Position numbers and translations under genes: made by a program. From an uncultured Gammaproteobacteria bacterium (GTDB lineage: Bacteria; Patescibacteriota; Patescibacteriia; UBA9934): a stretch of DNA of 64,000 nucleotides. The notes under the pieces are model-generated. The model saw only the letters and a list, made by a program, of their open reading frames with translations, was not told where the DNA came from and ran no database searches. Shown one piece after another: positions 1 to 64,000 of the stretch; within the stretch, counting starts at the first letter, position 1; each line of letters begins with the position of its first letter. Location of the stretch: assembly GCA_964452565.1 (NCBI GenBank), contig CAYVLY010000001.1, positions 142,638-206,637 on the forward strand, in the 5' to 3' direction.

Positions 1-1
1 T

Positions 2-496
2 ATTGAAGAAAGTGAGTCTCAATATCGTCTTTTATTCGAAAAGATCAATGAAGGATTTGCGCACGCAAAAATAATTACAGACAGACAAGGTAAGCCCATT
101 GATTGGGTATATATAAATGTAAATCCAGCCTTTGAAAAGCAAACAGGATTTAAGGATGTTATCGGAAAGCGTATGTCAGATATTTTGCCAGGCGCTGAGA
201 CGGATGTGATAGGTTGGGGACGGCAGTTTGGAAGAGTAGCTCTAACTGGAAAGGAGGAATATTTTGAACGTTATGCCAAGGCTCTGAAAAAGTGGTTTGT
301 TGTTCATGCTTTTTCACCGCGACATGGTGAGTTTGCCGCAACGCTTGAGGATATAACAGAAAGAAAAAAGAATGAATCTAATCTTAAGAAGATGAATGAG
401 TTCATGACTGGGCGTGAGGAAAAAATGATGGAGCTAAAGAAAGAGCTAAAGGTTGCTCGATCCAAACTTACTAGATTGCAAAATAAACATAGCTAA
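2..496 (+). CDS. PAS-domain sensor protein, C-terminal fragment (5' end outside window)
   Basis: Open frame from window edge; translation ...ESQYRLLFEKINEGFAHAKIITDRQGKPIDWVYINVNPAFEKQTGF... looks like a PAS fold, followed by a coiled-coil tail; TAA stop at 494-496. Confidence 0.5.
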   Translation: MEESESQYRLLFEKINEGFAHAKIITDRQGKPIDWVYINVNPAFEKQTGFKDVIGKRMSDILPGAETDVIGWGRQFGRVALTGKEEYFERYAKALKKWFVVHAFSPRHGEFAATLEDITERKKNESNLKKMNEFMTGREEKMMELKKELKVARSKLTRLQNKHS

Positions 497-527
497 ATCA
501 AAACAACCGCAATCGCGGTTGTTTTGA

Positions 528-1142
528 TTATTTGATTAGATCTTTTGATTTAAGCTGCTCAACGATCTTTCGTGTTATACGTTGCTTGCCTCGTTGGTAG
601 ATTTTTTCGATTAGATCCTGTGCCTCATCAAAGCTTGCCCATTTGTAGTCATCGAACTCAGTTTTTGATATGTCAAGCTCATCAGTGCCTGATTCTGCAG
701 CTATGACAAAGTAGACCTTACCTTTCATGAATACTTCCTTGCCTTCATCAGTTTTTAATGATCGAGATCCTTGCTTTGTAGGTGGAAATGTACTTTGATC
801 CTCAAGTATGAAGTTCAGGTTTCGATCAAACTTTGAAACAAACCCGCTTCCAAGCTCTTCTTCCATCTCACGCCAAAAGGAAGCCTCAAGGTTTTCTCCA
901 TTATCGATCCCACCTTGCGGAAACATCCAGAGATCGTATTCTTTGTGATACATGAACAAAACCCGATTTTTATTAATCGAAACACCAATAACTTGTGGGC
1001 GATAGCCACTCTTTCTAACATCGTCAATTTCTTGTTGTGTGAGGTCCAGCATATGTTGTTTATGACCATCAAATGATAAACTAATATAAGCATGTGGGCA
1101 AATCGAAACTACAAAAAGAGTAATAAGATAACAGAGGTGCAT
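528..1142 (-). CDS. NUDIX hydrolase
   Basis: Nudix box FPQGGIDNGENLEASFWREMEEELG; true start may be an internal Met. Confidence 0.7.
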   Translation of the reverse strand: MHLCYLITLFVVSICPHAYISLSFDGHKQHMLDLTQQEIDDVRKSGYRPQVIGVSINKNRVLFMYHKEYDLWMFPQGGIDNGENLEASFWREMEEELGSGFVSKFDRNLNFILEDQSTFPPTKQGSRSLKTDEGKEVFMKGKVYFVIAAESGTDELDISKTEFDDYKWASFDEAQDLIEKIYQRGKQRITRKIVEQLKSKDLIK

Positions 1143-1544
1143 TTTAATGTCTCAGACCATGCATGTAATATCTCCTCTGGGATTCTGGGCAGCTCAGGCG
1201 TTGATCGTCGTCAGAGGCTCAGTTTAGCTCTTTCAGATGAACTTTGCGATTTAGCCAAGATCGACATAGTCAATGTAAAGATTTCAGATGCGAAACAGTT
1301 TCACCGCAGGTCAAATGGAAGAATCTCAATGCGCCAATATGGCTATTATAAGCCTGATACTCGCTATATTTATATAACTAATCATACTGCTGTGCGCGGC
1401 CAGCCCTTGGCTCCAAAGACTTTTTTGAATACACTATTGCACGAATGGATGCATCATTATGATACCTGCAGCTTGGGACTGAATTCGATACATACTAAAG
1501 GCTTTTATTTAAGGCTGAAATCATTGGAACAGCAACTACGATAA
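1092..1544 (+). CDS. hypothetical protein with HExxH motif (SprT-like metallopeptidase-like?)
   Basis: ORF with TLLHEWMHHYD motif; start uncertain because it overlaps the upstream gene. Confidence 0.3.
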   Translation: MWANRNYKKSNKITEVHFNVSDHACNISSGILGSSGVDRRQRLSLALSDELCDLAKIDIVNVKISDAKQFHRRSNGRISMRQYGYYKPDTRYIYITNHTAVRGQPLAPKTFLNTLLHEWMHHYDTCSLGLNSIHTKGFYLRLKSLEQQLR

Positions 1545-1545
1545 T

Positions 1546-2700
1546 ATGGACGACAAATTACATCAGGAGGTTTTGGAGCTAACACAAGCACTTGTTAAGA
1601 TACCTTCGAGAACTGAGAAGGAATCAGAGCTTGTAATAGCTGAGTTTATAAAACACAAGCTCGAGGAGTTTGGTTTTAATCCTGAGATGGTTGGACCACA
1701 GACCCAGCCATCAATAATGTGTTATATCGAAAAAGATCCCAACGCTAAGACAATCTGGCTGGAGGCGCCGCTTGACACTTCCAGATCTTCAGATGTTGGA
1801 GCTTGGAAGTTTCCGCCGTTTGAGGCCGTCATCGATGATGGAAAGATGTATGGCTGCGGAGTATCTGCCTGTAAAATCGCGGTTGCAATGTACAGCGTCT
1901 TAGCCAGGGAGCTTGCTAATGACCCAAGCTTCAATGCAAATATCTTTTTAGCATTTAATGCAGACGAGCAGTGCGGAAGTTTAACTGGAGCGCGTGAGAT
2001 TATCCACAGAGCACCAAAGGCCGATCTTTGCTTACTTGGTTATCAGGGAAATGATGAGATCTCCATTGGTGCACGTGGTTGGCTTAGACTGCATGTTCAA
2101 ACAATTGGTAGGTCTATACACACGGGAGAGCGATCAGCTAAAGGAGTAAATGCCATACATTCAATGTCGCGTATCATAAATGCAATAAGCTCTTTAAGAT
2201 TGAAGTTTAAAAAAGATACTTTTTTCTGGTTTGGACCATCGATCCACGTAACAACTGTTAAAGGAGGAGTTGCTATGAATATTGTGCCAGATTACTGCCG
2301 CATTAATATTGATATAAGGTTAGTTCCTGGTCAGGATGACAAGACCATTGTTAAGCAGGTGGAGCATGAATTAGAAAAAATGAAAAAGCGTGACAAGGAC
2401 TTTGAATATGTCTTAGATGTATTCCAATACCAATCAGCATATCTAACTGATCCTACACATCCTTTTATCAACATAATGCAAACAAATATCAAATCAGAAT
2501 ATGGCAAACGACTTCCACTTGTTGCAAGTGGACATGGAAGTGCAGGAAACTTGATAAATGAACTGGGCGTGCCGATAATTAATGCATTTGGTGTGGAGGG
2601 CGGAAATGAGCATGCACCAAATGAATGGATTAGTACACAGAGTGTTAGACAAACATTTGATATACTGAGTAAGTCATTAATCGAGTTTACAAAGTCATAA
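1546..2700 (+). CDS. M20 family metallopeptidase (ArgE/DapE-like deacylase)
   Basis: 384 aa; N-term LVKIPSRTEKESE..., overall M20/ArgE-DapE-like architecture. Confidence 0.65.
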   Translation: MDDKLHQEVLELTQALVKIPSRTEKESELVIAEFIKHKLEEFGFNPEMVGPQTQPSIMCYIEKDPNAKTIWLEAPLDTSRSSDVGAWKFPPFEAVIDDGKMYGCGVSACKIAVAMYSVLARELANDPSFNANIFLAFNADEQCGSLTGAREIIHRAPKADLCLLGYQGNDEISIGARGWLRLHVQTIGRSIHTGERSAKGVNAIHSMSRIINAISSLRLKFKKDTFFWFGPSIHVTTVKGGVAMNIVPDYCRINIDIRLVPGQDDKTIVKQVEHELEKMKKRDKDFEYVLDVFQYQSAYLTDPTHPFINIMQTNIKSEYGKRLPLVASGHGSAGNLINELGVPIINAFGVEGGNEHAPNEWISTQSVRQTFDILSKSLIEFTKS

Positions 2701-2706
2701 ATTTTT

Positions 2707-3687
2707 ATGGAGGTTTTTACAAATATAATATTTCTGCTAGCTGGTTTTTTCATGCTGGTGAAAGGTGCTGACTATCTTATTGATGGATCAAGCTCAATTG
2801 CAAAGCGATTTGGGATTCCAACACTGGTTATTGGACTTACAGTTGTTGCCTTTGGTACATCAGCTCCCGAGATAGTGGTTAATGTTGTTGCGGCCATTTC
2901 AGATAATCCCGAGATTGCACTTGGAAACATTAATGGAACAGTTATAGCGAATACATTACTGATCCTTGGTGTTGGAGCAATGCTTGCTCGAATTCCAGTG
3001 AGAAGCAGGACGGTAATGAAAGAAATTCCTTTCATGCTTTTGGCAGCTGTTGTACTTCTAATCTTTTCATTAGACCAAGTCCTAAACGGAGATGCACAAG
3101 CTACATTGTCAAGGATTGATGGAATCATAATGATTCTTGTTTTTTGTGTCTTCTTATATTATTTATTCCTATCAGTCCAAGGACTTCCAAAAAAGCGTGA
3201 ACGCGCAAAGATGAGCGTTAAGAAGGCCACTGGCCTAACAATTGTTGGATTATTTGGTTTAGTCCTTGGTGCGAATCTTACGGTTGATGGCGCATCGGGT
3301 TTGGCGCTTGCGGTTGGAATCTCTGAATCTCTTGTAGCACTCACAGTTGTTGCTGTGGGGACATCGCTGCCTGAACTTGCCGCGGCAATCACAGCTGCTC
3401 GTAAGCGTGAAACTGACCTGGCGATCGGTGCAGTGGTTGGATCGAATATATTTGATATTCTTCTTGGACTTGGACTATCAGCAACAATGGCGCCAATGAT
3501 AATATCAAGCTCGGTTATCACTGATATTGCAATTGTATTTGCTTCATTGGTCATTCTTATGATTGCGCTATTCATACCGGAGCGAATGAAACCAGAAGAT
3601 GGTGGACGTGGGTTAGATAAACGTTCGGGTTTGATTCTATTAGGACTTTACGCACTTTATATTGTATATATCGTGATTCGAGGGTAA
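2707..3687 (+). CDS. Ca2+/cation antiporter (CaCA family, YrbG-like)
   Basis: Two alpha-repeat motifs GTSAPEIVV and GTSLPELAA in a polytopic membrane protein. Confidence 0.75.
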   Translation: MEVFTNIIFLLAGFFMLVKGADYLIDGSSSIAKRFGIPTLVIGLTVVAFGTSAPEIVVNVVAAISDNPEIALGNINGTVIANTLLILGVGAMLARIPVRSRTVMKEIPFMLLAAVVLLIFSLDQVLNGDAQATLSRIDGIIMILVFCVFLYYLFLSVQGLPKKRERAKMSVKKATGLTIVGLFGLVLGANLTVDGASGLALAVGISESLVALTVVAVGTSLPELAAAITAARKRETDLAIGAVVGSNIFDILLGLGLSATMAPMIISSSVITDIAIVFASLVILMIALFIPERMKPEDGGRGLDKRSGLILLGLYALYIVYIVIRG

Positions 3688-3696
3688 AGTATTACC

Positions 3697-5520
3697 ATGT
3701 TGGACCCAAAGGACGAGATAAAGCAAAGACTCGACATTGTAGAGATGATTTCAGAGTATCTACCGCTCAAACCTGCTGGTTCGGGTGGATTTAAAGCATG
3801 CTGTCCATTTCATAGCGAAAAGACCCCCTCTTTTCATGTGTCCCGCGAAAAGCAGATTTGGCACTGCTTTGGATGCAATAAGGGAGGGGATCTTTTTGCA
3901 TTTTTAATGGATCTTGAGGGCTTGAGTTTTCCTGCAGCTCTAGAGCTCATGGCTGGCAAGGCAGGAGTCAAACTTCCAGAAAGATCAACAAGTCAAGCAT
4001 CAAGGCAGGCTAAAAAAGAAAGAGACGTTTTACTAGACCTTCACATCATTGCGCAAAAGCTATATACGACCGTGCTTAAGGAGCATGATCGGGCATCAGA
4101 AGCTAGAAAATACTTAGTCGACCGCGGGATCACGGAAAATCTTATTGATAAGTTTGGTCTTGGCTTTGCACCAGATGAATGGAGCATGCTTTCTTCTTTT
4201 TTTAGAAAACGCGGATTCAATGATCAGGTTATTATTAAAAGCGGTTTGGCAAAAAAGAAGTTGTCAGGTGACGGAATTATTGATCGATTCAGAAATCGAA
4301 TCCTAGTGCCACTTCACGATAGTCGTGGACGGGTAATTGGTTTTACTGGTAGATCATTAGTCGAGACTGACAAAAGCGGGCCTAAGTACTTAAATTCTCC
4401 TGAAACCGAGATTTATAACAAACGTGCAGTGCTTTATGGACTTCACCTTGCAAAGACTGCAATTCGAAGGGAAAAATCTGTGATCATAGTAGAGGGAAAC
4501 CTCGATGTAGTCGCTTCACATAAGGCAGGAGTTGAAAACATTGTAGCAAGCTCGGGGACAGCTTTGACCGAGATACAGCTTAAGACTTTAAAGAGACTCA
4601 CAGACAATCTGATCTTCTGTTTTGACTCAGATGATGCAGGGTTTGAAGCAGCGCGCCGCGGGATTCATTTAGCTCAGCAAATGGATTTTGATGTGCATGT
4701 CATATCAATTCCTAATGAGATGGGTAAGGACCCAGACGATGTTGTTCAGAAAAATCCTCAGGATTGGGTCAATATCGTGAAAGAGCCAATACACATCATG
4801 AAGTACTACTTTGATAGAATTTTTGAGAAAATTGATATATCAAATATTACTGAAAAGAAAAAAGTAGTTGCATTCATGCTCTCGGAGATATCAGCATATA
4901 CAGATGCTGTAGAGCGCGAGCACTGGCTAATGCAGCTAGCTGATAGAGCCAGGGTTGATATTCAGGTTCTTCGAAATGAGCTAAGGAACCACAGTCACGT
5001 AAAGAAACCACAAGAAAAACCTAAAATTGATCAGATTCCAGTGCAAAAACAGAGTAAGAATGACTCAGCCGTAAGCTTTCTCGTGGGGCTTATCTTGAGT
5101 GATGTTGATCAGACTTCAGAGATCTTGAGTAACCTTAGCGAGGATGTGGTCCAAAACGAACAACTCAAGAGAGTTTACAAAGATGCAAAGTCTGCGTATA
5201 ATCAGTCCAATGCGTCTATTAACGCGCAAAAAACACTTTTCTCAATCCTCCAGCAGCTCTATGAATCTGAGGATCGGCAAGATGATGCCGCATGCATTAA
5301 TGCATTAGTCCTCAAAACAGAGCAAACATTGGACGGATTCCAAGAGAAACATGTGCGCGAAGAAATAGATAGACATGTCAATATTTTAACCCAGGCTCCA
5401 CGTAAAAAGCACCTTTTGGAGCTGGAACGCAATATACGCCAGGCAGAAATGGCTGGTGACAAAGAACGCGCTCGTCAACTTACTGATGAGTATATGAATG
5501 TGCTCAGAAATAATTCCTGA
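3697..5520 (+). CDS. dnaG: DNA primase
   Basis: CHC2 zinc finger [14 protein letters not shown]...WHCFGC; TOPRIM region EGNLDV...DSDDAG; TGA stop. Confidence 0.9.
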
Positions 5521-5531
5521 TTTTGTTTTGT

Positions 5532-6821
5532 ATGCCCGCAAAAAAAGCAGCGAAGAAGACAACTAAAAAAACAGTAAAGAAACCGGCAGCTAAGAAAAAA
5601 CCTGTAAAAAAGCCTGTCCGCCGAAGCTCAAAGAGCGAAGGAGGAAAGGTTGTAAAAAAAGCGACTAAAAATCCTGCAACCAAAAAGCCAAGGGTTGCTA
5701 GAAAAAAAGTTGTTAAAGAACGTTATAAGAAATCAGCAGCTCCTACTGATGAAGTTTTGGAGAGAATTATTGAACGTGGATTTGCAAAGGGCTTTGTTAC
5801 TGATACCGAGGTCATATTTGCATTTGGTGAGATTGAAGACCATGTAATACTTTTCGAGAAGTTCTTAGATCGGTTAGAGGTAGAGGGGGTCCACTTTATC
5901 GAAATTAAAGAAGGGTTCTTGGGGCATGAAAAATCTGCCGAAGAGATTTATGAAAAGTTACGTGTTAAAGCTGAAGTGCGTGGCGAGGCTTCTGAATCAA
6001 CTCAGGATTCTATCCAAATGTACTTGCGTGAGATTGGAAAGATCCCGCTACTAAACGCTGAAGAGGAAATTGCACTAGCAAAGCGTAAAGAAGTAGATGA
6101 CAAGGAAGCCGAGCGTAGACTTATCGAGGCCAACCTTCGACTTGTAGTCTCGATTGCTAAAAAGTTCGTTGGAAAGCAACTCTCACTTTTAGACCTTATC
6201 CAAGAGGGAAATGTCGGGCTTTTCAGGGCTGTAAAGAAATTTGAATATAGAAAAGGCTACAAGTTCTCAACATATGCTACTTGGTGGATTCGACAGGCAA
6301 TCACTCGAGCTTTAGCCGATCAATCGCGAACGATTCGAATTCCTGTTCACATGGTTGAGACAATCAATAAGTTCAAGCAGATTCAACGTCGTCTGATCCA
6401 GGATCTGGGCCGAGAACCTCTCCCTGAGGAACTAGCATCAGAAATGGATTTGCCAATTGTGAAAGTTCGTCATATTAAAAAGATTTCACAGGAAACTGTA
6501 TCACTTGAAACTTCTGTTGGGGATGATGAAGAAGATTCAAAGCTTCAAGATTTCATAGAAGACACAAAGAGTATTTCACCTGACAAAGCAGCTGCACGTG
6601 AACTGTTGAGCGAGTACGTTAAAGTAAGCATGAAGGATCTTACTCCTCGAGAGCAAAAGATTCTTGAAATGCGTTTTGGCCTCACTGACGGCGTGAGTCA
6701 TACACTTGAAGAGGTTGGACGAGAGTTTGATGTTACTCGCGAACGTATTCGTCAAATCGAGGCAAAGGCACTCGAAAAGATTCAGCAAAAAGAAATCATC
6801 CACAAACTTAGAGATTACTAG
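5532..6821 (+). CDS. rpoD: RNA polymerase sigma-70 factor
   Basis: Lys-rich N-terminus; region 2 [14 protein letters not shown]; region 4 HTH; sits immediately downstream of dnaG in the classic operon arrangement. Confidence 0.9.
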
Positions 6822-6832
6822 ATCGATTAATT

Positions 6833-8074
6833 ATGATTAAAAAACTACTAGCAAGTTTGATTTTATCGCTTGCAATAATAACCCCAGTATCTGCCCAAGA
6901 AGCTCAGGAGACTCAGGTCGAGATAGATGATGGTACTGCAGCACATGTTTACTTCTTCCACAGCGAAAGCTGTCCGCACTGTAAGGATGAAATGGAATTT
7001 TTGATTGCACTTTCAAAAGATGAGGCATACATGGATGTTGATTTCTACGAATTCGAAATTACGCAGAATGAAGCAAACCTGAATCTTTTAAAGCAAGTTG
7101 GTGAAGTAATTGACCAGGATACGTCTGGAGTGCCTTTCACAGTAATTGGGTCACACGTCATAGTTGGATACATGAATGATGAGACAACTGGTGTTGAGAT
7201 TCAAAATGCGATTGATGATATCTTAGAGAATGGAGATCCAAATATTGTTGGATTGATTATTGCGGGCGAGGAAGTTAATCTTTCAGCAGTTGATGATGAA
7301 GGCATCGAGGTTGATCAAAACATACCAGAGTCTATTACAGTACCAATTTTCGGTGAAATTAAAACCGCGAATGTATCTCTTCCAGTTCTTTCAATATTAT
7401 TGGGATTCATCGATGGATTTAATCCATGCGCAATGTGGGTATTGGTATTTTTGATCTCCTTGATGATTGGAATGGAAAACAAGAGGCGCATGTGGATTCT
7501 TGGAATCACCTTTATTGCGGCATCTGCTGCTGTGTACTATGTCTTTATGGCAGCATGGTTGAATGTATTGATGTTTATCGGATTGCTGTTTGCAGTTCGG
7601 TTGGTTATTGGACTTGTGGCAATTGGAGGTGGTGCCTATAGCATTCATGACTATTACACTAACAAGGATGCGGAATGTAAGGTTGGTGATCTTGATAAAA
7701 AGCAGAAGACAATGCAAAAGATGCGTGAGGTTGTCCGAAAGCCTTCATTCCTAGCAGCATTAATTGGAATCATTGTACTTGCTGCGGCAGTTAATATGGT
7801 TGAGTTGATCTGTTCTGCAGGAATCCCAGCAGTCTTCACGCAGATACTGAACATGTCAGATATATCAACGATTGGTCGGTATCTCTACATGTTGCTCTAC
7901 ATCTTGCTATACATGATTGATGACATCGTAGTATTTGTTATTGCCATGCTGACTTTGCAAATTAGTGGAGTAACAGCAAAGTATACTCGAGCTACACGTC
8001 TTATCGGAGGAGTGCTGATGTTGATTATCGGAGCGTTGATGATCCTGAAGCCAGAGTGGTTGATGTTTGGATAA
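6833..8074 (+). CDS. thioredoxin-like domain (CPHC) fused to CcdA/DsbD-like polytopic membrane domain
   Basis: Signal peptide; SESCPHCKDE CxxC motif; TM segments with conserved Cys (GFNPCAMWV, ELICSAGIP). Confidence 0.45.
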   Translation: MIKKLLASLILSLAIITPVSAQEAQETQVEIDDGTAAHVYFFHSESCPHCKDEMEFLIALSKDEAYMDVDFYEFEITQNEANLNLLKQVGEVIDQDTSGVPFTVIGSHVIVGYMNDETTGVEIQNAIDDILENGDPNIVGLIIAGEEVNLSAVDDEGIEVDQNIPESITVPIFGEIKTANVSLPVLSILLGFIDGFNPCAMWVLVFLISLMIGMENKRRMWILGITFIAASAAVYYVFMAAWLNVLMFIGLLFAVRLVIGLVAIGGGAYSIHDYYTNKDAECKVGDLDKKQKTMQKMREVVRKPSFLAALIGIIVLAAAVNMVELICSAGIPAVFTQILNMSDISTIGRYLYMLLYILLYMIDDIVVFVIAMLTLQISGVTAKYTRATRLIGGVLMLIIGALMILKPEWLMFG

Positions 8075-8122
8075 AACAAAATAGAACCTTGAATGGGTCC
8101 TACTTGTTAAATCAAGTGGGGC

Positions 8123-8920
8123 CTATTTGTTTTTAATAAATTGATATACAAACCAACCAATCGAATAAATTATAAACGGCAGGCTTAGCCATTGCCCCAT
8201 TGTTAGTCCAGCCTCAAGTGTATGATATTCTTTCACGAATTCGACCAGGAATCGTGTTGAGAAGTAAAGAAGGATGAAGGTGTGAGTCAAGAAAAGGCTC
8301 TCCTCATTCCCAAGGGGGAGCCGGAGGGGGTTGCCATTCTTTGATCTCCGATGCAGCCATATTAAGATTCCGAAGATGACAAAGGCAATAAGTGCTTCGT
8401 AGAGTTGCGACGGATGCCGTCCAATTGGGTCAAGTTCAAAAAGAGGGAACTGTACGGCCCAAGGGAGATCAGTTGCACGCCCTACAATCTCAGAGTTAAA
8501 GAAATTTCCGATTCTAATGAACCCGGCTACTAACGGTATTGGAATAACTAAGATTTCAATCAACCTGCGCCAATCAGTTTTTTTGACCCAGACGAATATC
8601 GAAAAAGTGATTATCAAGCCTAAGGCCATACCATGACTTGAAAGTCCACCATGTTGGATCATGAGTATCTCGATCGGATTAGATAAGAAGTATTCAAGAT
8701 TATAAAAAACAATATGGCCAATGCGTGCACCAAGCAACCCACCAAGCGTTAGCCAAATTCCGATATTTAATGCTTCTTCAGGTTTTAGGCCTCGGTCTTT
8801 AAACAGTCTCATTGCCAGCCACAAAGCAAGCCCAACTCCAACACCCAAAAATAATCCATACCAGCGTATTTCAAATCCGCCGGTTGATATTAGGATTGGA
8901 TCTATTGTATTGATCAACAT
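8123..8920 (-). CDS. lgt: prolipoprotein diacylglyceryl transferase
   Basis: N-term FEIRWYGLFLGVGVGLALWLA; GGLLGARIGHIVFYN; HPSQLYEA signature. Confidence 0.85.
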   Translation of the reverse strand: MLINTIDPILISTGGFEIRWYGLFLGVGVGLALWLAMRLFKDRGLKPEEALNIGIWLTLGGLLGARIGHIVFYNLEYFLSNPIEILMIQHGGLSSHGMALGLIITFSIFVWVKKTDWRRLIEILVIPIPLVAGFIRIGNFFNSEIVGRATDLPWAVQFPLFELDPIGRHPSQLYEALIAFVIFGILIWLHRRSKNGNPLRLPLGNEESLFLTHTFILLYFSTRFLVEFVKEYHTLEAGLTMGQWLSLPFIIYSIGWFVYQFIKNK

Positions 8921-8963
8921 AATACAGGCTCATTTAGACCAACTCATGATATCATAAACACAT

Positions 8964-10229
8964 ATGCAAAAAAGATGGCTTAGAATTATTGCCTTTATTT
9001 TGGCCATAAATTTTTTGGTTTTGCCGGCTACAGACCTTCGTGCATCAGATTGTTGGTATACTCACATGACCAGGCAAATGTCAGATTGTTCTTATGCACA
9101 CAATGATTGCTCATGGGCTTGCGTATCAATACAAGATAGTGAAGATGCCATTTCATGTTTTGATAGTTGTAGCGCTATTGCTGATTCATGTCGATCACAA
9201 GCTTCGGCTGATTATGGCGCATGCATCGATGCTGAGTCTGCAAAAGACTATACAGATACAGCGGCTGGAACTCTAATCGAAGATGAGGAGCCCGTCGATG
9301 ACGTGTCTGCAGATGAAGAACCTATTGATATTGAAGATGATCAAAGCCAGGATCAGGAGACAAAAGATGATCTAGAGCCGGAGGAGGAACAAGAGGATAA
9401 GCCTGTTGAGGATCCGATCGAACCAGAGGCTGAGGATACTGAGGTAGATCAGCAAAAAGACGATATTGACTCTGATGAAGAGCCTGAAACAGACTTCGAT
9501 GCGAGTGATGCAAAAGAAGAGCCTGCTGGGACACCTGAAGAGTCAGAATCAAAACCTGCATTACAAGATGAAAGAGAGGTTGTCGAGTGGATGAAGGGTG
9601 CTCTGGAAATATACACCAACGCAAAGGATCTAGAGACATTTTTTGAAAAAGGAAAGTTTGATGCATATAGCAGGGCCTCACTTGCAATGGATCTTGGAAA
9701 CGGGTTCATTACTTTGATGGACGAGTTGAATAAGGGCACATCTTTTGAGGACGCATTAGCAAAGGCAACAATCGACACTGCGGCATCAGCTGCGTTTATG
9801 TTACTGCCACCCCTCAAAGCTGCTGAAATACTTGCGACAATGCCAGATGCCATACTTAAAACACTTGGATTTGATGATAATAGTTCGGTCCGTGCAGCTA
9901 CAAAATATGTTGCAGAACACTCGCCAAGTGCTTTTGTTAAAGCAACTACAAGCGCAATGATAAAGACGGGAAGCTGGGATAATGTCGCGGGCGCACTTAG
10001 TATTGCGGCTAATGATGTTAGGGATGCGCAAGGATTTGGCGCAACAGTCAGAGAAACAGGAAATCTCATTGGAACAGCAGTAGGTGCTGTTCCTGTTGCT
10101 GGCGCAATGGTGGTAAGAGATGGAGTTGATTATGTTGTAACTGGCGTAAAGGTGATATTTGGCGGTATTGCAGGTTGGTTTACTGGTGAGGATGATGTGG
10201 CTGATAATCCGTATGGATTGCAGCCCTGA
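8964..10229 (+). CDS. secreted acidic Cys-rich hypothetical protein
   Basis: Signal peptide, Cys-rich N-terminus, long D/E-rich stretch, C-terminal Gly/Ala-rich region. Confidence 0.4.
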   Translation: MQKRWLRIIAFILAINFLVLPATDLRASDCWYTHMTRQMSDCSYAHNDCSWACVSIQDSEDAISCFDSCSAIADSCRSQASADYGACIDAESAKDYTDTAAGTLIEDEEPVDDVSADEEPIDIEDDQSQDQETKDDLEPEEEQEDKPVEDPIEPEAEDTEVDQQKDDIDSDEEPETDFDASDAKEEPAGTPEESESKPALQDEREVVEWMKGALEIYTNAKDLETFFEKGKFDAYSRASLAMDLGNGFITLMDELNKGTSFEDALAKATIDTAASAAFMLLPPLKAAEILATMPDAILKTLGFDDNSSVRAATKYVAEHSPSAFVKATTSAMIKTGSWDNVAGALSIAANDVRDAQGFGATVRETGNLIGTAVGAVPVAGAMVVRDGVDYVVTGVKVIFGGIAGWFTGEDDVADNPYGLQP

Positions 10230-10264
10230 CTTTATATAATAGAATCAAATTAATTAATTTAGAT

Positions 10265-12769
10265 ATGAAAAGGACAATTTCGACAATTACTATCTTCGCT
10301 TGTGTTGCCAGCTTCCTATTGCCAACATTGCGGGCTAGAGCTGCTGATATAGATGCATCTGCTGGAGACCTCATTAAAAATGAGTCATTATCAGCGGTTT
10401 ACTACTACGCAGCTGATGGTAATCGTTATACATTCCCAAATGAGAAAACTTACTTCACTTGGTACGATGATTTTGATGATGTTGTGACAATTTCAGATGA
10501 TCAGTTAGCAGACGTCCCTCTTGTTGGTGTTGTAACATACAAACCAGGGGTTCGTATGGTTAAAATAGAGTCTGACCCTAAGGTCTATGCAGTTGCAGGT
10601 GGTGCAGTATTGCGCTGGGTAACTACAGAAGAGATTGTAACAAGCTTGTATGGAAGTGCGTGGAATACATACATAGATGATATTCCTGTTGCATTTTGGC
10701 CGCACTATTCTTTTGGTAATGATATTGCGTCAGATGGTCAATATAGTAAGGACGAAGAGGAAGCAGGTGCTGATAGTATTCAAGATGAATTGGATGCTGT
10801 AGACGATTCTGATGAGGATTCTTCGGGTGACGAGGACGATACAGACGATTCATCAGATGATGAGGACTCAGATGATACAGATGATGCCGACGACTCTGAC
10901 GATAGTGAAGATACGGATGACGAGGCCGTCTATGACATGGTATTAATAGGTAACGTCCCAGACGGCAATCAGCCACCAACAAATTCATTTTTACTTGGCG
11001 ATACAAACTTCTGCGCACCGATATCAGCTGCCAATGTTACCGAATATTGGGATACGGTAATTGGTGATAGCAATGCAGATGATGTTAACGCAGATTTAAA
11101 TGTCGTCGAAACCGTTGCAGACTGGATTGGCTTTTTCATGAATACAAATGATGTTGGAAGTATAGATAGAAACTCAGGGCTAGGCTTTGGTACGCCAATT
11201 ATTAATATTGCATCAGGAATTATTGATTGGACGATTTGGGATGGTGTCGATGGGAGCGACTATGAATTCGACGACCCATGGTTTGATCTAGCCGGTAAGG
11301 AAGACTACACATCATGGGATATTGAAACAATAAGTTTTGACGATGTCTCTGAGTCGTCTGCATGGACGCTATATATAAATGAGATTGATGCTGGTCAGCC
11401 ACCAGTGGTATCTTTTGAATATTGGAATCCACAAGAAACTACATTTGATGATTTAGAAAATAGCATCTCATTTTATACTTGGGGTGATGAAATAGATGTT
11501 GCTGATGATGCTGATTTGAGCCCAGATGAAATTGAGGAAAAATGGTATACAAATTCATCAGAGGAATATTCAACAGGACACGCTGTTACAGGGGTTGGAT
11601 ATATCCAAGATTATGATATGGGGGATGGCGTCAGCCGTGACTGGGCTATTGTTCATGACAATTGGGATACCACAGCAGAAAACATAGCAGTCCCATGGGA
11701 AAATTGGTCATCTACCACAAGCATCGATCCGGAGCCAAATACAGTCCCAGAGATTCCAGAAATTGATGATCCTGGCGACTTTGTTACCATTGGGGATGAT
11801 TATGATGTGACATGGGAAAGTGTGCGAGGTGCTAAGAATTATTGCATCGACTGGGACATCTCTCCTGGATTTGAGTCAGGACTAGGCGCATGTACCTATG
11901 GTGGAAGCAATACTGAGTATTCATTCACGGGAACAACAGATGAGATGAATTGGTTGAGACAGGATCATTTCTATAGAGTAAAAGCCTGCAATGATATGGG
12001 ATGCAGTGATTGGAGCGAGATTGTGGATATGGTGGTATTAGAGATAGATCCAATAGTAGTTCCAGATGACTACTTATATATTCAGCAGGCCTTAAATTCT
12101 GCATCAGCGGGAGATACAGTCTATGTAAAGGATGGGGTTCATGAAATGAGTTCAATGACCATGCCAGATGCTGTATATCTTATTGGTGAGAGTGTTGAAA
12201 ACACAATAGTAGAAATTTATGATAATATCGGAGTAACTACAGGCGACTATACATTGATAATGAACATTACATTCAACTCGGATGATGGAACAATGTTTTA
12301 TGTATCAGGTGTCACATCTAGTTTCTTGAATGTGTTATTTGAAGCAGAATCCTCGCAAGTCATTCAGGTCACTTACGGTGGTGATCTATATGTCTACAAC
12401 AGTACACTCTATTCAACTGGTGCTTATGGAGGAATATGGACTGATATAGAGTACGTAAATAGTGTAGATATTGTGAACACGATCGTTCAGGGATTTAGAT
12501 ACGGGCTATATGTACAGGGTTCAAGTATAGGCACATCTTCCTACTCAAACGTATTTGGCACTGACGATTCTATGAATTGGTATGGTAATATCGTGCAGGA
12601 TTCTACAGATATATCAACTGACTCAATGTTTGTTGATGAGTCAGGTCGTGATTATAGATTAAGTGATTCTTCTCCATGTATAGATGCTGGACAGCCTTCG
12701 ATGATTTATAATGATGTGGATGGAACTGTAAATGACATGGGTGCATTTGGTGGTGCATATGGATGGTAG
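10265..12769 (+). CDS. large secreted protein: shared N-terminal domain, D/E-rich linker, FN3-like and beta-helix-like C-terminus
   Basis: Signal peptide; N-terminal ~110 aa paralogous to ORF 13273..14145; Asp-rich low-complexity region; C-terminal repeats typical of parallel beta-helix. Confidence 0.5.
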   Translation: MKRTISTITIFACVASFLLPTLRARAADIDASAGDLIKNESLSAVYYYAADGNRYTFPNEKTYFTWYDDFDDVVTISDDQLADVPLVGVVTYKPGVRMVKIESDPKVYAVAGGAVLRWVTTEEIVTSLYGSAWNTYIDDIPVAFWPHYSFGNDIASDGQYSKDEEEAGADSIQDELDAVDDSDEDSSGDEDDTDDSSDDEDSDDTDDADDSDDSEDTDDEAVYDMVLIGNVPDGNQPPTNSFLLGDTNFCAPISAANVTEYWDTVIGDSNADDVNADLNVVETVADWIGFFMNTNDVGSIDRNSGLGFGTPIINIASGIIDWTIWDGVDGSDYEFDDPWFDLAGKEDYTSWDIETISFDDVSESSAWTLYINEIDAGQPPVVSFEYWNPQETTFDDLENSISFYTWGDEIDVADDADLSPDEIEEKWYTNSSEEYSTGHAVTGVGYIQDYDMGDGVSRDWAIVHDNWDTTAENIAVPWENWSSTTSIDPEPNTVPEIPEIDDPGDFVTIGDDYDVTWESVRGAKNYCIDWDISPGFESGLGACTYGGSNTEYSFTGTTDEMNWLRQDHFYRVKACNDMGCSDWSEIVDMVVLEIDPIVVPDDYLYIQQALNSASAGDTVYVKDGVHEMSSMTMPDAVYLIGESVENTIVEIYDNIGVTTGDYTLIMNITFNSDDGTMFYVSGVTSSFLNVLFEAESSQVIQVTYGGDLYVYNSTLYSTGAYGGIWTDIEYVNSVDIVNTIVQGFRYGLYVQGSSIGTSSYSNVFGTDDSMNWYGNIVQDSTDISTDSMFVDESGRDYRLSDSSPCIDAGQPSMIYNDVDGTVNDMGAFGGAYGW
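10750..10925 (+). repeat. D/E-rich low-complexity coding repeat (GAT/GAC/GAG-rich)
   Basis: Translation EEEAGADSIQDELDAVDDSDEDSSGDEDDTDDSSDDEDSDDTDDADDSDDSEDTDDE. Confidence 0.5.
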
Positions 12770-12838
12770 GCCTTGATGTGGGTGTGCTATTCAGCTAATA
12801 TCACAATTAAACACTAAGTAATAATAATTTTCATTTAT

Positions 12839-13198
12839 ATGCAAGAAAGAGAAGGTGCCGTTCTACTAAAAAGATTGGAAGCAGAAAATAAAGAGAAATA
12901 CTCGCAAGCTAGGGATATATTTGATAGCACCCCATTGCCAGATGGTGTTACAGCCAATATGAATGTATACCTGGGGGAGCCTGTTTATCCATCAGTTGAT
13001 ATTAATGAAGCAGAAGAAGTGGGGAGTTCAACAATAGAAGTTTTCTATGAAAATATGGATGCCCATGAGCCTGCGACAAGATATTTCGATGAAATGAAGG
13101 CGAGTCTGAAGGAAGCCGGTTATCAAGTAGAGCCAACGCCAAATGTGCATGTTGATCATGAGGGAAGTGGTTCATTTGAGTACTACCTAGTTAAGTAG
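12839..13198 (+). CDS. hypothetical protein
   Basis: 119-aa ORF followed by a bidirectional terminator. Confidence 0.3.
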   Translation: MQEREGAVLLKRLEAENKEKYSQARDIFDSTPLPDGVTANMNVYLGEPVYPSVDINEAEEVGSSTIEVFYENMDAHEPATRYFDEMKASLKEAGYQVEPTPNVHVDHEGSGSFEYYLVK

Positions 13199-13224
13199 TT
13201 ATTTTGCCGACTACAATAAGAGTA

Positions 13225-13264
13225 AAAAACACCCACACTCATAGAAGTGTGGGTGTTTTGTTTT
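13225..13264. terminator. bidirectional rho-independent terminator
   Basis: AAAAAACACCCACAC-loop-GTGTGGGTGTTTTGTTTT between convergent genes. Confidence 0.5.
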
Positions 13265-13272
13265 CTGCAAGA

Positions 13273-14145
13273 TTATTCCAGAGTGACTTCTATATATACT
13301 ATTTCACTAGGATCGCTTACATCGTACACATTATGTGATTCAGCGTAGTAGTAAAATATCATTGTTGACGTGACCTCTAGATTTTCTACATGATCTGTTG
13401 TATCAGGTCCGGATGCTACTATTACAGAATCGCTGAATGATGGATCAACATCTCTATACAGCACAAAGTGTGCAGTGCAATCGGTGTCTGACCATCTTAT
13501 TGTAAAGTCTGTACCACTTTCAACAGAAGCCCCCATGTCGTAGATCTCTGGCGCTGGCGGCCCCTCACTCGGCGTCCAATTCATGCATTCCTCGTAATCA
13601 GTATTGTCATCAAGCCCTAGATCAATTCCAATAGTTTCGTTCCAACCGATGATTTCAGATCGATTAAAATCATCTGGATCTGTTATGTCCTCACCAACTG
13701 TATAGTTTGTATAGAAAACGTCGGGCAGGTCATCAATATGCGTATTCCAGTCGGTTCCATATAGACTTCTAGCAACCTCTTCTGACGCGACCCAGCGCAA
13801 AACACCACCTTGATCAACCGCATATACACTTGGTACTGATGTAAGTTTTACCATTCTGGTCCCAGGTCTGTAAGTCACATTTGCCTCAAGTGGGATACTT
13901 GCAAGTTCAGAATCAGATATAGTCTCTATTGAATCAAAATCATCATACCAGGAGAAGTAAATGCGCTCATTAGGGAATGAATATCGATTCCCATCACTTG
14001 CATAATAGTAGATACTGGACATGCTTCCCTTGATAAGTGTGCCAGCATCAGTGTCAGCTGTAATAGCATGCACTGGTTGAACTAGGGCGCCTAGCATTCC
14101 AAGTCCAACACAGAATGTAAGACACCATGAAATAATTTTCTTCAT
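13273..14145 (-). CDS. secreted protein paralogous (N-terminal domain) to ORF 10265..12769
   Basis: Signal peptide; SIYYYASDGNRYSFPNERIYFSWYDDFDSIETISDSELASIPL... aligns with the N-terminus of the 834-aa protein. Confidence 0.5.
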   Translation of the reverse strand: MKKIISWCLTFCVGLGMLGALVQPVHAITADTDAGTLIKGSMSSIYYYASDGNRYSFPNERIYFSWYDDFDSIETISDSELASIPLEANVTYRPGTRMVKLTSVPSVYAVDQGGVLRWVASEEVARSLYGTDWNTHIDDLPDVFYTNYTVGEDITDPDDFNRSEIIGWNETIGIDLGLDDNTDYEECMNWTPSEGPPAPEIYDMGASVESGTDFTIRWSDTDCTAHFVLYRDVDPSFSDSVIVASGPDTTDHVENLEVTSTMIFYYYAESHNVYDVSDPSEIVYIEVTLE

Positions 14146-14183
14146 AATTTAAAGATCACGGAATTAGATGATTTAATAATATC

Positions 14184-14213
14184 AAAAAAGCAGACACAGC
14201 CGACAGTGGCTGT
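14184..14213 (-). terminator. rho-independent terminator (minus strand)
   Basis: ACAGCC-gacagt-GGCTGT hairpin followed by a T-run on the minus strand. Confidence 0.45.
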
Positions 14214-14221
14214 GCATACTT

Positions 14222-14428
14222 TTAGATAATAATGAACAGGGAAGTGATGATCACTAGCCCAGCAAGAATTGAGAAACATCCTCCTGAACTACCATAGGCT
14301 GGTCTGGGACCGCCTTTAAAAGACTTGCGCGGCGGACGTGGTCCAAGCCGCTTTGGACCTTTTCTTAATGCTGGTCGTCGAGGGCCTCGAACCTTACCCA
14401 TTTTTCCCATTGGTCGTTTTACTTTCAT
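14222..14428 (-). CDS. small basic Arg/Pro/Gly-rich protein with C-terminal TM helix (hypothetical)
   Basis: 68-aa ORF, terminator immediately downstream. Confidence 0.25.
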   Translation of the reverse strand: MKVKRPMGKMGKVRGPRRPALRKGPKRLGPRPPRKSFKGGPRPAYGSSGGCFSILAGLVIITSLFIII

Positions 14429-14432
14429 ATAC

Positions 14433-15377
14433 TTAAGTTACTTGTTTGAAGATATTGATTAGAATGTATGTCAAGTAGATGACAATGAGTATAATCGCGT
14501 TTGATTTGCTTAGCCTGAGATTTTTTCTAAAGAATAGAATAACAGCAACTGATACAACGAATAATATACCCAGATCAATGAAAAGGAGTGATTTATCAAA
14601 GATGAATGTTGAAATAACAGTTCCCACACCGAGTGTAAAAAGAAGATCAAAAATTGTACTACCGAAGATGTTTCCAAGTGCAAGCTTACTTGCGCCTTTA
14701 CGAACGGCTGTTAGTGATGTTGCAAGCTCTGGAAGACTTGTGCCAAGTCCAACGATTGTTATACCAATAAACGATTGAGAGACGCCTAGTAGCGAACTTA
14801 GATGAATTGCATTATCAATTGTTATTTCTGAAGCAAGAATTACTAATGCAAGCCCACCAACGATTGAAAGAAAGGACCATGTCAATCCTGATTTGTGATT
14901 CTTACGAACTTTTTCAATAACACGCTCTTGTTGTGCTATTTGAAGGAAGTAAAACGCATAAGCCATTATCATGATAACGCCGTCGATTCTGGATAGCGTG
15001 CCATCAATTCCTAATAAAAACAGCAGTATTATTGAAATCAAAATTGCTATTCCATCTCTTTTAAGCTCTTTGCGCGTTATTGTTAGTATTCCAAAAAAAC
15101 TAATGAAACCAATGATCATTGTCATTTGGCTTATTGTTGTACCAAGTGTTTCGCCGATGATGAGTCCTGAAGTCTCAACCCCAGCCAAACGTTGGAGTGC
15201 AGCATTTATATCAATGATTAGTTCAGGAAGATCTGTTCCAAGTGCAAGAATCGTGAGCCCGAAAAATAGCTGCGATATCTTGAATCGCTTTGCTAGGAAT
15301 ATAGATCCCTGAATGGTGAGCTGTGATCCAATCCACAGTCCGACTAATCCTAGTATGAGAAGTAAAAGTTCGAGCAT
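14433..15377 (-). CDS. Ca2+/cation antiporter (CaCA family), paralog of 2707..3687
   Basis: GTDLPELII and GTSLPELATS alpha-repeat motifs. Confidence 0.75.
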   Translation of the reverse strand: MLELLLLILGLVGLWIGSQLTIQGSIFLAKRFKISQLFFGLTILALGTDLPELIIDINAALQRLAGVETSGLIIGETLGTTISQMTMIIGFISFFGILTITRKELKRDGIAILISIILLFLLGIDGTLSRIDGVIMIMAYAFYFLQIAQQERVIEKVRKNHKSGLTWSFLSIVGGLALVILASEITIDNAIHLSSLLGVSQSFIGITIVGLGTSLPELATSLTAVRKGASKLALGNIFGSTIFDLLFTLGVGTVISTFIFDKSLLFIDLGILFVVSVAVILFFRKNLRLSKSNAIILIVIYLTYILINIFKQVT

Positions 15378-15468
15378 GTATCTATCATATCAAATCAGTG
15401 CTCAGTATTGAACCTTTACTATTGATCTCTTAGAAAGAACATGATATAGTTTCCCCGCAAATCATTAA

Positions 15469-15481
15469 TCCGGGGTAGCTC
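15469..15481 (+). repeat. partial copy of tRNA-Asn 5' end (13 nt) followed by palindromic GC-rich sequence
   Basis: TCCGGGGTAGCTC is identical to the start of the intact tRNA at 15856. Confidence 0.5.
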
Positions 15482-15550
15482 CCGCCTTCGTTCCTATCGG
15501 AACTTCGGCGGGCAGGCAGCATGCAAATGCCGCTTCGCTACCCTAATTAT

Positions 15551-15601
15551 TCCGGGGTAGCTCAGCGGCACCTGCCTGCCGGCAGGCAGGGAGCAATTGG
15601 C
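15551..15601 (+). repeat. partial copy of tRNA-Asn 5' half (nt 1-20 and 21-31) split by a 20-nt perfect palindrome
   Basis: TCCGGGGTAGCTCAGCGGCA[cctgcctgccggcaggcagg]GAGCAATTGGC matches tRNA-Asn positions 1-31. Confidence 0.6.
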
Positions 15602-15607
15602 GCAATT

Positions 15608-15865
15608 ATGAAATATACAATTTACGCCATTAAGAGCAAGAAAGATAAAAGAGTATACGTCGGCTTTACAGATAATCTTAATAGACGTTTAAGAGAACAT
15701 AATTCGGGGTTTGTAAAATCTACTAAGGGTTACAAACCTTGGATCGTGTTCTATACTGAACAGACCCACCTTCGATCTGAGGCTAGACGAAGAGAAAAAT
15801 ACCTCAAATCAGGTTGTGGAAAAGAGTTTCTGAAATCAGTTAGAGATAACAACATTCCGGGGTAG
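15608..15865 (+). CDS. GIY-YIG nuclease family protein (UPF0213/YhbQ-like)
   Basis: MKYTIYAIKSKKDKRVYVGFTDNLNRRLREHNSG... GIY-YIG core; 3' end runs into tRNA-Asn. Confidence 0.65.
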   Translation: MKYTIYAIKSKKDKRVYVGFTDNLNRRLREHNSGFVKSTKGYKPWIVFYTEQTHLRSEARRREKYLKSGCGKEFLKSVRDNNIPG

Positions 15866-15930
15866 CTCAGCGGCAGAGCAATTGGCTGTTAACCAATGGG
15901 TCGTGGGTTCGAATCCCACCCCCGGAGCCA
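15856..15930 (+). tRNA. tRNA-Asn(GTT)
   Basis: Manual fold: acceptor TCCGGGG/CCCCGGA, D-arm GCTCAGCGGCAGAGC, anticodon stem ATTGG/CCAAT with loop CTGTTAA, T-arm GTGGGTTCGAATCCCAC, encoded CCA. Confidence 0.85.
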
Positions 15931-17541
15931 AGAAGAATGGATGGTAGAAATACCTTCCATTTTTCTTTTGTCTTGGCTATTTTTGTTTGGTTCTAACCTT
16001 AGGTACTCCTTTTCGAGTTCAGGATAGCTCTCTGCGATAGGTACGAACCATTCGTTCAGTTGAATCTTTAGGTTTCCGTCAATAATCTCAAAGTCTGATC
16101 CGAGAGCATTAAGAATCTCACGCTTAGTTCTAACGTCTCCATTTAAGAACCTCGTGTGAGCGTATGTTGCAAAATCAAAAGTCTGCTCTGTAAGCTCTAT
16201 CCATTTTTCTGCTCGTTGTTCTGTTCGTTCGATTTCTGACTTGTACTTTTCTAACTCGGACTTGATGCGTGCCTTTTCTTTTAGGTATTCCTCATCATTT
16301 ATGAGTTCCTTTATCCTCATCTTTGTAAGGCTGTCCATCTCATTCTGCTTCATCTGATAAGCCTTTGTTTGAGTTTCGTAAACCTGAGTTCGTTTCTTTA
16401 CTTCTTTTTCATGTTCATTGCCCAACACCTCAAGAGCCCAGTCCCGAAACTGCGGAAGAATCGTGATTTTTATAAGTTCACGTTCAATCTGCTCTTCGAT
16501 GTTCTCAACTCGTAGGTTTTTGCGCTGTGTGCAGTCAATATCACGCTTTTTGTTCGTACAATGATAGTAAGTGTAGTGTTTTACCTCTTTCGTTGACTTG
16601 ATGAACTTTTGCTTGGTTTGTGCTGTGTAGTTACAGCCACATTCTCCGCATCTAATCATTCCAGTAAATGAAAACTCATGTGTTCTGGGCCTTGGCTTTC
16701 CCCGTTTGCCAAGTAGCCTTTGAACACGGTCAAACTCATCGAGGGTGATCATGGGCTCGTGTGCACCCTGTTTCCATTCTTTACGATATGAAAATAAACC
16801 AGCATAAAAGGCGTTGTTGAATATTCTATAAACTCCGCTGTATGAAAGAGGATTTCCCCCTATACGTTTCATTTTTCTACTAGTCAGGCCCCATTCGTTA
16901 TTTGCTATATCTACGATTTGCCTTGGTGTATACGTGCCAGTAAGCATAAGGTCCCACATCTTCCTTACTATTTGGAACCGATCTGGGTCTGGGATAATGA
17001 TATGCGTTTCATCGTCTGTAACATGGTTCAGATATCCCAGAGGAGCCATATTGGGCATCCAGCCCAATTCAACCTTTCGCTCCATGCCTCTGATGGTATT
17101 TTTTCTAAGATCAAGGATGAATTGGTTCGCAACACCGCTCTCAACACTCAAAATCAAGGCATTGTCATTTGGTCTGTACTCTCTATCAAATGTGCGAACT
17201 GATTGAAGTATCTCTTTTTGCAAAAGCCACTGGATAGTCCCGCTATCAACTGGGTTTCTCGATAGACGATTGATTTGCCAGCAGAGAATACCCTCAGCGT
17301 CACCTTTACGAATTCTTTGAATCATATCCTCAAAAACAGGCCTATTGTTTGGCTGCTTTGCCGACTTGGACTCTGTGAGACGATCAACAACTGTCAGACC
17401 AAGCTCTTTTGCGAGCTTGTCTAATCTTTCGAGCTGATCATCAATTGATTGTACCTGCCGATCCTCACTTTCTGAGGACTTTCTAGCGTATATAAAGTAT
17501 TTCATATAATCGTAATCAAAAGGACGGTTCTGGCTACCCAA
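15889..17541 (-). CDS. large serine recombinase (resolvase/integrase family)
   Basis: N-terminal catalytic domain YARKSSESEDRQVQSIDDQ... (Ser-recombinase motif); recombinase and zinc-ribbon domains (CGECGC...YYHC); C-terminal 18 aa are antisense translation of tRNA-Asn. Confidence 0.85.
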   Translation of the reverse strand: MGSQNRPFDYDYMKYFIYARKSSESEDRQVQSIDDQLERLDKLAKELGLTVVDRLTESKSAKQPNNRPVFEDMIQRIRKGDAEGILCWQINRLSRNPVDSGTIQWLLQKEILQSVRTFDREYRPNDNALILSVESGVANQFILDLRKNTIRGMERKVELGWMPNMAPLGYLNHVTDDETHIIIPDPDRFQIVRKMWDLMLTGTYTPRQIVDIANNEWGLTSRKMKRIGGNPLSYSGVYRIFNNAFYAGLFSYRKEWKQGAHEPMITLDEFDRVQRLLGKRGKPRPRTHEFSFTGMIRCGECGCNYTAQTKQKFIKSTKEVKHYTYYHCTNKKRDIDCTQRKNLRVENIEEQIERELIKITILPQFRDWALEVLGNEHEKEVKKRTQVYETQTKAYQMKQNEMDSLTKMRIKELINDEEYLKEKARIKSELEKYKSEIERTEQRAEKWIELTEQTFDFATYAHTRFLNGDVRTKREILNALGSDFEIIDGNLKIQLNEWFVPIAESYPELEKEYLRLEPNKNSQDKRKMEGISTIHSSWLRGWDSNPRPIG

Positions 17542-17558
17542 CTGCGCCTATACCAAAG

Positions 17559-17633
17559 TATCCCGCTTGCTGGCAGAACCGCCCATTTGAGGCAGTAAAC
17601 GGAATAGTTCTATATTGGTATTCAGTTGGGTAG
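17559..17633. promoter_or_regulatory. nested imperfect inverted repeats upstream of serine recombinase gene (candidate recombinase binding/att-like site)
   Basis: GGCTACCCAACTG ... CAGTTGGGTAGC plus GGTTCTGGC...GCTGGCAGAACC. Confidence 0.3.
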
Positions 17634-17641
17634 CACACTGA

Positions 17642-18256
17642 TTATAACTTATTTCGCAACATCATTTCCAGTTCTTCTGCCCTTGGCGCAGACCCCTCAT
17701 AACGAGAAAGTCTTTTCAGATATCTGAGGTATCGCTTCGTGGGCCGTCCTTTCCAGTATTTATACTTGACCTCCGTATTCATTAAATAGCCTTCAGCCTT
17801 GAATAGCTTCCCCAGAGCTCCAAAATAGCCCGTGTGCGTCTCTTGCTGGCTTTCATAGGCCAGATCATAGCAATGCCTGCACCCAAAGTATTTATCCGCT
17901 AAATAGAGGCTGCCTACACGCCTTCTGCAAGGAATTCCATCTTTCACAAGAGGACATGTAAACCAGTAACGAACCCCGCCGAAGTAACAAGGGGTAGTTG
18001 TTAGATCTACACTGTAATCTAAATCTTCACTCTCACCATTCCATCTGGTAGTTGATGTATAGGTGCATCTCATTGTTGAGTTGGTATTATCAACTAATAT
18101 ACTGATCCTGCCAGTAACTTCTCCGCATCTTCTCCAAGTGATTTCACCGCCCACATAATGAGGTTGAAGATAACCTAGCCTCTTAAGGGAGGTTGTACTG
18201 AGGTCTTTGTGCTCCTCGCATGTTTCTTTGCGCATAACCCTTTTTATCGAAATCAA
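17642..18256 (-). CDS. Cys-rich hypothetical protein (island)
   Basis: 204-aa ORF with multiple CxxC-like pairs. Confidence 0.35.
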   Translation of the reverse strand: MISIKRVMRKETCEEHKDLSTTSLKRLGYLQPHYVGGEITWRRCGEVTGRISILVDNTNSTMRCTYTSTTRWNGESEDLDYSVDLTTTPCYFGGVRYWFTCPLVKDGIPCRRRVGSLYLADKYFGCRHCYDLAYESQQETHTGYFGALGKLFKAEGYLMNTEVKYKYWKGRPTKRYLRYLKRLSRYEGSAPRAEELEMMLRNKL

Positions 18257-18262
18257 TAGGAC

Positions 18263-18796
18263 TTATAGGGAATTGTTCATCATTTTATTCTTTGTATCAT
18301 TGTAGCTATCAAGTATCTGTTCTCGTGCTGATTTGCTAGTTTTTTCCGTTTCACTGGGATAGCTTACGCTATCCTGATTTATATTTTCTTCTTTTATATT
18401 ATCTTCACTTAGCTTCTCTTGTGCTTCATAACCGAAGGCAGGTGACAGACCATTGGCAACCAAAATATCCGAATAATCGCTAGGTTTGCTTCTATCTCTA
18501 CGAAGGGTTTGATACTTGTGCCAATTAGGATGGTAACCTGCTAGTCCCTTTTTTGTTTCACCTATGGTGATTAGCCCGCAGCCATGCATCTCATCAAACA
18601 TCTTTTCAATGGTCGGTACGCCAATCCTGTCGCTATGAAAGACTTTACGTTTCCAATATCTCGCATCTGCACGAAAACATCCCTCATCATCTGCTCCAAC
18701 TACTAGTCCAATAAACAACAATCTTGCAGTTGGTTTGAGTTGAATAAACTGCTCGCAGTCCCATATTCGTTCATGAACCATTCTTTTTCTGCTCAT
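18263..18796 (-). CDS. hypothetical protein (island; possibly replication-related)
   Basis: 177-aa ORF in the same operon as the recombinase. Confidence 0.3.
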   Translation of the reverse strand: MSRKRMVHERIWDCEQFIQLKPTARLLFIGLVVGADDEGCFRADARYWKRKVFHSDRIGVPTIEKMFDEMHGCGLITIGETKKGLAGYHPNWHKYQTLRRDRSKPSDYSDILVANGLSPAFGYEAQEKLSEDNIKEENINQDSVSYPSETEKTSKSAREQILDSYNDTKNKMMNNSL

Positions 18797-18989
18797 AATT
18801 ATTTTTAATCATAATTTGTCTTTTTTTGGTTCCCGATAATTCACCTGAGGTAATTGGCGCATAGCATATTTTTATGGCGCTCAGAAGCCTTGTAGCTCGA
18901 TCTAAGGCCTCTTGTACCTCAAGACGGTATCCGAACTCTTGCTCGAATAAGTAAATAAAGCTCTCAAGTTGTTGTTTTGAGAGCTCCAT
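18771..18989 (-). CDS. small hypothetical protein
   Basis: 72-aa ORF, TGA stop, overlaps the next gene by 26 nt. Confidence 0.25.
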   Translation of the reverse strand: MELSKQQLESFIYLFEQEFGYRLEVQEALDRATRLLSAIKICYAPITSGELSGTKKRQIMIKNNYEQKKNGS

Positions 18990-18991
18990 AA

Positions 18992-19246
18992 CTACGATCG
19001 TGCTCGATACTTCAACATTCGCAGGTTCTCATGAAAAGAACGTGCATCAACATCTAGCTTGTTGCTCCAGTAAAGTGCCACGATCTCATCAATTTCATCG
19101 TCACGTTCGAAGGTAAATTTTGCTTTCAATGGATTGGACTTATCAATTGCTTTAACAACATATCCAACAGTGGAAAGCGCAGTCGAAAGTCCAATATCTG
19201 AATTAACCAAATACTGAGCTAAGGGAAGGTGTTCTGGTCTTTGCAT
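18992..19246 (-). CDS. small hypothetical protein
   Basis: 84-aa ORF. Confidence 0.3.
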   Translation of the reverse strand: MQRPEHLPLAQYLVNSDIGLSTALSTVGYVVKAIDKSNPLKAKFTFERDDEIDEIVALYWSNKLDVDARSFHENLRMLKYRARS

Positions 19247-19318
19247 AATGTAATATGTAACAAAACTAGGTTATAAACCTAGTTTCATATACTTTGTTTT
19301 TTCTGTCGTGACAGGAAA

Positions 19319-20233
19319 TTACATCTTTCTTGTCTGGTCAAACCTAGATGACTCTTGCACCAGTCTCTTTATAAGTTTATTTATGGCCTCAAAAGTTAGG
19401 TCATCACTGTACTTTTCGTCCAGTCTTACTGCAATCTCAGATAGTTTCATGCCTTTGCGCTGCATGATGTAGGCGTCAAGGGCCTTGGGAAGTGCTTGCT
19501 TCCTACTATCCTTTCTAGCTGGCACGGGAAGTTCTTTTTCTCGTTCCTTTTGTATCTCCTTGTAATTTGTCTGAAGTAGCCTCTGCATTTCTTTTAAATT
19601 GCAATATGGCGGAAAGCTGACTTTTAAAACTGTTTCTGCACTATCTTTTTCAATTTCTATTGACAGTTTGCCACTGTGTTGTTTCCTTGTGAAATTGGAA
19701 TTCAGCCAGTATGGTGGCCCCTCACGTTCATCATAGACTGTATTTTGGATGATAATATTATCAAGAATCGGTGGAAGGAAAGTGAATTCCGCATCTTCGT
19801 ATGCCATAAACTGAGCACGCTCCTTACTCATCCCCCTTTCGGATATATATTCCTTAACTTTGAAGGGCGTGAATCTGAAGTGGTCATGCCAGTAAAGCGA
19901 TGGAATTAATTTGTATTTCTTGATCAGTTTTTCGATTCTTTTTCTATACGCATCGCTATGATTTTGCGCTATAAAATTGCGTACAATCTTGGTCGAGTCC
20001 ATGCTGTCTGTTGGAATGAGAAACTTGGGATACCATCTCTGAATCGTGCTTCTAATTAAATTCACGTCGAATACAAAGTCTTCATTTATACAGAGGTAGA
20101 CCAACTCCTCGATAATTTGCATGTCGTGATCGTCATAAAAGTTGTAAGTAGCTAACTCGTCAAAAAGAATAGCCAAGCTATCGAGTTGGATTGGTTCAGG
20201 ATCTAATATAATCTTAATCTCATCTTCATCCAT
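19319..20233 (-). CDS. hypothetical protein
   Basis: 304-aa ORF, first gene of the minus-strand island operon. Confidence 0.35.
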   Translation of the reverse strand: MDEDEIKIILDPEPIQLDSLAILFDELATYNFYDDHDMQIIEELVYLCINEDFVFDVNLIRSTIQRWYPKFLIPTDSMDSTKIVRNFIAQNHSDAYRKRIEKLIKKYKLIPSLYWHDHFRFTPFKVKEYISERGMSKERAQFMAYEDAEFTFLPPILDNIIIQNTVYDEREGPPYWLNSNFTRKQHSGKLSIEIEKDSAETVLKVSFPPYCNLKEMQRLLQTNYKEIQKEREKELPVPARKDSRKQALPKALDAYIMQRKGMKLSEIAVRLDEKYSDDLTFEAINKLIKRLVQESSRFDQTRKM

Positions 20234-20324
20234 ACTAGTAAATTACAACCTAATTATTACTTAGTAAAGGTTCACGAAAGAACTTTATCGTGGTTTAATG
20301 TAAATTGATTAAATTAAATTAGAT

Positions 20325-20948
20325 ATGGGCACAGTTACTACGATACTATTAGGACTAATTGCGTACATTTTATGGCGTATTTATAGACAGCGAGAGGATG
20401 AGAAGACCGAGCAATATGCTGCAAAATTACGAGAAAAGAGGGATGCAGAGCGGGCCATTTTTGAAAAGCAGTACCCCCATCTTATCGGCAATGTAGACCA
20501 TACTTGGATAGAGCTTTTTTCTAAGTATGCAGAACAAGGTTTGTTGTTGAAAATGTCATTCTTGCTATATCTGCAAGACTCAACAAAGATGGAGCTCTCC
20601 GAGGGCTCTATAAAATGGGATGACCTATGGGCACTCTCAGAGGAGCTGTTAGAACATCTGGAAAAGTATCACGAAGGTACAGTGGAAGAGCATGAGTTGG
20701 CACTTGCTGCATACTGGCAAAATGCCGCTACGGCTGTTGGAAAGCTAATCGAACAGAGCCCCACAATAAAGGGAGAAGATATTGACGCACCACCTTTCAC
20801 AAACATAATAGAGATTCCGAATTTTTTTCCCAAAAAAGAAATACACCCAGAGCAGGAATTTAATTTCATGGAGCCTGATCACTCTTTTCCCAGAAATGCG
20901 AATGGATCTGATCACATTAGGGCAAAAATGAAAAAACAGGGAATTTGA
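20325..20948 (+). CDS. membrane-anchored hypothetical protein
   Basis: N-terminal TM helix, 207 aa. Confidence 0.35.
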   Translation: MGTVTTILLGLIAYILWRIYRQREDEKTEQYAAKLREKRDAERAIFEKQYPHLIGNVDHTWIELFSKYAEQGLLLKMSFLLYLQDSTKMELSEGSIKWDDLWALSEELLEHLEKYHEGTVEEHELALAAYWQNAATAVGKLIEQSPTIKGEDIDAPPFTNIIEIPNFFPKKEIHPEQEFNFMEPDHSFPRNANGSDHIRAKMKKQGI

Positions 20949-20960
20949 TATTAATATAAA

Positions 20961-21860
20961 GTGGATATGGAAAATCACCTAATGTATTTAGATGAATCGG
21001 GCGTTGCGAATCTGGGAGATCAGAAACATAAATACTTTTTTATAACATCGGTAACAGTTGAAAGGAGCATTGACAGAGAGGTCTCTGCTTACTTCAGTTT
21101 CATAAAAAGGCGTCATGGATTGGATTGCAAAAATACTTTGCATGCTTATGATGTTTTTGAAAATAAGGGGCATGAAAATTACATAACAGAAAATAAAATC
21201 TGTAAAAAAATTGCCAATTCGATCGGTGAATTTGTAGAGAACGCACCTTTTGATATCAGGGTCTACTATATAGATAAAGATAAGTTAAGAAAAAAGATGG
21301 GTGTCCCTGAAGGCTATCAATTCAAAGGTGCCCAGAAGCACAAAGAGGATAAGGAGTTGCCTTATGAAATAATTGCCAGAAAACATTTCTTTGAATTTGC
21401 TAAGTATTTAAAAAAGAAGAGGGCCATCGGGTCAGTAATTGCTGAAAGTAGAAGGGGGGCTGACAAAATCCTACTAACATCATATCTAGACGCTCAAGAT
21501 AAAAATATTTTCAGTAAAGATAAACAAATGTTCAAAAATGCAACCCTCGCCAAAGAACACATACATTCTATTTGTTTTGCTGGTAAGGGAAGTCTGAAAG
21601 GTGGGCTAGAATTTGCTGATATTATTTCTTATTGCGCATACAATGACATTGCTGGCAATTTCCCAGAACAAAGGAATGACAGTAGGGGCATCAAAGTAAT
21701 GTGGGGGCAAATAAAAAAACAGATTTATAAATCTGCTCCTCAAGAAATTACGCCTGCCATGATGAAGAAATTGGCAAATGATAGGATTAACGAGAGCGCC
21801 AAGCGTGTTAAGCAGAGACTGTCTGAATTCAGCGACCTCGTGAATCCCACCCGAAGGTAA
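20961..21860 (+). CDS. hypothetical protein, DUF3800-like (LDESG motif near N-terminus)
   Basis: MYLDESGVANLGD... start resembles DUF3800 family proteins. Confidence 0.3.
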   Translation: MDMENHLMYLDESGVANLGDQKHKYFFITSVTVERSIDREVSAYFSFIKRRHGLDCKNTLHAYDVFENKGHENYITENKICKKIANSIGEFVENAPFDIRVYYIDKDKLRKKMGVPEGYQFKGAQKHKEDKELPYEIIARKHFFEFAKYLKKKRAIGSVIAESRRGADKILLTSYLDAQDKNIFSKDKQMFKNATLAKEHIHSICFAGKGSLKGGLEFADIISYCAYNDIAGNFPEQRNDSRGIKVMWGQIKKQIYKSAPQEITPAMMKKLANDRINESAKRVKQRLSEFSDLVNPTRR

Positions 21861-21958
21861 GAGTCCACTTAACTAAAAAGTAACAGTTATTTAGGCGATA
21901 GTAAAGTGGATATTTATTGAAATTGATTAAATGAGCTAATTTTACACTACTTTTAGCT

Positions 21959-22570
21959 ATGAATGCTATCAAAGAAAAGTTGCTAAAGACTATAAGATCA
22001 AATATAAAGTATAAATCTATACAGGATATAGATCGTATTGATTTCAAGTCCTTTAAAGCACTTATAAGGGCAGTTGAGATGGGTGAAATAAAATTAGGCA
22101 TGGATAACACCGCTGCTAATCAACTGGCAAGAACGAAGATATTTGGAGCTTTTAGCTTTTACCTTTTTATGTTCCTAGCAGCGTCTTGGATGTGGGTTTC
22201 CATTGCTGCGATTGTATTGGCCGTTTTAATGTCGGAATATTGGCTACTGGCTGCTATCCCAGTTTCTATTATCGGGTTGATGACTGCTAATCCGTATAAT
22301 CCAGCAAAAAAGTTTTTTAGCCTAGTATTCATCATTCTCTGCATTTACGTATTATTCGGATTAATAGGTGGCTTTGAGACACTGCACTATTTGTCACTCT
22401 CCTACGTTATTGTATTTCTGGCGACAGCCTATGTTTATGACATGAACCAAAAGCTAATGCATGATTTAGCACTGGAGTCGGAGGAATGGTTTATTTATCT
22501 ATTTCAAAGTAGAGCCGTAGCGATTTTGGAAGATGGCAAGAATCCTATAACGGAAGAGATCGAGTTATGA
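21959..22570 (+). CDS. polytopic membrane hypothetical protein
   Basis: Several hydrophobic helices. Confidence 0.35.
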   Translation: MNAIKEKLLKTIRSNIKYKSIQDIDRIDFKSFKALIRAVEMGEIKLGMDNTAANQLARTKIFGAFSFYLFMFLAASWMWVSIAAIVLAVLMSEYWLLAAIPVSIIGLMTANPYNPAKKFFSLVFIILCIYVLFGLIGGFETLHYLSLSYVIVFLATAYVYDMNQKLMHDLALESEEWFIYLFQSRAVAILEDGKNPITEEIEL

Positions 22571-23223
22571 ATGAGTATTCAAAAGAACTAGCTGCGAAAT
22601 ACACTCAAGGGCGTGATGAGTTTAAGGATGCTGACTCAAAGCTCTTTGAATTTGTACAACGAGTTGGCATTGAAGATAAGGACGTGCTGGATCTTGGATG
22701 TGGAGATGGAAGATATGCTGCAAAGTTTATCGAAATGGGTGCAGGGAGTGCTAAGGGTATTGATATAAGCCCTGCAATGATTGAATTGGCCAAGGAGCGA
22801 CGAAGTAACATCGAATTCACAATTGGAGACGCAGTAGATTTGCCATATGAAGATAATAGCTTTGACATTATCTTTAGCAACTTTGTACTTCAGCACTGTA
22901 AAGATACTCGAAAGGTCTTTAATGAAATTGCACGAGTATTAAGAAAAGATGGATATTTTGTCGGTACATTTAACTCAATAGACACTGATAATAAGGGAAT
23001 CCTGAATCAGGAGATGCCCATTCTACTCGGTCAAGATAATCCAATTACTGTTTACGACCTAATGAAGCTCGATGAAGAGTATCTTGAAGCCATTAAAGAC
23101 GCTGGACTGGAAGTGATTGAATACGTCGACGAACCAAATGCCTGCGCCTTTATAGATCCAAATTTCGAGCACTATTCGGATATTAAAAAGTTAAAGACTA
23201 TCGCTTGTTTGTTAAGAAAATAA
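22567..23223 (+). CDS. class I SAM-dependent methyltransferase
   Basis: Motif I VLDLGCGDGRY; DIIFSNFVLQH. Confidence 0.65.
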   Translation: MNEYSKELAAKYTQGRDEFKDADSKLFEFVQRVGIEDKDVLDLGCGDGRYAAKFIEMGAGSAKGIDISPAMIELAKERRSNIEFTIGDAVDLPYEDNSFDIIFSNFVLQHCKDTRKVFNEIARVLRKDGYFVGTFNSIDTDNKGILNQEMPILLGQDNPITVYDLMKLDEEYLEAIKDAGLEVIEYVDEPNACAFIDPNFEHYSDIKKLKTIACLLRK

Positions 23224-23224
23224 T

Positions 23225-23725
23225 ATGAACATTGCATTAGATGATAAGCTGGAGAAAGCAGTCCGACTGCTCATTGAGTACGTTCCTGAGGAAAAGGATC
23301 GAAAAAAGAACATAATTACACATGCTCTCAGGGTCGGAATGTACCTTTATGAGAATAATTACTCAGAAGATGTTGTAATTGCTGGATTTTTACACGATAT
23401 AGTTGAATGGACTGATAGCCCGCAGGAGACACTTCGGGAAGAATTCGGTCAGCATGTGTTGGATATAGTACTCGCAAATACTAAAGATAGAAATATTGAA
23501 GATAAGCCAGAGCGAAGAAGGGATATGATTGAGCGCTGTCAAAGCGTTGGGAAGGACGCCCTTATCGTGAAGGCCGCAGACACAATTGATAGCTATAACT
23601 TTTATAGATCGGCAAACAACCCAGATGAGACGCAAAGAGCAATCGACATAGCAAAACTTTTATCAAGCGTGGTTACACAGGAGGAGAAAGATCCAATTTT
23701 CGATAAGTTAAGTGCTCTTGAATAG
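23225..23725 (+). CDS. HD-domain phosphohydrolase
   Basis: HALRVGMYL ... AGFLHDIVE (H...HD motif). Confidence 0.6.
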   Translation: MNIALDDKLEKAVRLLIEYVPEEKDRKKNIITHALRVGMYLYENNYSEDVVIAGFLHDIVEWTDSPQETLREEFGQHVLDIVLANTKDRNIEDKPERRRDMIERCQSVGKDALIVKAADTIDSYNFYRSANNPDETQRAIDIAKLLSSVVTQEEKDPIFDKLSALE

Positions 23726-24172
23726 TTCTAACAGCATCAACCGTGCGGAGCCATGAAGGAGTGACCAGTTTTGGTCGCTTTTTCTTTTTGGTCACCCTTC
23801 ATGGCTGTCGCCCTAAGTGATACGAGCCCAGCGAGTATCTACTTCTGGGCGAGCCATAGTATAATTAGGGCATGTATTACGTTTACATATTAAAATGTAG
23901 CGACAACAAATTCTACACGTGATACTCTGCAGACTTAAAGAAAAGGTTGCAATTACACCTATCTGGACGAGTGTTCTCGACCAAGGGTAGATTGCCAGTC
24001 GAGTTAGTATTCTATGAGGCATTTATAAATCAGCAAGATGCCAAGCGTCGTGAGATGTACTTGAAGACCACTGCTGGCAAAAGAGCAATTAAACTCATGC
24101 TTCGCAAATATCTCGCAAAACAATAACTTACAGTGTTATTTTGTATACCCATCGTGAACAGCGGAACTGTGG
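23721..24172 (+). repeat. direct repeat copy 1 (~450 bp) carrying GIY-YIG gene; near-identical to 25603..26054
   Basis: Identical sequence apart from the first ~25 nt; contains long hairpin GCCATGAAGGAGTGACC...GGTCACCCTTCATGGC, a TATAAT box, the GIY-YIG ORF and a terminal hairpin. Confidence 0.85.
23872..24126 (+). pseudogene. GIY-YIG (UPF0213) gene with in-frame TGA at conserved Gly codon (disrupted under code 11; intact if UGA=Gly)
   Basis: MYYVYILKCSDNKFYT[TGA]YSADLKKRLQLHLSG...LVFYEAF...; TGA at 23920-23922 replaces the Gly of the YTG motif. Confidence 0.6.
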
Positions 24173-24204
24173 TAAAATTATAAGTGTTAATATAATTGTG
24201 ATTT

Positions 24205-25065
24205 ATGATAGATAAACCAGTTCCCGAGGAGGCAAGAAAAGAATTTGAAAGGATGCAAAATCCAGAAATTGTCGCAACTGATTTAGAGGGTAATGCTCCT
24301 GAAGTTGGTGCTACAAAAATTATTATGCAGAGGCATGAAAAATATGTGCGGGGCGATGACGAGGGTCAGCCATTGGGTAGTCTAACTGAAGAATCAGCAG
24401 AAAAAGCATATCAACAAAGCAGAAGAATAGTTGAACAAATGCTAGATTCTATTGAGGATGATTTAGATGAGATCGATTTTCTTGTAGTTGGCAGTAGTAC
24501 ACAATATAAGGGCAAGGGACAAAGGAGCAGAGAGACTGCACAGCAAGCACTTCAAGCTTTACGTGACGTGCTTGAAGAGAGGGGTGTTGATGGTGGTCAG
24601 ATATTAAACAATAGATCAAAAGCAAAAGATGTAGCCACGATCACTCGAATGAGAGTAGATAGGATATTCAATGAATGGCCAGAGTACGCAGCTTTTCTTG
24701 AAGATAAATACGGAAATCAAACACAAAAATTTTGGCAGGCTTTTGAAGAAGATTGGCACCCTTATGAAAGAAGGGCATTTGGTGCAGAGGGGCCTGATGA
24801 AATGGACGAAAGATTTGCAAGTTATATAAAAACACTTGCTAAGTTTTCCGGTTTTCACCATTCAAAGCATCAAGATAGACGGCTGGTTCTCTGGAGCGTA
24901 TCGCATTACGATACAGTAAGTCCCTATATAAAACGTCACATAACTATGACGGATCCAAACCAATATGTGGCTGTTGATTACGGTGCAGGGATCAATATAG
25001 ATATTGATCCTGATGGGAATCCTACATGTGACTTTCGTGGGAAAAAATACGAAGTTAGTCTTTAG
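24205..25065 (+). CDS. histidine-phosphatase-superfamily-like protein (paralog of 28620..29522)
   Basis: RHEKY near N-terminus and LWSVSHYDTV (RH...SH motifs); aligns with the 28620 ORF. Confidence 0.4.
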   Translation: MIDKPVPEEARKEFERMQNPEIVATDLEGNAPEVGATKIIMQRHEKYVRGDDEGQPLGSLTEESAEKAYQQSRRIVEQMLDSIEDDLDEIDFLVVGSSTQYKGKGQRSRETAQQALQALRDVLEERGVDGGQILNNRSKAKDVATITRMRVDRIFNEWPEYAAFLEDKYGNQTQKFWQAFEEDWHPYERRAFGAEGPDEMDERFASYIKTLAKFSGFHHSKHQDRRLVLWSVSHYDTVSPYIKRHITMTDPNQYVAVDYGAGINIDIDPDGNPTCDFRGKKYEVSL

Positions 25066-25067
25066 AT

Positions 25068-25595
25068 ATGCTTACAAAGTTTTGTGACGCAGAAACGATC
25101 TTCAATAAGTTTCTAAAAAAGTATAAACAACATAAACGAGGTCTTTTCATCGTTGCACCATCGGGCGCAGGAAAGACATATTATGTTAATCATCAGGATG
25201 AATATGATTGGATTGATGGTGACGAAATTTGGATGGCAACAGGCGCTCAGCCTGACAGGGCATGGTGGACCGAGGGTTTAGAAGTTATAAATCACGTAGA
25301 TCAAAGGTGCGATGTTACAACTGAAGAGTGTAGACGTTTGGGATTATGGGTGATAGGAGCGTCCAACTCTTGGCTCATCCCTGATGCCGTAGTAATTCCA
25401 GATTTAAGAATTCAAAAAAAATACATAGTCAAGCGTGAAGACGAAGCATATGACGGAGGTGCAACGAGCAAGGACTTTGATCAAGTTATTTCTCATAGAA
25501 AGATAATTCTAAACCACGCTAAGAAAAATAAAGTGCCAGTATTCAAAACTATCGAGGAGGCAGTGGCTTTTCTCAGGAAGAAGTACAGTATGTAA
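25068..25595 (+). CDS. P-loop NTPase / small kinase-like protein
   Basis: Walker A VAPSGAGKTYYV. Confidence 0.45.
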   Translation: MLTKFCDAETIFNKFLKKYKQHKRGLFIVAPSGAGKTYYVNHQDEYDWIDGDEIWMATGAQPDRAWWTEGLEVINHVDQRCDVTTEECRRLGLWVIGASNSWLIPDAVVIPDLRIQKKYIVKREDEAYDGGATSKDFDQVISHRKIILNHAKKNKVPVFKTIEEAVAFLRKKYSM

Positions 25596-25602
25596 GCATG
25601 TT

Positions 25603-26054
25603 AATAGTTCTAATATCCTCCACGATGCGGAGCCATGAAGGAGTGACCAGTTTTGGTCGCTTTTTCTTTTTGGTCACCCTTCATGGCTGTCGCCCTAAGT
25701 GATACGAGCCCAGCGAGTATCTACTTCTGGGCGAGCCATAGTATAATTAGGGCATGTATTACGTTTACATATTAAAATGTAGCGACAACAAATTCTACAC
25801 GTGATACTCTGCAGACTTAAAGAAAAGGTTGCAATTACACCTATCTGGACGAGTGTTCTCGACCAAGGGTAGATTGCCAGTCGAGTTAGTATTCTATGAG
25901 GCATTTATAAATCAGCAAGATGCCAAGCGTCGTGAGATGTACTTGAAGACCACTGCTGGCAAAAGAGCAATTAAACTCATGCTTCGCAAATATCTCGCAA
26001 AACAATAACTTACAGTGTTATTTTGTATACCCATCGTGAACAGCGGAACTGTCA
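25603..26054 (+). repeat. direct repeat copy 2 (~450 bp) carrying GIY-YIG gene
   Basis: Offset 1882 bp from copy 1, identical interior. Confidence 0.85.
25754..26008 (+). pseudogene. GIY-YIG (UPF0213) gene copy 2 with the same in-frame TGA (25802-25804)
   Basis: Identical to 23872..24126. Confidence 0.6.
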
Positions 26055-26068
26055 TAAAATATGAAGTT

Positions 26069-26719
26069 ATGAAATTCTATTTATCATCCTATAAAATTGG
26101 GTCAGAAGATTCACAGGCCAAGTTCAAAAACTTACTTGGTGACAATAAAAAAGCTGCCTATATCTCTAATGGTCTTGACTTGGCTCCTTCTGAGGCAAAG
26201 AAAAAACATGAAGAACGAGATATTAGAGAGCTCAATGGAGTTGGTCTGCAAGTCGAACAGGTTGATTTAAGAAATTACTTCGGTAAAAAGGACGATATCA
26301 GAGTTAAGTTAACAGGCTTTGGTGTTTTTTACTTAAGCGGGGGCAACGTTTACGATCTCCGCATTGCCATGAATCTTAGCGGTCTAGATGAAATACTTCT
26401 AGAACTTGTAGATTCAGATATTATTTATTCAGGTTACAGTGCAGTAGTTTGTGTTCTCTCACCAACACTGAAGGGCTACCATATCATCGATGATCCAAAT
26501 AAAAAAACGTATGGGAACTACGATACAATCTGGAAAGGGCTCGGATTCATTAGCTGGCAATTTGCGCCACACTTTAATTCCGACCATGAAGAGTCAGAAG
26601 ATATAAATAAAGAAGTTGCTTATTACACTGAAAATGACATGCCTTATAAAACGCTGGCAGATGGCGACGTCATTATTTTGCAAAGAGAGGAGTTAGACGG
26701 CCCCGCAATTATGAAGTAG
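26069..26719 (+). CDS. peptidase S51-like (dipeptidase E/cyanophycinase family) protein
   Basis: FYLSGGNVYDL and YSGYSAVVCVL resemble the GGNTF and SAG motifs of peptidase E; start chosen after the repeat. Confidence 0.45.
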   Translation: MKFYLSSYKIGSEDSQAKFKNLLGDNKKAAYISNGLDLAPSEAKKKHEERDIRELNGVGLQVEQVDLRNYFGKKDDIRVKLTGFGVFYLSGGNVYDLRIAMNLSGLDEILLELVDSDIIYSGYSAVVCVLSPTLKGYHIIDDPNKKTYGNYDTIWKGLGFISWQFAPHFNSDHEESEDINKEVAYYTENDMPYKTLADGDVIILQREELDGPAIMK

Positions 26720-26834
26720 ATTAACAAACGGAGCCACAAAAAGAGATAGGTATAATACATATCTCTTTTTGTTGTTTCGTGTCTGAGGGTTTTAAGCCAC
26801 TGGGTTCGGGCAGCTAGGATATAGGGAGGTGCCC

Positions 26835-26863
26835 TTGACTAGAATGATGTAAACATATACATT
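26835..26863 (+). promoter_or_regulatory. candidate sigma70 promoter of deoD cassette
   Basis: TTGACT-17nt-TACATT, then strong SD AAGGAGG 8 nt before ATG. Confidence 0.3.
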
Positions 26864-26898
26864 CTTTGTGACCTGGATTCCAACAAGGAGGTGAACCC

Positions 26899-27639
26899 AT
26901 GTCGATTCATATCGGAGCCAAGGAAGGGGAAATCGCCCCTGTCGTCCTCATGCCTGGGGACCCTGCGCGTGCCCGGCGCATCGCACAGAGCTTGTTCGGT
27001 GCTGACACCAGGCCTTACCACAAAGTGCGTGACAACCCAAGCTTCACCGGCCGTGTCACTCGGGACGGAGTCGAACTTCACGTCTCGGTGCAGGCATCGG
27101 GCATGGGCATACCCTCGTTCGGGATCTACGCTACAGAACTCTACGATGAGTACGATGTCAAGGTCATCATCCGCGTGGGCACGTTCGGTATCATGCATCC
27201 GGACATGAGCCCTGGAGATCTCGCTATCGCCCAGTGCGCGAGCACAGATGCGAGCTTCATCAAGCGCTGGTTCAAGGGTGCGAACTTCTCCCCACCCGCT
27301 GACCCTGAGCTGCTCTTCAATGCTCAGATGGCCGCACGCGAGCAAGGCCTGCAGGTACGTGTCGGCAACATCCTGAGCACTGACATCTTCTATGACAAGG
27401 ATCATCCGGAAGCGTGGAAGCTCTGGCCGCGCTTCGGTATACTAGGTGTTGAGATGGAGGCAGCGATGCTCTACACGCTTGCCGCACGCAGGCATGACAA
27501 GGGCTGTCGCGCACTCGCCATCCTCACTGCCAGCGACCACCTCGAGACGGGCGCTCAGATGAGTGCCGAGGAGCGCGAGACCTGCTTCCCAAGGATGCTC
27601 GACCTCGCCCTGGCTAGCGTCGTGCCTCTCTACGCCTGA
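26899..27639 (+). CDS. deoD: purine nucleoside phosphorylase, DeoD-type (high-GC, foreign-looking)
   Basis: MSIHIGAKEGEIAPVVLMPGDPARARRIA...GMGIPS...ILGVEMEAA... matches DeoD-type PNP throughout; GC-rich codon usage unlike neighbours. Confidence 0.85.
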   Translation: MSIHIGAKEGEIAPVVLMPGDPARARRIAQSLFGADTRPYHKVRDNPSFTGRVTRDGVELHVSVQASGMGIPSFGIYATELYDEYDVKVIIRVGTFGIMHPDMSPGDLAIAQCASTDASFIKRWFKGANFSPPADPELLFNAQMAAREQGLQVRVGNILSTDIFYDKDHPEAWKLWPRFGILGVEMEAAMLYTLAARRHDKGCRALAILTASDHLETGAQMSAEERETCFPRMLDLALASVVPLYA

Positions 27640-27673
27640 TCCGCAGTCGATTTCATCGTGACCATGCATGGTC

Positions 27674-27711
27674 CTCCCGCCCCAAGCTCTCTGAGCTGCG
27701 GCGGGATTTTT
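27674..27711 (+). terminator. rho-independent terminator of deoD cassette
   Basis: CCCGCC...GCGGCGGG hairpin followed by ATTTTT. Confidence 0.55.
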
Positions 27712-27754
27712 GCTAGAATGATGATGTTATAAGGAACTGGAAAAGTTTAACAAG

Positions 27755-27832
27755 ATGATGATCGGACGAGAACGGAAGATGGTTGAGCTAAAGAAACGAA
27801 TAGCTGAACTTGAAAAATCTCAAAATGGATAG
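27755..27832 (+). pseudogene. 25-codon remnant homologous to C-terminal coiled-coil of PAS protein at 2..496
   Basis: MMIGRERKMVELKKRIAELEKSQNG vs ...MTGREEKMMELKKELKVARSK. Confidence 0.35.
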
Positions 27833-27955
27833 CTCCAAATAGTATCAAACAGATGGAATAACAGAATTAAATAAAAAACACCCATAAACCGCTATTGGGT
27901 GTTTTTTATTTTTATAGATGCACCATAAGGCAAGAATTTGCTATAATATACAGAT

Positions 27956-28618
27956 ATGAAGTTAGAACTAAATGCCAAGAAAATACTTAAAACGCTCCTG
28001 CTTATCAATCTCATTTTGATAATCATGCACCTTATTTCGCAGTTCATGCTTTTAAATTTTGAGTATTCTGAGGCGCTTGCGAACTTTGCATTTAGATTTA
28101 ACATGGATGTTGAATCAAGTGTCCCAACATGGTTCGCTATTGTACTTTTATTTTCAACAGCACTACTCCTATTACTTATTGGTCTGAAGACGCGAAAAAA
28201 GAAGCAAAAAAAGTACTGGCTTGCGCTTTCTGCAGTTGTTCTATATATGAGCATTGATGAGGCCTCGGTTATACACGAGCTAATGAATGAGCCAATGCAA
28301 CAATTATTTGGTATTACAAGCGGGCCTTTGTTCTTTGCCTGGATCATACCTTTCTCATTGGTAGTATTGATTGTGGTGGCTGTATTTGCAAAATTTTACT
28401 GGTCGTTAGATCGTAAAACAAAATTGCTATTCGCGTTGGCTGTGAGCCTATTCATCCTTGGCGCAATAGGCGTTGAAATGATCTCAGCGGCACACTGGCA
28501 ATCACAGGACTTCCAGTACGACTACACCTACCGCATCCTCAATGCCTTTGAGGAGGGCTTGGAGAACTTTGGAACGATAACCGCAATCTACGCACTTAGC
28601 TTAAAACTAACAAAATAA
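27956..28618 (+). CDS. polytopic membrane hypothetical protein
   Basis: 220 aa, multiple TM helices. Confidence 0.4.
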   Translation: MKLELNAKKILKTLLLINLILIIMHLISQFMLLNFEYSEALANFAFRFNMDVESSVPTWFAIVLLFSTALLLLLIGLKTRKKKQKKYWLALSAVVLYMSIDEASVIHELMNEPMQQLFGITSGPLFFAWIIPFSLVVLIVVAVFAKFYWSLDRKTKLLFALAVSLFILGAIGVEMISAAHWQSQDFQYDYTYRILNAFEEGLENFGTITAIYALSLKLTK

Positions 28619-28619
28619 T

Positions 28620-29522
28620 ATGGAAAGAGAAATGCATCGAGAGATTGAGTCAGAGAAATACAATAGAGAGCTTTGGGAAAATCCAGAGATACTGACCCTT
28701 AGCATTAGAAGGCATACAGAGTACGACCCCAAGGGAGGTGATGGTGCTGATTCGCGTCCATTAGGCAGTATTTCTCCAAAGGGAAAGGAAATGGCCAAAG
28801 AAGCAGCAAAAGAATGGAAAGAAAGATTACCAAAGGGAGCTCATGTTGATATGTGGGAAAGTCCATCTGTTTTTTTCGCTGGACTAAGAGATACAAAAGA
28901 TGGGGGAAAGAAACCACTTTTACCAGCGCGATCAAGGCAAACCGCAAGTCTTTATGAAAAGGAGGTATTTGGTAAGCTTGCCCCAGCAAAGAAAACTGAA
29001 ATGGGACCGCAGTCTGTTAGACGTAAACGTGCCGATCTAATGGGCGACTTCACGGAAACTGCAACTGATCTCGATAAAATACCAGCTTTTTTTAAGGCTA
29101 AGGCGGCGGCATATAGAGGTGACAATGAACGATTTGCTCGTGATTATGCACGAAATGAACTTCCAGAAGAGGTTCATAAGGCGTTAAAGGATTTTGGTGG
29201 ATCAGACTCAGTAGACCACACCCAACATGTTATTGAGTTTTTAGAATCATTCATCCAGCAAAATGATGATCGTGACGAGAAAACAATAGGCCTTGTAATC
29301 TCTCATAGTGATTTGCTGGAATCATTCTCATATTTTGTAGAGAGATTTGTAGCAGAACAGCAAGGAGAACCTTCTGGTGAAGTTGAGCCTACTTCCTTTG
29401 AGCTAAACGAAGGAATTGATATTCACATTGATTCTGAGAATAACATAGTTGTTGAGCTTCAAGGTAGGGAGATAAGATTCAATATTGATGAATTCAAGCA
29501 ATTTATATCTGAGCAGAAATAG
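28620..29522 (+). CDS. histidine-phosphatase-superfamily-like protein (paralog of 24205..25065)
   Basis: IRRHTEY ... LVISHSDLLESF. Confidence 0.4.
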   Translation: MEREMHREIESEKYNRELWENPEILTLSIRRHTEYDPKGGDGADSRPLGSISPKGKEMAKEAAKEWKERLPKGAHVDMWESPSVFFAGLRDTKDGGKKPLLPARSRQTASLYEKEVFGKLAPAKKTEMGPQSVRRKRADLMGDFTETATDLDKIPAFFKAKAAAYRGDNERFARDYARNELPEEVHKALKDFGGSDSVDHTQHVIEFLESFIQQNDDRDEKTIGLVISHSDLLESFSYFVERFVAEQQGEPSGEVEPTSFELNEGIDIHIDSENNIVVELQGREIRFNIDEFKQFISEQK

Positions 29523-29536
29523 ATGAGCATCAAACT

Positions 29537-30529
29537 ATGAAGATATTTCTGAAAGTAATGACAAGGCCAATTAGTCTTTTTGATTGTGAGCGTTGGGATA
29601 TTGGTGAAAGAATCATGCTGCCGAAGAAATACATGAAGCTCCTCTATTTTGATCCATTGTTTATCTATTCTCCTGGGAGGGGAGTATCTGTTTTTTATAA
29701 CTATAGTGATCCTGGGCAGATTGTAGATCCGTTGATTGATTTTTTGTCAGATGATATCGAATGGTACAAAAAAATGGAGACAAAGTCTCATAACGACTGT
29801 GACCAATTGAAGAAAATGGTTGATCAAGAATCAAAAGATGCTGATGGTTTGCTAAAACTCATACTCGAGGTTAGCGCAACGCAAGCTGTAGCAAATTTGC
29901 TAGGAAGTACTGATGCTTACAATGTGCCAAAAGAAGTGCAAGAAATATCTATTCGTGTACGAGATTACAGTAACAAAATCTTTCACCAAGCAATTGCATA
30001 TGTAAGTAAGGTGATTGCAGAAGAACTTGGTAACAAGGATCTAGATTTTGTTTCTATGTCAGAAGTCACTGAGAACAAATTACCGTCAAAAAGTGAAATA
30101 TCTAAAAGACAGAAAGGTTGGTTATACTATAGGGGAGACATTTCGTTGGATCCGAAAAAATACATTGCTGACAATAAAATCAAGTTAATGCAGGAAATTT
30201 TTGATGCCAATGAAGAGATCAGAGGACAGACTGCATGTAAAGGTCAGGCCGAAGGGAAGGCAGTAGTCATCTTCGAACTTGACGATCTAAAAAGGGTTCA
30301 GAAAGGCAATATTATAGTTGCGCCCATGACTACTCCTGACATGATGACTGCAATAGGTAAGGCTGCGGCAATTATCACAGATGAAGGAGGTATTACATGT
30401 CATGCAGCTATAGTGAGTAGGGAATTGAAAATTCCATGTATCATTGGAACTGGAAATGCAACAAAGATGATAAAAGATGGTGATTTGTTGAAGGTAGATG
30501 CAAATAATGGGGTTGTTGAGAAGCTATGA
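29537..30529 (+). CDS. PEP-utilizing enzyme mobile (phosphohistidine swivel) domain protein
   Basis: C-terminal GGITCHAAIVSRELKIPCIIG matches the GGxTSHAAIVAREL swivel-domain motif of PEP synthase/PPDK/rifampin phosphotransferase. Confidence 0.55.
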   Translation: MKIFLKVMTRPISLFDCERWDIGERIMLPKKYMKLLYFDPLFIYSPGRGVSVFYNYSDPGQIVDPLIDFLSDDIEWYKKMETKSHNDCDQLKKMVDQESKDADGLLKLILEVSATQAVANLLGSTDAYNVPKEVQEISIRVRDYSNKIFHQAIAYVSKVIAEELGNKDLDFVSMSEVTENKLPSKSEISKRQKGWLYYRGDISLDPKKYIADNKIKLMQEIFDANEEIRGQTACKGQAEGKAVVIFELDDLKRVQKGNIIVAPMTTPDMMTAIGKAAAIITDEGGITCHAAIVSRELKIPCIIGTGNATKMIKDGDLLKVDANNGVVEKL

Positions 30530-30575
30530 TTGAGTTTTTTAGGAAAAGGTTGTAGTATCTGGACATAAAAAAGAT

Positions 30576-31475
30576 ATGGAATGCAAATCCTGCGGAAAAA
30601 CTGAAAAGACTAAATTTCTGAAAAAAATAAAGAAATTTCGAATTTATCACTGCTTATGCTGTGATCTTATTTTTTCAAGGACTCAAATATGCTCTAGTAG
30701 AAAGTGGTATGAAAAAGTTCTTGCCGATAGGACAGCCATGGTCTCACCAGAAGTTTGGCTAAAATGGCAGGTAAAAGTATATGGTAGATTTTTAGAAAAG
30801 CCATCTTGTGAACGGACTCTATTAGATGTAGGGTGCGGCGATGGTGAATTTCTAAAACAAGCTAAGGATCGTGGATATGTCGCTACTGGAATTGACCTCA
30901 ATAGGATACTAGTGTCCAAAATCAAACAGAAATATGATCTGGACATTCACGCAATCAGCATTGAAGACTTTGTTGAGCAATTTCCAGAAAAAAAATTCGA
31001 CATCGTTACATTTTTCCAGGTCTTAGAGCATATGGTTGATCCTGACCATTTTATGAGCTTAATAAAGAGTAGGTTAAATAACCGGGGGTGTGTCGCGTTG
31101 AGCGTTCCAAATAGAAATCGTTTTGAACTTGACCTAAAAAGGTTTCCAAAATGGGACTCCCCACCACATCATTACACCTGGTGGAGTAAAAAATCCTTGA
31201 AGAAGTTTTTGATAGCTAGAGGATTGAAGGTCTTGGATCTGGTTGTGTTTAAAAAGGAAATAGAACTTGAGTTCAGATCTAGAGATAGTAAAGATAAATA
31301 CCCCGGATTAATCAAGCGCTTACCATTTTGCGGCATGCTGAAATACTTTTCCTACAAAAATATTATTGCTCCAATTCTGTTAGGACTTAAGGTGAGACGA
31401 GTCATTCATTTAAAAATCACAGTACAAGGCCCTTATCTATATGCACTAGCCATGCACACAAATGAGAATTTATAG
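30576..31475 (+). CDS. SAM-dependent methyltransferase with N-terminal zinc ribbon
   Basis: CKSCGK...CLCC, then LLDVGCGDGEFL motif I. Confidence 0.6.
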   Translation: MECKSCGKTEKTKFLKKIKKFRIYHCLCCDLIFSRTQICSSRKWYEKVLADRTAMVSPEVWLKWQVKVYGRFLEKPSCERTLLDVGCGDGEFLKQAKDRGYVATGIDLNRILVSKIKQKYDLDIHAISIEDFVEQFPEKKFDIVTFFQVLEHMVDPDHFMSLIKSRLNNRGCVALSVPNRNRFELDLKRFPKWDSPPHHYTWWSKKSLKKFLIARGLKVLDLVVFKKEIELEFRSRDSKDKYPGLIKRLPFCGMLKYFSYKNIIAPILLGLKVRRVIHLKITVQGPYLYALAMHTNENL

Positions 31476-31481
31476 AGTGAT

Positions 31482-31512
31482 AAAAAAGACCGCCTCGAGG
31501 GCGATCTTTTTT
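31482..31512. terminator. bidirectional terminator
   Basis: AAAAAAGACCGCCCTCGAGGGCGATCTTTTTT. Confidence 0.5.
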
Positions 31513-31523
31513 AATCTTGATGA

Positions 31524-33722
31524 TTAATATTTGAATGACACCTTGTCTTTGTACTCGTATGCTCCGCGGTCGATCTTTGAACCATACTTTTCCCAATCTG
31601 CATAATATTCAGATATATCAACTCCTGAATCAATTGCTGGTGACATAGATTTCAAGGAGAAGTCGAATGCAAGCGCATCAGTGAACTCTGGATCAACGAA
31701 TAAGTCGTTTTCACCAGCAGTTGTGCCGTCCTTACTTTGTCCATATTGAGGATTTCGGCAAGACTGTCCGCGCTTAGAATCATCACAACTAGCGTCCTTT
31801 CCATTATTACCACTCAAAATATTGTAATCATGATTTGTACCTGGATCTAGAATTCCAGCAGAAGCATTGAAGTACACGATATTATTGAGCATCGCAATAT
31901 CGTCGCTCTCAAGTGATGTCAGACCGGATTCTTCATTACATGCGATTGTATTGTTAAGAGCTTCACCTGTTGCGCCTTCAGTAAAGACGATTCCACCCTT
32001 TTTATTCCAGTAAACATCATTACCAACAATCGTACAGTGACTATCACCATATTCAGAACCATTACATGCGATTCCGCGTTTTGTGTTACTAAACGACTTG
32101 TTATCCACGATAAGAACGTAACTGTCATCCATTACATACCCTTCATCCTCACCAGCGTATTCATTTCGAACTGCAATTCCAGATACTTTAGTGTCGTATA
32201 CAATGTTTCCTTGGATGATTACAGGTTCATCTGGGAGTCCAGCGCCATCAATCGCGATTCCACCCATGTTTTCCTCTGGGGTACCTCCAAATCCATTATC
32301 AAACACGATGTTGTTAAGAATCACAGACTGAGTTCGCTCATCAATATGATTGCAGGTTGTTGGATCCTCAGCGCACTCATCAGCTGGCTGTAGGTATCCC
32401 TGTCGCGCAGCAATTCCTACCCACGCGTTTTCATACACAATGTTGTACGAGATAAGAGTTTTTGCACCATGCCGGTTTCCAATACCTGGAGACTGATGGT
32501 CAGACTCTTCCCCTGGGACCTGGTTCCAGAATGCCTCATTTCCTGTCATTACAGCACTTGAATAGTGGTTATTACCTAAACCAAGCCCATTGTTTTGATA
32601 TGAGATGTTTCCGTAAACAAGTGGTACTGGTCGATATTTGACGTTGCTACTACGATAATCTGCATTAGTGAATGTTGCTTGCTCCAGCGACGGATCATAC
32701 GCACATGATGGAGTAATAGGCGTGATGTCCTCGAAACTTGCGTGAACACCAACTCCAGTTGATCCGTTATTGAAGATTATGTTATTCGCGATTATCGGAG
32801 ACCCACCACGAGCCTGAAGTGTATGTCCATGACCTGGGATAGTGTGATCTTGCTCAGGCATAAGAGTCACAGTGAATCCATCAAATACGGTATTACGAGT
32901 CGTTCCTTCAACAAAATCCACCATTGGGCGTCGATTTCCACACCCAGTTCCATCAACTGATGGATCGATCGTATCTCCAAGTGTTGGACCCCCTTCATAC
33001 CCCTCACCCATGAGGATAGTACGTGTTGATCGAAGTAGGGGATCTGTATAAGTCTCATGCTCCTCCATCACGATACGCTCTCCAGTTTCGTAGTAATGCT
33101 CGAGATCAATGCGTTCAGCTGTATAATCTACGCGTTCGTTTCCATCTTGCTCTGTCCCATCCTCATTCCATACGTCAGAGTAGATCTGCACATCCTTACC
33201 TTCGATCCTTAGGTATTCTTGATATACACCAGGACGGACAATAATCATATCGCAGTGTACTGATGCATCAATTGCACCTTGAATTGTGTCGTATAAACCA
33301 TCAAAGTCACCATTGATCCATCTTGGATCACTTTCACCCTCCTGACTTACAAGTAATACGTTTTGATTAACTTCATTACATGAAGTTCGGCTTGCCATCA
33401 TTTCAACGTAAGCAATTTCAGCCGCCTCAAAAGGGGCGACTGTGTCAAACTCAGGAACTTCATACCGCTCATCGGCATAAGGATCCTGTGTTGCAATATC
33501 AAAATCTGGATATTCTTCTCCGCAATATTCCTCGTCCTGGCCATCAGCATCGCTGCCGCTTATTCCGGCACGAGTGTAGTCTGTGCTACTAGCATCACTT
33601 GAATCGTGTCCATGGCCGTGATCATCTCCATTTGCATGTGCATGATCATCATCAAACAGGCTACAACCCGACAGTATGATGGATATAATAAAGACAGACA
33701 CTAAGATCGTGAATTTCGTCAT
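31524..33722 (-). CDS. secreted lipoprotein with right-handed parallel beta-helix repeats
   Basis: Lipobox LSGCSLF; His/Asp-rich N-terminus; repeated NNIIFNNG / NNIVFDNG / NNIVY motifs. Confidence 0.55.
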   Translation of the reverse strand: MTKFTILVSVFIISIILSGCSLFDDDHAHANGDDHGHGHDSSDASSTDYTRAGISGSDADGQDEEYCGEEYPDFDIATQDPYADERYEVPEFDTVAPFEAAEIAYVEMMASRTSCNEVNQNVLLVSQEGESDPRWINGDFDGLYDTIQGAIDASVHCDMIIVRPGVYQEYLRIEGKDVQIYSDVWNEDGTEQDGNERVDYTAERIDLEHYYETGERIVMEEHETYTDPLLRSTRTILMGEGYEGGPTLGDTIDPSVDGTGCGNRRPMVDFVEGTTRNTVFDGFTVTLMPEQDHTIPGHGHTLQARGGSPIIANNIIFNNGSTGVGVHASFEDITPITPSCAYDPSLEQATFTNADYRSSNVKYRPVPLVYGNISYQNNGLGLGNNHYSSAVMTGNEAFWNQVPGEESDHQSPGIGNRHGAKTLISYNIVYENAWVGIAARQGYLQPADECAEDPTTCNHIDERTQSVILNNIVFDNGFGGTPEENMGGIAIDGAGLPDEPVIIQGNIVYDTKVSGIAVRNEYAGEDEGYVMDDSYVLIVDNKSFSNTKRGIACNGSEYGDSHCTIVGNDVYWNKKGGIVFTEGATGEALNNTIACNEESGLTSLESDDIAMLNNIVYFNASAGILDPGTNHDYNILSGNNGKDASCDDSKRGQSCRNPQYGQSKDGTTAGENDLFVDPEFTDALAFDFSLKSMSPAIDSGVDISEYYADWEKYGSKIDRGAYEYKDKVSFKY

Positions 33723-33910
33723 AAGCTTTATAATTATATATGCCCATATTAGTTTTTAGGCTTGAATTATGTATCTTTTCAGTATATTCCGGCGTTTTTT
33801 TAAAAACAATAATGATAGTGGGTAACTATCATATTATTTAGCGCCTCTACTTCCTTATACGCCAGTATTCGGAGTTTTGATTCAAAATCGAGGCATTTCT
33901 GCCTCGATCC

Positions 33911-34999
33911 TTACTTTATTACTTTGATCGTATTCACGTTGTCATCCGTGAACCGTATCTTAAATCGAATGACTCCGATTGTCTGGCCGCGTTCGGTTTG
34001 GACGTTCACCCGCCAGAAGCCTTCAGATAACTGAGATTTTCGAGAGTATCCGCGGTAACCCTCATCTCGACCGCCATAAATCTGAAATGAAAGTTCATCT
34101 TTAGTAATCCAACGCTTTGAATCAGAATCAAAATGCTGCCACTCATGGACGATCTGCGTGTTTAAATCGAACGGTGCAAAGATAGCAGAATAGACATAAA
34201 CTGATTGTCCCTCTTCAACATGAATAGTCTCACCTGGAATTATTTTTTCAAAAATGTTCTGACTCTCTGCTTCAAGAATATAATTACCATTAGACCGAGA
34301 TACGCTATGATATACACCACCTTCTGTGAGTGATAATGGGATCGGCGGAATCAGGTTTGTGAAGTACAACAGATTCATGAGGCCAAATATGATTAGCGCG
34401 ATAATCTTGAGTTTCTTTGCAACCGGCCTAAGCTTTGATACTCGATCAACTGCAAATCGAAGATATCCATATCCAATCAATAAACTAAGAATGCCGCCTA
34501 ACACAAAAATCCATGCTGAGATCGAGTTAAACAGATACGGCAGCATCAAAGTCAAAAGCGACAGAGTAATAAAGTAGTATACACTAATCTGAATCACTGG
34601 ACGCATGTAATACTTTCGAAATGCTTCGTTCGCGATCATCAAAAATGCGATCAAGAACATGAATGGCCAGCTTACAGAAAAGGATCCAGAAAACCAATAA
34701 AAGATAAACGAAGCGCTCAATGTAGCACCAAATGTGAATTGGATGATTAGAGGCGCGAGTACTCGATAATATCGAGTTACTATGTTTCGATCAGTTGTTT
34801 CTATTGAACCATTGCGGTGCATAAAAATGATGGTGCCGCCTGCAATGAACCAGTACACGATAAGTACGATAAACGCAGAGCTGATCTTGATAGTTCGAAA
34901 AGTAACAAAATCAACAATTACACCCAAGATCAACATCGTAGGAATCAAAACACGTTCATTGCGCTTGTACCAGCGCTTTAGCTTTGTCAGAAAAAGCAT
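33911..34999 (-). CDS. membrane protein with C-terminal soluble domain (hypothetical)
   Basis: Start moved to internal ATG (MLFLTKLKRW) to avoid a 5' overlap with the divergent gene. Confidence 0.4.
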   Translation of the reverse strand: MLFLTKLKRWYKRNERVLIPTMLILGVIVDFVTFRTIKISSAFIVLIVYWFIAGGTIIFMHRNGSIETTDRNIVTRYYRVLAPLIIQFTFGATLSASFIFYWFSGSFSVSWPFMFLIAFLMIANEAFRKYYMRPVIQISVYYFITLSLLTLMLPYLFNSISAWIFVLGGILSLLIGYGYLRFAVDRVSKLRPVAKKLKIIALIIFGLMNLLYFTNLIPPIPLSLTEGGVYHSVSRSNGNYILEAESQNIFEKIIPGETIHVEEGQSVYVYSAIFAPFDLNTQIVHEWQHFDSDSKRWITKDELSFQIYGGRDEGYRGYSRKSQLSEGFWRVNVQTERGQTIGVIRFKIRFTDDNVNTIKVIK

Positions 35000-35038
35000 G
35001 GCTCTATTATAACAGAACATTTGTGATAAAATCAGGTC

Positions 35039-35470
35039 ATGAACACAGACCAGACAGCCATGTTTTTGAGTGATGAGAATCAGCCACAAGATGAGTGGCT
35101 ACAGTTGCATGCCGTGATCGTCGACCGTGGGTCAAAGTATAGTGTCACGGCAGGGCGAGTTCGATCGAAGAATGAGCTCGACGCTTTTCTCAAACGCATC
35201 GAATCTGACAAGAAATATCGAAAGGCAACTCATAATATTTATGCCGCCCGTCTCATCGAAAACGACAAAGTAGTTGACATCAAGAACGACGACGGCGAAA
35301 CTGGCGCTGGAATGATCATCTTGCGTGAACTTCAAAGATCGAATATTGCAAATATCATAGTTGTTGTCACACGGTGGTATGGCGGGGTTATGCTTCACGG
35401 CGATCGATTCAAGCATGTACAAGATGCTGCTCATGAGATAGTCTCAAGACTTACATATGGCGATTCATAA
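35039..35470 (+). CDS. IMPACT/YigZ family protein (UPF0029)
   Basis: DDGETGAGMIILREL...VVVTRWYGGVMLHGDRF. Confidence 0.6.
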   Translation: MNTDQTAMFLSDENQPQDEWLQLHAVIVDRGSKYSVTAGRVRSKNELDAFLKRIESDKKYRKATHNIYAARLIENDKVVDIKNDDGETGAGMIILRELQRSNIANIIVVVTRWYGGVMLHGDRFKHVQDAAHEIVSRLTYGDS

Positions 35471-36221
35471 TCTATACAAACCAATCGGGATATCTCCACT
35501 TGATCTAATTGATCAATATAATGCTAAGAACCCCAAGCTATCTGATCAAAAGATGACATATGCTGGTCGTTTAGATCCAATGGCTGAGGGAGTTGTCTTG
35601 ATTCTATCTGGCGAGGATCGACACAAAAAAGATGAATATCTGAAGCTTGATAAAAAGTATCGCGCGCAGATGCTGTTTGGCATCGAATCCGATACTTATG
35701 ATGTTCTTGGCATGCCATCAAAATCGATGCATGCTAACGTCCTCCCCCTTCCCAAGGGGGAGTTAGATGGGGTTGCCGATTATCTAATTGGCACTCATCC
35801 AATCAAGGTACCGCCATACTCATCAGTGATAGTTAATCGAAAACCATTATTTGAATGGGCGCGGTCTGGTCAGATCGATCAAGTCGATATCCCTGAACGT
35901 GAGATGACTGTCAAAAGTGCAGCACTTATCGAATCCAAAACGATCAACAGCGCTGACCTACTCAAACTGATCGAAAGCAAAATCCAAAAAGTAAAAGGCG
36001 ACTTTCGACAAGAGCAAATCCTCAAATCTTGGCGAAAAAAATTAAGGGGTCAGACCCAGATTTTTAAAGTATTAACAATCGACCTACACGTCACATCTGG
36101 CACATATATAAGATCACTTGCCCATGAGCTTGGACAGAAACTTGGCTCAGGTGCAATTCTATTAGGACTTACACGAACTGCCGTAGGCGAGTATACTATA
36201 GATAATTCAACTAAACTTTAA
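35457..36221 (+). CDS. truB: tRNA pseudouridine(55) synthase
   Basis: YAGRLDPMAEGVVLIL catalytic Asp motif; YRAQMLFGIESDTYDVLG. Confidence 0.75.
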   Translation: MAIHNLYKPIGISPLDLIDQYNAKNPKLSDQKMTYAGRLDPMAEGVVLILSGEDRHKKDEYLKLDKKYRAQMLFGIESDTYDVLGMPSKSMHANVLPLPKGELDGVADYLIGTHPIKVPPYSSVIVNRKPLFEWARSGQIDQVDIPEREMTVKSAALIESKTINSADLLKLIESKIQKVKGDFRQEQILKSWRKKLRGQTQIFKVLTIDLHVTSGTYIRSLAHELGQKLGSGAILLGLTRTAVGEYTIDNSTKL

Positions 36222-36224
36222 TCT

Positions 36225-37052
36225 ATGATTAAAAAAATCGGGTTTTTGCTTATTTTGGCAATGCTTGCGTCAGGCTGTGGCATTCAAGAACAAATTACTT
36301 CAGATAATCAGAATGTCGATTTTTTCATAGCAGTACATCTTGACCCTGTTCTTGAAAACTATGAGCAGGGTACAACAAATCGTCCGATGCGATACTGGGA
36401 TAGTGTGGTCGGTCTTGTTGAGGCTGCCGATTATTACGATCAAAAGTTAACATTAATGATGAACCCGCAGTGGGGGCTATATATACTTGAAGATGATGAC
36501 CGCTTGGAGCTAGTTCGAAGCTGGGAAAAAAATGGTCATGAAATAACAGTTCACTACCATGGACCCGAAATGGGGGAAAATTGGAGCGGTTATACAAACC
36601 AAGAACGATTCTTTGATGATGAACGATTTCAAGGGACTACTGAGGATCTTATGGCTATAATGACTGAGATTCCAGCTTCTGGCGAAATATCAACATGCAC
36701 AATTAATGACTTTGATGCGCCATATGAGTTTCCAGAGGACGTCCCATATTCTACAGACGGTGGAAAGTATGGCTTTGACGATCTCATAAGTACACCTGAG
36801 AAAATAACACTCAATAGTCAGGACGTTTTGCAGGTTTTGCATGCTAAATATGGAGAAGGTGACACAAGCAGTGTTAGTCTTGATGATATTAAAATTGCAG
36901 TTGATACAGTTGAGTCAAATGAGGTCATCGGAATCGTGTTCCATGACAGAGCCTTTGAAAACAATCCATACGCATATCTACTTTTGTTTGAATACTTGAA
37001 ATCTGTTAATCTACAAACACAAACAGTTTCTCAAATACTCAATAACTACTAA
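36225..37052 (+). CDS. hypothetical lipoprotein
   Basis: Lipobox LASGCG. Confidence 0.35.
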   Translation: MIKKIGFLLILAMLASGCGIQEQITSDNQNVDFFIAVHLDPVLENYEQGTTNRPMRYWDSVVGLVEAADYYDQKLTLMMNPQWGLYILEDDDRLELVRSWEKNGHEITVHYHGPEMGENWSGYTNQERFFDDERFQGTTEDLMAIMTEIPASGEISTCTINDFDAPYEFPEDVPYSTDGGKYGFDDLISTPEKITLNSQDVLQVLHAKYGEGDTSSVSLDDIKIAVDTVESNEVIGIVFHDRAFENNPYAYLLLFEYLKSVNLQTQTVSQILNNY

Positions 37053-37054
37053 TT

Positions 37055-37591
37055 ATGTCACAAGAATCGTACGAAAGAGAGCGCCAAGGCTTTATTGAAT
37101 CAAAGAAGATGCGGATCAGGGATAAACTTGAGAAGATCAAACAAGAAGGTGAGATTGAGTTCGACATTGAAACTGACGGAATCCCTGCGGATAAGATAAC
37201 AGAGGATCTTCTAGTTGAAATAAACGGTCTGCTGGGTGCAATCCATAAAGACGGGAACTTTTTTAATGAGCACAGGCTCCGAGCTTCAGTAAGAAGAGCT
37301 CTTCGACGTGAAAAAATAACCTTGGATGAAAAAGGTCTTTCGGAGTATAGCGCTAGCGGTGATAACTATATTGAATTTTCTGGAAACGATAAGTATGGAA
37401 TTACGATCGGGCTTTGCATGGGTGAATATCAATCAGTAGAAAATGCCAATGAACTCAAAGACAGGGTATTTATTCTTCTATTCAGTAGACACGCAATGGA
37501 TAAGGAGTGGTTGCAGAAAATAACTGCACCACTAATCGATGCAGGGCTCCCACTGCAACCCTACATTCAAGAGATACTGACGCAGGAATAA
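37055..37591 (+). CDS. hypothetical protein
   Basis: 178-aa ORF. Confidence 0.3.
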   Translation: MSQESYERERQGFIESKKMRIRDKLEKIKQEGEIEFDIETDGIPADKITEDLLVEINGLLGAIHKDGNFFNEHRLRASVRRALRREKITLDEKGLSEYSASGDNYIEFSGNDKYGITIGLCMGEYQSVENANELKDRVFILLFSRHAMDKEWLQKITAPLIDAGLPLQPYIQEILTQE

Positions 37592-37592
37592 C

Positions 37593-37617
37593 AAAAACGG
37601 GCCCTAGGCCCGTTTTT
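37593..37617. terminator. bidirectional terminator
   Basis: AAAAACGGGCCCTAGGCCCGTTTTT. Confidence 0.6.
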
Positions 37618-37619
37618 GA

Positions 37620-39014
37620 TTAGAAAAGTTTATCTATTATAACTACGGCGCTGAAGAATCCAAAGAATAAGAATATCAATCCCATAATCAACTTTCGCCA
37701 CAAGCGGGCTCGTGCAAACTTTGGAAGTGCTTTTTGATTCAAATATGTGACAAGTCCGACGTGGACGAACATTGCAAATGCGTTTATGACAGCACCCAAT
37801 ACGATCAATGTCTTTGGCTCTGAGAAGTCAAACAAGAAAAGTAGCGAACCAAATGCAATCTGCGCCCATACAAAGACTGAATAAATTTTTGATAAGTGAA
37901 CTTCACCCTTGTGACCGTTTTTGATCCTGGTTATTGCCAGATTCTCAGCCATGATGCGAGATGTGGAGTCCATCACTCCAAGTTGAGTCTGGAAGAGCAT
38001 GATTGTAACAACTACCAAGAAAAGCACACCTGCCCAGGGTCCGATAACCGATCCAATCGCAGAACCTTCGAAAATCACGAAGTTGATACCCTCAGCAGTG
38101 CCCTCGATTCCAAAAGTTGTACTGTAGGCCAGGATCATCAACAATAAGATCGAAATGGCACCGATTAGCCAAAATACAATCGCATGTTCGATACTGACAC
38201 GTTTCCACCATATACGAAAACGGTTCTGAGCCTCTTTAGTTTGCTCAAACTCTTCACCTTTGAGCTTTACAGACTGACCATCCTTAAACAGCGTGAATAG
38301 TCCTGAGATCTTTTGCGCATACTTTCCCATTCCATAGCCTTTTTCTTTTACATAGATCGACTGCGTAAGGTTTAGGTTTCCACCAGCGCCTGCATAGGCA
38401 AATGCTCCTAAGAACGTTGCAAGCACAATCCCTTCTGGAATAAATCGATATCCTTCACCTTGACCAACCACACCTTGAGCAAGAGTGATCCAATCAGAAG
38501 CGTCTGTGAGAATAATCACCAAAATGAAAACAAACGGCACGCCAAATAATATTATCGTCTTTGTAATTCGTTCCATCATTCCGTACACTGTCTTTCCCGC
38601 GCTTAAGATAATTCCGATGAGTACTAAGAATCCGATTGCAACAAATCGATGTTCTTCAAAGCCCACGATTGATGAAAACACTTTTGCAGATGCAGCAATA
38701 ATTCCAGGAATACCAAAACCAATAAACGTGGAAAAGATGAACCATGCGGGCGCTAACTTGAAAAACTTTGCAATTCCAACGAAAACACTTTCACCTTTTA
38801 CAAGCGCATATCGCTCAATCTCCATGTTCATGAAGTATTGGAATGTAATCCCGATCATTGCACCCCAGGCGATACCTAAACCATAATTTGATGCAAGATA
38901 CGGCCACAAGATGACCTCACCAGATCCAAGCCCAAGCGCGAGTATTATAAAACTCGGCCCGATCAGTTTCTTCAGTGGCAGGGCCTTTGGAAAGGTCTTT
39001 TTCGTATTGGTCAT
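37620..39014 (-). CDS. NRAMP-like divalent metal cation transporter (putative)
   Basis: 11-12 TM protein with weak MntH-like N-terminal region; no canonical DPGN motif. Confidence 0.4.
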   Translation of the reverse strand: MTNTKKTFPKALPLKKLIGPSFIILALGLGSGEVILWPYLASNYGLGIAWGAMIGITFQYFMNMEIERYALVKGESVFVGIAKFFKLAPAWFIFSTFIGFGIPGIIAASAKVFSSIVGFEEHRFVAIGFLVLIGIILSAGKTVYGMMERITKTIILFGVPFVFILVIILTDASDWITLAQGVVGQGEGYRFIPEGIVLATFLGAFAYAGAGGNLNLTQSIYVKEKGYGMGKYAQKISGLFTLFKDGQSVKLKGEEFEQTKEAQNRFRIWWKRVSIEHAIVFWLIGAISILLLMILAYSTTFGIEGTAEGINFVIFEGSAIGSVIGPWAGVLFLVVVTIMLFQTQLGVMDSTSRIMAENLAITRIKNGHKGEVHLSKIYSVFVWAQIAFGSLLFLFDFSEPKTLIVLGAVINAFAMFVHVGLVTYLNQKALPKFARARLWRKLIMGLIFLFFGFFSAVVIIDKLF

Positions 39015-39119
39015 AATGAAATCATTATAACAGAAACCAGGGCCCTTAAGCCCTGGTCTTTGTGCTTTCTAAATATGGCAACCACCCCTAACCCCTCCTT
39101 AGGAAGGAGGGGAATCGAA

Positions 39120-40289
39120 TTATCGAACTGATTTATATCCGCCTTTGACTCCTGTTTTTGATAATACTAGTTGCCACAACTGATTCTGTCGGCACCTGAA
39201 TGATCCCGCGCAAGAAAGTAGATAATACTTCCACATTCGATAGAATCGCTCGTCATATTGATCCTTAAGCTGCGGCCAAGCATCATTAAAGTTCTTAAAC
39301 CACGCCATCAAAGTCTTATCATAATCTGCTCCAAAGTTCTCAACATCTTCAACCATGAACAAACCTTCCATATCTTTTGTCAATTGCGCCAAAGAGGGAA
39401 GCATTGAATTCGTAAAGATGTACTTTTCAATCCATGCATCAGTGCTCTTTACTGACTTTCGTCCGCCAATCGTGTGAAGTAAGAACAATCCGTCATCTTT
39501 CAGACAACGCTCTGCTACCTCAAAGTATTCCTTATAATTCTTATAGCCAACGTGCTCTATCATTCCAAGTGAAATAATATGGTCAAACTTTTCATCAACA
39601 TCCCGATAATCCTGCAGGCGTATTTCAACAGGCAATCCCTTACAACGATCCTGAGCTAACTTTTGCTGTTCTTTCGAAATGGTTACACCCACAACGTGTG
39701 CCCCATACTTTTCAGCTGCAAACTTTGCAAAGCTACCCCAACCGCAGCCGATGTCAAGCACTCTATCACCTTGCTTGAGTCTAATTTTTCGACAAACAAG
39801 ATCAAGCTTGGCCTCTTGAGCCTCATCAAGGTTCTGCGCATTCTTCCAATATCCACAGGTATAGACCATGTTTTCATCAAGCATTGCTGTATAAAGATCA
39901 TTTCCAACATCATAATGCTCCTCACCAACCTTGAATGCACGCTTTCCACTTTGTCGATTAAACAAAATCGAAGCCAAGGCTAGTGCAACAACATGCCAAT
40001 TTTTTCGAAGCCTCTTGCGAACATCATCTTTTAAAAGCTTGTTGATCAACTCATCAAGCTTATCACATTCCCACCAGCCATCCATATAGCTTTCTCCAAA
40101 GCCAAGAGAGCCCTTTGTTAGTACACGCTTATAAAAAGACTCGTTCTTAATCTGCGGATCCCACGGGTTGGATCCATTCAAAGTTATACCCGTGCCCTCA
40201 ATTATCTTTTGAACCTGTTTTTGTATATCACTCATATTGAAGCTATTGTCGCGCGAAACCAAACTTTTATCAAGTATTGACCTGATCAA
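39120..40289 (-). CDS. cfa: cyclopropane-fatty-acyl-phospholipid synthase family methyltransferase
   Basis: VLDIGCGWGSFAKFAAEKYGAHVVGVTIS...ISLGMIEHVG. Confidence 0.8.
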   Translation of the reverse strand: MIRSILDKSLVSRDNSFNMSDIQKQVQKIIEGTGITLNGSNPWDPQIKNESFYKRVLTKGSLGFGESYMDGWWECDKLDELINKLLKDDVRKRLRKNWHVVALALASILFNRQSGKRAFKVGEEHYDVGNDLYTAMLDENMVYTCGYWKNAQNLDEAQEAKLDLVCRKIRLKQGDRVLDIGCGWGSFAKFAAEKYGAHVVGVTISKEQQKLAQDRCKGLPVEIRLQDYRDVDEKFDHIISLGMIEHVGYKNYKEYFEVAERCLKDDGLFLLHTIGGRKSVKSTDAWIEKYIFTNSMLPSLAQLTKDMEGLFMVEDVENFGADYDKTLMAWFKNFNDAWPQLKDQYDERFYRMWKYYLLSCAGSFRCRQNQLWQLVLSKTGVKGGYKSVR

Positions 40290-40726
40290 TGATATACTTA
40301 ACTCATATGAACAAATCGATCAAAGCTATTTTTTGGATTCTCATAGTGAACTTTGTACTATTGCTTTTAATCTTCTTTGTTGAGCCAATGCAAGAGTTCT
40401 TTCAAGGTGAGATGTTCCTGCTGCCATGCATCACATTTTCAATTCTTGGGCTTGTACTCCTGATTCTGACAATAAGGTCTAAAATCGAACGCAAACAAAA
40501 AAGAGCACTACTAGTTACATCAATTAGTGCCCTTGGATTCTTTGTTGGCGTGTTTTTACACAATGCATTTTATGCGCTTGCAATGGTTTCAGAATCCATC
40601 CCAGTATTGCCAGCGCTATTCGAGTTCTTTGAGATAATCTTCTTTTTAGCTGCTATCTTTTTGAGTCCGATCCTTTTTATTACTGGAATAATCATGACTA
40701 TTGTCCAACTCATTCGATCGAAATGA
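40289..40726 (+). CDS. small membrane protein
   Basis: 145 aa, 3-4 TM. Confidence 0.3.
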   Translation: MIYLTHMNKSIKAIFWILIVNFVLLLLIFFVEPMQEFFQGEMFLLPCITFSILGLVLLILTIRSKIERKQKRALLVTSISALGFFVGVFLHNAFYALAMVSESIPVLPALFEFFEIIFFLAAIFLSPILFITGIIMTIVQLIRSK

Positions 40727-41213
40727 TCTCATATCCTACTATTTGATTTTGAATCTTTATTTCAACTCGATCACCAACTTGATGTTTTAAAAGTGCCGAT
40801 CCGATCGGAGATAAATGAGAAATTCGGCCCATTGTTGGATCTGACTCAAGAGACCCCAAGATTTCATACTGCCTTTGCCTGCCATTGACCACGATTGTAA
40901 CTATCGATCCGATCTGAACCGTGTCGCTCGATGCTGGCTTTTTGATAATTATTGCAGTTTTGAGCCGCTGCTTTAGGTTCTCAATCTGGCCCATGGTTCT
41001 TCGAAGAGTAAACTTTGCCTCTTGGTACGCTGCATTCTCTGACAAATCTCCCATTTCTTGAGTACGAGTGACCTCAGATGCAAGTTCAGGAAGCGAACCC
41101 TCAAGTCTCTCAAGCTTCTCTTGCATCTGATCAAAAGCCGCTTGAGTAATATGTTGATCGTCTTTTCGACTCTGGCGTCTATACTTTTCCGCCTTTCGCA
41201 TTGGTAATCGCAT
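40710..41213 (-). CDS. greA: transcription elongation factor GreA
   Basis: N-terminal coiled coil and C-terminal FKBP-like domain (IVTIVVNGRQRQYEILG). Confidence 0.8.
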   Translation of the reverse strand: MRLPMRKAEKYRRQSRKDDQHITQAAFDQMQEKLERLEGSLPELASEVTRTQEMGDLSENAAYQEAKFTLRRTMGQIENLKQRLKTAIIIKKPASSDTVQIGSIVTIVVNGRQRQYEILGSLESDPTMGRISHLSPIGSALLKHQVGDRVEIKIQNQIVGYEIISIE

Positions 41214-41293
41214 AAAATCGATATATACTTATGATATAAGTTTATCATTTATCCTCTACTTCAATAAATAACTAATAAACTTAATCTTGGCAT

Positions 41294-41788
41294 ATGAATA
41301 AAAAACTATTTGAGACGTTCATGGGGATCCTTCGGATCTCTATGGGTTGGATATTCTTTTGGCCCTTTCTCGATAAGTTGTTCGGACTCGGATTCGCAAC
41401 CGCACCTGAGCATGCATGGACTGCAGGATGGCATCCCACATACAACTTCTTGACTTACGGAACTAAAGGACCCTTTGCAGAGTTTTATCAAAGCATTGCG
41501 GGAAATGTATTTGTTGATTGGATCTTCATGATAGGCCTGTTATTCATCGGATTAGCGCTTCTACTTGGTGTAGGTGTGCGAATCGCTGGATACACAGGAG
41601 CACTAATGCTTGTTCTTATGTATACAGCTGGATATATCTGGCCAGAACATAATCCGTTTTTGGATGATCATCTGATTTACGCAATACTGATGATTGTGCT
41701 CACACTAGCCCCAACAGGGAACTGGCTTGGATTTGGAAAGTGGTGGGCGAAACGTAAGATAGTCAAAAAATACAAAATCCTAATTTAG
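41294..41788 (+). CDS. DoxX family membrane protein
   Basis: ILRISMGWIFFWPFLDKL...GPFAEFY. Confidence 0.45.
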   Translation: MNKKLFETFMGILRISMGWIFFWPFLDKLFGLGFATAPEHAWTAGWHPTYNFLTYGTKGPFAEFYQSIAGNVFVDWIFMIGLLFIGLALLLGVGVRIAGYTGALMLVLMYTAGYIWPEHNPFLDDHLIYAILMIVLTLAPTGNWLGFGKWWAKRKIVKKYKILI

Positions 41789-41901
41789 AAACAAAAAACA
41801 GCCGTATCTGCTCATTCCATCCCGAGCAACGCCGAGGGATCTCTCGACTCGCTACGCTCGCTCGAGATGGAAAGTAGATTAAGCGGCTGTTTTTTTATTA
41901 T

Positions 41902-42306
41902 CTATGCCAAGAATCCAAAATATCCCAATACAAGACCAAGTACTACTGTTAGAATTGAAAGTACAAAGTAAGCACCACCTGCCTTTACGACCGTTTTAGC
42001 AAACTTCATATATGGCCCTGGTATAAGGAAGAATAATATGCCTTTTATCAGTGTTATCCAAGCTATTATTGTGATAATTGTTTCCCAACCACTCCATATG
42101 TTATGGGCTATGACAAACGCAGCACCAAGCAATAGAGTAAATGCTCCTATTGAATATGATAGTCCTGCATTCTTTCTAAATCCATCTACCATGTGTGAAA
42201 TTCTCTTGGTGTTAAACATGATTCCAATTCCAGCAACCACAAAATAGATAGCTAGCATCTTTGCTAAGAAGATTGATAGTTCCATATTTGTTTTATTAAT
42301 CAACAA
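41902..42306 (-). CDS. small membrane protein
   Basis: 134 aa, 4 TM. Confidence 0.3.
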   Translation of the reverse strand: MLINKTNMELSIFLAKMLAIYFVVAGIGIMFNTKRISHMVDGFRKNAGLSYSIGAFTLLLGAAFVIAHNIWSGWETIITIIAWITLIKGILFFLIPGPYMKFAKTVVKAGGAYFVLSILTVVLGLVLGYFGFLA

Positions 42307-42336
42307 GAGGCCCGTAAGGGCCTCATTGTATTTGAA

Positions 42337-42813
42337 TTATCGAACAAGACTAATTGCCGATCCACCTTCTGGGTCGCATGCTCCGACCTCAACGGTGCCA
42401 TTTGAACCCTTCATCAGATAATAATCTGTAAGCGCCGCTGTTCCAGTGCTAGGGTCAAGTGGAACAGATCCGAGGTATCCCTCAGTCACCAATGCAGTAA
42501 GGTCAACACATGCATTCTGTGTGGTCTGAGCGGTACACCCAACATTACATCCTGATGCTCCGTTCGTACCAATTGTGTAATAAAGGTCCTCGGTCAATGC
42601 TACAACAGATGCAACATATGTTCCGCCATTGTCTACTTGATCTGTAACAACTGCAGTAAGTACATTGTTTAGATCGTTGAAGCGTCGTGAGTCACGTGCT
42701 TCTTGGAATCGTGTGACAGGATCTAATGCCACAAAGATTGCCGCTGCCAAGATTGCGATTACCGCAATAACAATGAGCAGCTCAATCAAGGTAAAACCTT
42801 TTTGATTTCTCAT
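42337..42813 (-). CDS. type IV pilin (major pilin candidate)
   Basis: Class III signal MRNQKGFTLIELLIVIAVIAILAA. Confidence 0.7.
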   Translation of the reverse strand: MRNQKGFTLIELLIVIAVIAILAAAIFVALDPVTRFQEARDSRRFNDLNNVLTAVVTDQVDNGGTYVASVVALTEDLYYTIGTNGASGCNVGCTAQTTQNACVDLTALVTEGYLGSVPLDPSTGTAALTDYYLMKGSNGTVEVGACDPEGGSAISLVR

Positions 42814-42866
42814 ATGTAAAAGAAAGAATTATTAAGTGACTAAAGTATATCATTTGTGCAGGCGAT

Positions 42867-42876
42867 TGTGTATAAT
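42867..42876 (+). promoter_or_regulatory. extended -10 promoter element upstream of pilB
   Basis: TGTGTATAAT about 20 nt before the pilB ATG. Confidence 0.35.
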
Positions 42877-42897
42877 GTTATTAAGGTTTTCCACAAT

Positions 42898-44202
42898 ATG
42901 TTTTCGAAAAAGAAGGAGGAAGAAGTTTCTTCAAAGCAAAAACCTAAAAAAGAAATTCCCGTTATCGGAACATCTGATCTTGAGAAGATGATCAAAGCAG
43001 CGGGAACAAAAACGGCGCGTGAGACGCTGGTTATTGAGTTTATTGATGCGCTCATGTTGTATGCAGATCAGAACCGTGCTTCAGACGTTCACCTAGAACC
43101 AAAACGTGAGGGAAAAGCTATTGCGCGACTTCGTGTTGACGGTATGCTTCGTGATGAATTTGAAATTCCATATACATTACATAGCCAGTCAATTGCACGA
43201 TTAAAAATCATGACCAATATGCGGTCTGATGAACACCGTGCACCACAGGATGGGCGGTTTTCATTTGATACCCAGCACGAAACTGTTGATGTCCGTGCAT
43301 CGATTATTGCCACTGTCTACGGGGAAAAGGCTGTTCTGCGGCTCTTATCAGGATCAACTCATGGACTTTCACTTGAGGATCTTGGGTTCTCAGAAACTGA
43401 CCTACAAAGGCTAAGGGCGCAAGTTAAAAAACCCTGGGGAATGATTCTTGCAACTGGTCCAACTGGATCAGGAAAGACAACTACGATCTATGCTGTCCTC
43501 GAAGAGCTAAATCGTAGAGAAGTGAATATTTCAACAATCGAAGATCCAGTCGAATTTAAAATCGGTGAAGTAAACCAAAGTCAAGTTGACCGGCCAGCTG
43601 AGTTCACATTTGCAACAGGTCTTCGATCACTACTTCGTCAAGATCCAGACATCATTATGGTGGGTGAGATCCGTGATAAGGAAACTGCAAAAATTGCCGT
43701 AAATGCTGCGCTTACCGGACACAAAATGTTATCCACACTTCATACTAATGATGCACCAACAACCATCCCACGACTTATGGATATGGGAGTTGAGCCATAC
43801 CTTGTAGCATCAACATTCAACTGTGCTATTGGACAGCGATTGATGCGCCGAGTATGTGAAAAGTGCGGAAAGTCGATTACAATAACCAAACAGCAGGCAA
43901 CTGAAAAACTTCCAGAACATATCGTCAACCTGATGTTTCAAAAAACAGATTCAATCGAAGTTATCGAAGCTGTAGGCTGCGAAGCCTGCGGAAAAAGTGG
44001 ATATCATGGTCGTATTGGAATTTATGAAGTGCTAATCAACACAACTGAGATGCAAAGTCTTATTGCGCAGCATGCGGAAAGCACACTTATTCGAGAGAAA
44101 GCGATCCAGCAGGGAATGACAACCATGGAACAAGATGGCGCTCGTAAGGTATTGCAAAAAATTTCAACACTTGAGGAATTTGTACGAGTTTTGCATGAAT
44201 AA
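42898..44202 (+). CDS. pilB: type IV pilus assembly ATPase PilB (GspE family)
   Basis: Walker A ATGPTGSGKTTT; Asp/His boxes; tetracysteine CEKCGK...CEACGKSG. Confidence 0.85.
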   Translation: MFSKKKEEEVSSKQKPKKEIPVIGTSDLEKMIKAAGTKTARETLVIEFIDALMLYADQNRASDVHLEPKREGKAIARLRVDGMLRDEFEIPYTLHSQSIARLKIMTNMRSDEHRAPQDGRFSFDTQHETVDVRASIIATVYGEKAVLRLLSGSTHGLSLEDLGFSETDLQRLRAQVKKPWGMILATGPTGSGKTTTIYAVLEELNRREVNISTIEDPVEFKIGEVNQSQVDRPAEFTFATGLRSLLRQDPDIIMVGEIRDKETAKIAVNAALTGHKMLSTLHTNDAPTTIPRLMDMGVEPYLVASTFNCAIGQRLMRRVCEKCGKSITITKQQATEKLPEHIVNLMFQKTDSIEVIEAVGCEACGKSGYHGRIGIYEVLINTTEMQSLIAQHAESTLIREKAIQQGMTTMEQDGARKVLQKISTLEEFVRVLHE

Positions 44203-45340
44203 GGAAAAAGCCCTAAAACCGAAAAAAGAAAAAGCCCAGGAGATTGCGGCTAAAGTTGAAGTTCCTGAAAAAAAGAAAGTTTCGCTTCTGACAAAACTTA
44301 ATGTAAGGCTTGGCTCTAAAGAGAAAGTGCTTTTTGTTAAGTACTTATCAGTACTGCTCGAATCAGGACTACCCCTAGATCAAGCACTGGATATCCTCTT
44401 AAATCAATCAAAGGGTCCGCTTAAGAAGATTCTTGAATCAGTGTCAGCTGAAATCAGAAATGGAAAACAGTTAGCAGATGGACTTGAACATTATCCACAC
44501 ATTTTCTCAGAAGTATTTATCAATCTGATAAGGGCAGGGGAAAACACTGGAACACTTAAAGAAAATCTGGCCTACTTAGCAGAGCAAGCACAAAAGCAAT
44601 ACGATTTAAAGCAAAGCATCCGTGGATCAATGATGTATCCAATCATTGTTTTAATTGGTGGAGTCATCGTGAGCATATTCATAATCTTATTCATCTTTCC
44701 AAATATTGTTGCACTTTTCGAAACATTGAATGTTGAACTGCCATTAGCAACCCGAATTTTACTATGGATCGCAAACGTGTTTGAAAACTACCCATGGCAC
44801 CTTATTTCAACAATCATCGCGATCATTATCTTATTCATAATTGCACGAAAGGTCCAATTTACACGTTATTTTCTTGATCAAATCTTTCTCCGCATTCCGA
44901 TCATCGGTAGAATCCTTCGCGACAGCACACTTTCTAATGTATTCCGGTTACTTGGTACATTGCTCGAAAGTGGAATGCCACTCAAGCAATCGATAAAAGT
45001 TACAAGGTCCACCGCCAACAACATGGTATTCCAAAGGATGTTTGACGAGCTGGATACACGAGTAACTCAAGGTGGAGAACTTGTAACAGTACTACGAAAA
45101 TATGATCATATTGTTCCGCTGATGTCTGTACGGCTGATTCATGTTGGAGCGCAAACTGGTGAACTTGAACACATGTTGCTGTATTTGGCAGACTTTTACA
45201 GTAAGGAAGTTGACGAGCTTTCAAAACGCATCTCTGTAATCATTGAACCAGTTCTAATAATTGCGATCGGATTTATGATCGGATTTTTGGCTTTTGCAAT
45301 TATAACTCCTATCTATGAAGTTATTACAAGTGTAGGATGA
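44195..45340 (+). CDS. pilC: type IV pilus platform protein PilC (GspF family)
   Basis: Two T2SS-F domains; ATG overlaps the pilB stop. Confidence 0.8.
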   Translation: MNKEKALKPKKEKAQEIAAKVEVPEKKKVSLLTKLNVRLGSKEKVLFVKYLSVLLESGLPLDQALDILLNQSKGPLKKILESVSAEIRNGKQLADGLEHYPHIFSEVFINLIRAGENTGTLKENLAYLAEQAQKQYDLKQSIRGSMMYPIIVLIGGVIVSIFIILFIFPNIVALFETLNVELPLATRILLWIANVFENYPWHLISTIIAIIILFIIARKVQFTRYFLDQIFLRIPIIGRILRDSTLSNVFRLLGTLLESGMPLKQSIKVTRSTANNMVFQRMFDELDTRVTQGGELVTVLRKYDHIVPLMSVRLIHVGAQTGELEHMLLYLADFYSKEVDELSKRISVIIEPVLIIAIGFMIGFLAFAIITPIYEVITSVG

Positions 45341-45834
45341 GGAAATCAGGCTTTACTATTACTGAAATCATTATTGTCGTTGGCGTGCTTCTAATTTTGC
45401 TAACGATAGTTTTTACATCAGTACGAATAACAAATGATAGTCTAAGGGCTAAAACACACCAGGAAGTGCACAGCATGCTCATGGAGGCATCACGTCTAGC
45501 AAGATATGGTGTGCATGATTCTGACTGGGGCGTCTATTTTCAATATGACGGGCTAAGTGGCGAGGCAATACGAGCTACTCTTTATGCTGGAGAAAATTAT
45601 GCATCGCGTGACACGCAATACGATCGATTTACTGCATTTGATGAAACGGTTATCTTTTCAGATGTTTCTCTCTCAGACATATCACCATGGACAGGAAATG
45701 GAAATGAAGTCACATTTGAAACTATCTCAGGTGCTGCACACAACATAGGTTCAATCTCACTAACAACGGGGCAAAAAAATACAGTAATAACAATAAACGA
45801 AGATGGTATCCCACTTATAGATTATGTGGACTAA
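45337..45834 (+). CDS. prepilin-type minor pilin
   Basis: MRKSGFTITEIIIVVGVLLILL. Confidence 0.55.
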   Translation: MRKSGFTITEIIIVVGVLLILLTIVFTSVRITNDSLRAKTHQEVHSMLMEASRLARYGVHDSDWGVYFQYDGLSGEAIRATLYAGENYASRDTQYDRFTAFDETVIFSDVSLSDISPWTGNGNEVTFETISGAAHNIGSISLTTGQKNTVITINEDGIPLIDYVD

Positions 45835-46708
45835 AAGAAGAAAAGGGAGTGTAATTTTAGAAGTGCTTATTGCAATCGGAGTTTCAGCTATTTTCTTTTC
45901 AGCTATCGCGGGACTACTCATATCATCAAACAAAAGCACAGCAAATTTGTACAACACGCAAAAGGCTTATGCGCGAAATAAAGAAGGCCTCTCTGCCTTG
46001 CAGTCAATAAAATTTGAAGATCTATTTCTAACTTGGGACGGAAAAGTTACATATAATAGCGTGACTGATCAGTGGGAACTTTCAACAGGATCCGAGGTGT
46101 TTGCAGATAACCAGACGCGATCAGTTGCTGTCATTGAAGTTCAGCGCAATGAGGACTGTGAAGTTGTGTTATACGGTGGCGATGTGGATCCAGATAGTTA
46201 TATTCTGATGAGCAATATGATGTGGGACTCATACGGTGGCGGAAAACGAGACTCAACAATATACTCTTTAGTTGTTAATACAGAGAATCCTCAAGGAGAT
46301 TGTTTTGGTGGAGGTGAAGAGGCGGAAAATCTCGTACTTATCACAGTAGATGCTGAATGGTATGGGGACAAGCAATTACGCGATCTTTATATAACCAATG
46401 AAGGCACTTCTCCTGTTACGATTACTGAAATCACAATATGGTGGGATGTCTCTAAATCTAAGATTGAGCAAATCTTCTACGATGGTGACAAGGTTTGGTC
46501 ATATAGTGGCCCCGGATCTCCATCAGGAAAGCAATATTCTGGTACGCAAATCGATATAGATGATATTGAAATTCCAGCTGGATATACCGGAGAGTTCAAT
46601 AAAATCAAATTCTCAAAGGACATGGAGGACGCAACACTCATTATTGAATTTGAGTTCTCTGATGGCTCAACATATACAAGTGATCCATTTGAACCAGATG
46701 ACGACTAA
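45824..46708 (+). CDS. prepilin-type minor pilin
   Basis: GSVILEVLIAIGVSAIFF N-terminal helix. Confidence 0.5.
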   Translation: MWTKRRKGSVILEVLIAIGVSAIFFSAIAGLLISSNKSTANLYNTQKAYARNKEGLSALQSIKFEDLFLTWDGKVTYNSVTDQWELSTGSEVFADNQTRSVAVIEVQRNEDCEVVLYGGDVDPDSYILMSNMMWDSYGGGKRDSTIYSLVVNTENPQGDCFGGGEEAENLVLITVDAEWYGDKQLRDLYITNEGTSPVTITEITIWWDVSKSKIEQIFYDGDKVWSYSGPGSPSGKQYSGTQIDIDDIEIPAGYTGEFNKIKFSKDMEDATLIIEFEFSDGSTYTSDPFEPDDD

Positions 46709-46709
46709 T

Positions 46710-47255
46710 ATGAGACACGGGTTTACGCTTATCGAACTAGTACTATACATGGCGCTCATTGCAATATTGATACCGTCAGTGGTTTTGGTTTTATTAACTG
46801 TAAATAAAAACCAACAGCATGTATATTTAAGAACCGAAATACAAAACACAGCTGCAATTATTCTCTCTGAAATTGAGCATGAAATCATGCATGCCAGCAA
46901 AATCAATATAAGCAGCTCAACACTAGACTCTGATCAATCTGTTTTAGAGTATGTAGACAGTGGCAATATACTTCATAGGTTTCAATATGCCACTGATACA
47001 GTTGAGTTTAGTTCAACTCAATATAATATTGGTCGTTTGCAATTCTATGACGGAGGTTATAGCTGGCTCACCTCAGAAAATATTATTGTCAGTGTTTTCC
47101 GAATAGAATCTGTTCGAAACAGCGATTCGTTACTAACTGGCCTTAACATTCATCTAACCCTTACGCCACTCACCACCGAGACAAGCATGGATCAGGCAAA
47201 CATTCTAGAGCTCAGAACATCAATACCGGTACTAACATCTGCTACTGAACAATAA
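46710..47255 (+). CDS. prepilin-type minor pilin
   Basis: MRHGFTLIELVLYMALIAIL. Confidence 0.5.
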   Translation: MRHGFTLIELVLYMALIAILIPSVVLVLLTVNKNQQHVYLRTEIQNTAAIILSEIEHEIMHASKINISSSTLDSDQSVLEYVDSGNILHRFQYATDTVEFSSTQYNIGRLQFYDGGYSWLTSENIIVSVFRIESVRNSDSLLTGLNIHLTLTPLTTETSMDQANILELRTSIPVLTSATEQ

Positions 47256-47259
47256 CCAT

Positions 47260-47631
47260 ATGAAACAATCCCCAGAAGGAATCGCGCTTTTACTTACAGT
47301 AATTGTTGTTGGTGTAACCGGTTTTACTGTTATGGCATTTATTGCACGATCTGGAATCGCATCATTAAGAACCTTGCAGTATCAAGAAGATTCAATGTCT
47401 CTTGAGGGTCATGTGTACGGCTGCATAGAGGAGCTCATGGCGCAGAATCTTAGAGATCCTGACTTCAATGCCGGAACCCTCTCAATAGGATCAGTGGAAC
47501 ATACAATAAATACAATTGACTCAGGTCCAGAGCAAAAAACAGTAGAAATTATTGCATCTGACGAAACTATTACACGCAGAGAGGAAGTAACGATCGGACT
47601 TGATCCGGTATCGCTAATTTCGATAAACTAG
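47260..47631 (+). CDS. pilus-associated hypothetical (pilin-like N-terminal helix)
   Basis: IALLLTVIVVGVTGFTVMAF. Confidence 0.35.
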   Translation: MKQSPEGIALLLTVIVVGVTGFTVMAFIARSGIASLRTLQYQEDSMSLEGHVYGCIEELMAQNLRDPDFNAGTLSIGSVEHTINTIDSGPEQKTVEIIASDETITRREEVTIGLDPVSLISIN

Positions 47632-47637
47632 GTTTAC

Positions 47638-47832
47638 ATGGAAATATTAGGACTAACACTTACAACGGTTGGTGAAGTGCTCATTGGGCTTACAGTTCTT
47701 TTTGTACACCACAGAATACTTAAGGAGCACAAGCTTGATAAAAGAGTTTTCGCGGGGATACAAATGGAGCAATGGGCTGGACTTTTAGGAATCGTTTTGG
47801 TAGTTTCCGGATATATAATTCGAATAGTATAA
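47638..47832 (+). CDS. small two-TM membrane protein
   Basis: 64-aa ORF. Confidence 0.25.
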   Translation: MEILGLTLTTVGEVLIGLTVLFVHHRILKEHKLDKRVFAGIQMEQWAGLLGIVLVVSGYIIRIV

Positions 47833-47836
47833 TAAT

Positions 47837-48148
47837 ATGATCATTACAACTACCTGGAATATTCCTGGAAAGGAAACGCGTGATACTGTCGGACTTGTGC
47901 AAGGTAGCGTCACACGAAGTCGACACGTTGGTCACGATATTATCTCTGGACTCAAGACAATTGTTGGTGGCGAGCTACATGCATACACAGAGTTGCTTGA
48001 GAGTGCACGAAAAGAGGCATTAGATCGGATGATCTCGCAGGCCGAGGAAAAAGGTGCAAATGCGATCATTGGAGTTCGTTTCACTACATCTTCGATTGCA
48101 GCAGGGGCCTCTGAGATTCTCGCTTACGGAACAGCAGTCAAAATCTAA
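47837..48148 (+). CDS. YbjQ/UPF0145 family protein
   Basis: GLVQGSVTRSRHVGHDIISGLKTIVGGEL...GANAIIGVRF. Confidence 0.65.
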   Translation: MIITTTWNIPGKETRDTVGLVQGSVTRSRHVGHDIISGLKTIVGGELHAYTELLESARKEALDRMISQAEEKGANAIIGVRFTTSSIAAGASEILAYGTAVKI

Positions 48149-48161
48149 AATTGACAATTAC

Positions 48162-48196
48162 AAAAACCGAGGTTTAATGCCTCGGTTTTGGTTTTG
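48162..48196. terminator. bidirectional terminator
   Basis: AAAACCGAGG-tttaatg-CCTCGGTTTTGGTTTTG. Confidence 0.55.
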
Positions 48197-48197
48197 T

Positions 48198-48866
48198 TTA
48201 TGATGCAATCTTGTGCAATGTGATGGCTAATGCATTTGCGACATTCAATGATTCTAGTTTATCAGAGTGTTCGATATGTATTGATCGGCCTTCGGCCTTC
48301 AATCGAATCCCTCGACCCTCTGAACCGACTACAAGTACGATCTTTTCTTCAAACTCGATCAAATTTAGGGGGTCAGACGCTTCGGTCATTTCCATACGAT
48401 AAGTTGGTCGGTCTAGACCTTCGACTACGTTCTTAGCGTTTGATCGATTTACTTCAACCCACGGAACCTGAAACATAGCACCCGCTGATGATCGAATGAC
48501 TTTGGGACTGGTTGGATCTGCGCTTTCGATGAGTAGTAGTGAGGCATCAAATCCCAAGCACAATCGTAGGATTGTCCCGACATTTCCTGGATCCTGCACA
48601 CCATCGAGTACAACTATTACATTTTTTGACTCAATGTCTTTCTCCGTCCATCCGGGAATACGTGCTGTCGCAGCCATTTCCTGAGGCGTTTCTGTTGTTA
48701 CTAGCTTGTCAAAGCCCCTGACCTGATCGCGCTTGAATGTTAGATCAATCGCGCTCCCAGCCGTTTCGATTACTTTTTCACCTTCAACTAAGCAAAGGCC
48801 GGTCTCTCGACGACCCTTCTTACGATGAAGTGATTTAATAAGTTTTTCTTGGTTCTTAGTTATCAT
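48198..48866 (-). CDS. TrmH/SpoU family RNA 2'-O-methyltransferase
   Basis: DPGNVGTILR, LVVGSEGRGI, SLNVANALAITL motifs. Confidence 0.75.
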   Translation of the reverse strand: MITKNQEKLIKSLHRKKGRRETGLCLVEGEKVIETAGSAIDLTFKRDQVRGFDKLVTTETPQEMAATARIPGWTEKDIESKNVIVVLDGVQDPGNVGTILRLCLGFDASLLLIESADPTSPKVIRSSAGAMFQVPWVEVNRSNAKNVVEGLDRPTYRMEMTEASDPLNLIEFEEKIVLVVGSEGRGIRLKAEGRSIHIEHSDKLESLNVANALAITLHKIAS

Positions 48867-48954
48867 ATGGCGATATCATATCACAATCATAAAGCGCCTT
48901 AAGCTATCATATTTATCAATTCAATAAAAGTGGATAACTCATATTTAGCCAACT

Positions 48955-50046
48955 TTGAACCAAAATCACCTGTGCCCAACACCGAGTGCTGGACATGTAG
49001 TAATGTTGTATAATACTGCACATATGATAAACACCGAAGATACTCTAACCTTTTTCACAGACAACTATCAGTTCTTTCTCTGGTTCGGGATCGTGTTCCT
49101 GGCCTTTTATCTTTTTAGATCAATCGTGATCATCAGACTTGTCAAAATCAGCAAGAAAACTACAAACACAATCGATGATGCCGTGGTTGCAGTTCTGAAA
49201 ACGATAAGCTTGCCGTTCGCGCTTGCGATATCGATTCTAGCAGGATTATGGGCAGTTGAAGTATCTGTGATGGGAAGTACTGCATTCTTAGTAATCTGCG
49301 TTTTGATAATCACATATCAGGTTTCACGCGCACTATCAGTATTGCTTGATCACTCTGTTGAAAAACTAGCCGGAAAGGGAAATGTCGCTGCTTTCCAAGG
49401 TCTCAGAACTATTATTAGAATCTTAGTTTGGGTCGGTGGTATTGTATTTTTAATCGGAGCCATGGGATACAACATCACATCAATGGTCGCTGGACTTGGT
49501 ATTGGTGGTATTGCAATCGCTCTTGCAGCACAAAGCATGCTATCTGACATCTTTAGTTCGTTTTCGATTTATTTCGATAAACCGTTTTCTGTGGGAGATA
49601 GCATTATTAACGGCACGCAAGAAGGAACTGTTGAGCGCATTGGACTTAAAACAACACGAATTCGAAGTCCACGAGGTGAGGAAATTGTTATTTCAAACCA
49701 AGCTCTAACCTCTGCGGTTGTCCAAAATCTTGGAAAGATTGAACGTCGACGGTCTGTTGATCTCCTTGGAATTGATTATGCAACACCAAATAAAAAACTT
49801 GAAAATCTGCAGGACGATCTCCGCGAGATCGTAAGTTCCGTAGAGCTGGCTACATTTGATAGGCTCTTCTTTAAAAACTTTGGCGCATCAGCACTTGAGT
49901 GGGAACTTGTTTATCATATAGAGTCTGGTAACTATACAGAATTCCTTACATCAAAGCACAAAATCAACCTGGCGCTTAAACAGTATTTTGAAAAACAAAA
50001 GATCGAACTTGCATACCCCACCCAAACAGTTCACGTCAAAAAATAA
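48955..50046 (+). CDS. mechanosensitive ion channel (MscS family)
   Basis: IGGIAIALAAQSMLSDIFSSFSIYFDKPFSVGD. Confidence 0.75.
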   Translation: MNQNHLCPTPSAGHVVMLYNTAHMINTEDTLTFFTDNYQFFLWFGIVFLAFYLFRSIVIIRLVKISKKTTNTIDDAVVAVLKTISLPFALAISILAGLWAVEVSVMGSTAFLVICVLIITYQVSRALSVLLDHSVEKLAGKGNVAAFQGLRTIIRILVWVGGIVFLIGAMGYNITSMVAGLGIGGIAIALAAQSMLSDIFSSFSIYFDKPFSVGDSIINGTQEGTVERIGLKTTRIRSPRGEEIVISNQALTSAVVQNLGKIERRRSVDLLGIDYATPNKKLENLQDDLREIVSSVELATFDRLFFKNFGASALEWELVYHIESGNYTEFLTSKHKINLALKQYFEKQKIELAYPTQTVHVKK

Positions 50047-50052
50047 AGATCT

Positions 50053-50511
50053 ATGCCTCACATCCACGATCTAATTGACTTTACAGTCACTGGATACATC
50101 GTTCACGATGAGAAAGTCTTATTGATTCTTCATAAAAAGCTCGAGCTGTGGCTGCCCCCAGGCGGGCACATAGATCTTGATGAAGACCCTGACCAAGCAG
50201 TTCTAAGAGAAGTCAAGGAAGAGACTGGGCTTGATGTAAATATTCATGGAACTAAATTTGATAGACTATCTGATCGAACCAAGCCGCTTCATACACCTGC
50301 ATTCATGGATATTCACAAAATATCTGATACGCATCAACACATCGGCATGCATTACATCTGCACACCCAAAAACAACTCGAATAAAGCTAATATGAACAAG
50401 GAAGAGGTTTCCGATATGAGATGGTTCACACGTACAGAGATCGAGAATACCAATGACCTCATGCTAGAGGTCAAACAATACGCCCTTAAGGCATTAGATA
50501 AAATATCCTAA
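50053..50511 (+). CDS. NUDIX hydrolase
   Basis: GGHIDLDEDPDQAVLREVKEETGL. Confidence 0.65.
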   Translation: MPHIHDLIDFTVTGYIVHDEKVLLILHKKLELWLPPGGHIDLDEDPDQAVLREVKEETGLDVNIHGTKFDRLSDRTKPLHTPAFMDIHKISDTHQHIGMHYICTPKNNSNKANMNKEEVSDMRWFTRTEIENTNDLMLEVKQYALKALDKIS

Positions 50512-50512
50512 C

Positions 50513-50556
50513 AAAAAAACATCCTCTCGACTTAATCGAAAGGATGTTTTTATTTT
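50513..50556. terminator. bidirectional terminator
   Basis: AAAAACATCCT...AGGATGTTTTTATTTTT. Confidence 0.5.
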
Positions 50557-50688
50557 TCAGCGCTTTCACGTTTTGCAGCTCGAATTGCTTTTGCTTTTCG
50601 TCGCTTTCTCGCTGCTTCTACTCGGCGGTCAGCCTCAATAGCTCGTGCTTTCTTGCGCTTCATTTGTGTCCTATGTGGCATATCTGGT
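50557..50688 (-). CDS. small highly basic ORF (43 aa) below ORF-track cutoff
   Basis: MPHRTQMKRKKARAIEADRRVEAARKRRKAKAIRAAKRESAEK, flanked by a terminator. Confidence 0.2.
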
Positions 50689-50794
50689 TTGTTCGTGCGA
50701 ATAATAGCGGAATTACCTAATCACGTCAAGGATTAATCATTCTAGACAGAAAGACTCAAAAACGGTAAAACTTTAGTACAAATAAAATGATTTT

Positions 50795-52267
50795 ATGAAA
50801 ATAACAGCACAAAAAGGCGACATTCTAACTCAGGAGGTAGATATAAGGGTTGTAGGTATTTATGAAGGTGAAAATTGGGAAAATGACTTTATCCAACGCC
50901 TGGGCGAGGAAACTGGAGGAAAGCTAAAGATAGGAGCAAAAAAGAAAGAATTCGAAGGTAAGGTTGGGCAACTATTAACTTATTCAGGTCTTCTGATTGT
51001 AGGACTTGGAAAACAAGAAGATCTGGCAAAGTCGATAAGAGAAGTAACTGGACATATTTATCAACAGCTTCAGGCACTTCCTGTCACAAAGGTAGCAATC
51101 GAATTGTTTGGTGAAGATGATGAGAGCTATAATCCAAATGTCACAGGTCAAAAAATCGCCGAGTCCCTACTTCTTGCAGCGTACCAGTTTGATACGTACA
51201 AAAAACCAAAGCAGAAGAACATCCTCGAAGATGTCTTTTTGATTGCCGAGGATGGGCGTGATGCCAATAGAGCCCAAAAAGGAATTGAAAAAGCAGAAAT
51301 GCTCATCGATGGAGTAACAGTAGCACGTGATCTTGTCAATACTCCTGGACAAGACATGAAGCCAACACGACTTGCGCAAACCGCCCAGAAGATCGCAAAA
51401 ATGTCATCAAATATCCGTGTTCGAGTTTACAATCGCGAGCAGATTGAAAAAAAGAACATGAATGCATTCTTAGCTGTTGCTCAAGGATCAGATGCAGCAC
51501 CCCGACTCATTCATCTAATCTACAAGCCTGAAAAATCAAAAAAATCAGTTGCGATAGTTGGTAAAGGTATAACTTTTGATTCAGGTGGTCTTTCGCTGCG
51601 GCCAGCAAAGCCAATGGAAACCATGAAATGTGACATGGCAGGCGCAGCATCGGTACTCGGACTTTTTGCAATACTGGCACGTACTGAACTCAACATAGAA
51701 GTTCATGGAATTATTCCAGCAGCAGAAAACATGCCTTCTGGAAAAGCTATACGCCCAGGAGATATTATTCGAGCTGCTAATAAAAAAACTATTGAAATTT
51801 TAAATACAGACGCTGAAGGCCGCCTATTAATAGCTGATGCGCTAGTCTATGCTCAAAAACAAAAAGCAGACTATGTAGTTGACTTAGCAACCCTGACTGG
51901 CGCATGTATGGTCGCACTTGGAGAGGAAATCGGTGCTATCATGAGTAATGACACTAGACTTTCACAAATGCTCATTGAAAAAGCAGGTGAATCTGACGAA
52001 CATCTTTGGGAAATGCCTCTTTATAACAAGTATTCCGAGCTTCTTGAATCTGATATTGCTGATCTTAGAAATGTATCAACCACTCGATATGGCGGGACCC
52101 TTACAGCAGCACTATTCTTAAAAGAATTCATCAATAAGGATCAGAAGTGGGCACATATTGATATAGCTGGTCCTGCATTTGCTGAGAAACCAATATCGTC
52201 ATACTTAGGAAAAGGCGGGACTGGATTTGGAGTACGAACACTTCTCGGTTGGATCGAATCGTTGTAG
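50795..52267 (+). CDS. pepA: leucyl aminopeptidase (M17)
   Basis: NTDAEGRLLIADAL signature; VGKGITFDSGG. Confidence 0.85.
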   Translation: MKITAQKGDILTQEVDIRVVGIYEGENWENDFIQRLGEETGGKLKIGAKKKEFEGKVGQLLTYSGLLIVGLGKQEDLAKSIREVTGHIYQQLQALPVTKVAIELFGEDDESYNPNVTGQKIAESLLLAAYQFDTYKKPKQKNILEDVFLIAEDGRDANRAQKGIEKAEMLIDGVTVARDLVNTPGQDMKPTRLAQTAQKIAKMSSNIRVRVYNREQIEKKNMNAFLAVAQGSDAAPRLIHLIYKPEKSKKSVAIVGKGITFDSGGLSLRPAKPMETMKCDMAGAASVLGLFAILARTELNIEVHGIIPAAENMPSGKAIRPGDIIRAANKKTIEILNTDAEGRLLIADALVYAQKQKADYVVDLATLTGACMVALGEEIGAIMSNDTRLSQMLIEKAGESDEHLWEMPLYNKYSELLESDIADLRNVSTTRYGGTLTAALFLKEFINKDQKWAHIDIAGPAFAEKPISSYLGKGGTGFGVRTLLGWIESL

Positions 52268-52278
52268 AATTATCTCAT

Positions 52279-52509
52279 ATGAAAACAACAATCTATTCAA
52301 CTCCAACATGTCCATACTGTAAGCACGTAAAAGAATTTTTCGATCAACACAATGTAGAGTACGAAGAGATTGATGTATCAGCAGACCACGAAAAGGCACA
52401 AGAGATGATTCATAAATCAGGACAAATGGGCGTGCCAGTTATCGAAATCGGAGAGGATGTAGTAGTAGGATTTGATAAAGCAAAGCTTAAAGAACTACTC
52501 AATATCTAA
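52279..52509 (+). CDS. glutaredoxin-like protein (NrdH/Grx family)
   Basis: TCPYCK active site; ~77 aa. Confidence 0.65.
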   Translation: MKTTIYSTPTCPYCKHVKEFFDQHNVEYEEIDVSADHEKAQEMIHKSGQMGVPVIEIGEDVVVGFDKAKLKELLNI

Positions 52510-52512
52510 GTA

Positions 52513-52536
52513 AAAAACCGCTGCAAGGCGGTTTTT
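52513..52536 (+). terminator. rho-independent terminator
   Basis: AAAAAACCGCTGCAAGGCGGTTTTT. Confidence 0.55.
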
Positions 52537-52597
52537 AGTTTGTACAATTTAATCAAAATTTGATAAAACAAACCTAGTTTGCGCAAAGGAGGTTACC

Positions 52598-52816
52598 ATG
52601 TCGCAACGCGAGCCCATCACAGAGCTACGGATCAATCTGGTCGGTGAGACACTAATCACCCGCACCAGCTCCATGGAGATCGGCGTGATCATGCGTCAGA
52701 GGCTTGTGGAGCAGGGCAATATCTACGTCCACACTGACAAAGGCAGGATCGAGATCTACATCGTGTCCATGGAGCAGGAGGGTGGGGTACTCACTATTGG
52801 TGGCTACAAGTGCTAG
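52598..52816 (+). CDS. small hypothetical protein in high-GC patch
   Basis: Strong SD AAGGAGG; 72 aa; terminator hairpin CCGCCCacttCGGGCGG downstream. Confidence 0.35.
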   Translation: MSQREPITELRINLVGETLITRTSSMEIGVIMRQRLVEQGNIYVHTDKGRIEIYIVSMEQEGGVLTIGGYKC

Positions 52817-52967
52817 CCTGTCCACGTTTTTCGTCTCAACCGCCCACTTCGGGCGGTTATAGCTTTACAAAAATATCATTAATGCTAGTATAAATTTGCT
52901 TTTCGGGAACTCTCGATCTGCCGCCTGACACTGATGTCGGGACGAACCTATGGAGGTAATAAAACGA

Positions 52968-53030
52968 ATGATGGAATATCGTTCTGCGGTGGGTCCCCTC
53001 ACCGCGTGGTGGGATACCAGCGCCCACTAG
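52968..53030 (+). CDS. leader-peptide-like ORF with tandem Trp codons
   Basis: GGAGG then MMEYRSAVGPLTAWWDTSAH; followed by GC-rich alternative hairpins and a terminator. Confidence 0.25.
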   Translation: MMEYRSAVGPLTAWWDTSAH

Positions 53031-53095
53031 CGCCACGTGCTTCGCCGATGCGGCTACGTCACCTCTGTACGTACCCGCAACACCACCCTCGAATC

Positions 53096-53130
53096 GGGCC
53101 CCGCCAGCTACTGGCGGGGCACTGCTTTTC
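53096..53130 (+). terminator. rho-independent terminator / attenuator-like hairpin
   Basis: GCCCCGCCAG-cta-CTGGCGGGGC then ACTGCTTTTC. Confidence 0.45.
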
Positions 53131-53172
53131 AAAAACAAAACACCACTCGATAATCTTGAGCAGTGTTTTTAT

Positions 53173-53526
53173 CTATGCAGCGCGTTTATGAAGGTCGTAC
53201 TGGTCTTTCAACATCTCTTCATGCTCCTTAGCACCACGCATGAACTCCTCGGCTTTTAACTCATCCATCTCAGCGACCTGTCGCTTATGTTCTAGCTCAC
53301 GAGCCTTCCACTCTGCATGAACTTGCTCTGCCAACTTTTTTATCCTAATCCTTGTAGCCCGATCCCGAATCTTATAATTATTAAGCGCAGTCCATATGTG
53401 CTGGACACCGGTATGGGCTTTTCTCAAATCCCACGCCTCTTGAATCACTGCGCCATAATCATCTAAATCACGTTCGCGCTGTGATCTTCTACTCTCTGGA
53501 ACATCTCTGCGAACCTCAAATGACAT
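53173..53526 (-). CDS. hypothetical protein
   Basis: 117-aa charged helical ORF. Confidence 0.35.
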   Translation of the reverse strand: MSFEVRRDVPESRRSQRERDLDDYGAVIQEAWDLRKAHTGVQHIWTALNNYKIRDRATRIRIKKLAEQVHAEWKARELEHKRQVAEMDELKAEEFMRGAKEHEEMLKDQYDLHKRAA

Positions 53527-53529
53527 ACA

Positions 53530-54054
53530 TTACGCCTTACCAAGTGTCTCCTTATTCTCATCCCACTCCATTGGGCATAAATCTCCGGTCTCCAGCGCCT
53601 TCAGAACTCTAAGTGTCTCAGATGCTGATCGACCAACATTTCCAGCAGATACAACAATATACTTCACAACACCCTCAGGACTAATCAAAAACAGCCCACG
53701 CTCGGCAAGTCCTTCATCTTCATTATAAACTTGATAATCCTTTGATATTTGATGCGTAACGTCAGCCAATATCGGATACTTAACATTTGGCAAGTCAGCT
53801 TCAAACCATGCCTTGTGCGACCACTCTGAATCAGTAGATGCAGCAATAATCTCACAATTTAGATTTCTAAATTCCTCAGCGTGCTTTGCAAAACCCTTTA
53901 ACTCAGTAGGGCATACAAAAGTAAAATCTCGTGGGTAAAAAAACAAAGCTACCCATTTCCCCTTGTAATCAGAGAGGCTGATCTTTTTAAACTCTCCTTG
54001 ATGATACGCCATGACATTATTAAACTCTGGCGCCTTGGATTCTAATTGAATCAT
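53530..54054 (-). CDS. peroxiredoxin (AhpC/TSA family)
   Basis: FTFVCPTE peroxidatic Cys motif. Confidence 0.8.
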   Translation of the reverse strand: MIQLESKAPEFNNVMAYHQGEFKKISLSDYKGKWVALFFYPRDFTFVCPTELKGFAKHAEEFRNLNCEIIAASTDSEWSHKAWFEADLPNVKYPILADVTHQISKDYQVYNEDEGLAERGLFLISPEGVVKYIVVSAGNVGRSASETLRVLKALETGDLCPMEWDENKETLGKA

Positions 54055-54121
54055 AGATGAAGGTTGTAAAGGGTTAAAAAGTGATAAAAGGAAAATTCAA
54101 TCAAAGGCAACTTACCCTATT

Positions 54122-54745
54122 TTATCGGATAACACCCCTCCACTTCAAGAACATCTCGTTTGCTTTATTCCAGTCCATGTTTTTCCAAAATGCTTCGATA
54201 TAGGCCTTTCGATCTGAGCCATGATCGATAAAGTATGCATGCTCAAAGACATCAAGCGCAAAGATCGGCAAGCATCCCCAGGTTCCACCCTCATCATGCG
54301 TATCACATCCATAAACCTTAAGTCGTCCAATCTGAACATCCCAGGAAAGTACAACCCATCCACGCATTGCCATTGCGCTTTCTGTAAAGTACTTTTTGAA
54401 ATTTCCAAATGAATCCCACTTAGCAACAATGGCATCGATCAGTTCATTCTCTGGCACCTGACCGTCACCTCCCAGGACATTGAAATAGTACTCATGTAAG
54501 TAGGCACCATTGGTTGCAAAGGTCTCCCCACAACGAAGTGCGCGTAACTCTGAATAAGTCTGATTGCCAGCCGCCTCACGCTCAGCGTGTGAGATCTCGG
54601 CCAGCTTTCCATCGATCTCATTCATCTTATCAACATATCCAACATAGAGTTTATCATGATGAATATCGATTGTTTTTTTAGAAATCCCATACAACTCACC
54701 TGAAAAAGGCAAATTATCAGGACTATACTCTTTGATAGTAGCCAT
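54122..54745 (-). CDS. superoxide dismutase (Fe/Mn family)
   Basis: C-terminal LDVFEHAYFIDHG and N-terminal His ligands. Confidence 0.85.
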   Translation of the reverse strand: MATIKEYSPDNLPFSGELYGISKKTIDIHHDKLYVGYVDKMNEIDGKLAEISHAEREAAGNQTYSELRALRCGETFATNGAYLHEYYFNVLGGDGQVPENELIDAIVAKWDSFGNFKKYFTESAMAMRGWVVLSWDVQIGRLKVYGCDTHDEGGTWGCLPIFALDVFEHAYFIDHGSDRKAYIEAFWKNMDWNKANEMFLKWRGVIR

Positions 54746-54852
54746 ATTAAATTTTCACGATTAAATCAAGGTTATAGTATACTAAAGGACGTCTGCACTT
54801 GCAAAATTAAAAAAAGTGAGTAAAGATAGCGCAAAATTCATTTATTAACAGT

Positions 54853-56025
54853 ATGACAAAACAACAGAAACAAACCCTTATTTACACCTTAATCTTTGTT
54901 CTAGTAATTGCGGCAATGTTTGGGATTCGAGCCTGGAGAATGGCTGCAGTTGAATCGTATCTGGAAACTGCTGAGCTAGATAATGGACTTCTTACTGAGG
55001 TGATTAGTTACGATGGAGAAAAGTATCTTGTACCTCCAACAGACATATATGATGCGACTGAGCTTCCTGCGCTGACTGAACCAACGTTCGACGATGTATA
55101 CACAGCGGATGCATATCTTGCCGATGATGTAGAGGGAATTGACATTGAAGTTAACGGCGAGCATCGATTTTATTCTTATCAAATTTTGAACTGGCACGAG
55201 GTTGTACAAGATTCCTTCAATGGAGTTGATCTAACAATCACGCATTGTGCTTTATGTAAGAGTTCTGCAGTTTATGAATCAGCTCTCGATGGTGAGGATC
55301 TCGAACTCGAAAACGCTGGGAAGATTTACAACAATAATCAACTTCTTGAATCTTCAGACGGATCTTTATGGCTGCAACTTCGAGGAACTGCGATCTCAGG
55401 AAAACATGTTGGAGAACAACTAAACGAGTATCCATTTAATATTATGACATGGGGCGACTGGAAGGAAATCTATCCTGACGGATATGCACTTTCAACTGAT
55501 ACTCGACATGTTAGAGATTATGGCATGCACCCATATCAAAACTATGATGAGGCCTCAATCATTTATTATCCTATAAGTTCTGACTCTGAGTACCTTGGAG
55601 CTAAGTGGAAAGTTGATGGTCTAGAGATTAATGGAGAAGCAATAGCATTTGCTAATGAAGTCATGCTGGGAATGATTGTCGCAAATGAGACTGTCGGTGA
55701 AATGAACATAGTGGGCTTCTACCACGAAACACTTGAAACAACAGCTGTGTATCTTTCAGACGTTGATGATCAGACTCTAACATTTACCTATGATTGGGAT
55801 ACCCAAACTATGTTTGATGATCAAACAGGTTCAGAGTGGAATGTGAATGGTTATTCTATTGATGGCGAACTTGCTGGCACACAATTAGATCGAGTACAAA
55901 CTAAACCAAGCTTCTGGATGTGTTGGTATTCACAGTACACAGACTCTGTTGTAGCACTAGTCGAGATCGAGTCTACTGAAAATGAGGGCGAAGAATCTGC
56001 CGAAGAAAATCAAGATGAAGAATAA
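54853..56025 (+). CDS. membrane-anchored hypothetical protein
   Basis: N-terminal TM, acidic C-terminus. Confidence 0.35.
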   Translation: MTKQQKQTLIYTLIFVLVIAAMFGIRAWRMAAVESYLETAELDNGLLTEVISYDGEKYLVPPTDIYDATELPALTEPTFDDVYTADAYLADDVEGIDIEVNGEHRFYSYQILNWHEVVQDSFNGVDLTITHCALCKSSAVYESALDGEDLELENAGKIYNNNQLLESSDGSLWLQLRGTAISGKHVGEQLNEYPFNIMTWGDWKEIYPDGYALSTDTRHVRDYGMHPYQNYDEASIIYYPISSDSEYLGAKWKVDGLEINGEAIAFANEVMLGMIVANETVGEMNIVGFYHETLETTAVYLSDVDDQTLTFTYDWDTQTMFDDQTGSEWNVNGYSIDGELAGTQLDRVQTKPSFWMCWYSQYTDSVVALVEIESTENEGEESAEENQDEE

Positions 56026-56689
56026 AGGCGCACTTTATATAGTAGGAACACCAATCGGAAACCTCAGTGATATATCTGAGCGTGCTATTGAGACTCTCAA
56101 GGCTGTTGATTTGATTGCCTGCGAGGATACGCGTGTCACCAAAAAGTTGCTTTCGAACTACTCGATCGATACGCCAACAATCTCCTATCACCAACACTCA
56201 GATGATAAGAAGCTTGCTGATTTGATTAAAAAGCTGCAAAGCGGATCATCGATCGCGCTTGTTACTGATGCTGGCACTCCAGGGCTATCTGATCCTGGAG
56301 GAAAGCTTGTAGAGGCCGCAGTTCAATCAGAGATCGAAATCGTGCCCATACCAGGAGTATCGGCACTCACAACAGCACTAAGCATAAGTGGATTCCCAAC
56401 AGACAAGTTCACGTTCATGGGTTTCCCACCAAACAAAAAGGGAAGAAAAACGTACTTTGATCTAATCAATAAGACTGATCAAACCGTCGCTCTGTACGAA
56501 TCAAAACACCGAATTGTCAAAACACTAGAGCAACTACCTCAGGACCGAATAACAATGGTAGGCCGCGAACTAACAAAGATGCATGAACAGATCTACCGTG
56601 GAACAGCATCGGAAATTACTGAACAGCTCAATCAAACATCAACAAAAGGCGAATTTGTAATCGTCCTAGCACCAAAAAAATATGAATAA
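56015..56689 (+). CDS. rsmI: 16S rRNA (cytidine1402-2'-O)-methyltransferase
   Basis: GALYIVGTPIGNLSDISERA...ACEDTR tetrapyrrole-methylase fold. Confidence 0.75.
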   Translation: MKNKGALYIVGTPIGNLSDISERAIETLKAVDLIACEDTRVTKKLLSNYSIDTPTISYHQHSDDKKLADLIKKLQSGSSIALVTDAGTPGLSDPGGKLVEAAVQSEIEIVPIPGVSALTTALSISGFPTDKFTFMGFPPNKKGRKTYFDLINKTDQTVALYESKHRIVKTLEQLPQDRITMVGRELTKMHEQIYRGTASEITEQLNQTSTKGEFVIVLAPKKYE

Positions 56690-58133
56690 GTTCTACATTA
56701 CAACAGCAATTCCTTATGTGAATGCCAGTCCCCACATCGGATTTGCTTTAGAGCTCATTCAAACTGATGCCGCAGCGCGATACTGGCGAACACAACTCGG
56801 AGATGAAAATATTCATGCCTTGACTGGATCAGATGAGAACAGTCTTAAGAATGTTCAAGCAGCAGAGGCTGCAGGTGAAGATGTTAATTCATTTGTTGAG
56901 CGACATGCTGAAGAGTTTAAGTCACTTGGTGGGCTTTTGAACTTGTCTTTTGATGATTTTATACGCACACGTGAAGATCGACATATTGATGGAGCTCAGA
57001 AACTTTGGAGCGCTTGCAAGCCAGAAGACATTTACAAAAAATCATATAAAGGACTTTACTGCGTTGGATGCGAGACTTTCTACACTGAAAAGGAATGTCC
57101 TGAGAAAGTCTGTCCTGAGCATAAGAAGCCGCTTGAAGTAATCGAAGAGGAAAACTATTTCTTCAAGCTATCGAACTATCAAAAGCAACTTGAAGAACTT
57201 ATAGAGTCAGATACGCTCAAGATAGTCCCAGAATCGCGCAAAAACGAGGTTTTAAGCTTTATTGAAGGCGGACTTGAGGATTTCTCCATCTCACGCTCTC
57301 AAGAGCGTGCAAAGCACTGGGGCGTTAATGTTCCAGGAGATGATTCACAAGTAATGTATGTATGGTTTGATGCTTTAAGTAACTACATTACAGCACTTGA
57401 CTATCAGAATGAAGGTGATCTATATCAGAAATACTGGACTGCAGATGACGTTAGAAAATCACATGTGATTGGAAAGGGAATACTGCGATTCCATGCTGTG
57501 TACTGGCCCGCAATGTTACTTTCTGCAGGGCTTCCACTCCCAGATGAAATCTTTGTGCATGGCTACATCACGGTTGAAGGTGAGAAGATATCAAAATCAT
57601 TACAAAACGGAATTCATCCAATAGTACTTGTTGATGACTTTGGAGTTGATGCAGTTCGATATTTCTTTTTGCGTGAGATCCCATCACATGGCGACGGAGA
57701 CTTTTCTATTACTCGAATGGAAGAACGCTATGCAGAACTTGCAAACCAACTCGGAAACCTTGTAAGCCGCGTCGCTGCAATGTCGAACAAGTACTTCGAG
57801 GGTAAGCTAGATAAGACCGACAAAGACTGGAGCAAGGTCGAGGGCGATTTACAGAATCTGATCGAAGAGTATGACTTCAAGAAATACCTTGAACGTGTTT
57901 TTGAAGTTATTTCAGATTCAAATGAACTAATCGATAAAAAAGAACCTTACAAACTTGTAAAAGAGGACGAGGCAGCAGCAAAAGCAGTTCTAAGTGAACT
58001 GGTAGCAAACATCCGATTCATTGGAAAAGCACTTTCACCAATCATCCCAGAAGCAGCGCAAGAAATTCTAAATCGCTACGAAGGTGATACAATACTTACA
58101 GGCGACCCTCTTTTCCCACGCCGCGATAACTAG
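56682..58133 (+). CDS. metG: methionyl-tRNA synthetase
   Basis: HIGH-like PYVNASPHIGFA; KMSKS-like KISKSLQNG; CxxC...CPxH zinc knuckle. Confidence 0.85.
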   Translation: MNKFYITTAIPYVNASPHIGFALELIQTDAAARYWRTQLGDENIHALTGSDENSLKNVQAAEAAGEDVNSFVERHAEEFKSLGGLLNLSFDDFIRTREDRHIDGAQKLWSACKPEDIYKKSYKGLYCVGCETFYTEKECPEKVCPEHKKPLEVIEEENYFFKLSNYQKQLEELIESDTLKIVPESRKNEVLSFIEGGLEDFSISRSQERAKHWGVNVPGDDSQVMYVWFDALSNYITALDYQNEGDLYQKYWTADDVRKSHVIGKGILRFHAVYWPAMLLSAGLPLPDEIFVHGYITVEGEKISKSLQNGIHPIVLVDDFGVDAVRYFFLREIPSHGDGDFSITRMEERYAELANQLGNLVSRVAAMSNKYFEGKLDKTDKDWSKVEGDLQNLIEEYDFKKYLERVFEVISDSNELIDKKEPYKLVKEDEAAAKAVLSELVANIRFIGKALSPIIPEAAQEILNRYEGDTILTGDPLFPRRDN

Positions 58134-58150
58134 ATCAAAATCCCCTCCAT

Positions 58151-58209
58151 CTCCCCCTTCGTAAGGGGGAGGGACCAGATCTAGCCCCCTCCTTACGAAG
58201 GAGGGGGCT
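58151..58209 (+). terminator. two tandem GC-rich hairpins downstream of metG (palindromic repeat family)
   Basis: CTCCCCCTTCGTAAGGGGGAG and GCCCCCTCCTTACGAAGGAGGGGGC. Confidence 0.45.
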
Positions 58210-58249
58210 AGGGGAGGTTTCTAAATTAAACATTCGATATTATTCACAT

Positions 58250-58738
58250 ATGACCTTCACACTCACTGATCTCGTGCTGATCGCAATCGCGGCGCTTTTC
58301 ATTCTCGCTGGACTCTACCATGGCTTTATCAGAACGCTTGGAAGTCTAGTAGGACTTATCGGCGGAATTTTTGTAGCCATCTTTGGAATACAATGGCTCG
58401 ATACGATCTGGCCTATAAGTGATTATGCTGTCGCGCAAGTGATTGTGTTCATCATAATACTTGCGATAGCTAGTCAATTGATAGGCTGGTTATTCGAACT
58501 CCTCGACAGAGCATATAAACTTCTTACAATTATCCCGTTTGTTTCAGGAATCAATAAACTTCTCGGAGGAATCCTTGGTGTTCTTGAGGCCTTTGTGGTT
58601 CTTTCAGGAATCATCTATTACACAACTGACCAGCTAGCAGAAGGATGGTTGCAAGATGTTATCCTTGGATCACAAGTCGTAAACTGGCTCTCCTGGACAG
58701 GGAACTGGATTATGTGGATAGTCGGGTTGTTTATATAA
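58250..58738 (+). CDS. CvpA family membrane protein
   Basis: 162 aa, 4 TM, CvpA-like N-terminus. Confidence 0.5.
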   Translation: MTFTLTDLVLIAIAALFILAGLYHGFIRTLGSLVGLIGGIFVAIFGIQWLDTIWPISDYAVAQVIVFIIILAIASQLIGWLFELLDRAYKLLTIIPFVSGINKLLGGILGVLEAFVVLSGIIYYTTDQLAEGWLQDVILGSQVVNWLSWTGNWIMWIVGLFI

Positions 58739-58740
58739 TT

Positions 58741-59589
58741 ATGAAAAAATTCGAACTTATCGACACACACTGTCATGTTCACTTTGCAGCATACAAAGAT
58801 GACATGGAAGAAGTTATTAAACGATCGCTTAAAGAGGGAATTGCGATGATCACAGTTGGAACTCAGTCAGATACCAGCAAGAAGGCGATCGAAGTTGCCG
58901 AGAAGTACGACGGTGTTTGGGCAACAGTTGGACTACACCCACTTCATCTCCATGAACAGGAATACATGGATGAAAATGAACTTGATGTTGCGGGTTTTAA
59001 ATCAAGAACTGAAGTATTTGATCCAGAGTATTATCGTAAGCTTGTTTCTCATCCAAAGGTTGTTGCAGTTGGAGAGTTTGGATTGGACTATTACCACAAG
59101 CCACCAAACATTGACGAGGAAAAGCTAATCGAAGATCAGAAAATAGCTACAAATCTACAAATCGACTTTGCTACTGAGTTTAAAAAGCCAATCGTTGTGC
59201 ACTGTCGGGATGCGCACGATCAGCAGTTTGAGCTTTTGAAGCAGGCAGTTGATCAAAACAAACTTCCTCGTCGAGGCGTTGTTCATTGCTTCACTGGTTC
59301 GCTAGAGGACGCGCAGAAGTATATCGATATCGGCTTTATGGTCTCGTTCACTGGTATTTTGACGTTTTCCGATGAGATTCAGCGAATCGCTCGTGAACTA
59401 CCAATGGAATCGATTATGGTCGAGACTGATGCTCCATACCTATCACCGGCACCGCATCGAGGAAAGCGAAATGAACCAGCATTTGTAAAGCATATTGCGC
59501 AGGTATTAGCTGACATTAGGGGAATCAGCTACAAAAAAGTAGCTGAACAAACAACTCAAAATGCAATAGATTTCTTTAAGCTTACATAA
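58741..59589 (+). CDS. tatD: TatD family deoxyribonuclease/hydrolase
   Basis: IDTHCHVHF ... metal-ligand His/Glu/Asp pattern typical of TatD. Confidence 0.8.
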   Translation: MKKFELIDTHCHVHFAAYKDDMEEVIKRSLKEGIAMITVGTQSDTSKKAIEVAEKYDGVWATVGLHPLHLHEQEYMDENELDVAGFKSRTEVFDPEYYRKLVSHPKVVAVGEFGLDYYHKPPNIDEEKLIEDQKIATNLQIDFATEFKKPIVVHCRDAHDQQFELLKQAVDQNKLPRRGVVHCFTGSLEDAQKYIDIGFMVSFTGILTFSDEIQRIARELPMESIMVETDAPYLSPAPHRGKRNEPAFVKHIAQVLADIRGISYKKVAEQTTQNAIDFFKLT

Positions 59590-59634
59590 AATTACCAACA
59601 ATAGCCCTGTTATGACAAATAATGGGGCTTTTTG

Positions 59635-59663
59635 GTTGACAAAAAATACGGCTCATTGTAAAT
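59635..59663 (+). promoter_or_regulatory. candidate sigma70 promoter of tRNA cluster
   Basis: TTGACA-17-TAAATT. Confidence 0.35.
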
Positions 59664-59675
59664 TGTCGCAGTTGT

Positions 59676-59751
59676 TGGGGAGTGGAGAAGTGGATCAACT
59701 CGCCGTATCCAGATTTGGTATTCGCTGGTTCGAATCCAGCCTCCCCAACCA
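59676..59751 (+). tRNA. tRNA-like gene with non-canonical anticodon arm (identity unresolved)
   Basis: Perfect 7-bp acceptor TGGGGAG/CTCCCCA, T-arm GCTGGTTCGAATCCAGC, encoded CCA; only possible anticodon stem GTATC/GGTAT with loop CAGATTT leaves a 2-nt variable region. Confidence 0.35.
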
Positions 59752-59762
59752 AACCCTTCCCT

Positions 59763-59835
59763 AGGCCCTTAGCTCAGTTGGTAGAGCAACTGATTCTTAA
59801 TCAGCTGGTCGGCGGTTCGAGTCCGCCCGGGCCTG
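59763..59835 (+). tRNA. tRNA-Lys(CTT)
   Basis: Manual fold; anticodon loop TTCTTAA. Confidence 0.8.
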
Positions 59836-59853
59836 TTCACTTCTTTGTCCCTT

Positions 59854-59926
59854 GTGGGTGTAGCTCAGTTGGTAGAGCAAGAGACTGAAAATCTCTGTGT
59901 CGGGGGTTCGAGTCTCCCCATCCACG
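59854..59926 (+). tRNA. tRNA-Phe(GAA)
   Basis: Manual fold; anticodon loop CTGAAAA. Confidence 0.85.
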
Positions 59927-59938
59927 TTATTTCTTGAG

Positions 59939-60014
<76 letters not shown>

Positions 60015-60024
60015 CCTCTTCAGA

Positions 60025-60097
60025 ACGCGGTTAGCTCAGTTGGTAGAGCACCTGACTACGGATCAGGAGGTTACTGGTTCGAACCCAGTACCGCGTG
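60025..60097 (+). tRNA. tRNA-Arg(ACG)
   Basis: Manual fold; loop CTACGGA. Confidence 0.85.
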
Positions 60098-60099
60098 TT

Positions 60100-60171
60100 A
60101 CCCGGTTAGCTCAGCGGTAGAGCACCTCCTTGGTAAGGAGGAGGTCGTAGGTTCAAGTCCTGCACCGGGTG
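60100..60171 (+). tRNA. tRNA-Thr(GGT)
   Basis: Manual fold; loop TTGGTAA. Confidence 0.8.
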
Positions 60172-60180
60172 CATGATCGT

Positions 60181-60253
60181 GGGTTGGTAGCTCAGTTCGT
60201 AGAGCACCTGAATGGCATTCAGGGGGTCGCGGGTTCAAGTCCCGTCCAATCCA
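60181..60253 (+). tRNA. tRNA-Ala(GGC)
   Basis: Manual fold; loop ATGGCAT; G3:U70 identity pair present. Confidence 0.8.
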
Positions 60254-60310
60254 TGATCGTACTTCGCCGTTAGCATTCGTGCTGGCGGCTCTTCTTTTTT
60301 AATAAGATCC

Positions 60311-60339
60311 TTGACAATTACGTTACCTTGTAATATATT
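60311..60339 (+). promoter_or_regulatory. candidate sigma70 promoter (TTGACA-17-TATATT)
   Basis: Consensus -35 with good spacing. Confidence 0.35.
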
Positions 60340-60346
60340 CGAAGTA

Positions 60347-60484
60347 GCTACAGCTTCAATTGAAGCACCTGGGTTATAAACAGGGTAGCTAGTGCAGCTC
60401 TAGCATCTGAATTCTAATCAGATTTGCTAAAAGCAGCCGAATTCTAATCGGTGCACTGAAAACCGCCCAAAAGGGCGTTTTTTA
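60347..60484 (+). ncRNA. candidate small non-coding RNA (unknown family)
   Basis: No ATG-initiated ORF; internal palindromes; ends in AAAACCGCCC-aaaa-GGGCGTTTTTT terminator. Confidence 0.3.
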
Positions 60485-60706
60485 ATTCAATCCGCCAATA
60501 TTAGCAACTCAATATCATAATAATCCGCTGTAAGTCTTTTATAAAAAATAGCCTATTGACCCTTAAAAACATCTAATGTACACTATGGGCGCTATTTTGA
60601 ACTTTTATCATGTCGTTAAACAATTCAGAGTTAAATTCATCCACAGAGCCCAGCGAAGCTGAATCTAGGAAATCGCGTAATTAGGGTTTATTTTTATTTC
60701 TAAAAT

Positions 60707-61033
60707 ATGAGCGACAAAACAAGCATAGACGAGATCAAAAAGGCTGAAAAAGCTGCTGAGCTTGAAATTGAACAAGCAAAGGCTGAGGCAGGTGAAGATG
60801 TGCGAGAAATTGATGAGCAGATGAAAGCAAGGTTTTCAGAAATCAAGGATACTTTAAACAACGAAAAGCAGGCACTGGCAGAGAAAGTACAAGCGCAAGC
60901 AAAAAAATTTAGAGATCAGTCAACAGAGGAGCTTAGGCAAAAGCTTGGCTCGATTGAGAGCGGAGCAGATGCACGAATCAATCAAGCAGCTGCGTCAGTT
61001 GTAAATAGTTTTACTGACTATGTCAGTAAGTAA
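60707..61033 (+). CDS. V-type ATPase small stalk subunit (H/G-like)
   Basis: 108-aa coiled-coil protein immediately upstream of subunit I. Confidence 0.4.
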   Translation: MSDKTSIDEIKKAEKAAELEIEQAKAEAGEDVREIDEQMKARFSEIKDTLNNEKQALAEKVQAQAKKFRDQSTEELRQKLGSIESGADARINQAAASVVNSFTDYVSK

Positions 61034-62978
61034 AATGACAAAAATCCAGCTTACTGTAGTAAAGGACGCGTATAACGCGGTCATTAATGTTTTGCATAAT
61101 CTTGGAGCTATCGAGATTGAACAAATCAAAGCACCAGAGAACAAGCTCTACAAACCAGAATCAAAGGCAGAGTACTGGAAAACAAGCGTTAAATTCGCTC
61201 TAGACCTACTTTCAGATTATGAGAAAGAGGAAAAGCAGAGCTTTTTAGAAAAGTTAGCCCCACAGAAACAAGAGGTGAGTGAAAGCGCAGTAAAGGAACT
61301 TGAGAGTAACTTTGAATATAAATCAATCGTTGGCGAGCTTGAGAATCTCGATAAACAATTCAACACCTTCAAGAACACCATTTCACAACACAAAAAGGAT
61401 CAGAAATCACTTAAAGAGTGGACAGGGTTACCAATAATAACTGAACTACAAGGACGATTTTCACATTTTTCAATTGGAACAATACCAACTACACGATTTG
61501 AGGACTTCACTCAGAAGGTAGAACAAATCAAGCTCCTTGATGTAAACAAAATCAACGAGAGCGAACGCGAGGTTCGAGTTATTATAACAGCAGCAAATGA
61601 AGCAGAAGACGAAGTAAAGGTACTTCTTGAGGAGTTTGAGTTTAAAGCAGCATCGCTTGATCTAACAGATAAGAGCATTGAGGAACAGATCAATGAGCAC
61701 GAAGAGTCAATCCAAGAAAATCAGAAAGAACTTGAAACCGTTGAAGGAAAGATTAAAAAGTACGCAGTTCATATTCCAAAGTTTAAAATCCTCTACGACT
61801 ACCTTAGTTGGAGAAGCGAGCAAGACGAAGCAGCAAAGAAAGCGCTTACAACAAAAGCGACAGTGAGCTTCTTGGGCTGGCTGCCACATCACATGCTTTC
61901 TGATGTGAGAGAGCTCATCGAAAAGGAAACCGGAGATTACATTTTAGAAGAAATACAAATCGATGAAGATGAAAAAATCCCAGTAGCACTTCGGAACAGT
62001 TCTATTGTGACACCCTTTGAATCAGTCACTGAAGTATATGGTGTGCCAATGCACAGCGAGCCAGACCCAACGTTACTTTTGGCTCCATTCTTCTTTGTCT
62101 ATTTTGCCTTCTGTCTATCAGACGTGGCATACGGCGTGATGCTTGCAGGACTTTCATTCCTAGCACTCAAGCTTATGAAGCCAAAAGGAATGAGTAGGAA
62201 GTTGATGATATTGATGATCTTCTGTGGTGGAGCAACAGTTATTGCAGGGGCGCTATTTGGTGGATGGTTTGGGATTGATGTAGCAACTATTCCAGGTCCA
62301 ATTGGTGATGCTATGCGGACGATGCAGGTTTTGAACCCGGTTCAGGACCCAATGACAGTTCTCTTGGTAGCCTTCATTCTTGGATATGTTCAGTTGATTG
62401 TTGGAAATATAGTCGACTTAGTTTGGAAAATCCGACACGATCAAGCAAAGGCTGGGATCCTTGGAAGCGGAATGTGGGCACTATTCCTAGTTGTTATCGG
62501 ATTCTGGATATCAATCAAAGCTGGAGTGCTGCCAGAAAATCTTTCAAGTGTTGGAAACTGGACAATGATCGTAATGATCATCGTTATGGTTCTGACACAA
62601 GGGCATGATCAAAAAAACGTATTTGCAAAACTCGGATTTGGAGCAGCTAGCCTTTACGGACTTGTTGGATATCTCTCAGATGTACTGAGCTACTCCCGTT
62701 TGCTGGCCCTTGGACTCTCAACAGGAATCATTGCGATGGTTGTAAACATGGTGGCAAACCTGTTTGGCAGCATGATTCCATATGTCGGATGGCTGGTCTT
62801 CATTCTGATTCTAGTAGGTGGTCATCTGTTTAACCTTACAGTTAGCGCTCTTGGAGCATTTATCCACTCCGGTCGTCTTCAGTATGTGGAATATTTCCCT
62901 AAGTTTCTAGAAGGTGGTGGACGAAAATTCAAACCACTTATAAAAACATCTAAATACATAAACTTAAAAAGTAATTAA
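61020..62978 (+). CDS. V-type ATPase subunit I (a-subunit)
   Basis: N-terminal coiled-coil cytoplasmic domain, C-terminal 7-8 TM with essential Arg in LSYSRLLALGLS. Confidence 0.75.
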   Translation: MSVSKMTKIQLTVVKDAYNAVINVLHNLGAIEIEQIKAPENKLYKPESKAEYWKTSVKFALDLLSDYEKEEKQSFLEKLAPQKQEVSESAVKELESNFEYKSIVGELENLDKQFNTFKNTISQHKKDQKSLKEWTGLPIITELQGRFSHFSIGTIPTTRFEDFTQKVEQIKLLDVNKINESEREVRVIITAANEAEDEVKVLLEEFEFKAASLDLTDKSIEEQINEHEESIQENQKELETVEGKIKKYAVHIPKFKILYDYLSWRSEQDEAAKKALTTKATVSFLGWLPHHMLSDVRELIEKETGDYILEEIQIDEDEKIPVALRNSSIVTPFESVTEVYGVPMHSEPDPTLLLAPFFFVYFAFCLSDVAYGVMLAGLSFLALKLMKPKGMSRKLMILMIFCGGATVIAGALFGGWFGIDVATIPGPIGDAMRTMQVLNPVQDPMTVLLVAFILGYVQLIVGNIVDLVWKIRHDQAKAGILGSGMWALFLVVIGFWISIKAGVLPENLSSVGNWTMIVMIIVMVLTQGHDQKNVFAKLGFGAASLYGLVGYLSDVLSYSRLLALGLSTGIIAMVVNMVANLFGSMIPYVGWLVFILILVGGHLFNLTVSALGAFIHSGRLQYVEYFPKFLEGGGRKFKPLIKTSKYINLKSN

Positions 62979-62987
62979 AGTAATATT

Positions 62988-63458
62988 ATGTTTGCAATTG
63001 CACTTGCGGTATTTGGTGCCGCTATTGCCGTCAGTCTAGCTGGAGCAGGATCAGCCCTTGGAATGGGTGCTGCAGGTTCAGCTGCTGCTGGAGTTGTTTC
63101 AGAAGATCCAGATAAGTTTGGTAAGGCGCTTCTTCTTGAGGCTCTACCAGGTACACAGGGAATTTACGGATTCCTAGCTGGAATCATGATCTTGCAGAAG
63201 ATCGGAATCCTAGGAGGAGAACTAATAGAGATCACAGATGGAGTAGGTTGGCAGCTCTTCTTTGCTGCAATCCCAATCGCTCTAACTGGTCTTACATCAG
63301 GTTGGATGCAAGGTAAGGTATCAGCAGCAGGTGTTGGAGTTCTTGCTAAGCGACCAGGTGAAACTGGTAAAGCAATCATTCTCTCAGCTATGGTTGAGAC
63401 ATATGCCGTTCTAGGACTTCTTATCACCATTTTGATGGTTACAGGAATCCAGGTATAG
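62988..63458 (+). CDS. V-type ATPase proteolipid subunit K (c-subunit)
   Basis: Gly/Ala-rich 4-TM proteolipid with conserved Glu (MVETYAVLGLL). Confidence 0.7.
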   Translation: MFAIALAVFGAAIAVSLAGAGSALGMGAAGSAAAGVVSEDPDKFGKALLLEALPGTQGIYGFLAGIMILQKIGILGGELIEITDGVGWQLFFAAIPIALTGLTSGWMQGKVSAAGVGVLAKRPGETGKAIILSAMVETYAVLGLLITILMVTGIQV

Positions 63459-63494
63459 AAATTGAACTGTTAACTAAATAATCTCTAACGAGAT

Positions 63495-64000
63495 ATGGCG
63501 ATTGAAGATATTAAAAAGCATATTCAAGATAAGGCGCAGGAAGAAATCGCCCAAATTGAGGATGCTGCAAAACAGGAAGCTCAATCTCTCAAGCAAACTT
63601 GGGAAGATAAGATTAAGGCAGAAGAAAAGCGACTTATTGAAGCAATACAGCAAAATGCCAAGTCTAAACTTGCTCAAGTAAAGTTTAAGATTCGCGAAAA
63701 GATCAATGCTGAAGAACTTAAGGCAAAGCAGGCTCAGCTTGATAAAGTTTACGATGAAGCATTGAAAAAGGTTGCGGATCTGCCAGAAGATGAATACGTA
63801 AGTATTCTTGAAAAACTCCTCAAGCCGATTGTTGGTCAGGAAGGCACAGTGCATACAACAGCTAAACGTGCCGGAGCACTTCGACAAGCAGCTCAGAATG
63901 TAGGATGTAGCGTAGAAATCTCAGACAAAGATCTTGATACTGTTGGTGGCTTTATCTTCGAAGGTGTAAAAATCGACCTTGATAATCGATTTGAAACATT
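63495..64000 (+). CDS. V-type ATPase subunit E (3' end outside window)
   Basis: MAIEDIKKHIQDKAQEEIAQIEDAAKQEA... coiled-coil E-subunit-like; open to window end. Confidence 0.5.
   Translation, partial: MAIEDIKKHIQDKAQEEIAQIEDAAKQEAQSLKQTWEDKIKAEEKRLIEAIQQNAKSKLAQVKFKIREKINAEELKAKQAQLDKVYDEALKKVADLPEDEYVSILEKLLKPIVGQEGTVHTTAKRAGALRQAAQNVGCSVEISDKDLDTVGGFIFEGVKIDLDNRFET

Follow-up and report, generated by a model that had tools for sequence, protein, structure and literature searches.

A tRNA-Asn(GTT) gene that probably hosts two unrelated types of selfish DNA, a GIY-YIG nuclease cassette and a serine-recombinase element

In the 64-kb stretch of DNA analysed here (the window), a tRNA-Asn(GTT) gene is bordered on its 5′ side by a small GIY-YIG nuclease gene that runs into it, and on its 3′ side by the gene of a large serine recombinase (LSR) that ends inside it. 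We consider it probable (roughly 0.6) that selfish DNA of two unrelated kinds has docked at this tRNA gene, a 5′ cassette and a 3′ LSR element. Each of the two apparently belongs to a large, undescribed family of tRNA-associated selfish DNA. Insertion from both sides had been proposed in the initial annotation and agrees with our results: the 5′ cassette recurs at tRNA genes in several phyla, and att sites could be reconstructed on the 3′ side.

The features of the 5′ side, where PAL denotes a 20-nt perfect palindrome, are:

15422..15450, + strand: sigma-70-like promoter, TTGATC-17-TATAGT with extended TG, ~19 nt 5′ of the first tRNA fragment
15469..15481, + strand: tRNA-Asn 5′ fragment 1, nt 1-13
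15481..15543, + strand: debris stretch with a hairpin, a PAL half-arm and an inverted tRNA piece
15481-15512: CCCGCC..GGCGGG hairpin within the debris
15513-15519: PAL half-arm CAGGCAG within the debris
15528-15543: inverted copy of tRNA nt 5-20, overlooked in the initial annotation
15551..15570, + strand: dead tRNA copy, nt 1-20
15571..15590, no strand: PAL, CCTGCCTGCCGGCAGGCAGG, between tRNA nt 20 and 21 (D loop / D stem)
15591..15601, + strand: dead tRNA copy, nt 21-31
15608..15865, + strand: stand-alone GIY-YIG nuclease gene, 85 aa (Pfam PF01541)
15856..15930, + strand: intact tRNA-Asn(GTT), CCA encoded

The sequence TCCGGGGTAGCTC had exactly three exact matches in the window (15469, 15551 and 15856), against 0.05 expected by chance, in agreement with the three copies of the tRNA-Asn 5′ end reported earlier. 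Equally, the second copy is split by the perfect palindrome, and the nuclease ORF lies between this copy and the intact gene and runs into the latter: its stop codon, TAG at 15863-15865, is tRNA U8-A9-G10. ATG 15608 is the likely start. The sole tRNA call at the locus was 15856-15930 (ARAGORN; Rfam, 72 bits). Rfam models found nothing else in 15380-16000, even at E≤1, and thus the covariance-model check suggested in the initial annotation came out as expected, with only the last copy recognised as a tRNA; no Rfam family was found in the upstream leader. The promoter is probably the original tRNA-Asn promoter, now driving the whole array. A TAnnTTTG box, read by eye, is at the equivalent place in Bacteroidota relatives. 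Fragment 1 is a remnant of an older cassette unit. The region 15466-15548 gave a fold with z=-4.8, and extra hairpins resembling the debris were also found in two other loci (L053, L073).

The nuclease belongs to the GIY-YIG superfamily, with a PF01541 score of 60.3 bits (cut-off 22.6; E=2e-16). Among 30 family sequences Y6, Y17, R27 and E63 were invariant and H31 was at least 90% conserved; we take these Tyr, Arg, His and Glu residues to be catalytic by analogy to I-TevI. The catalytic domain spans the entire 85-aa protein, and there is no DNA-binding domain. The nearest solved structures were those of UPF0213 proteins (1YWL, 1ZG2) and Slx1. UPF0213 (COG2827, YhbQ-like) and Slx1 match the cassette protein in size and catalytic core, but the latter is set apart by its fixed tRNA context and by a C-terminal motif of its own clade, KSGxGKEFLK. 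We know of no function for the UPF0213 proteins. Against the NCBIfam group I intron endonuclease model, the protein scored 20 bits, below the cut-off of 56.

The arrangement recurs among relatives of the gene, of which 473 were found and 80 loci fetched; at E≤1e-10 the family comprised 3,674 cluster representatives. In 47 of the 80 loci a tRNA gene on the same strand began between -38 and +11 nt relative to the ORF stop. In 22 of the 80 the overlap was exactly 10 nt, which makes the ORF stop the tRNA's own TAG at nt 8-10. The tRNA types at these ~80-aa GIY-YIG genes were Arg-CCT (in Bacteroidota) and Asn (in Patescibacteria), and also Leu, Thr, Lys and Phe; at least 10 isoacceptors were linked to cassettes. 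An exact copy, 12 nt or longer, of the 5′ part of the locus's own tRNA was present within 200 nt upstream of the ORF in 52 of 57 type-1 loci, compared with 0 of 57 in a control with another tRNA type. At 21 of 24 Arg-CCT loci, representing 8 variants, the dead and the live copy carried the same acceptor-strand variant. Dead copies were 30 to 73 nt long. A mirror-image arrangement was also found (live tRNA, terminator, ORF, then PAL-bearing copy), as were tandem arrays of up to 4 units with 91-100% identity. Leu-associated ORFs of three phyla formed one cluster, and the cassette was present in isolate genomes, including one complete chromosome (L020). The GIY-YIG gene had been suspected to be a very small mobile cassette. 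It is a recurrent cassette, and its distribution suggests that it is mobile.

In two other Patescibacteria (L083, L084) tRNA-Asn genes were without the cassette, and at 12 loci tRNA-Asn was without the LSR; therefore, empty sites, which the initial annotation had recommended looking for, do exist. Synteny around a Na/Ca-exchanger neighbour could not be used for an empty-site test, since the best homologue of this flanking gene was just 53% identical. Exact-protein look-ups at the locus returned the same organism only, and among the available genomes there was no pair of close relatives with and without the cassette at one site. In the literature we found nothing connecting GIY-YIG proteins with tRNA leaders or REP-like repeats.

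The palindrome is no local accident; it proved to be a near-invariant element of the cassette family. In 65 of 80 cassette loci it was located within 140 nt upstream of the ORF, and most of the remaining loci had it on the downstream side. Its insertion cost no tRNA bases and was mostly at TA^G. The positions in the tRNA were 21/22, 26/27, 20/21 and 9/10 (between consecutive nucleotides), and position and number varied between cassettes. Sister species (L052, L065) had PAL variants in common. The exact 20-mer was present at 42 viral and at least 127 metagenomic sites (169 sampled). Long ORFs contained 25 of 87 sites (29%), as compared with 64 of 87 random positions (74%). Nine of 127 sites were within 450 nt of a GIY-YIG family gene, where ~1% or less would be expected for a one-copy gene, and PAL-encoded peptides occurred in 24 of the 149 top family representatives. 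PAL and the nuclease are linked only statistically, because >90% of the PAL copies are far from any such gene or tRNA. Many sites were in high-GC viral contigs with no GIY-YIG gene of this family in reach. PAL sites outside tRNAs showed no target duplication and no clear target motif, and a second GIY-YIG type occurred close to orphan PAL copies at background level only. The window had one PAL, at the cassette. The idea that PAL is the tip of a bigger hairpin was unsupported, and the PAL sequence was in no paper that we found.

These observations are consistent with a ~0.3-kb tRNA-leader cassette, in which a GIY-YIG gene would have entered the space separating the tRNA from its promoter, with a stop codon provided by tRNA nt 8-10. 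The gene is preceded by a dead duplicate of tRNA nt 1-31 with the REP-like PAL at 20/21, and 15469-15545 would be the wreck of an older unit. Such cassettes might enter and persist by homologous recombination with the tRNA gene in residence, or by double-strand-break repair that involves it; the entry route might be Campbell-type insertion of a unit with a tRNA-homologous segment, or unequal exchange. Recombination with the tRNA gene would result in two direct tRNA copies around the ORF, one live and one dead, and would keep the two identical. It would also generate tandem arrays and restrict every nuclease lineage to a single type of tRNA. The protein would be expressed from the tRNA promoter and probably makes the break that drives recombination. 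PAL, a separate small palindromic element, is always in the dead copy. It could be a binding or cutting site of the nuclease or, alternatively, could stabilise the cassette by interrupting the repeat.

One of the closest known parallels is in T-even phages. SegB is a free-standing GIY-YIG homing endonuclease gene in the T4 tRNA gene cluster (PMC2988022). As in the cassette, free-standing GIY-YIG genes of T-even phages are beside or between tRNA genes and are expressed with their neighbours (PMC2988022), and in both, hairpins often precede the ORF. Spread of the T-even genes is attributed to double-strand-break repair with co-conversion of the flanks, and we propose break repair for the cassette as well. 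Unlike the Seg type, the cassette protein consists of the ~80-aa catalytic domain only. The cassette resides in chromosomes of Bacteroidota, Patescibacteria and others, whereas the T-even genes are in phages, and it is further distinguished by the directly duplicated 5′ part of the tRNA, a stop codon that falls within the tRNA, and a 20-nt palindrome that is obligatory.

PAL resembles REP/REPIN sequences in being a short, GC-rich, dispersed and mainly intergenic repeat, invariant over large distances, with a copy beside a single small nuclease gene. In contrast to RAYT systems, this gene encodes a GIY-YIG protein and not an HUH Y1 transposase, and the copy number looks low (one per this 64-kb window) compared with REP/REPIN. 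We suggest, tentatively and with the odds against it, that the GIY-YIG protein and PAL form an undescribed two-part selfish system that parks in tRNA leaders, spreads PAL and moves across phyla. The gene would park in the leader of an essential tRNA by homology-driven recombination, borrowing the promoter and the U8-A9-G10 stop. The same nuclease would maintain or spread PAL genome-wide, as a GIY-YIG counterpart of RAYT/REPIN. The system would have moved among Bacteroidota, Patescibacteria, Ignavibacteria and the phages of these.

The 5′ array might instead be a resident operon, with the GIY-YIG gene as a host gene co-transcribed with the tRNA and the dead copy plus PAL as a functional leader, such as a signal for RNA processing or stability, or an operator through which nuclease dimers autoregulate. 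In Sphingobacteriaceae, the cassette is at a syntenic site across Pedobacter and relatives and looks vertically inherited, with the ORF and the flanking gene conserved to a similar degree. The invariant catalytic residues, the invariance of PAL across phyla and a dead copy that follows lineage-specific changes of the live tRNA, which could reflect selection, also fit a host function, and control of T4 homing-endonuclease genes by upstream hairpins is a precedent (PMC2988022). We nevertheless consider a resident operon unlikely in view of the ten or more isoacceptors, the arrays of near-identical units, decayed remnants such as 15469-15545, the variable dead-copy length and PAL position and number, the mirror-image loci, the cassette-free tRNA-Asn genes of related bacteria and the spread of the Leu clade over three phyla. 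Less probable still is that PAL is the centre of the system and the nuclease its trans-acting enzyme, like RAYT with REP/REPIN, the tRNA duplications being collateral of PAL insertions that are survivable only if the tRNA is duplicated. Practically all cassettes contain PAL, and its viral and metagenomic copies, its depletion from long ORFs, its excess near family genes and the PAL-encoded peptides agree with this idea; the single PAL in the window, the many viral copies with no gene in reach and the lack of a target duplication or clear target motif outside tRNAs do not. GIY-YIG enzymes cut DNA but do not rejoin it, so that a PAL-centred system would need another activity, and it would leave the fixed junction between ORF and tRNA unaccounted for.

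GIY-YIG genes are classic intron passengers (PMC2988022), and in some relatives (L008, L033, L069) the anticodon loop of the same tRNA is interrupted by a group I intron. The upstream fragments could, as the initial annotation had envisaged for its own refutation, be parts of an intron-containing tRNA: exons or halves put together as RNA, with the ORF as an intron-type homing-endonuclease gene. For this window such a tRNA is effectively refuted: no intron model matched in 15380-16000, even at E≤1, a complete high-scoring tRNA lies downstream of the ORF, and the upstream copies have no 3′ half and duplicate the live gene instead of complementing it. The metagenome-derived source and the resemblance of a perfect palindrome to some linkers could raise suspicion of chance, mis-assembly or an adapter. 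The probability of this is negligible, as the locus was assembled independently from two sequencing runs, isolate genomes, one complete chromosome among them, show the same architecture, the sister species have PAL variants in common, and PAL is internal, at exact tRNA positions.

If the tRNA-leader cassette is confirmed, thousands of small genes in Bacteroidota and candidate phyla that are annotated as 'GIY-YIG nuclease family protein' and have no assigned function would be parts of tRNA-linked cassettes, and a family with structures but no known activity would gain a conserved cis element and a testable substrate (PAL, tRNA-gene DNA). Selfish DNA would then colonise the 5′ leaders of tRNA genes too, not their 3′ ends alone. 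The cassette also yields dead tRNA copies and 93-nt 'tRNAs' that mislead annotation.

The features of the 3′ side, with att sites as reconstructed from sequence, are:

15889..17541, − strand: large serine recombinase, 550-aa ORF (NCBI: 538 aa)
15923..15930, no strand: putative attL common core CGGAGCCA, 8 bp, tRNA nt 69-76
15931..15972, + strand: replacement terminator hairpin for the tRNA, in LSR C-terminal codons (dG -19.7 kcal/mol, z=-6.1)
17642..23725, no strand: element cargo
23700..23753, + strand: putative attR1, P arm (..AATAGTTCTAACAGCATCAACCGTG) plus core CGGAGCCA (23746-23753)
23754..24170, + strand: displaced original tRNA trailer (long hairpin), then a second GIY-YIG gene
25582..25635, + strand: putative attR2, a distinct second P arm plus the same core (25628-25635)

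The LSR domains Resolvase (PF00239), Recombinase (PF07508) and Zn_ribbon_recom (PF13408) all scored above their cut-offs, and the catalytic-Ser motif YxRKSS was invariant. The LSR ORF ends in the tRNA with its stop as the complement of TTA 15889-15891 in the anticodon loop, as had been noted. Its antisense tail had been given as 18 aa; in this integrated state the 42-nt overlap encodes 13 aa (WLRGWDSNPRPIG) plus the stop. Reading antisense into a tRNA was seen in 108 of 120 LSR homologues, and 5 homologues had attP-type tails. The clade has >4,000 homologues. The two cassette-free loci, L083 and L084, have the same LSR-tRNA junction. The terminator hairpin is encoded by the element: a hairpin and T-run between CCA and the LEP codons was present in 8 of 9 LSR-occupied loci (all but L082), where the LEP codons start ~59 nt past CCA (spacing counted by eye).

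From these sequences we reconstructed candidate attL, attB and attP sites and two attR-like junctions. The B arm of attB is the tRNA T-arm, left of the core, and the P arm of attP is a T-arm mimic with the zinc-ribbon-domain (ZD) motif 5 bp further out. In the MAFFT alignment, a gap of 5 nt separates the TGGGA motif of attL from TTCGAAC. In serine integrases, the ZD motif is 5 bp nearer the centre in the attB than in the attP half-site, and the offset fits this rule (PMC3783163). The P-arm pattern had exactly 2 matches in the window, against 0.04 per shuffled window. When joined to the LSR gene, the attR sites gave two tails, WLRTVDAVRTI and WLRIVEDIRTI, both in line with the consensus of the alternative tails.

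As read from these sites, the LSR crossover is within the last 8 nt of the tRNA (CGGAGCCA), not in the anticodon loop; in this respect the earlier view of an integration hotspot, largely right, needs correction. With such a crossover, the 3′ half of the tRNA is host DNA and the displaced piece would be ~8 nt plus the old trailer. The displaced 3′ half of tRNA-Asn that the initial annotation proposed to look for was not found in the window (≤3 mismatches in 28 nt; exact 11-mers), because the core is just 8 bp. An 11-mer at 21842 was rejected as a displaced piece: it was at chance level and its flanks did not fit. Elsewhere in the window there were no inverted repeats of the attL zone. We propose that the LSR recombined attP with an attB made up of T-arm, 3′ acceptor strand and trailer. 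The tRNA would remain intact after crossover in the core, with a new terminator brought by the element in the recombinase C-terminal codons, and the recombinase ORF would continue into antisense tRNA once integrated.

The usual targets of serine integrases are protein genes or intergenic sites, and tRNA targets are typical of tyrosine integrases. Like the A118/LI, Bxb1 and phiC31 integrases, the LSR is a three-domain recombinase with a short att core, and there is no long target duplication. It differs from them in its tRNA 3′-end target with a symmetric T-arm half-site that is mimicked in attP, in an ORF that crosses the att site, so that the C-terminal tail changes on integration, and in a replacement terminator encoded within the recombinase ORF. 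The element shares with tyrosine-integrase islands its location at a tRNA 3′ end and the element-supplied sequence that keeps the tRNA intact, but the recombinase is of the serine type, there is no tyrosine integrase, and the core is 8 bp as opposed to a duplicated 3′ segment of 15-50 bp. No tRNA 3′ copy of ≥11 nt, as in such islands, was present in the window. If confirmed, this recombinase clade would represent natural serine integrases that use a tRNA T-arm as attB. Their attP/attB logic would then be readable directly from sequence, a help in att-site prediction and integrase engineering, and the odd 'WLRGWDSNP' tails of these ORFs would be accounted for.

IMG/VR contained no close relative that would represent a free phage form of the LSR; distant relatives there were at contig ends beside other tRNAs, and cultured phages showed ≤27% identity. 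The attP-type contigs had no terminal overlap that would point to a free circular form, and alignment of the element left ends of L083 and L084 gave no common attR within 10 kb.

From the attR-like junctions at 23.75 and 25.63 kb, the element would be 15,931-23,745 (7.8 kb). The second GIY-YIG gene beyond attR1 (23872-24126) is UPF0213-like with an in-frame TGA. After attR2, the trailer and this gene (25754-26008) are repeated with 98% identity, to ~26,050. Two attR-like junctions and a duplicated 0.44-kb host segment are more than one simple integration accounts for. A tRNA at 59,676 is odd; considered as a hybrid attR, it proved to be unrelated. The cargo comprises ORFs for a 204-aa protein, a replication-initiator-like protein of 177 aa, a 72-aa protein, DUF5659 and a 304-aa protein, and further a 207-aa protein, DUF3800, a 203-aa protein, a SAM-methyltransferase and an HD-domain protein. 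DUF5659 was also found on the related contigs L262 and L263.

The tRNA-Asn(GTT) gene in the window is occupied on both sides, and the reading of this site as an integration hotspot was found to be largely right. As described in the initial annotation, the 5′ end of the tRNA is present in three copies (TCCGGGGTAGCTC; expected count 0.05), the second of which is interrupted by a perfect 20-nt palindrome, hereafter PAL. ARAGORN and Rfam recognise only the last copy as a tRNA, and the rest of 15380-16000 gave no match to any Rfam family, even at E≤1. The GIY-YIG ORF reported between the second copy and the tRNA was confirmed (Pfam match, 2e-16), and it does run into the tRNA. On the other side, the 550-aa large serine recombinase (LSR) ORF, with all three LSR domains, ends inside the tRNA on the opposite strand as proposed, its stop codon being the complement of the anticodon-loop TTA. 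The overlap is 42 nt, however, or 13 aa plus the stop codon, and not the antisense tail of 18 aa that had been described.

Features at the tRNA-Asn site
15422-15450, promoter-like site, directly upstream of the first tRNA fragment
15469, first copy of the tRNA 5′ end
15528-15543, inverted copy of tRNA nt 5-20
15551, second copy of the tRNA 5′ end
15571-15590, PAL, CCTGCCTGCCGGCAGGCAGG, flanked by tRNA nt 1-20 and nt 21-31
15608 (ATG, likely start) to 15863-15865 (TAG, which is tRNA U8-A9-G10), GIY-YIG ORF, 85 aa
15856-15930, intact tRNA-Asn(GTT), the third copy

At 15466-15548, the oldest tRNA fragment forms a closed three-way fold (dG -39.8 kcal/mol, z=-4.8) together with a CCCGCC..GGCGGG hairpin and the inverted tRNA piece. 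Elsewhere in the window, a 68-aa ORF with an extremely high content of Lys, Arg, Pro and Gly (14222-14428, minus strand) adjoins a Na/Ca exchanger gene, and an odd tRNA-like gene (59676-59751), with a 4-nt anticodon 'ccag' in ARAGORN and an Rfam tRNA score of only 41.8 bits, is the first of a seven-tRNA array.

A homologue alignment search of species-representative genomes yielded 473 relatives of the GIY-YIG protein, and the best 80 loci were fetched. In 47 of these 80 loci, a same-strand tRNA started between -38 and +11 nt from the ORF stop. The overlap was exactly 10 nt in 22 of the 80, so that the stop codon was again the TAG at tRNA positions 8-10, and the gap between the conserved C-terminal GKEFLK-S and tRNA nt 1 was as small as 4-5 nt. 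Most Bacteroidota had Arg(CCT) as the tRNA partner, and Patescibacteria had Asn(GTT); further partners included Arg(ACG/TCG/CCG), Leu, Thr, Lys and Phe. In 52 of the 57 loci with this arrangement, the 200 nt preceding the ORF contained an exact copy of the 5′ portion of the locus's own tRNA (≥12 nt, median 20 nt), against 0/57 when another tRNA type was substituted. This dead copy shared the acceptor-stem variant of its lineage in 21 of the 24 Arg(CCT) loci. A mirror-image form (live tRNA, terminator, ORF, PAL-bearing tRNA copy) was found as well, and decayed upstream fragments with other hairpins, comparable to 15469-15545 in the window, occurred in several loci. At E≤1e-10 the family has 3,674 cluster representatives, and its catalytic residues (Tyr, Tyr, Arg, His and Glu) are conserved; the nearest solved structures are those of Slx1 and the uncharacterised UPF0213 proteins. 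The 5′ side of the tRNA in the window is a recurrent GIY-YIG cassette, one of a widespread and apparently undescribed kind that combines this gene with a palindrome and is tied to tRNA 5′ ends. Group I introns were seen in the anticodon loop of three cassette-bearing tRNA-Asn genes (L008, 1764-2047; L033, 1755-1993; L069, 1867-2133), which makes them a third type of selfish DNA at this tRNA.

Of the 80 loci, 65 had PAL or a closely similar sequence no more than 140 nt upstream of the ORF, and most of the others had it just past the end of the ORF. It was inserted between consecutive tRNA nucleotides with no base lost or duplicated, mostly at TA^G in the D loop or D stem (20/21-21/22, 26/27, 9/10) and occasionally in the T loop (55/56). 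One dead copy (L022) was an almost complete tRNA carrying three PAL-type inserts. PAL-encoded peptides appeared in mis-called termini of 24 of the 149 best family representatives. PAL was also found outside the cassette: the exact 20-mer occurred at 42 sites in 35 IMG/VR stretches, with 1 of these sites adjoining a gene of the cassette's GIY-YIG family, and at no fewer than 127 sites in at least 120 metagenome stretches, where 9 of the 127 sites listed did so. Orphan copies were rarer in long ORFs (25/87) than random positions (64/87), and no target duplication was seen at them. Since PAL is dispersed outside the cassette and depleted from long ORFs, it behaves like a REP-type palindrome, yet it is in essentially every cassette. 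In the literature, we found the PAL sequence in no paper and none linking GIY-YIG genes to tRNA leaders or REP-like repeats. PAL also occurred in the variable region of phage tRNA-Met in two IMG/VR stretches (L129, ~2284; L106, ~8616); the former tRNA was still called by ARAGORN, and its PAL may mimic a long variable arm, while the latter was not called. In L004, the intact gene is followed by two tandem tRNA-Arg copies, each full-length and 93 nt long because PAL is added to the 73 nt (1973-2065 and 2141-2233); ARAGORN gives their type as unknown.

We propose that a unit of tRNA-homologous segment and ORF would recombine, through homologous recombination or the repair of a break, with the tRNA gene already in place. 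Such recombination would leave two flanking direct tRNA copies in either order, with the dead copy matching the resident tRNA, and would generate tandem arrays, as in Cyclobacterium (up to four units, 91-100% identical). It would also account for the single clade formed by Leu-associated ORFs from three phyla and for the absence of any DNA-binding domain in the protein. Which tRNA copy stays alive would depend on where the exchange falls relative to PAL or the truncation, and the original promoter would drive the dead copy, then the ORF, then the tRNA. The break may come from the nuclease, which may bind or cut at PAL; alternatively, PAL may divide the repeat into stretches too short to support a deletion removing the cassette.

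The unit might instead be a resident operon, a reading that we consider unlikely. In its favour, the dead copy tracks live-tRNA variants even at syntenic, evidently vertically inherited loci (Sphingobacteriaceae); against it, in two other Patescibacteria (L083, L084) the tRNA-Asn has a single 5′ end with neither cassette nor PAL. Less likely still is a RAYT-like system centred on PAL. The mobile cassette remains our preferred reading.

The LSR on the 3′ side has 4,184 homologues at E≤1e-30, and C-termini were examined in the top 120. Ninety of these ended in W-xxx-x-[DGEN][SL][NDH], the antisense of CCA, acceptor strand and T-arm, and another 18 stopped 1-3 residues past the Trp. They appear to represent a large clade of serine integrases using and mimicking the tRNA T-arm. 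The LSRs of L083 and L084 (65% and 60% identical) end in the tRNA-Asn anticodon loop as in the window, there without a GIY-YIG cassette, and several cassette-bearing tRNA-Asn loci also carry such an LSR; cassette and LSR are therefore independent elements with a common target. The conserved LEP codons began ~59 nt past CCA (counted by eye) in 8 of 9 LSR-occupied loci, all but L082, and with the same exception the intervening stretch held a terminator hairpin and T-run (in the window, dG -19.7 kcal/mol, z=-6.1). The replacement terminator is thus element-encoded, inside the LSR ORF. Among 21 tRNA-Asn loci, CCA was encoded in 9/9 LSR-occupied and 6/12 LSR-free genes, which fits CCA as part of the att core.

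Six LSR homologues shared an alternative tail, W-L-x-x-[VW][DN]x[VFI][RG][TN]. The DNA of four of them and of a further homologue, P0184 (together L260-L264), read TGG CTCC.., with TGGGA/GTGGA at nt 13-17 and TT[ACG]GAA[CA] at nt 23-29. Integrated copies had TGGGA at nt 13-17 and the T-loop TTCGAAC at nt 18-24, and MAFFT placed a gap of 5 nt exactly between the two motifs. This offset is the published hallmark of serine-integrase sites: compared with attP, attB has the zinc-ribbon-domain motif 5 bp closer to the centre (PMC3783163). The pattern of this attP half-site (P arm) matched the window exactly twice, against 0.04 per shuffle, and each match was followed by the same 0.44-kb segment (98% identity).

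Features on the 3′ side
15,931-23,745, reconstructed element (7.8 kb); cargo: replication-initiator-like gene, DUF5659, DUF3800, methyltransferase, HD protein
23,700-23,753 and 25,582-25,635, P-arm matches, both ending in CGGAGCCA
After each match, 0.44-kb segment: long hairpin (displaced original trailer) and a second, UPF0213-like GIY-YIG gene with in-frame TGA

Joined to the LSR gene, the P arms gave the tails WLRTVDAVRTI or WLRIVEDIRTI, both fitting the alternative-tail consensus. The common core of attL and attR is CGGAGCCA (8 bp, tRNA nt 69-76), and the span of the element follows from their reconstruction. The element resembles the 9.2-kb contigs L262 and L263; no terminal overlap was found in the attP-type contigs (L260-L264). 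The displaced tRNA 3′ half that the initial annotation suggested looking for was searched for and is absent, which is explained by the body of the tRNA being host DNA. Only one recombinase accompanies the two attR-like junctions and the duplicated host segment.

The two copies of the second GIY-YIG gene (23872-24126 and 25754-26008, 98% identical) lie just downstream of the displaced trailer, and in both the in-frame TGA stands at codon 17, where Gly is conserved; of the 63 long ORFs in the window, 9 end in TGA. The 1.4-kb piece at 24171-25581 contains two ORFs (24205-25065 and 25068-25595) and no recombinase. It has a second LSR-type P arm at its end and may be a satellite or remnant of another element. 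The tails of other members of the clade carry motifs that imply additional tRNA targets (tRNA-His in L085), and L260 (8833-10361) carries two LSRs, the second ending antisense in tRNA-Gln.

Follow-up and report, generated by a model that had tools for sequence, protein, structure and literature searches.

A predicted small integrative element at the 3′ end of tRNA-Asn in a Patescibacteria genome

The window analysed here, a stretch of 64,000 nucleotides, very probably contains a 7.8-kb non-viral, plasmid-like integrative element (~15931-23753) that its own large serine recombinase (LSR) placed at the very 3′ end of a tRNA-Asn gene. The left junction, attL, consists of tRNA-Asn joined to an element arm at the 8-bp sequence CGGAGCCA; the right junction, attR1, is an attP-type half-site joined at CGGAGCCA to the DNA that natively follows the tRNA (a hairpin, then a GIY-YIG gene). 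A preliminary description of this DNA had proposed an LSR-driven element of about 18 kb with an unmarked right boundary. Insertion at tRNA-Asn by the LSR is borne out; the extent is not, as attR1 at 23753 gives 7.8 kb, with a second att-bounded unit reaching 25635, and the right side is marked by two attR-type junctions (23714-23753 and 25596-25635).

The Recombinase Gene at tRNA-Asn

15856-15930, plus strand: tRNA-Asn(GTT), attB-side (B) half-site (ARAGORN; Rfam tRNA, 72.3 bits)
15889-17505, minus strand: LSR, 538 aa in the integrated state (Pfam, PHROGs, and sequence inspection)

The open reading frame at 15889-17541 encodes Resolvase (PF00239, 1.2e-17), Recombinase (PF07508, 2.6e-9), and Zn_ribbon_recom (PF13408, 2.5e-12) domains and matches the phrog_95 integrase of PHROGs at 1e-72; residues 195-394 are matched by the A118 integrase structure 4kis. 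Five residues (R8, S10, R80, L81, and R83) do not vary across the 17 homologues of alignment A2 and are the counterparts of Bxb1 residues listed in PMC12884075. Judged from its sequence, the protein appears to be a true serine integrase, with Ser and Arg in the catalytic domain and C-terminal Recombinase and zinc-ribbon domains; its predicted att sites are likewise short, with a small identical core and outer motifs that are offset between attP and attB. No directionality factor (RDF) was recognised for the element.

The 3′ end of the LSR gene lies inside tRNA-Asn. Its last 14 codons (WLRGWDSNPRPIG, then the stop) are the antisense of the 3′ half of the tRNA, and its TAA stop is the TTA of the anticodon loop read in antisense. 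A tyrosine-integrase tRNA island of the Islander type is ruled out, the recombinase being of the serine type and no displaced tRNA 3′ fragment being present beyond chance.

This arrangement is widespread. The 3′ end of the LSR gene meets an antisense tRNA in 52 of 82 related loci, with about ten tRNA species represented (His 14, Asn 12, Gln 8, Ser 7, and others), and nearly all of the best 120 homologues terminate in W-L-R-G-W-D-S-N-P, which corresponds to a tRNA 3′ end read in antisense. Two loci (L007 and L010) share the 42-nt LSR/tRNA-Asn overlap described here, with LSRs 60-65% identical. The family comprises at least 5442 matches at E<1e-20 among 8000 candidates scored. No earlier description of tRNA-targeting LSRs was found in the literature, and tRNA goes unmentioned in an extensive catalogue of LSRs (PMC10083194); the LSR apparently belongs to a big, undescribed tRNA-targeting family.

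Attachment Sites

15923-15930, plus strand: attL core CGGAGCCA, common to both attR junctions
15931-15978, plus strand: element-side arm of attL (P′/E1), a tRNA-terminator-like hairpin and T-run straight after CCA
23714-23753, minus strand: attR1, attP-type (P/E2) arm with the CGGAGCCA core at 23746-23753 (regex match; 35.0 bits)
25596-25635, minus strand: attR2, a second, differing attP-type arm with the CGGAGCCA core at 25628-25635 (regex match; 37.3 bits)
26729-26780, plus strand: third CGGAGCCA, then a hairpin and T-run (inverted repeat I3), right after the S51 gene

The core shared by attL and both attR junctions is the last 8 nt of tRNA-Asn; against about one expected occurrence, it is present seven times on the plus strand of the window and absent from the minus strand. 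The attL arm is antisense within the last LSR codons, and the sequence at 15920-15985 folds at -24.6 kcal/mol (z = -4.3); analogous hairpins are found in three related loci (L007, L008, and L010).

The attP form could be seen in members of the LSR family that have no adjacent tRNA. In attP-type arms the motif TTCGAAC stands 22 nt from the CCA end, versus 17 nt in a real tRNA (the attB-type arm); attP-form C-termini have TT[CA]GAAC in common at +22, and the corresponding 5-nt gap relative to real tRNAs was placed independently by MAFFT (alignment A3). The spacing agrees with that of serine integrases (A118/LI integrases), whose attB and attP half-sites differ by 5 bp in the position of the site bound by the zinc-ribbon domain.

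A position weight matrix (PWM) was trained solely on 13 attP-type arms from other loci. On the window it gave the two scores listed above, and the next best site scored 12.4. Both high-scoring sites are in the LSR orientation only and end in CGGAGCCA, which places the cores at 15923-15930 (attL), 23746-23753 (attR1), and 25628-25635 (attR2). On the minus strand attR1 reads ...SWLR TVDAVRTIQEHLTYRKLDLSPPV to a stop, predicted to be the tail that the LSR would regain on excision, and attR2 reads ...SWLR IVEDIRTINMLTYCTSS to a stop. The site at 26729-26780 is without an attP-type arm (PWM score -5.4). Two attR-type sites for one attL is beyond what simple integration accounts for.

No direct repeat of the 3′ half of tRNA-Asn marks a far boundary beyond chance in the window, and the 30 related loci also lack a tRNA 3′ fragment repeat at the far end. 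An 11-mer, GAATCCCACCC, at 21842-21852 (the end of the DUF3800 gene) was rejected as a boundary; about one chance match is expected, and its spacing is of the attB type.

In 13 other loci E2 arms were found upstream of the LSR, in the LSR orientation without exception, delimiting elements of 5.6-10.9 kb. Independent validation comes from locus L087, in which attL and attR have a common 7-nt core (TGGCTGG) and bound an element of 5.5 kb; this locus also has tandem attP-type arms, at 83 and 571. No terminal overlaps indicative of circular contigs were seen among attP-form relatives.

Putative Maintenance Module and Cargo

17642-18256, minus strand: Cys-rich LSR partner of ~200 aa, directly upstream of the LSR, with 4 invariant Cys
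18263-18796, minus strand: replication-initiator-like protein, 177 aa (phrog_1408, 5.4e-15; phrog_16167, 5e-12)
18771-18989, minus strand: 72-aa conserved module protein (homologues of 40-43% identity occupy this slot in L007, L008, and L010)
18992-19246, minus strand: DUF5659 protein, a conserved module member (Pfam PF18903, 3e-9)
19319-20233, minus strand: 304-aa protein, first gene of the module operon (no family recognised in Pfam, PHROGs, or NCBIfam)
20325-23725, plus strand: cargo block of five genes, transcribed towards attR1
First gene of the cargo block, plus strand: 207-aa protein
20961-21860, plus strand: DUF3800 protein (Pfam)
After the DUF3800 gene, plus strand: 203-aa membrane protein
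22567-23223, plus strand: SAM methyltransferase, 218 aa (Pfam)
23225-23725, plus strand: HD_4 protein resembling RelA/SpoT hydrolase (Pfam; partial match to NCBIfam TIGR00691, 2e-12)

Five small open reading frames follow the LSR in the same orientation. They had been recognised in the preliminary description as a minus-strand operon with one Cys-rich and one replication-like product, and our searches agree, adding the DUF5659 assignment. In 26 of 87 LSR loci a homologue of the Cys-rich partner occupies the same position; none of its 153 homologues has a Pfam domain, and its AF2 model (pLDDT 90.2) has no match at E<=0.001 in PDB or BFVD. It is a candidate for an accessory or directionality role. 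As regards an integrative-plasmid nature, the 177-aa protein resembles phage replication initiators (PHROGs) over their N-terminal ~150 positions only, and a Toprim_2 primase fills the Rep-like slot in two related loci (L007 and L010); no relaxase was seen in the element. The DUF5659 protein is present in 28 of the 87 loci. The slot of the 304-aa protein is variable, with counterparts of 235-390 aa in L007-L013 that show no sequence similarity. Module genes are conserved among loci, and the cargo differs, although a DUF3800 homologue lies within the element of locus L036.

The region had been thought of as a possible defence or accessory island. PADLOC lends the defence idea no support; its sole match was the generic mad2 methyltransferase domain (1e-22, by the 218-aa methyltransferase), with nothing for the other nine proteins scanned, and none of the described defence systems could be identified. 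Codon-usage scores are low for genes at 15889-22570, averaging ~0.026, whereas the mean for the host is 0.071 (sd 0.047); the shift stops near 22.6 kb, short of 23.75 kb, and the methyltransferase and HD genes are host-like. In GC content the element does not differ from the host, and the region is indistinct from its flanks save for deoD; GC was uninformative as a boundary marker.

GIY-YIG Repeats and the Tract Beyond attR1

23744-24170, plus strand: D1 repeat, copy 1 (CCA, long hairpin at 23745-23811, degenerate tRNA-5′-like leader, and GIY-YIG gene)
24171-25595, plus strand: segment B, open reading frames without a recombinase
24205-25065, plus strand: 286-aa protein gene of segment B
25068-25595, plus strand: 175-aa P-loop protein gene of segment B
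25626-26052, plus strand: D1 repeat, copy 2 (GIY-YIG gene at 25754-26008)

The two D1 copies are 427 nt each and 100% identical, although the attP-type arms that they follow differ from each other, and a 1.9-kb unit sits between these GIY-YIG repeats. In copy 1 the GIY-YIG gene (23872-24126) has an in-frame TGA, and the hairpin folds at -37.6 kcal/mol (z = -4.6). Copy 1 is read as the putative native sequence downstream of tRNA-Asn (B′). In the related locus L097 a tRNA, a long hairpin, and a GIY-YIG gene are contiguous, the same architecture that the window would have after deletion of 15931-23753. Neither of the two segment B proteins matched a family in Pfam, PADLOC, or NCBIfam.

Beyond both attR sites, at 26-34 kb, lie genes for an S51 peptidase, deoD, a membrane protein, a 300-aa protein, a PEP-swivel protein, a second methyltransferase, and a beta-helix lipoprotein. 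Pfam upheld the earlier reading of the whole plus-strand block (DUF3800, two SAM methyltransferases, HD_4, S51, deoD, a PEP-utilizers swivel protein, and a 732-aa beta-helix protein). Two further early observations also hold: deoD (PNP_UDP_1) is foreign in composition (GC 0.60, GC3 0.72), and the 300-aa protein outside attR2 and the 286-aa protein inside it are paralogues, if distant ones (20% identity, E 2e-4).

Proposed Model and Alternative Readings

In the model that we favour, strand exchange would occur inside the last ~8 nt of the tRNA, which would leave the tRNA intact and the repeat only 8 bp long. The LSR gene would span attP. The circle form would encode a 551-aa protein ending ...WLR-TVDAVRT...; the integrated form would be a 538-aa LSR whose last residues are encoded by the antisense strand of the tRNA. 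The module (DUF5659, 72-aa, Rep-like, and Cys-rich 200-aa proteins with the LSR) may serve maintenance, replication, and recombination of the circle, the five plus-strand genes being probable cargo. The 1.9-kb unit, with its second attP-type arm and 427-nt duplication, may be left over from a previous insertion, or else it may loop out by homologous recombination.

Exact-protein look-ups found just two samples that carry the same arrangement, and neither an empty site nor an excised circle of the window element was recovered; the contigs of both carrier samples break at the D1 repeats. A scan of genome contigs for an empty site by way of the Na/Ca exchanger gave only an archaeal match (46%).

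More broadly, and only tentatively, since we think it rather unlikely, the Patescibacteria/CPR may harbour a very large and undescribed clade of serine integrases specialised on tRNA 3′ ends, with the gene lying across attP and a C-terminal tail that depends on the integration state. The excised state would carry the conserved tail V-x-D-V-R-T-x-I...I-P-x-L, and the integrated state the antisense-tRNA peptide, with LSR transcription converging on the tRNA gene; the tail swap could be a built-in directionality or expression switch that partly replaces a separate RDF.

It is possible, if somewhat unlikely, that the 3′ end of tRNA-Asn is a hotspot at which successive LSR elements and cassettes have accreted into a composite island, the newest (7.8 kb) nearest the tRNA. 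Older units would have no recombinase and farther ones no att arms, and the tract to ~31.5 kb (S51, deoD, 300-aa protein, PEP-swivel protein, and methyltransferase) would be old cargo; the 18-kb extent would then be loosely right, on evidence that is thin. The tandem attP-type arms in the window, paralleled in L087, speak for accretion, as do the third CGGAGCCA and hairpin at 26729, the clearly foreign deoD, the paralogues on either side of attR2, and a homologue of the PEP-utilizer (39% over 189 aa) within the att-bounded element of locus L055. Against it, no attP-type arm above 12.4 bits was found by PWM in the window past 25635, and no LSR or partner-protein remnants were seen elsewhere in the window; codon usage at 22.6-35 kb is host-like save for deoD, and among the 26-34 kb genes only the PEP-swivel protein recurs in the 87 LSR loci. 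To our knowledge, canonical serine integrases do not target attL, which we also count against this reading.

That the LSR moved the whole of 15889-34000 as one unit is scarcely credible. The LSR adjoins the tRNA, many genes are without family assignment, and deoD is foreign, as such an island might have it; but attR-type junctions stand at 23753 and 25635, elements of the family are far shorter (the 5.6-10.9 kb given above), no att signal lies near 34 kb, and the beta-helix and DUF2914 proteins are host-like in codon usage. We also regard as very unlikely the view that both attR sites are 3′ stumps of two dead LSR genes in the attP configuration, with the true far boundary elsewhere or lost. 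At each site the minus-strand reading (VTKKKKRPKLVTPS-WLR-tail) does loosely resemble an LSR C-terminus; however, the K-rich stretch arises because it is the antisense of the terminator T-run, no further LSR similarity continues rightward, where an opposite-strand GIY-YIG gene fills the space, and L097 has the same hairpin and GIY-YIG unit straight after a real tRNA. A prophage or phage satellite is very unlikely, although a satellite lifestyle is conceivable: PHROGs matches for the integrase and the replication initiator would suit one, but no capsid, portal, terminase, tail, or lysis gene was found among the window's open reading frames (PHROGs and Pfam) or the listed gene calls of those related elements that were looked up, in keeping with the initial view that this is not a prophage; a search of IMG/VR with the LSR gave no close relative, and the elements measure only 5.6-10.9 kb.

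Comparison with Known Systems

The favoured 7.8-kb element shares several features with those of serine integrases (A118/LI, Bxb1, phiC31, and TP901-1), namely the Resolvase/Recombinase/zinc-ribbon architecture with catalytic Ser10 and R8, R80, L81, and R83, short att sites with a small common core and no long direct repeats, an outer motif shifted by 5 bp between attP and attB, and an attP beside the integrase gene. Unlike the phage-type enzymes, the LSR family targets the 3′ ends of some ten tRNA species, its reading frame is predicted to run through attP, which would make the C-terminus vary with the integration state, and it is carried not by a phage but by plasmid-like elements of 6-11 kb in CPR bacteria.

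Tyrosine-integrase islands of the Islander type and pSAM2-like elements also insert at tRNA 3′ ends, leave the tRNA intact, and have an adjoining integrase gene. They differ in that the recombinase here is of the serine type, the repeat is 8 bp versus a displaced tRNA fragment of 15-60 bp, and no conjugation genes are seen. The small replicative integrative element pSAM2 (an AICE; PMC2440964) is similar in spirit to the element described here.

An attachment site within the integrase reading frame, with the gene altered by integration, is shared with the SSV-type archaeal integrases, which are tyrosine recombinases whose gene is split into two parts. The rumA-targeting Streptococcus ICEs have one direct repeat inside the serine integrase gene (PMC4701971). 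Unlike in both of these systems, only the last ~10-25 codons would be exchanged here, the replacement codons being those of a tRNA read in antisense.

Tyrosine integrases classically target tRNA genes, and catalogues of serine integrases generally go by the protein-coding genes that these disrupt; tRNA 3′ ends would add a new target class for the latter. The E2 arm and core would give a simple signature with which to delimit mobile elements in the genomes of CPR bacteria, whose islands composition otherwise fails to reveal. Many natural integrases with short, conserved tRNA attB sites would be of interest for genome engineering, and the state-dependent C-terminus of the LSR offers a testable idea on directionality control.

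A Neighbouring GIY-YIG Element

15469-15865, plus strand: GIY-YIG gene #0 (15609-15865; Pfam GIY-YIG, 5e-16) and preceding duplicates of the tRNA-Asn 5′ fragment

The 5′ side of tRNA-Asn carries what is, from its sequence organisation, a putative separate selfish element (15469-15865), in which the duplicated tRNA-Asn 5′ fragments lie at 15469-15481 and 15551-15601 (repeat families D2 and D12).

A Large Serine Recombinase Reading into tRNA-Asn

The recombinase and the junctions discussed here lie in the window as follows.

15856-15930, tRNA-Asn(GTT)
15889-17505, minus strand, large serine recombinase (LSR) ORF of 538/550 aa directly downstream of tRNA-Asn, with Resolvase, Recombinase, and Zn_ribbon_recom domains
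17642-18256, Cys-rich LSR partner of about 200 aa with four invariant cysteines (homologs P0241-P0360)
15923-15930, core of attL, the integrated junction at the tRNA
23746-23753, core of attR1, the first right-end junction
25628-25635, core of attR2, the second right-end junction

The LSR matches the phrog_95 integrase (1e-72), and its domain content, catalytic residues, and att logic make it a bona fide large serine recombinase. The ORF ends at 15889, within tRNA-Asn; its final 14 codons (WLRGWDSNPRPIG) run antisense to the tRNA 3′ half, with the W codon antisense to the tRNA CCA and the TAA stop antisense to TTA in the anticodon loop.

Reading into a tRNA is a trait of the LSR family. A protein search in which 8000 candidates were scored gave 5442 homologs at the cut-off of E<1e-20, the named ones being for the most part from Patescibacteria/CPR assemblies, and a W-L-R-G-W-D-S-N-P-type peptide terminates nearly all of the 120 best. 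The LSRs of two related loci, L007 (65% identical) and L010 (60%), each overlap tRNA-Asn by 42 nt, as in the window. Antisense tRNA forms the LSR 3′ end at 52 of the 82 loci with a full-length homolog; the tRNAs are His (14), Asn (12), Gln (8), and Ser (7), then Glu/Arg/Asp/Lys/Trp/Val. Many metagenome contigs end approximately 40-100 nt past the LSR gene, as expected at a polymorphic junction.

Element and tRNA Half-Sites

Homologs with no tRNA at their end (L011, L012, L013, L040, L072-L074, and several protein matches) have a common C-terminal tail, W-L-x-x-V-x-D-V-R-T-x-I, to which [IL]-x-I-P-x-L is often appended. The DNA encoding the tail carries TT[CA]GAAC 22 nt from TGG, against 17 nt for the T-loop TTCGAAC of a real tRNA; MAFFT, given no prior information, placed a 5-nt gap in real tRNAs relative to these arms. 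In work on the A118/LI integrases, the hallmark that separates attP from attB half-sites is reportedly an outer (zinc-ribbon domain) motif placed 5 bp farther out. On the strength of the two spacings, this rule, and the alignment gap, the non-tRNA forms are interpreted as attP, those ending in a tRNA as attL.

Right Ends and Size of the Element

The motif TGG-N19-TT[CA]GAAC, in LSR orientation, occurs at just two sites in the 64 kb (23725-23753 and 25607-25635). A weight matrix trained solely on 13 attP-type arms (element half-sites) of other loci, with the window excluded, gave them 35.0 and 37.3 bits; the next best site on either strand reached 12.4. Both start with TGGCTCCG, the antisense of CGGAGCCA, which forms the final 8 nt of tRNA-Asn and occurs seven times on the plus strand of the window and never on the minus strand (approximately one expected). 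Read on the minus strand, the sites encode SWLR-TVDAVRTIQEHLTYRKLDLSPPV and SWLR-IVEDIRTINMLTYCTSS, each closed by a stop, in frame with and similar to the attP-form tails of the LSR family.

The feature is thus a 7.8-kb LSR element, or 9.7 kb measured to attR2, comprising the element and a 1.9-kb unit with defined att sites; the attR cores replace the extent of roughly 18 kb (15889-34000) proposed in the preliminary description. That description also found no repeat defining the right end, which holds for a tRNA-derived direct repeat (none as a far-end mark in the window or in 30 related loci), but attP-type arms with an 8-nt core do mark the right ends. Serine integrases normally leave no tRNA-derived direct repeat at the far end.

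Other loci show the same organization. In L087, a common 7-nt core (TGGCTGG) links attL, at tRNA-Gln, to an attP-type arm upstream; the two delimit a 5.5-kb element, with a hairpin and T-run on the host side of the arm. A scan of related loci with a refined weight matrix identified attP-type arms upstream of the LSR in L008/9, L013, L022, L030, L036, L041, L044, L047, L055, L070, L076, L087, and L088, in LSR orientation in every case and 5.6-10.9 kb from the LSR end.

Both window junctions are followed on the right by D1, a perfect 427-nt repeat (23744-24170 and 25626-26052). CCA and a long hairpin (z = -4.6) stand at its start, and it contains a small GIY-YIG gene. L097 has a 69%-identical GIY-YIG gene with matching hairpin and leader directly after a genuine tRNA-Gln, and a second 5′ of that tRNA, placing GIY-YIG genes on both its sides. 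Deleting 15931-23753 from the window gives this architecture (GIY-YIG #0, the copy 5′ of tRNA-Asn; tRNA-Asn; hairpin; GIY-YIG #1), so D1 is best read as the native downstream flank of tRNA-Asn (B′). Codon usage roughly fits the proposed boundaries: genes in 15889-22570 have a mean score of 0.026 (host 0.071 +/- 0.047), and those in 22567-35000 approximately 0.057, except deoD (-0.196).

Tandem Arms and the Region beyond 26 kb

The two window arms differ, and each precedes an identical D1 copy; the segment between them holds no recombinase and just two genes, one for a 286-aa protein and one for a 175-aa P-loop protein. This arrangement may be what is left of an earlier insertion, with D1 duplicated or gene-converted afterwards, or the segment may be a small recombinase-less unit; an assembly problem at the 427-nt perfect repeat is also possible, and public short-read contigs break precisely at the D1 edges. 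L087, like the window, carries two tandem attP-type arms.

Beyond 26 kb there are weak hints of an older accretion: a homolog of the PEP-utilizer lies within the L055 element, and the 286-aa and 300-aa proteins are paralogs. Against this, the tract has no att arms, no LSR remnants, and no compositional signal save deoD. A third CGGAGCCA just after the S51 peptidase gene (26729-26780), followed by a 26-nt inverted repeat and T-run, may be a decayed att junction; the weight matrix found no attP-type arm there.

The deoD gene (26899-27639), a PNP_UDP_1 purine nucleoside phosphorylase, lies in a cassette (26781-27725) and is flanked by the direct repeat CTAGAATGATG (26839-26849 and 27713-27723). 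Its reported high GC was borne out (GC 0.60, GC3 0.72), and the cassette looks recently acquired from a high-GC donor; elsewhere the GC of the region is not separable from its flanks.

Module, Cargo, and Related Elements

The elements have a common module consisting of a variable first gene, DUF5659, a protein of about 70 aa, a replication protein, the four-Cys protein of about 200 aa, and the LSR. In the window the replication slot is filled by a Rep-N-like 177-aa protein, in related elements by a Toprim_2 primase or another protein. The Cys-rich partner adjoins the LSR in 26 of 87 loci; its AF2 model is confident (pLDDT 90.2, pTM 0.69), with a beta-sheet domain leading into long C-terminal helices, and searches of PDB and BFVD gave no structural match at E<=0.001.

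Cargo is divergently transcribed and varies between elements (restriction-modification-like, SLFN_AlbA_2, Hypoth_Ymh, HTH_17 protein, DUF3800, and PEP-synthase-like enzyme); in the window it comprises a 207-aa protein, DUF3800, a membrane protein, a SAM methyltransferase, and a RelA/SpoT-hydrolase-like HD_4 protein. The LSR, five co-oriented small ORFs, and plus-strand genes of the preliminary description were all recovered with their domains, and a PHROGs scan upheld the absence of phage structural genes. Its suggestion of a defense island finds no support in PADLOC, which recognizes no system and gives only a generic methyltransferase-domain match; its broader view of an integrative element, not a prophage, stands as an LSR-driven element at tRNA-Asn, without the 18-kb size and boundary.

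In L008/L009 (ERZ1292628, ERZ1292633), an 11-kb tract (2303-13529) holds three serine recombinase genes alongside genes for a ParB-methyltransferase, an S24 peptidase, and TfoX. An attP-type arm closes the first LSR, and degenerate tRNA-like sequence with attB-type spacing but no tRNA gene closes the middle one; the tract may represent nested or tandem elements.

Proposed Mechanism and Relation to Known Systems

The excised circle would replicate in the manner of a small plasmid, and the LSR would recombine attP with the final ~8 bp of the tRNA gene, keeping the tRNA intact, with the terminator-like hairpin after CCA supplied by the element arm. Integration would exchange the 23-aa LSR tail for 10 residues read off the antisense tRNA and set LSR transcription head-on to the tRNA gene; on excision the LSR would revert to 551 aa, a predicted length within the range of attP-form homologs (551-565 aa). 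That the tail swap governs directionality is speculation.

The window element lacks the defining features of tyrosine-integrase tRNA islands, prophages, and known defense systems. Two traits set the LSR apart: a target class of tRNA 3′ ends that spans many species, and an ORF that crosses attP. The large LSR catalog of Durrant et al. (PMC10083194) never mentions tRNA, and a literature search, which cannot prove absence, turned up no account of serine integrases that target tRNAs or of these CPR elements. Where an att site within the serine integrase gene is concerned, the nearest precedent is the rumA-targeting streptococcal ICEs (PMC4701971).

GIY-YIG Genes and tRNAs

The D1 GIY-YIG genes (23872-24126 and 25754-26008) each contain one in-frame TGA, exactly where the conserved Y-x-G motif has its Gly. 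Homologs at 65-75% identity are uninterrupted (84-87 aa), and TGA is the stop codon of 10 of 65 host genes; the gene is either a nonsense pseudogene that was duplicated afterwards or derived from a UGA=Gly (code 25) donor.

The intact GIY-YIG #0 (15609-15865) extends into the tRNA-Asn 5′ end and is preceded by two decaying tRNA-Asn 5′ copies, one of tRNA positions 1-13 (15469-15481) and one of positions 1-31 with a 19-nt palindromic insert (15551-15601). The stretch 15469-15930 looks like repeated insertion of a GIY-YIG element bringing a replacement tRNA 5′ half.

In L095 (5830-6380), an attP-type arm (WLALLNDFRTF) and GCGAGCCA are followed by a D1-like hairpin and GIY-YIG unit, then by a tRNA-Asn-3′-like CCCCGCCCCCGGAGCCA and terminator, giving ~40-nt direct repeats around the gene; GIY-YIG units and LSR elements seem to use one common tRNA 3′-end/terminator site.

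For the first member (59676-59751) of a seven-tRNA array, ARAGORN gives the label tRNA-??? and a four-base anticodon (ccag); this gene scores only 41.8 bits against the Rfam tRNA model, its neighbors scoring 60-70.

Follow-up and report, generated by a model that had tools for sequence, protein, structure and literature searches.

The locus lies in a 64-kb stretch of DNA (hereafter the window) taken from a ~709-kb contig. Two direct repeats of 452 bp, copies A and B, bracket two genes denoted X and Y, and each repeat carries a GIY-YIG ORF interrupted by an in-frame TGA (Table 1). An intact paralogous gene lies upstream, next to a tRNA-Asn gene.

Table 1. Positions of the duplicated unit and its parts, the bracketed genes and the upstream paralogue in the window.
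Feature	Position	Strand	Remarks
Partial tRNA-Asn 5'-end copies	15469..15601	+	Upstream of paralogue; palindrome after each
Intact paralogous GIY-YIG gene	15608..15865	+	39% identical; stop overlaps tRNA-Asn start; mirror-type cassette
tRNA-Asn(GTT)	15856..15930	+	
Cassette copy A (whole repeat unit)	23721..24172	+	Layout and size match the 458-bp cassette of L099
Left margin	23721..23753	+	T-loop-like GTTCTAA and pseudo tRNA 3' end (...GCGGAGCCA)
Hairpin 1	23749..23806	+	Long stem including ...GCCA end; fold z = -5.6, terminator scan
Hairpin 2	23809..23856	+	Ends ...GGGCGAGCCA; conserved, covarying in close homologues
TATAAT -10-like box	23860..23865	+	6 nt upstream of ATG, read from sequence
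84-codon GIY-YIG (UPF0213/Slx1-type) ORF, copy A	23872..24126	+	Interrupted at codon 17
In-frame TGA at YxG glycine, copy A	23920..23922	+	
3' flank of cassette	24127..24170	+	Conserved with L087, L088 (TTTTnTAtACCC...GAACnTGTG)
Gene X	24205..25065	+	286 aa; no family match
Gene Y	25068..25595	+	175 aa; P-loop GAGKT; no family match
Cassette copy B (whole repeat unit)	25603..26054	+	Identical to copy A over 25626-26052
Same 84-codon ORF, copy B	25754..26008	+	TGA at 25802-25804

Layout and assembly of the repeat pair

The first-pass annotation described two direct repeats that are identical save for their first ~25 nt, and this was borne out. A core of 427 nt (23744–24170 vs. 25626–26052) matches at 427 of 427 positions (100% identity), which ends directly after ...GGAACTGT, and the opening 23 nt of the copies match at 17 positions and differ at 6 (~74% identity, P = 6e-6). 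Genes X and Y, earlier taken for a histidine-phosphatase-like gene and a P-loop kinase gene, matched no family in Pfam, NCBIfam or PADLOC, which leaves the label “histidine-phosphatase-like” unconfirmed; the GAGKT P-loop motif of the 175-aa protein is present. A composite transposon or IS-flanked unit was considered and rejected. The flanking gene codes for a truncated nuclease and not for a transposase, no inverted repeats were detected across 22000–28000, and the two ends of the unit itself share no significant direct repeat (728 of 2000 shuffles scored as high). The proposal of a mobile, potentially excisable unit holds: the element has the look of a mobile cassette, and excision of X and Y by way of the direct repeats is possible in principle.

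In the independent Logan assemblies of SRR8146440 and SRR8146441, contigs break exactly 30 nt within the identical core, so the read graph truly branches at the repeat. The breaks were seen at both left junctions and at the right junction of copy A; the fourth junction was not retrieved. Neither run number turned up in the searchable literature. An artefact is highly improbable, whether a consensus error (T at 23920/25802), a 427-bp repeat collapsed and threaded twice, or one chromosomal copy together with an R-X-Y circle (R denoting the repeat unit). Such an artefact would be consistent with a read graph in which two paths enter one shared core and at least one distinct path leaves it, a graph that suits HD-R-X-Y-R-S51 and HD-R-S51 plus circle equally well, and the core sequence was not retrieved from an independent assembly. 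The junctions recovered from two runs argue against it, as does the 709-kb contig of the NCBI assembly, which spans the region. Furthermore, consensus substitution errors are rare at good coverage, and a collection of 15 billion proteins holds no full-length version with G or W at the interrupted codon. The truncated product, products from alternative starts and the antisense ORF are likewise missing from that collection. The perfect identity of the core could partly stem from repeat collapse in assembly.

A cassette family linked to tRNA genes

The unit begins with a margin resembling a tRNA 3' end, and at the same position a real tRNA 3' end is located in loci L087, L004, L084 and L099. Hairpin 1 encloses a small terminator-like hairpin and a T-run (23755–23784); a hairpin of like style follows the host's own tRNA-Asn gene (15927–15976). 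For hairpin 2, 14 pairs are predicted, of which 5 show compensatory changes (5 loci). Rfam gave nothing at gathering score for this structured 5' region, and a permissive search returned only chance-level matches (E > 5). An Slx1-like nuclease may use the hairpins as its structure-specific substrate. A TATAAT-like box stands mostly ~6–11 nt before the ATG in L087, L088, L085, L004, L084, L013 and L099. The box of the window element was not called by a strict sigma-70 scan; its position close to the ATG suggests a leaderless transcript. The conserved 3' flank may be a decayed, displaced tRNA 3' end, and its similarity to the left margin of the unit was not significant. This non-coding anatomy is common to the window element and L087, L085, L004, L084 and L099, with the hairpin, the -10 box and the 3' flank of the element recurring in close relatives. 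The unit measures 452 bp vs. 458 bp in L099, where it is flanked by tRNA-end repeats. Each repeat unit represents one complete cassette from a tRNA-linked family.

Across this family, a tRNA gene on the same strand adjoins 54 of 99 genes (≤250 nt upstream or ≤100 nt downstream), which is the placement looked for in homing endonucleases; the window copies have only the tRNA-end-like stub. At four loci, an 18-nt segment of the tRNA 3' end that starts in the T-loop is duplicated so that the two copies flank the cassette, exactly in L099 and L008 and with 1–2 mismatches in L020 and L048. Of the site-specific cleavage and one-way transfer into empty alleles that mark a homing endonuclease, this target duplication would be the footprint. 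Many cases show a mirror form, which carries the 5' part of the tRNA as a partial copy starting at nt 1. The upstream paralogue is of this type, being preceded by tRNA-Asn nt 1–13 (15469–15481), nt 1–20 (15551–15570) and nt 21–31 (15591–15601). The window has no further copy of the tRNA-Asn 3' end, such as would delimit the recombinase-borne island at its far side. Genomic islands borne by integrases enter tRNA genes in their 3' part, which they restore. Like these islands, the cassette brings a replacement tRNA end, leaving the tRNA intact with a short direct repeat on the far side; unlike them, it has no integrase, its cargo is a single 84-codon nuclease gene in ~450 bp, and it exists in a mirror form with the tRNA 5' part.

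The family profile matched the PDB entries 1ZG2 (BH0048, E = 2e-15), 1YWL (EF2693, 3e-13) and an SLX1 homologue (7WME, 1.6e-3). The minimal UPF0213/COG2827 proteins 1ZG2 and 1YWL share the size and single-domain layout of the window protein. Unlike the tRNA-linked cassettes, UPF0213 and Slx1 proteins are annotated as hypothetical or repair-type, and the searchable literature yielded no case in which they behave as tRNA-linked cassettes. Seg enzymes are much larger and have a separate DNA-binding part. The window protein has no such separate domain, as the GIY-YIG domain fills residues 1–70 of its 84 aa, and it matched no phage homing-endonuclease PHROG.

Phage T4 SegB is a free-standing GIY-YIG homing endonuclease in a tRNA gene cluster (PMC2330249; PMC13096335), and its recognition site includes the conserved T-psi-C stem-loop motif, which parallels the T-loop insertion of the cassette at four loci. 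SegB homologues are co-located with tRNA genes of many isotypes, as does the cassette family, and SegB drives segmental amplification of neighbouring DNA, to which the R-X-Y-R layout in the window is a parallel. SegB is a phage protein, whereas the window protein is cellular (CPR) and consists of the catalytic domain only; neither the 18-nt tRNA-end duplication nor the paired hairpins appeared in the accessible parts of the SegB papers. A tRNA-linked cassette family of the minimal UPF0213/Slx1 type was not found in the searchable literature, where only the phage SegB work came up.

The nuclease cassettes of this family are small, selfish and typical of CPR (ultra-small) bacteria. We tentatively read them, with a confidence that falls somewhat short of even, as undescribed autonomous mini-cassettes of ~450 bp in code-11 and code-25 Patescibacteria, which would home into the T-loops of many tRNA isotypes without inactivating them, in two mirror polarities and with tandem stacking, the window copies being dead members that arrived or survived at sites away from tRNA genes and were homogenised in trans. 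The parts of such a mini-cassette would, on this equally provisional reading, be an 84-aa GIY-YIG nuclease with the catalytic domain only, a replacement tRNA end built into the element and a hairpin with covarying pairs.

The in-frame TGA and the genetic code

The ORF of copy A runs from the ATG at 23872 to the TAA at 24124–24126 and translates as MYYVYILKCSDNKFYT*YSADLKK.... With Gly put in at codon 17, it matched Pfam PF01541 (GIY-YIG, E = 2.5e-15, residues 1–70) and aligned over its full length, across the TGA, with 276 homologues, among which Gly17 is nearly invariant and Y5, Y15, R25, H29 and E49 are invariant. Only with this Gly does the product show the single ~80–100 aa domain with the GIY, YxG, Arg and Glu motifs of the GIY-YIG family. 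These results confirm the original description of an 84-codon GIY-YIG ORF in each repeat whose TGA replaces the conserved YxG glycine; the paralogue at 15608–15865, for which GGN had been noted at this Gly, has GGC. Neither copy has an intact frame that could give an active enzyme in this host, as TGA stands at codon 17 in both. The 67 codons 3' of the TGA are still open and conserved.

The host MetRS gave its best matches to Ca. Uhrbacteria and other Patescibacteria. TGA ends 10 of the 60 ORFs of at least 150 aa in the window, and the stop overlaps the next start in two ATGA sequences (22567–22570 and 45337–45340). The host is a member of the Patescibacteria, Uhrbacteria-like, that reads TGA as stop, in agreement with the first-pass statement that it does not use code 25. 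A scan of the 64-kb window for TGAs joining two open stretches of at least 60 codons, with the tRNA-gene cluster at 59640–60173 left aside as not protein-coding, found none outside regions covered by other ORFs. Neither a tRNA-Gly(UCA) gene nor any other tRNA with a UCA anticodon was present among the 8 tRNAs of the window. A selenocysteine reading of the TGA was rejected, since homologues have an invariant Gly there and a recoding element was lacking.

It is exceedingly improbable that the TGA is functional, with low-level UGA readthrough or suppression yielding a trickle of active nuclease and so limiting the toxicity of a selfish endonuclease. UGA is the leakiest bacterial stop codon, and the open, conserved downstream codons would fit such a role, but an open frame is also expected if the mutation is very recent. 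Near-cognate readthrough would place Trp at the invariant catalytic Gly, the base after the TGA is U, which is not a known leaky context in E. coli, and recoding signals were looked for without success. In L092, another cassette with TGA at this Gly stands beside an intact one, on a contig that probably uses code 11; one such case in a very large family is compatible with chance. As a further instance of the same change in a probable code-11 setting, L092 also supports an ordinary nonsense mutation.

The TGA had also been interpreted as a code-25 signature, that is, a cassette recently acquired from a UGA=Gly lineage (Gracilibacteria/Absconditabacteria), dead on arrival in a code-11 host and then duplicated. 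The closest proteins among 5.8 billion are all full-length with Gly17, with no truncated fragment more similar, and the closest relatives (75–65% aa identity) have GGN at this codon, which speaks against the import; the best match among GTDB representative genomes was 65%. Across 80 GTDB loci with 96 homologous genes, the codon at this position is GGT (36), GGA (23), GGC (21), GGG (15) or GCT (1), and never TGA. Since GGA occurs in 23 of the 96, one G→T change suffices for TGA; in the closest homologues the codon is mostly GGT, two changes away. The best named GIY matches belong to Andersen-, Uhr- and Magasanikbacteria, groups close to that of the host. The relatives' contigs checked (L084, L085, L004 and L006) read as code 11. 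Under that code the stop-free fraction of relatives' contigs is ~1.0–1.2, like that of the window, vs. 0.23–0.47 for the code-25 contigs L094 and L097.

JGI metagenomes were scanned for the protein pattern with TGA at Gly17, using the GGN form as a control. The control recovered 45 of ~99 known family members, including the close relatives L004 and L084–L088. The TGA form gave six loci, with four distinct genes taken as code 25; it detected no close TGA-bearing relative in these metagenomes and nothing in viral contigs. Genuine code-25 genes, as in Gracilibacteria and Absconditabacteria, have TGA in place of conserved Gly codons, and the code-25 members of this family have it at the very codon affected here. 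Unlike the window element, these members lie on contigs unreadable under code 11, are only 37–56% identical to the window protein (42nd–51st of 52 by distance), and contain 2–6 in-frame TGAs each, at 15 of 19 Gly codons in the four genes, vs. a single TGA among the four Gly codons of the window ORF. In an NJ tree the window protein fell within the GGN clade and joined a code-25 sequence in 0 of 100 bootstraps. The window ORF was rejected as a code-25 gene given its one TGA, its code-11 context and its nearest relatives with GGN (75% vs. 56% for the best code-25 homologue).

The acquisition of the cassette from a code-25 lineage is therefore very unlikely, though several observations fit it. 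TGA falls exactly on the invariant Gly, and the family is present in code-25 contigs with TGA at that codon. TGA makes up ~40% (37–42%) of all Gly codons in those contigs, so a code-25 gene with one TGA among four Gly codons, the other three being GGN, would be nothing out of the ordinary (P ≈ 0.2 for the three GGN). GIY-YIG genes have been reported among those exchanged by Patescibacteria (PMC12455944). Only 2 of the 52 single-base nonsense changes possible in the ORF are GGA→TGA, which counts against a nonsense mutation: under a single-base model, a stop falling on a Gly codon is a 4% coincidence. This codon-level coincidence mildly favours the code-25 reading and is outweighed by the evidence from relatedness. 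The non-coding flanks are likewise shared with relatives on contigs that read as code 11, and the GC content of the element (0.43; ORF, 0.39) fits that of the host (0.41).

Origin of the two copies

The earlier interpretation thus stands as regards the GIY-YIG family, the TGA on the YxG Gly and the code of the host, and is not supported as regards the code-25 import. We consider it likely that the 452-bp repeat is a selfish CPR cassette whose gene was inactivated by an ordinary stop mutation before the cassette was copied. The cassette comprises, in order, a tRNA 3'-end stub with a terminator hairpin, the covarying hairpin 2, the -10 box, the 84-codon nuclease gene and the conserved 3' flank. 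In relatives it resides within or beside a tRNA gene, the clearest cases being T-loop insertions in which it carries a replacement tRNA end, so that the tRNA stays intact and an 18-nt direct repeat is left. By analogy with phage T4 SegB, the nuclease would cut tRNA-gene DNA at the T-loop, or the hairpin structure, and the cassette would then be copied in by repair. The two window copies are orphans sitting away from tRNA genes in a standard-code host, and both would share one nonsense mutation at the catalytic glycine of the YxG motif, with GGA→TGA as the simplest route. As both copies have TGA at codon 17, each encodes only a 16-residue peptide. After the mutation, one copy would have taken on the sequence of the other, or both that of a third, through gene conversion or through homing in trans by an intact family member. 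This copying appears to be recent, because the 427-bp perfect core adjoins a homologous margin of only 74% identity. Neither an intact GGA allele nor a tRNA-adjacent master of this exact cassette was found in the 64 kb covered of the ~709-kb contig.

T4 mobE mobilises the defunct I-TevIII (PMC2790892), a precedent for the copying of a dead endonuclease gene via an intact one. The window likewise has an intact paralogue (15608–15865); this gene shares only 39% identity and belongs to a mirror-type cassette, and its action on the dead copies is putative.

The same nonsense mutation could also have been followed by a different event, in which X and Y, on a circle with one cassette, entered a resident copy through Campbell-type integration, giving R-X-Y-R without cassette mobility. 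We regard this as possible but rather unlikely. An insert between direct repeats is the classic product of a single crossover, a free circle would fit the read graph as well, and the X-Y pair is portable, being found at 75% nt identity (76% aa identity for gene X) in L089, in an unrelated context without GIY repeats. The absence of a cassette beside X-Y in L089 speaks against this route. Integration of this kind would further require two already identical cores with differing left margins, and the repeat edges are the natural cassette edges of other genomes, not arbitrary breakpoints. X and Y are unrelated to the genes beside cassettes at other loci.

A code-25 origin, if true, would offer a rare record of genes passing between lineages with different genetic codes; the evidence favours an ordinary nonsense mutation. 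As a caution, a stop codon on a conserved Gly is insufficient to call code 25. The cassette family is the lasting and more interesting result. Minimal GIY-YIG genes, usually labelled only “GIY-YIG nuclease family protein”, are systematically tRNA-linked in CPR and leave target duplications at the T-loop, which suggests a compact homing system aimed at an essential, universally conserved sequence and mending the damage that it causes. Confirmation of such a system would account for a frequent, unexplained feature of tRNA loci in CPR, give UPF0213 a function in CPR and provide very small tRNA-gene-directed nucleases for study.

The repeat pair and the code of its host

The direct repeat at 23721-24172 (copy A) and 25603-26054 (copy B) begins with 23 nt that are alike at 17 of 23 positions and continues into a core of 427 nt without any difference (23744-24170 and 25626-26052). 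The similarity between copies stops past ...GGAACTGT. In the Logan assemblies of two runs (SRR8146440 and SRR8146441), contigs stop exactly 30 nt into the identical core on the left side of each copy and on the right side of copy A, as expected where a k=31 graph meets a genuine repeat. Each copy holds an ORF translated as MYYVYILKCSDNKFYT*YSADLKKRLQLHLSG..., whose product, with Gly in place of the stop, matches the Pfam GIY-YIG family (E=2.5e-15). Its full length, TGA position included, aligns with 276 database proteins, nearly all of which have Gly at codon 17. The first-pass annotation, which had read the sequence as a duplicated GIY-YIG ORF with TGA on a conserved Gly, was correct in these facts. 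Among 96 homologous genes at 80 loci of GTDB representatives, a set that excludes the host genome, codon 17 is GGT in 36, GGA in 23, GGC in 21, GGG in 15, GCT in 1 and TGA in 0. The protein family has further matches in two UPF0213 structures (1ZG2 and 1YWL) and a weak one in an Slx1 homologue; the cassette protein matched none of the phage homing-endonuclease families.

The host decodes TGA as stop. TGA ends 10 of the 60 long ORFs in the window, in two cases within an ATGA where stop and start codons overlap. Leaving aside the tRNA-gene cluster, no TGA is flanked on both sides by open stretches of 60 or more codons, save in regions under other ORFs. This agrees with the earlier view that the host does not use code 25 (UGA read as Gly); the UCA-anticodon tRNA proposed as a further check is absent from all eight tRNAs in the window. 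The first gene of an eight-tRNA cluster (59676-59751) is atypical: ARAGORN assigns it a four-base anticodon 'ccag', an alternative reading would give the 7-nt loop CAGAUUU with anticodon GAU and A at position 33, and its Rfam tRNA score is only 41.8 bits vs 60-72 in its neighbours. The gene may be a pseudo-tRNA, or it may decode in an unusual way. The host MetRS (56682-58133) shares 72-73% identity with proteins of Candidatus Uhrbacteria, its remaining matches being to Patescibacteria. A 652-aa protein at 61020-62978 matched models of V-type ATP synthase subunit I with scores that fall short of the curated cut-offs. Many GTDB records (L007, L009, L016, L019, L023, L028, L030, L032 and others) are titled 'uncultured Gammaproteobacteria bacterium' yet carry CPR-type cassettes and dense tRNA-Ser/Arg arrays resembling Patescibacteria MAGs; these taxonomic labels may be unreliable.

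Coordinates of cassette parts and related features (window positions unless a fetched locus is named)
Feature	Position	Remark
Interrupted ORF, copy A	ATG 23872 to TAA 24124-24126	TGA at 23920-23922
Interrupted ORF, copy B	ATG 25754 to TAA 26006-26008	TGA at 25802-25804
Hairpin 1	23749-23806	starts in ...GCGGAGCCA; small terminator-like hairpin and T-run inside
Hairpin 2	23809-23851	tail AGCCA; ahead of TATAAT
TATAAT box	23860-23865	six bases 5' of ATG
tRNA-Asn partial copy, nt 1-13	15469-15481	upstream of paralogue
tRNA-Asn partial copy, nt 1-20	15551-15570	upstream of paralogue
tRNA-Asn partial copy, nt 21-31	15591-15601	upstream of paralogue
Cassette bracketed by 18-nt tRNA 3'-end repeat	L099:2797-3328	
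Cassette bracketed by 18-nt tRNA 3'-end repeat	L008:5430-5890	
Cassette bracketed by 18-nt tRNA 3'-end repeat	L020:5848-6300	
Cassette bracketed by 18-nt tRNA 3'-end repeat	L048:713-1320	
X-Y module	24205-25595	
X-Y module	L089:9138-10453	
X-Y module	L090	

Origin of the in-frame TGA

A degenerate DNA pattern covering the first 25 ORF codons, with TGA required at codon 17, recovered both window copies and nothing in shuffled sequences, and its GGN version recovered 45 of the ~99 fetched family genes, including the close relatives L004 and L084-L088. The TGA pattern had no match in viral contigs and found six loci in JGI metagenomes. Four distinct genes (L093=L096, L094, L095 and L097) carry 2-6 in-frame TGAs each at Gly positions, TGA making up 15 of their 19 Gly codons. 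Only the L094 and L097 contigs were long enough for a test of the code. Read under code 11, they gave a fraction of 0.23 and 0.47, respectively, in stop-free stretches of 100 codons or more, compared with ~1.0-1.2 for the window, L004, L006, L084 and L085; both contigs are unreadable under code 11. Together with the multiple TGA-Gly codons, this indicates that code-25 members of the cassette family exist.

Import of the cassette from such a lineage, with TGA as the original Gly codon, was the origin suggested by the first-pass annotation. Of 52 possible single-base nonsense changes in the ORF, only 2 are GGA to TGA, and one TGA in four Gly codons is unremarkable for a code-25 gene, since TGA accounts for 37-42% of Gly codons in the long ORFs of L094 and L097. 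Judged by codons alone, the evidence would lean towards import by a factor of roughly five. This lean is outweighed by relatedness, by the non-coding flanks shared with close relatives and by the prior rarity of cross-code transfer. Code-25 members share only 37-56% identity with the window protein, whereas GGN-encoding members reach 75%; in an NJ tree the former rank 42nd-51st of 52 in distance from it, and 0 of 100 bootstraps paired a code-25 sequence with it in a clade of at most 10 tips. A code-25 origin of the TGA finds no support, and we regard it as very improbable. No truncated fragment more than 75% similar to the window protein was present among the protein matches. We consider it likely that the window holds a nonsense-inactivated, recently homogenised orphan cassette pair, belonging to a GIY-YIG family that targets tRNAs and is native to the lineage of the host.

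A comparable stop was observed in the metagenome contig L092 (Ga0180007_10262214, 1078 bp), where two tandem cassettes, lying ahead of a tRNA-Ser(GCT), have GGG at codon 17 in one and TGA in the other. Every other Gly codon is GGN, and the adjacent phosphoribosyltransferase gene stops with TGA at its natural C-terminus, so that the contig is probably code 11 and the same nonsense outcome probably arose there as well. The stop would then have arisen a second time, independently of the window.

Association of the cassettes with tRNA genes

A same-strand tRNA lies within 250 nt upstream or 100 nt downstream of 54 of the 99 family genes in the fetched loci, and in 37 of 99 it lies from 23 nt before to 100 nt after the stop codon; we estimate the chance expectation for such proximity at well under 1% in a ~1 Mb genome with ~45 tRNAs. 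The clearest layout was found in L099 (Ca. Uhrbacteria, GCA_001791655.1), in which the last 18 nt of tRNA-Gln(CTG) (2797-2870), ATCCCTGTCCGGGAACCA, recur exactly at 3311-3328, 50 nt beyond the GIY stop and ahead of a plain terminator. The unit between repeats is 458 bp, vs 452 bp in the window. Such an 18-nt duplication, starting from the T-loop at GGTTCGA/ATCC (the slash marking the breakpoint), was also observed in three further loci, being exact in L008, as in L099, and having 1-2 mismatches in L020 and L048. L008 carries two cassettes in tandem after a single tRNA-Ser. A mirror form is common, in which the GIY stop lies against a full tRNA and, 20-130 nt ahead of the ATG, part of that tRNA is found again from nt 1 onwards. 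Over 20 such cases are significant, the long partial copies stopping near the T-loop. At L084:4533-5255, a single tRNA-Gln(TTG) is flanked by two different GIY-YIG genes, one against its 5' end (mirror type) and the other after its 3' end, indicating that both polarities can occupy one tRNA gene.

The 150 nt upstream of the window ORF fold strongly (z=-5.6) into two hairpins. The first looks like a tRNA terminator, as the host tRNA-Asn has the same hairpin type downstream, built on its GCCA end; the second shows compensatory changes in 5 of its 14 predicted pairs across five sequences. An Rfam search with this structured 5' region matched no family. The order of parts is kept in the close homologues L087, L085, L004, L084 and L099, and the 3' flank is conserved also in L087 and L088. 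A genuine tRNA ends exactly at the position of the window's ...GAGCCA stub in L087, L084 and L099; L004 has a tRNA 3' half there, a complete tRNA not being detected in that locus.

The intact window paralogue (15608-15865) is of the mirror type. Each partial tRNA-Asn copy upstream of it adjoins a palindrome, and GC-rich palindromes such as CCTGCCTGCCGGCAGGCAGG are interleaved through 15469-15610, a region that folds strongly as DNA (z=-6.0) and looks like a series of repeated insertion scars. A large serine recombinase gene (15889-17541, minus strand), whose product has Resolvase, Recombinase and Zn-ribbon domains, shares sequence with the 3' half of this tRNA-Asn (15856-15930). Its position suggests an integrated element right of the tRNA, in the stretch where both cassettes lie together with the DUF3800, methyltransferase and HD genes; a second tRNA-Asn end marking its far side was not found in the window.

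History of the two copies and nature of the family

Neither copy adjoins a tRNA gene: copy A begins on the stop codon of the HD-domain gene, and copy B begins 8 nt past gene Y. Their left margins are homologous yet diverged (P=6e-6), and the sharp step from margin to core points to a recent copying tract with an end at ~23744. The cassette may have been copied by homing in trans, or gene conversion may have taken place between two sites where older cassettes were already present. The stop mutation must be older than the copying. In T4, mobE and I-TevIII provide a precedent for homing in trans of an endonuclease gene that is itself defunct (PMC2790892). Alternatively, the second copy may have arisen by Campbell-type integration of a circle carrying genes X and Y and one cassette. 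The read graph fits R-X-Y-R (R, repeat unit) and one copy plus a circle alike, and an X-Y pair of 75% nt identity is present, with no cassette nearby, in the metagenome contig L089, indicating a portable pair. Excision mediated by the direct repeats could also take place. X (286 aa) and Y (175 aa, P-loop) matched no family in Pfam, NCBIfam or PADLOC; their relatives in another metagenome (76-84% aa identity) lie in a different neighbourhood, and there the last ~35 codons of Y are swapped for unrelated sequence.

The cassette footprint would fit a homing or integrating element aimed at the tRNA T-loop and bringing along a copy of the tRNA part that it displaces, so that the tRNA would be left intact after insertion. 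Targeting of the T-loop by the cassette nuclease is inferred from these sequence arrangements. Of the systems studied, T4 SegB comes closest: this GIY-YIG endonuclease belongs to a tRNA cluster, and a T-psi-C stem-loop motif forms part of the site it recognises (PMC2330249). Its association with tRNA genes is wide, and it is a driver of segmental amplification (PMC13096335). Unlike SegB, the CPR cassette protein is without any DNA-binding domain. We speculate that the conserved hairpins may serve as a structure-specific nuclease substrate, as for Slx1. The finding in the window is in itself ordinary. The cassette family, of which no description was found in the searchable literature, is a variant of known tRNA-associated GIY-YIG homing systems.
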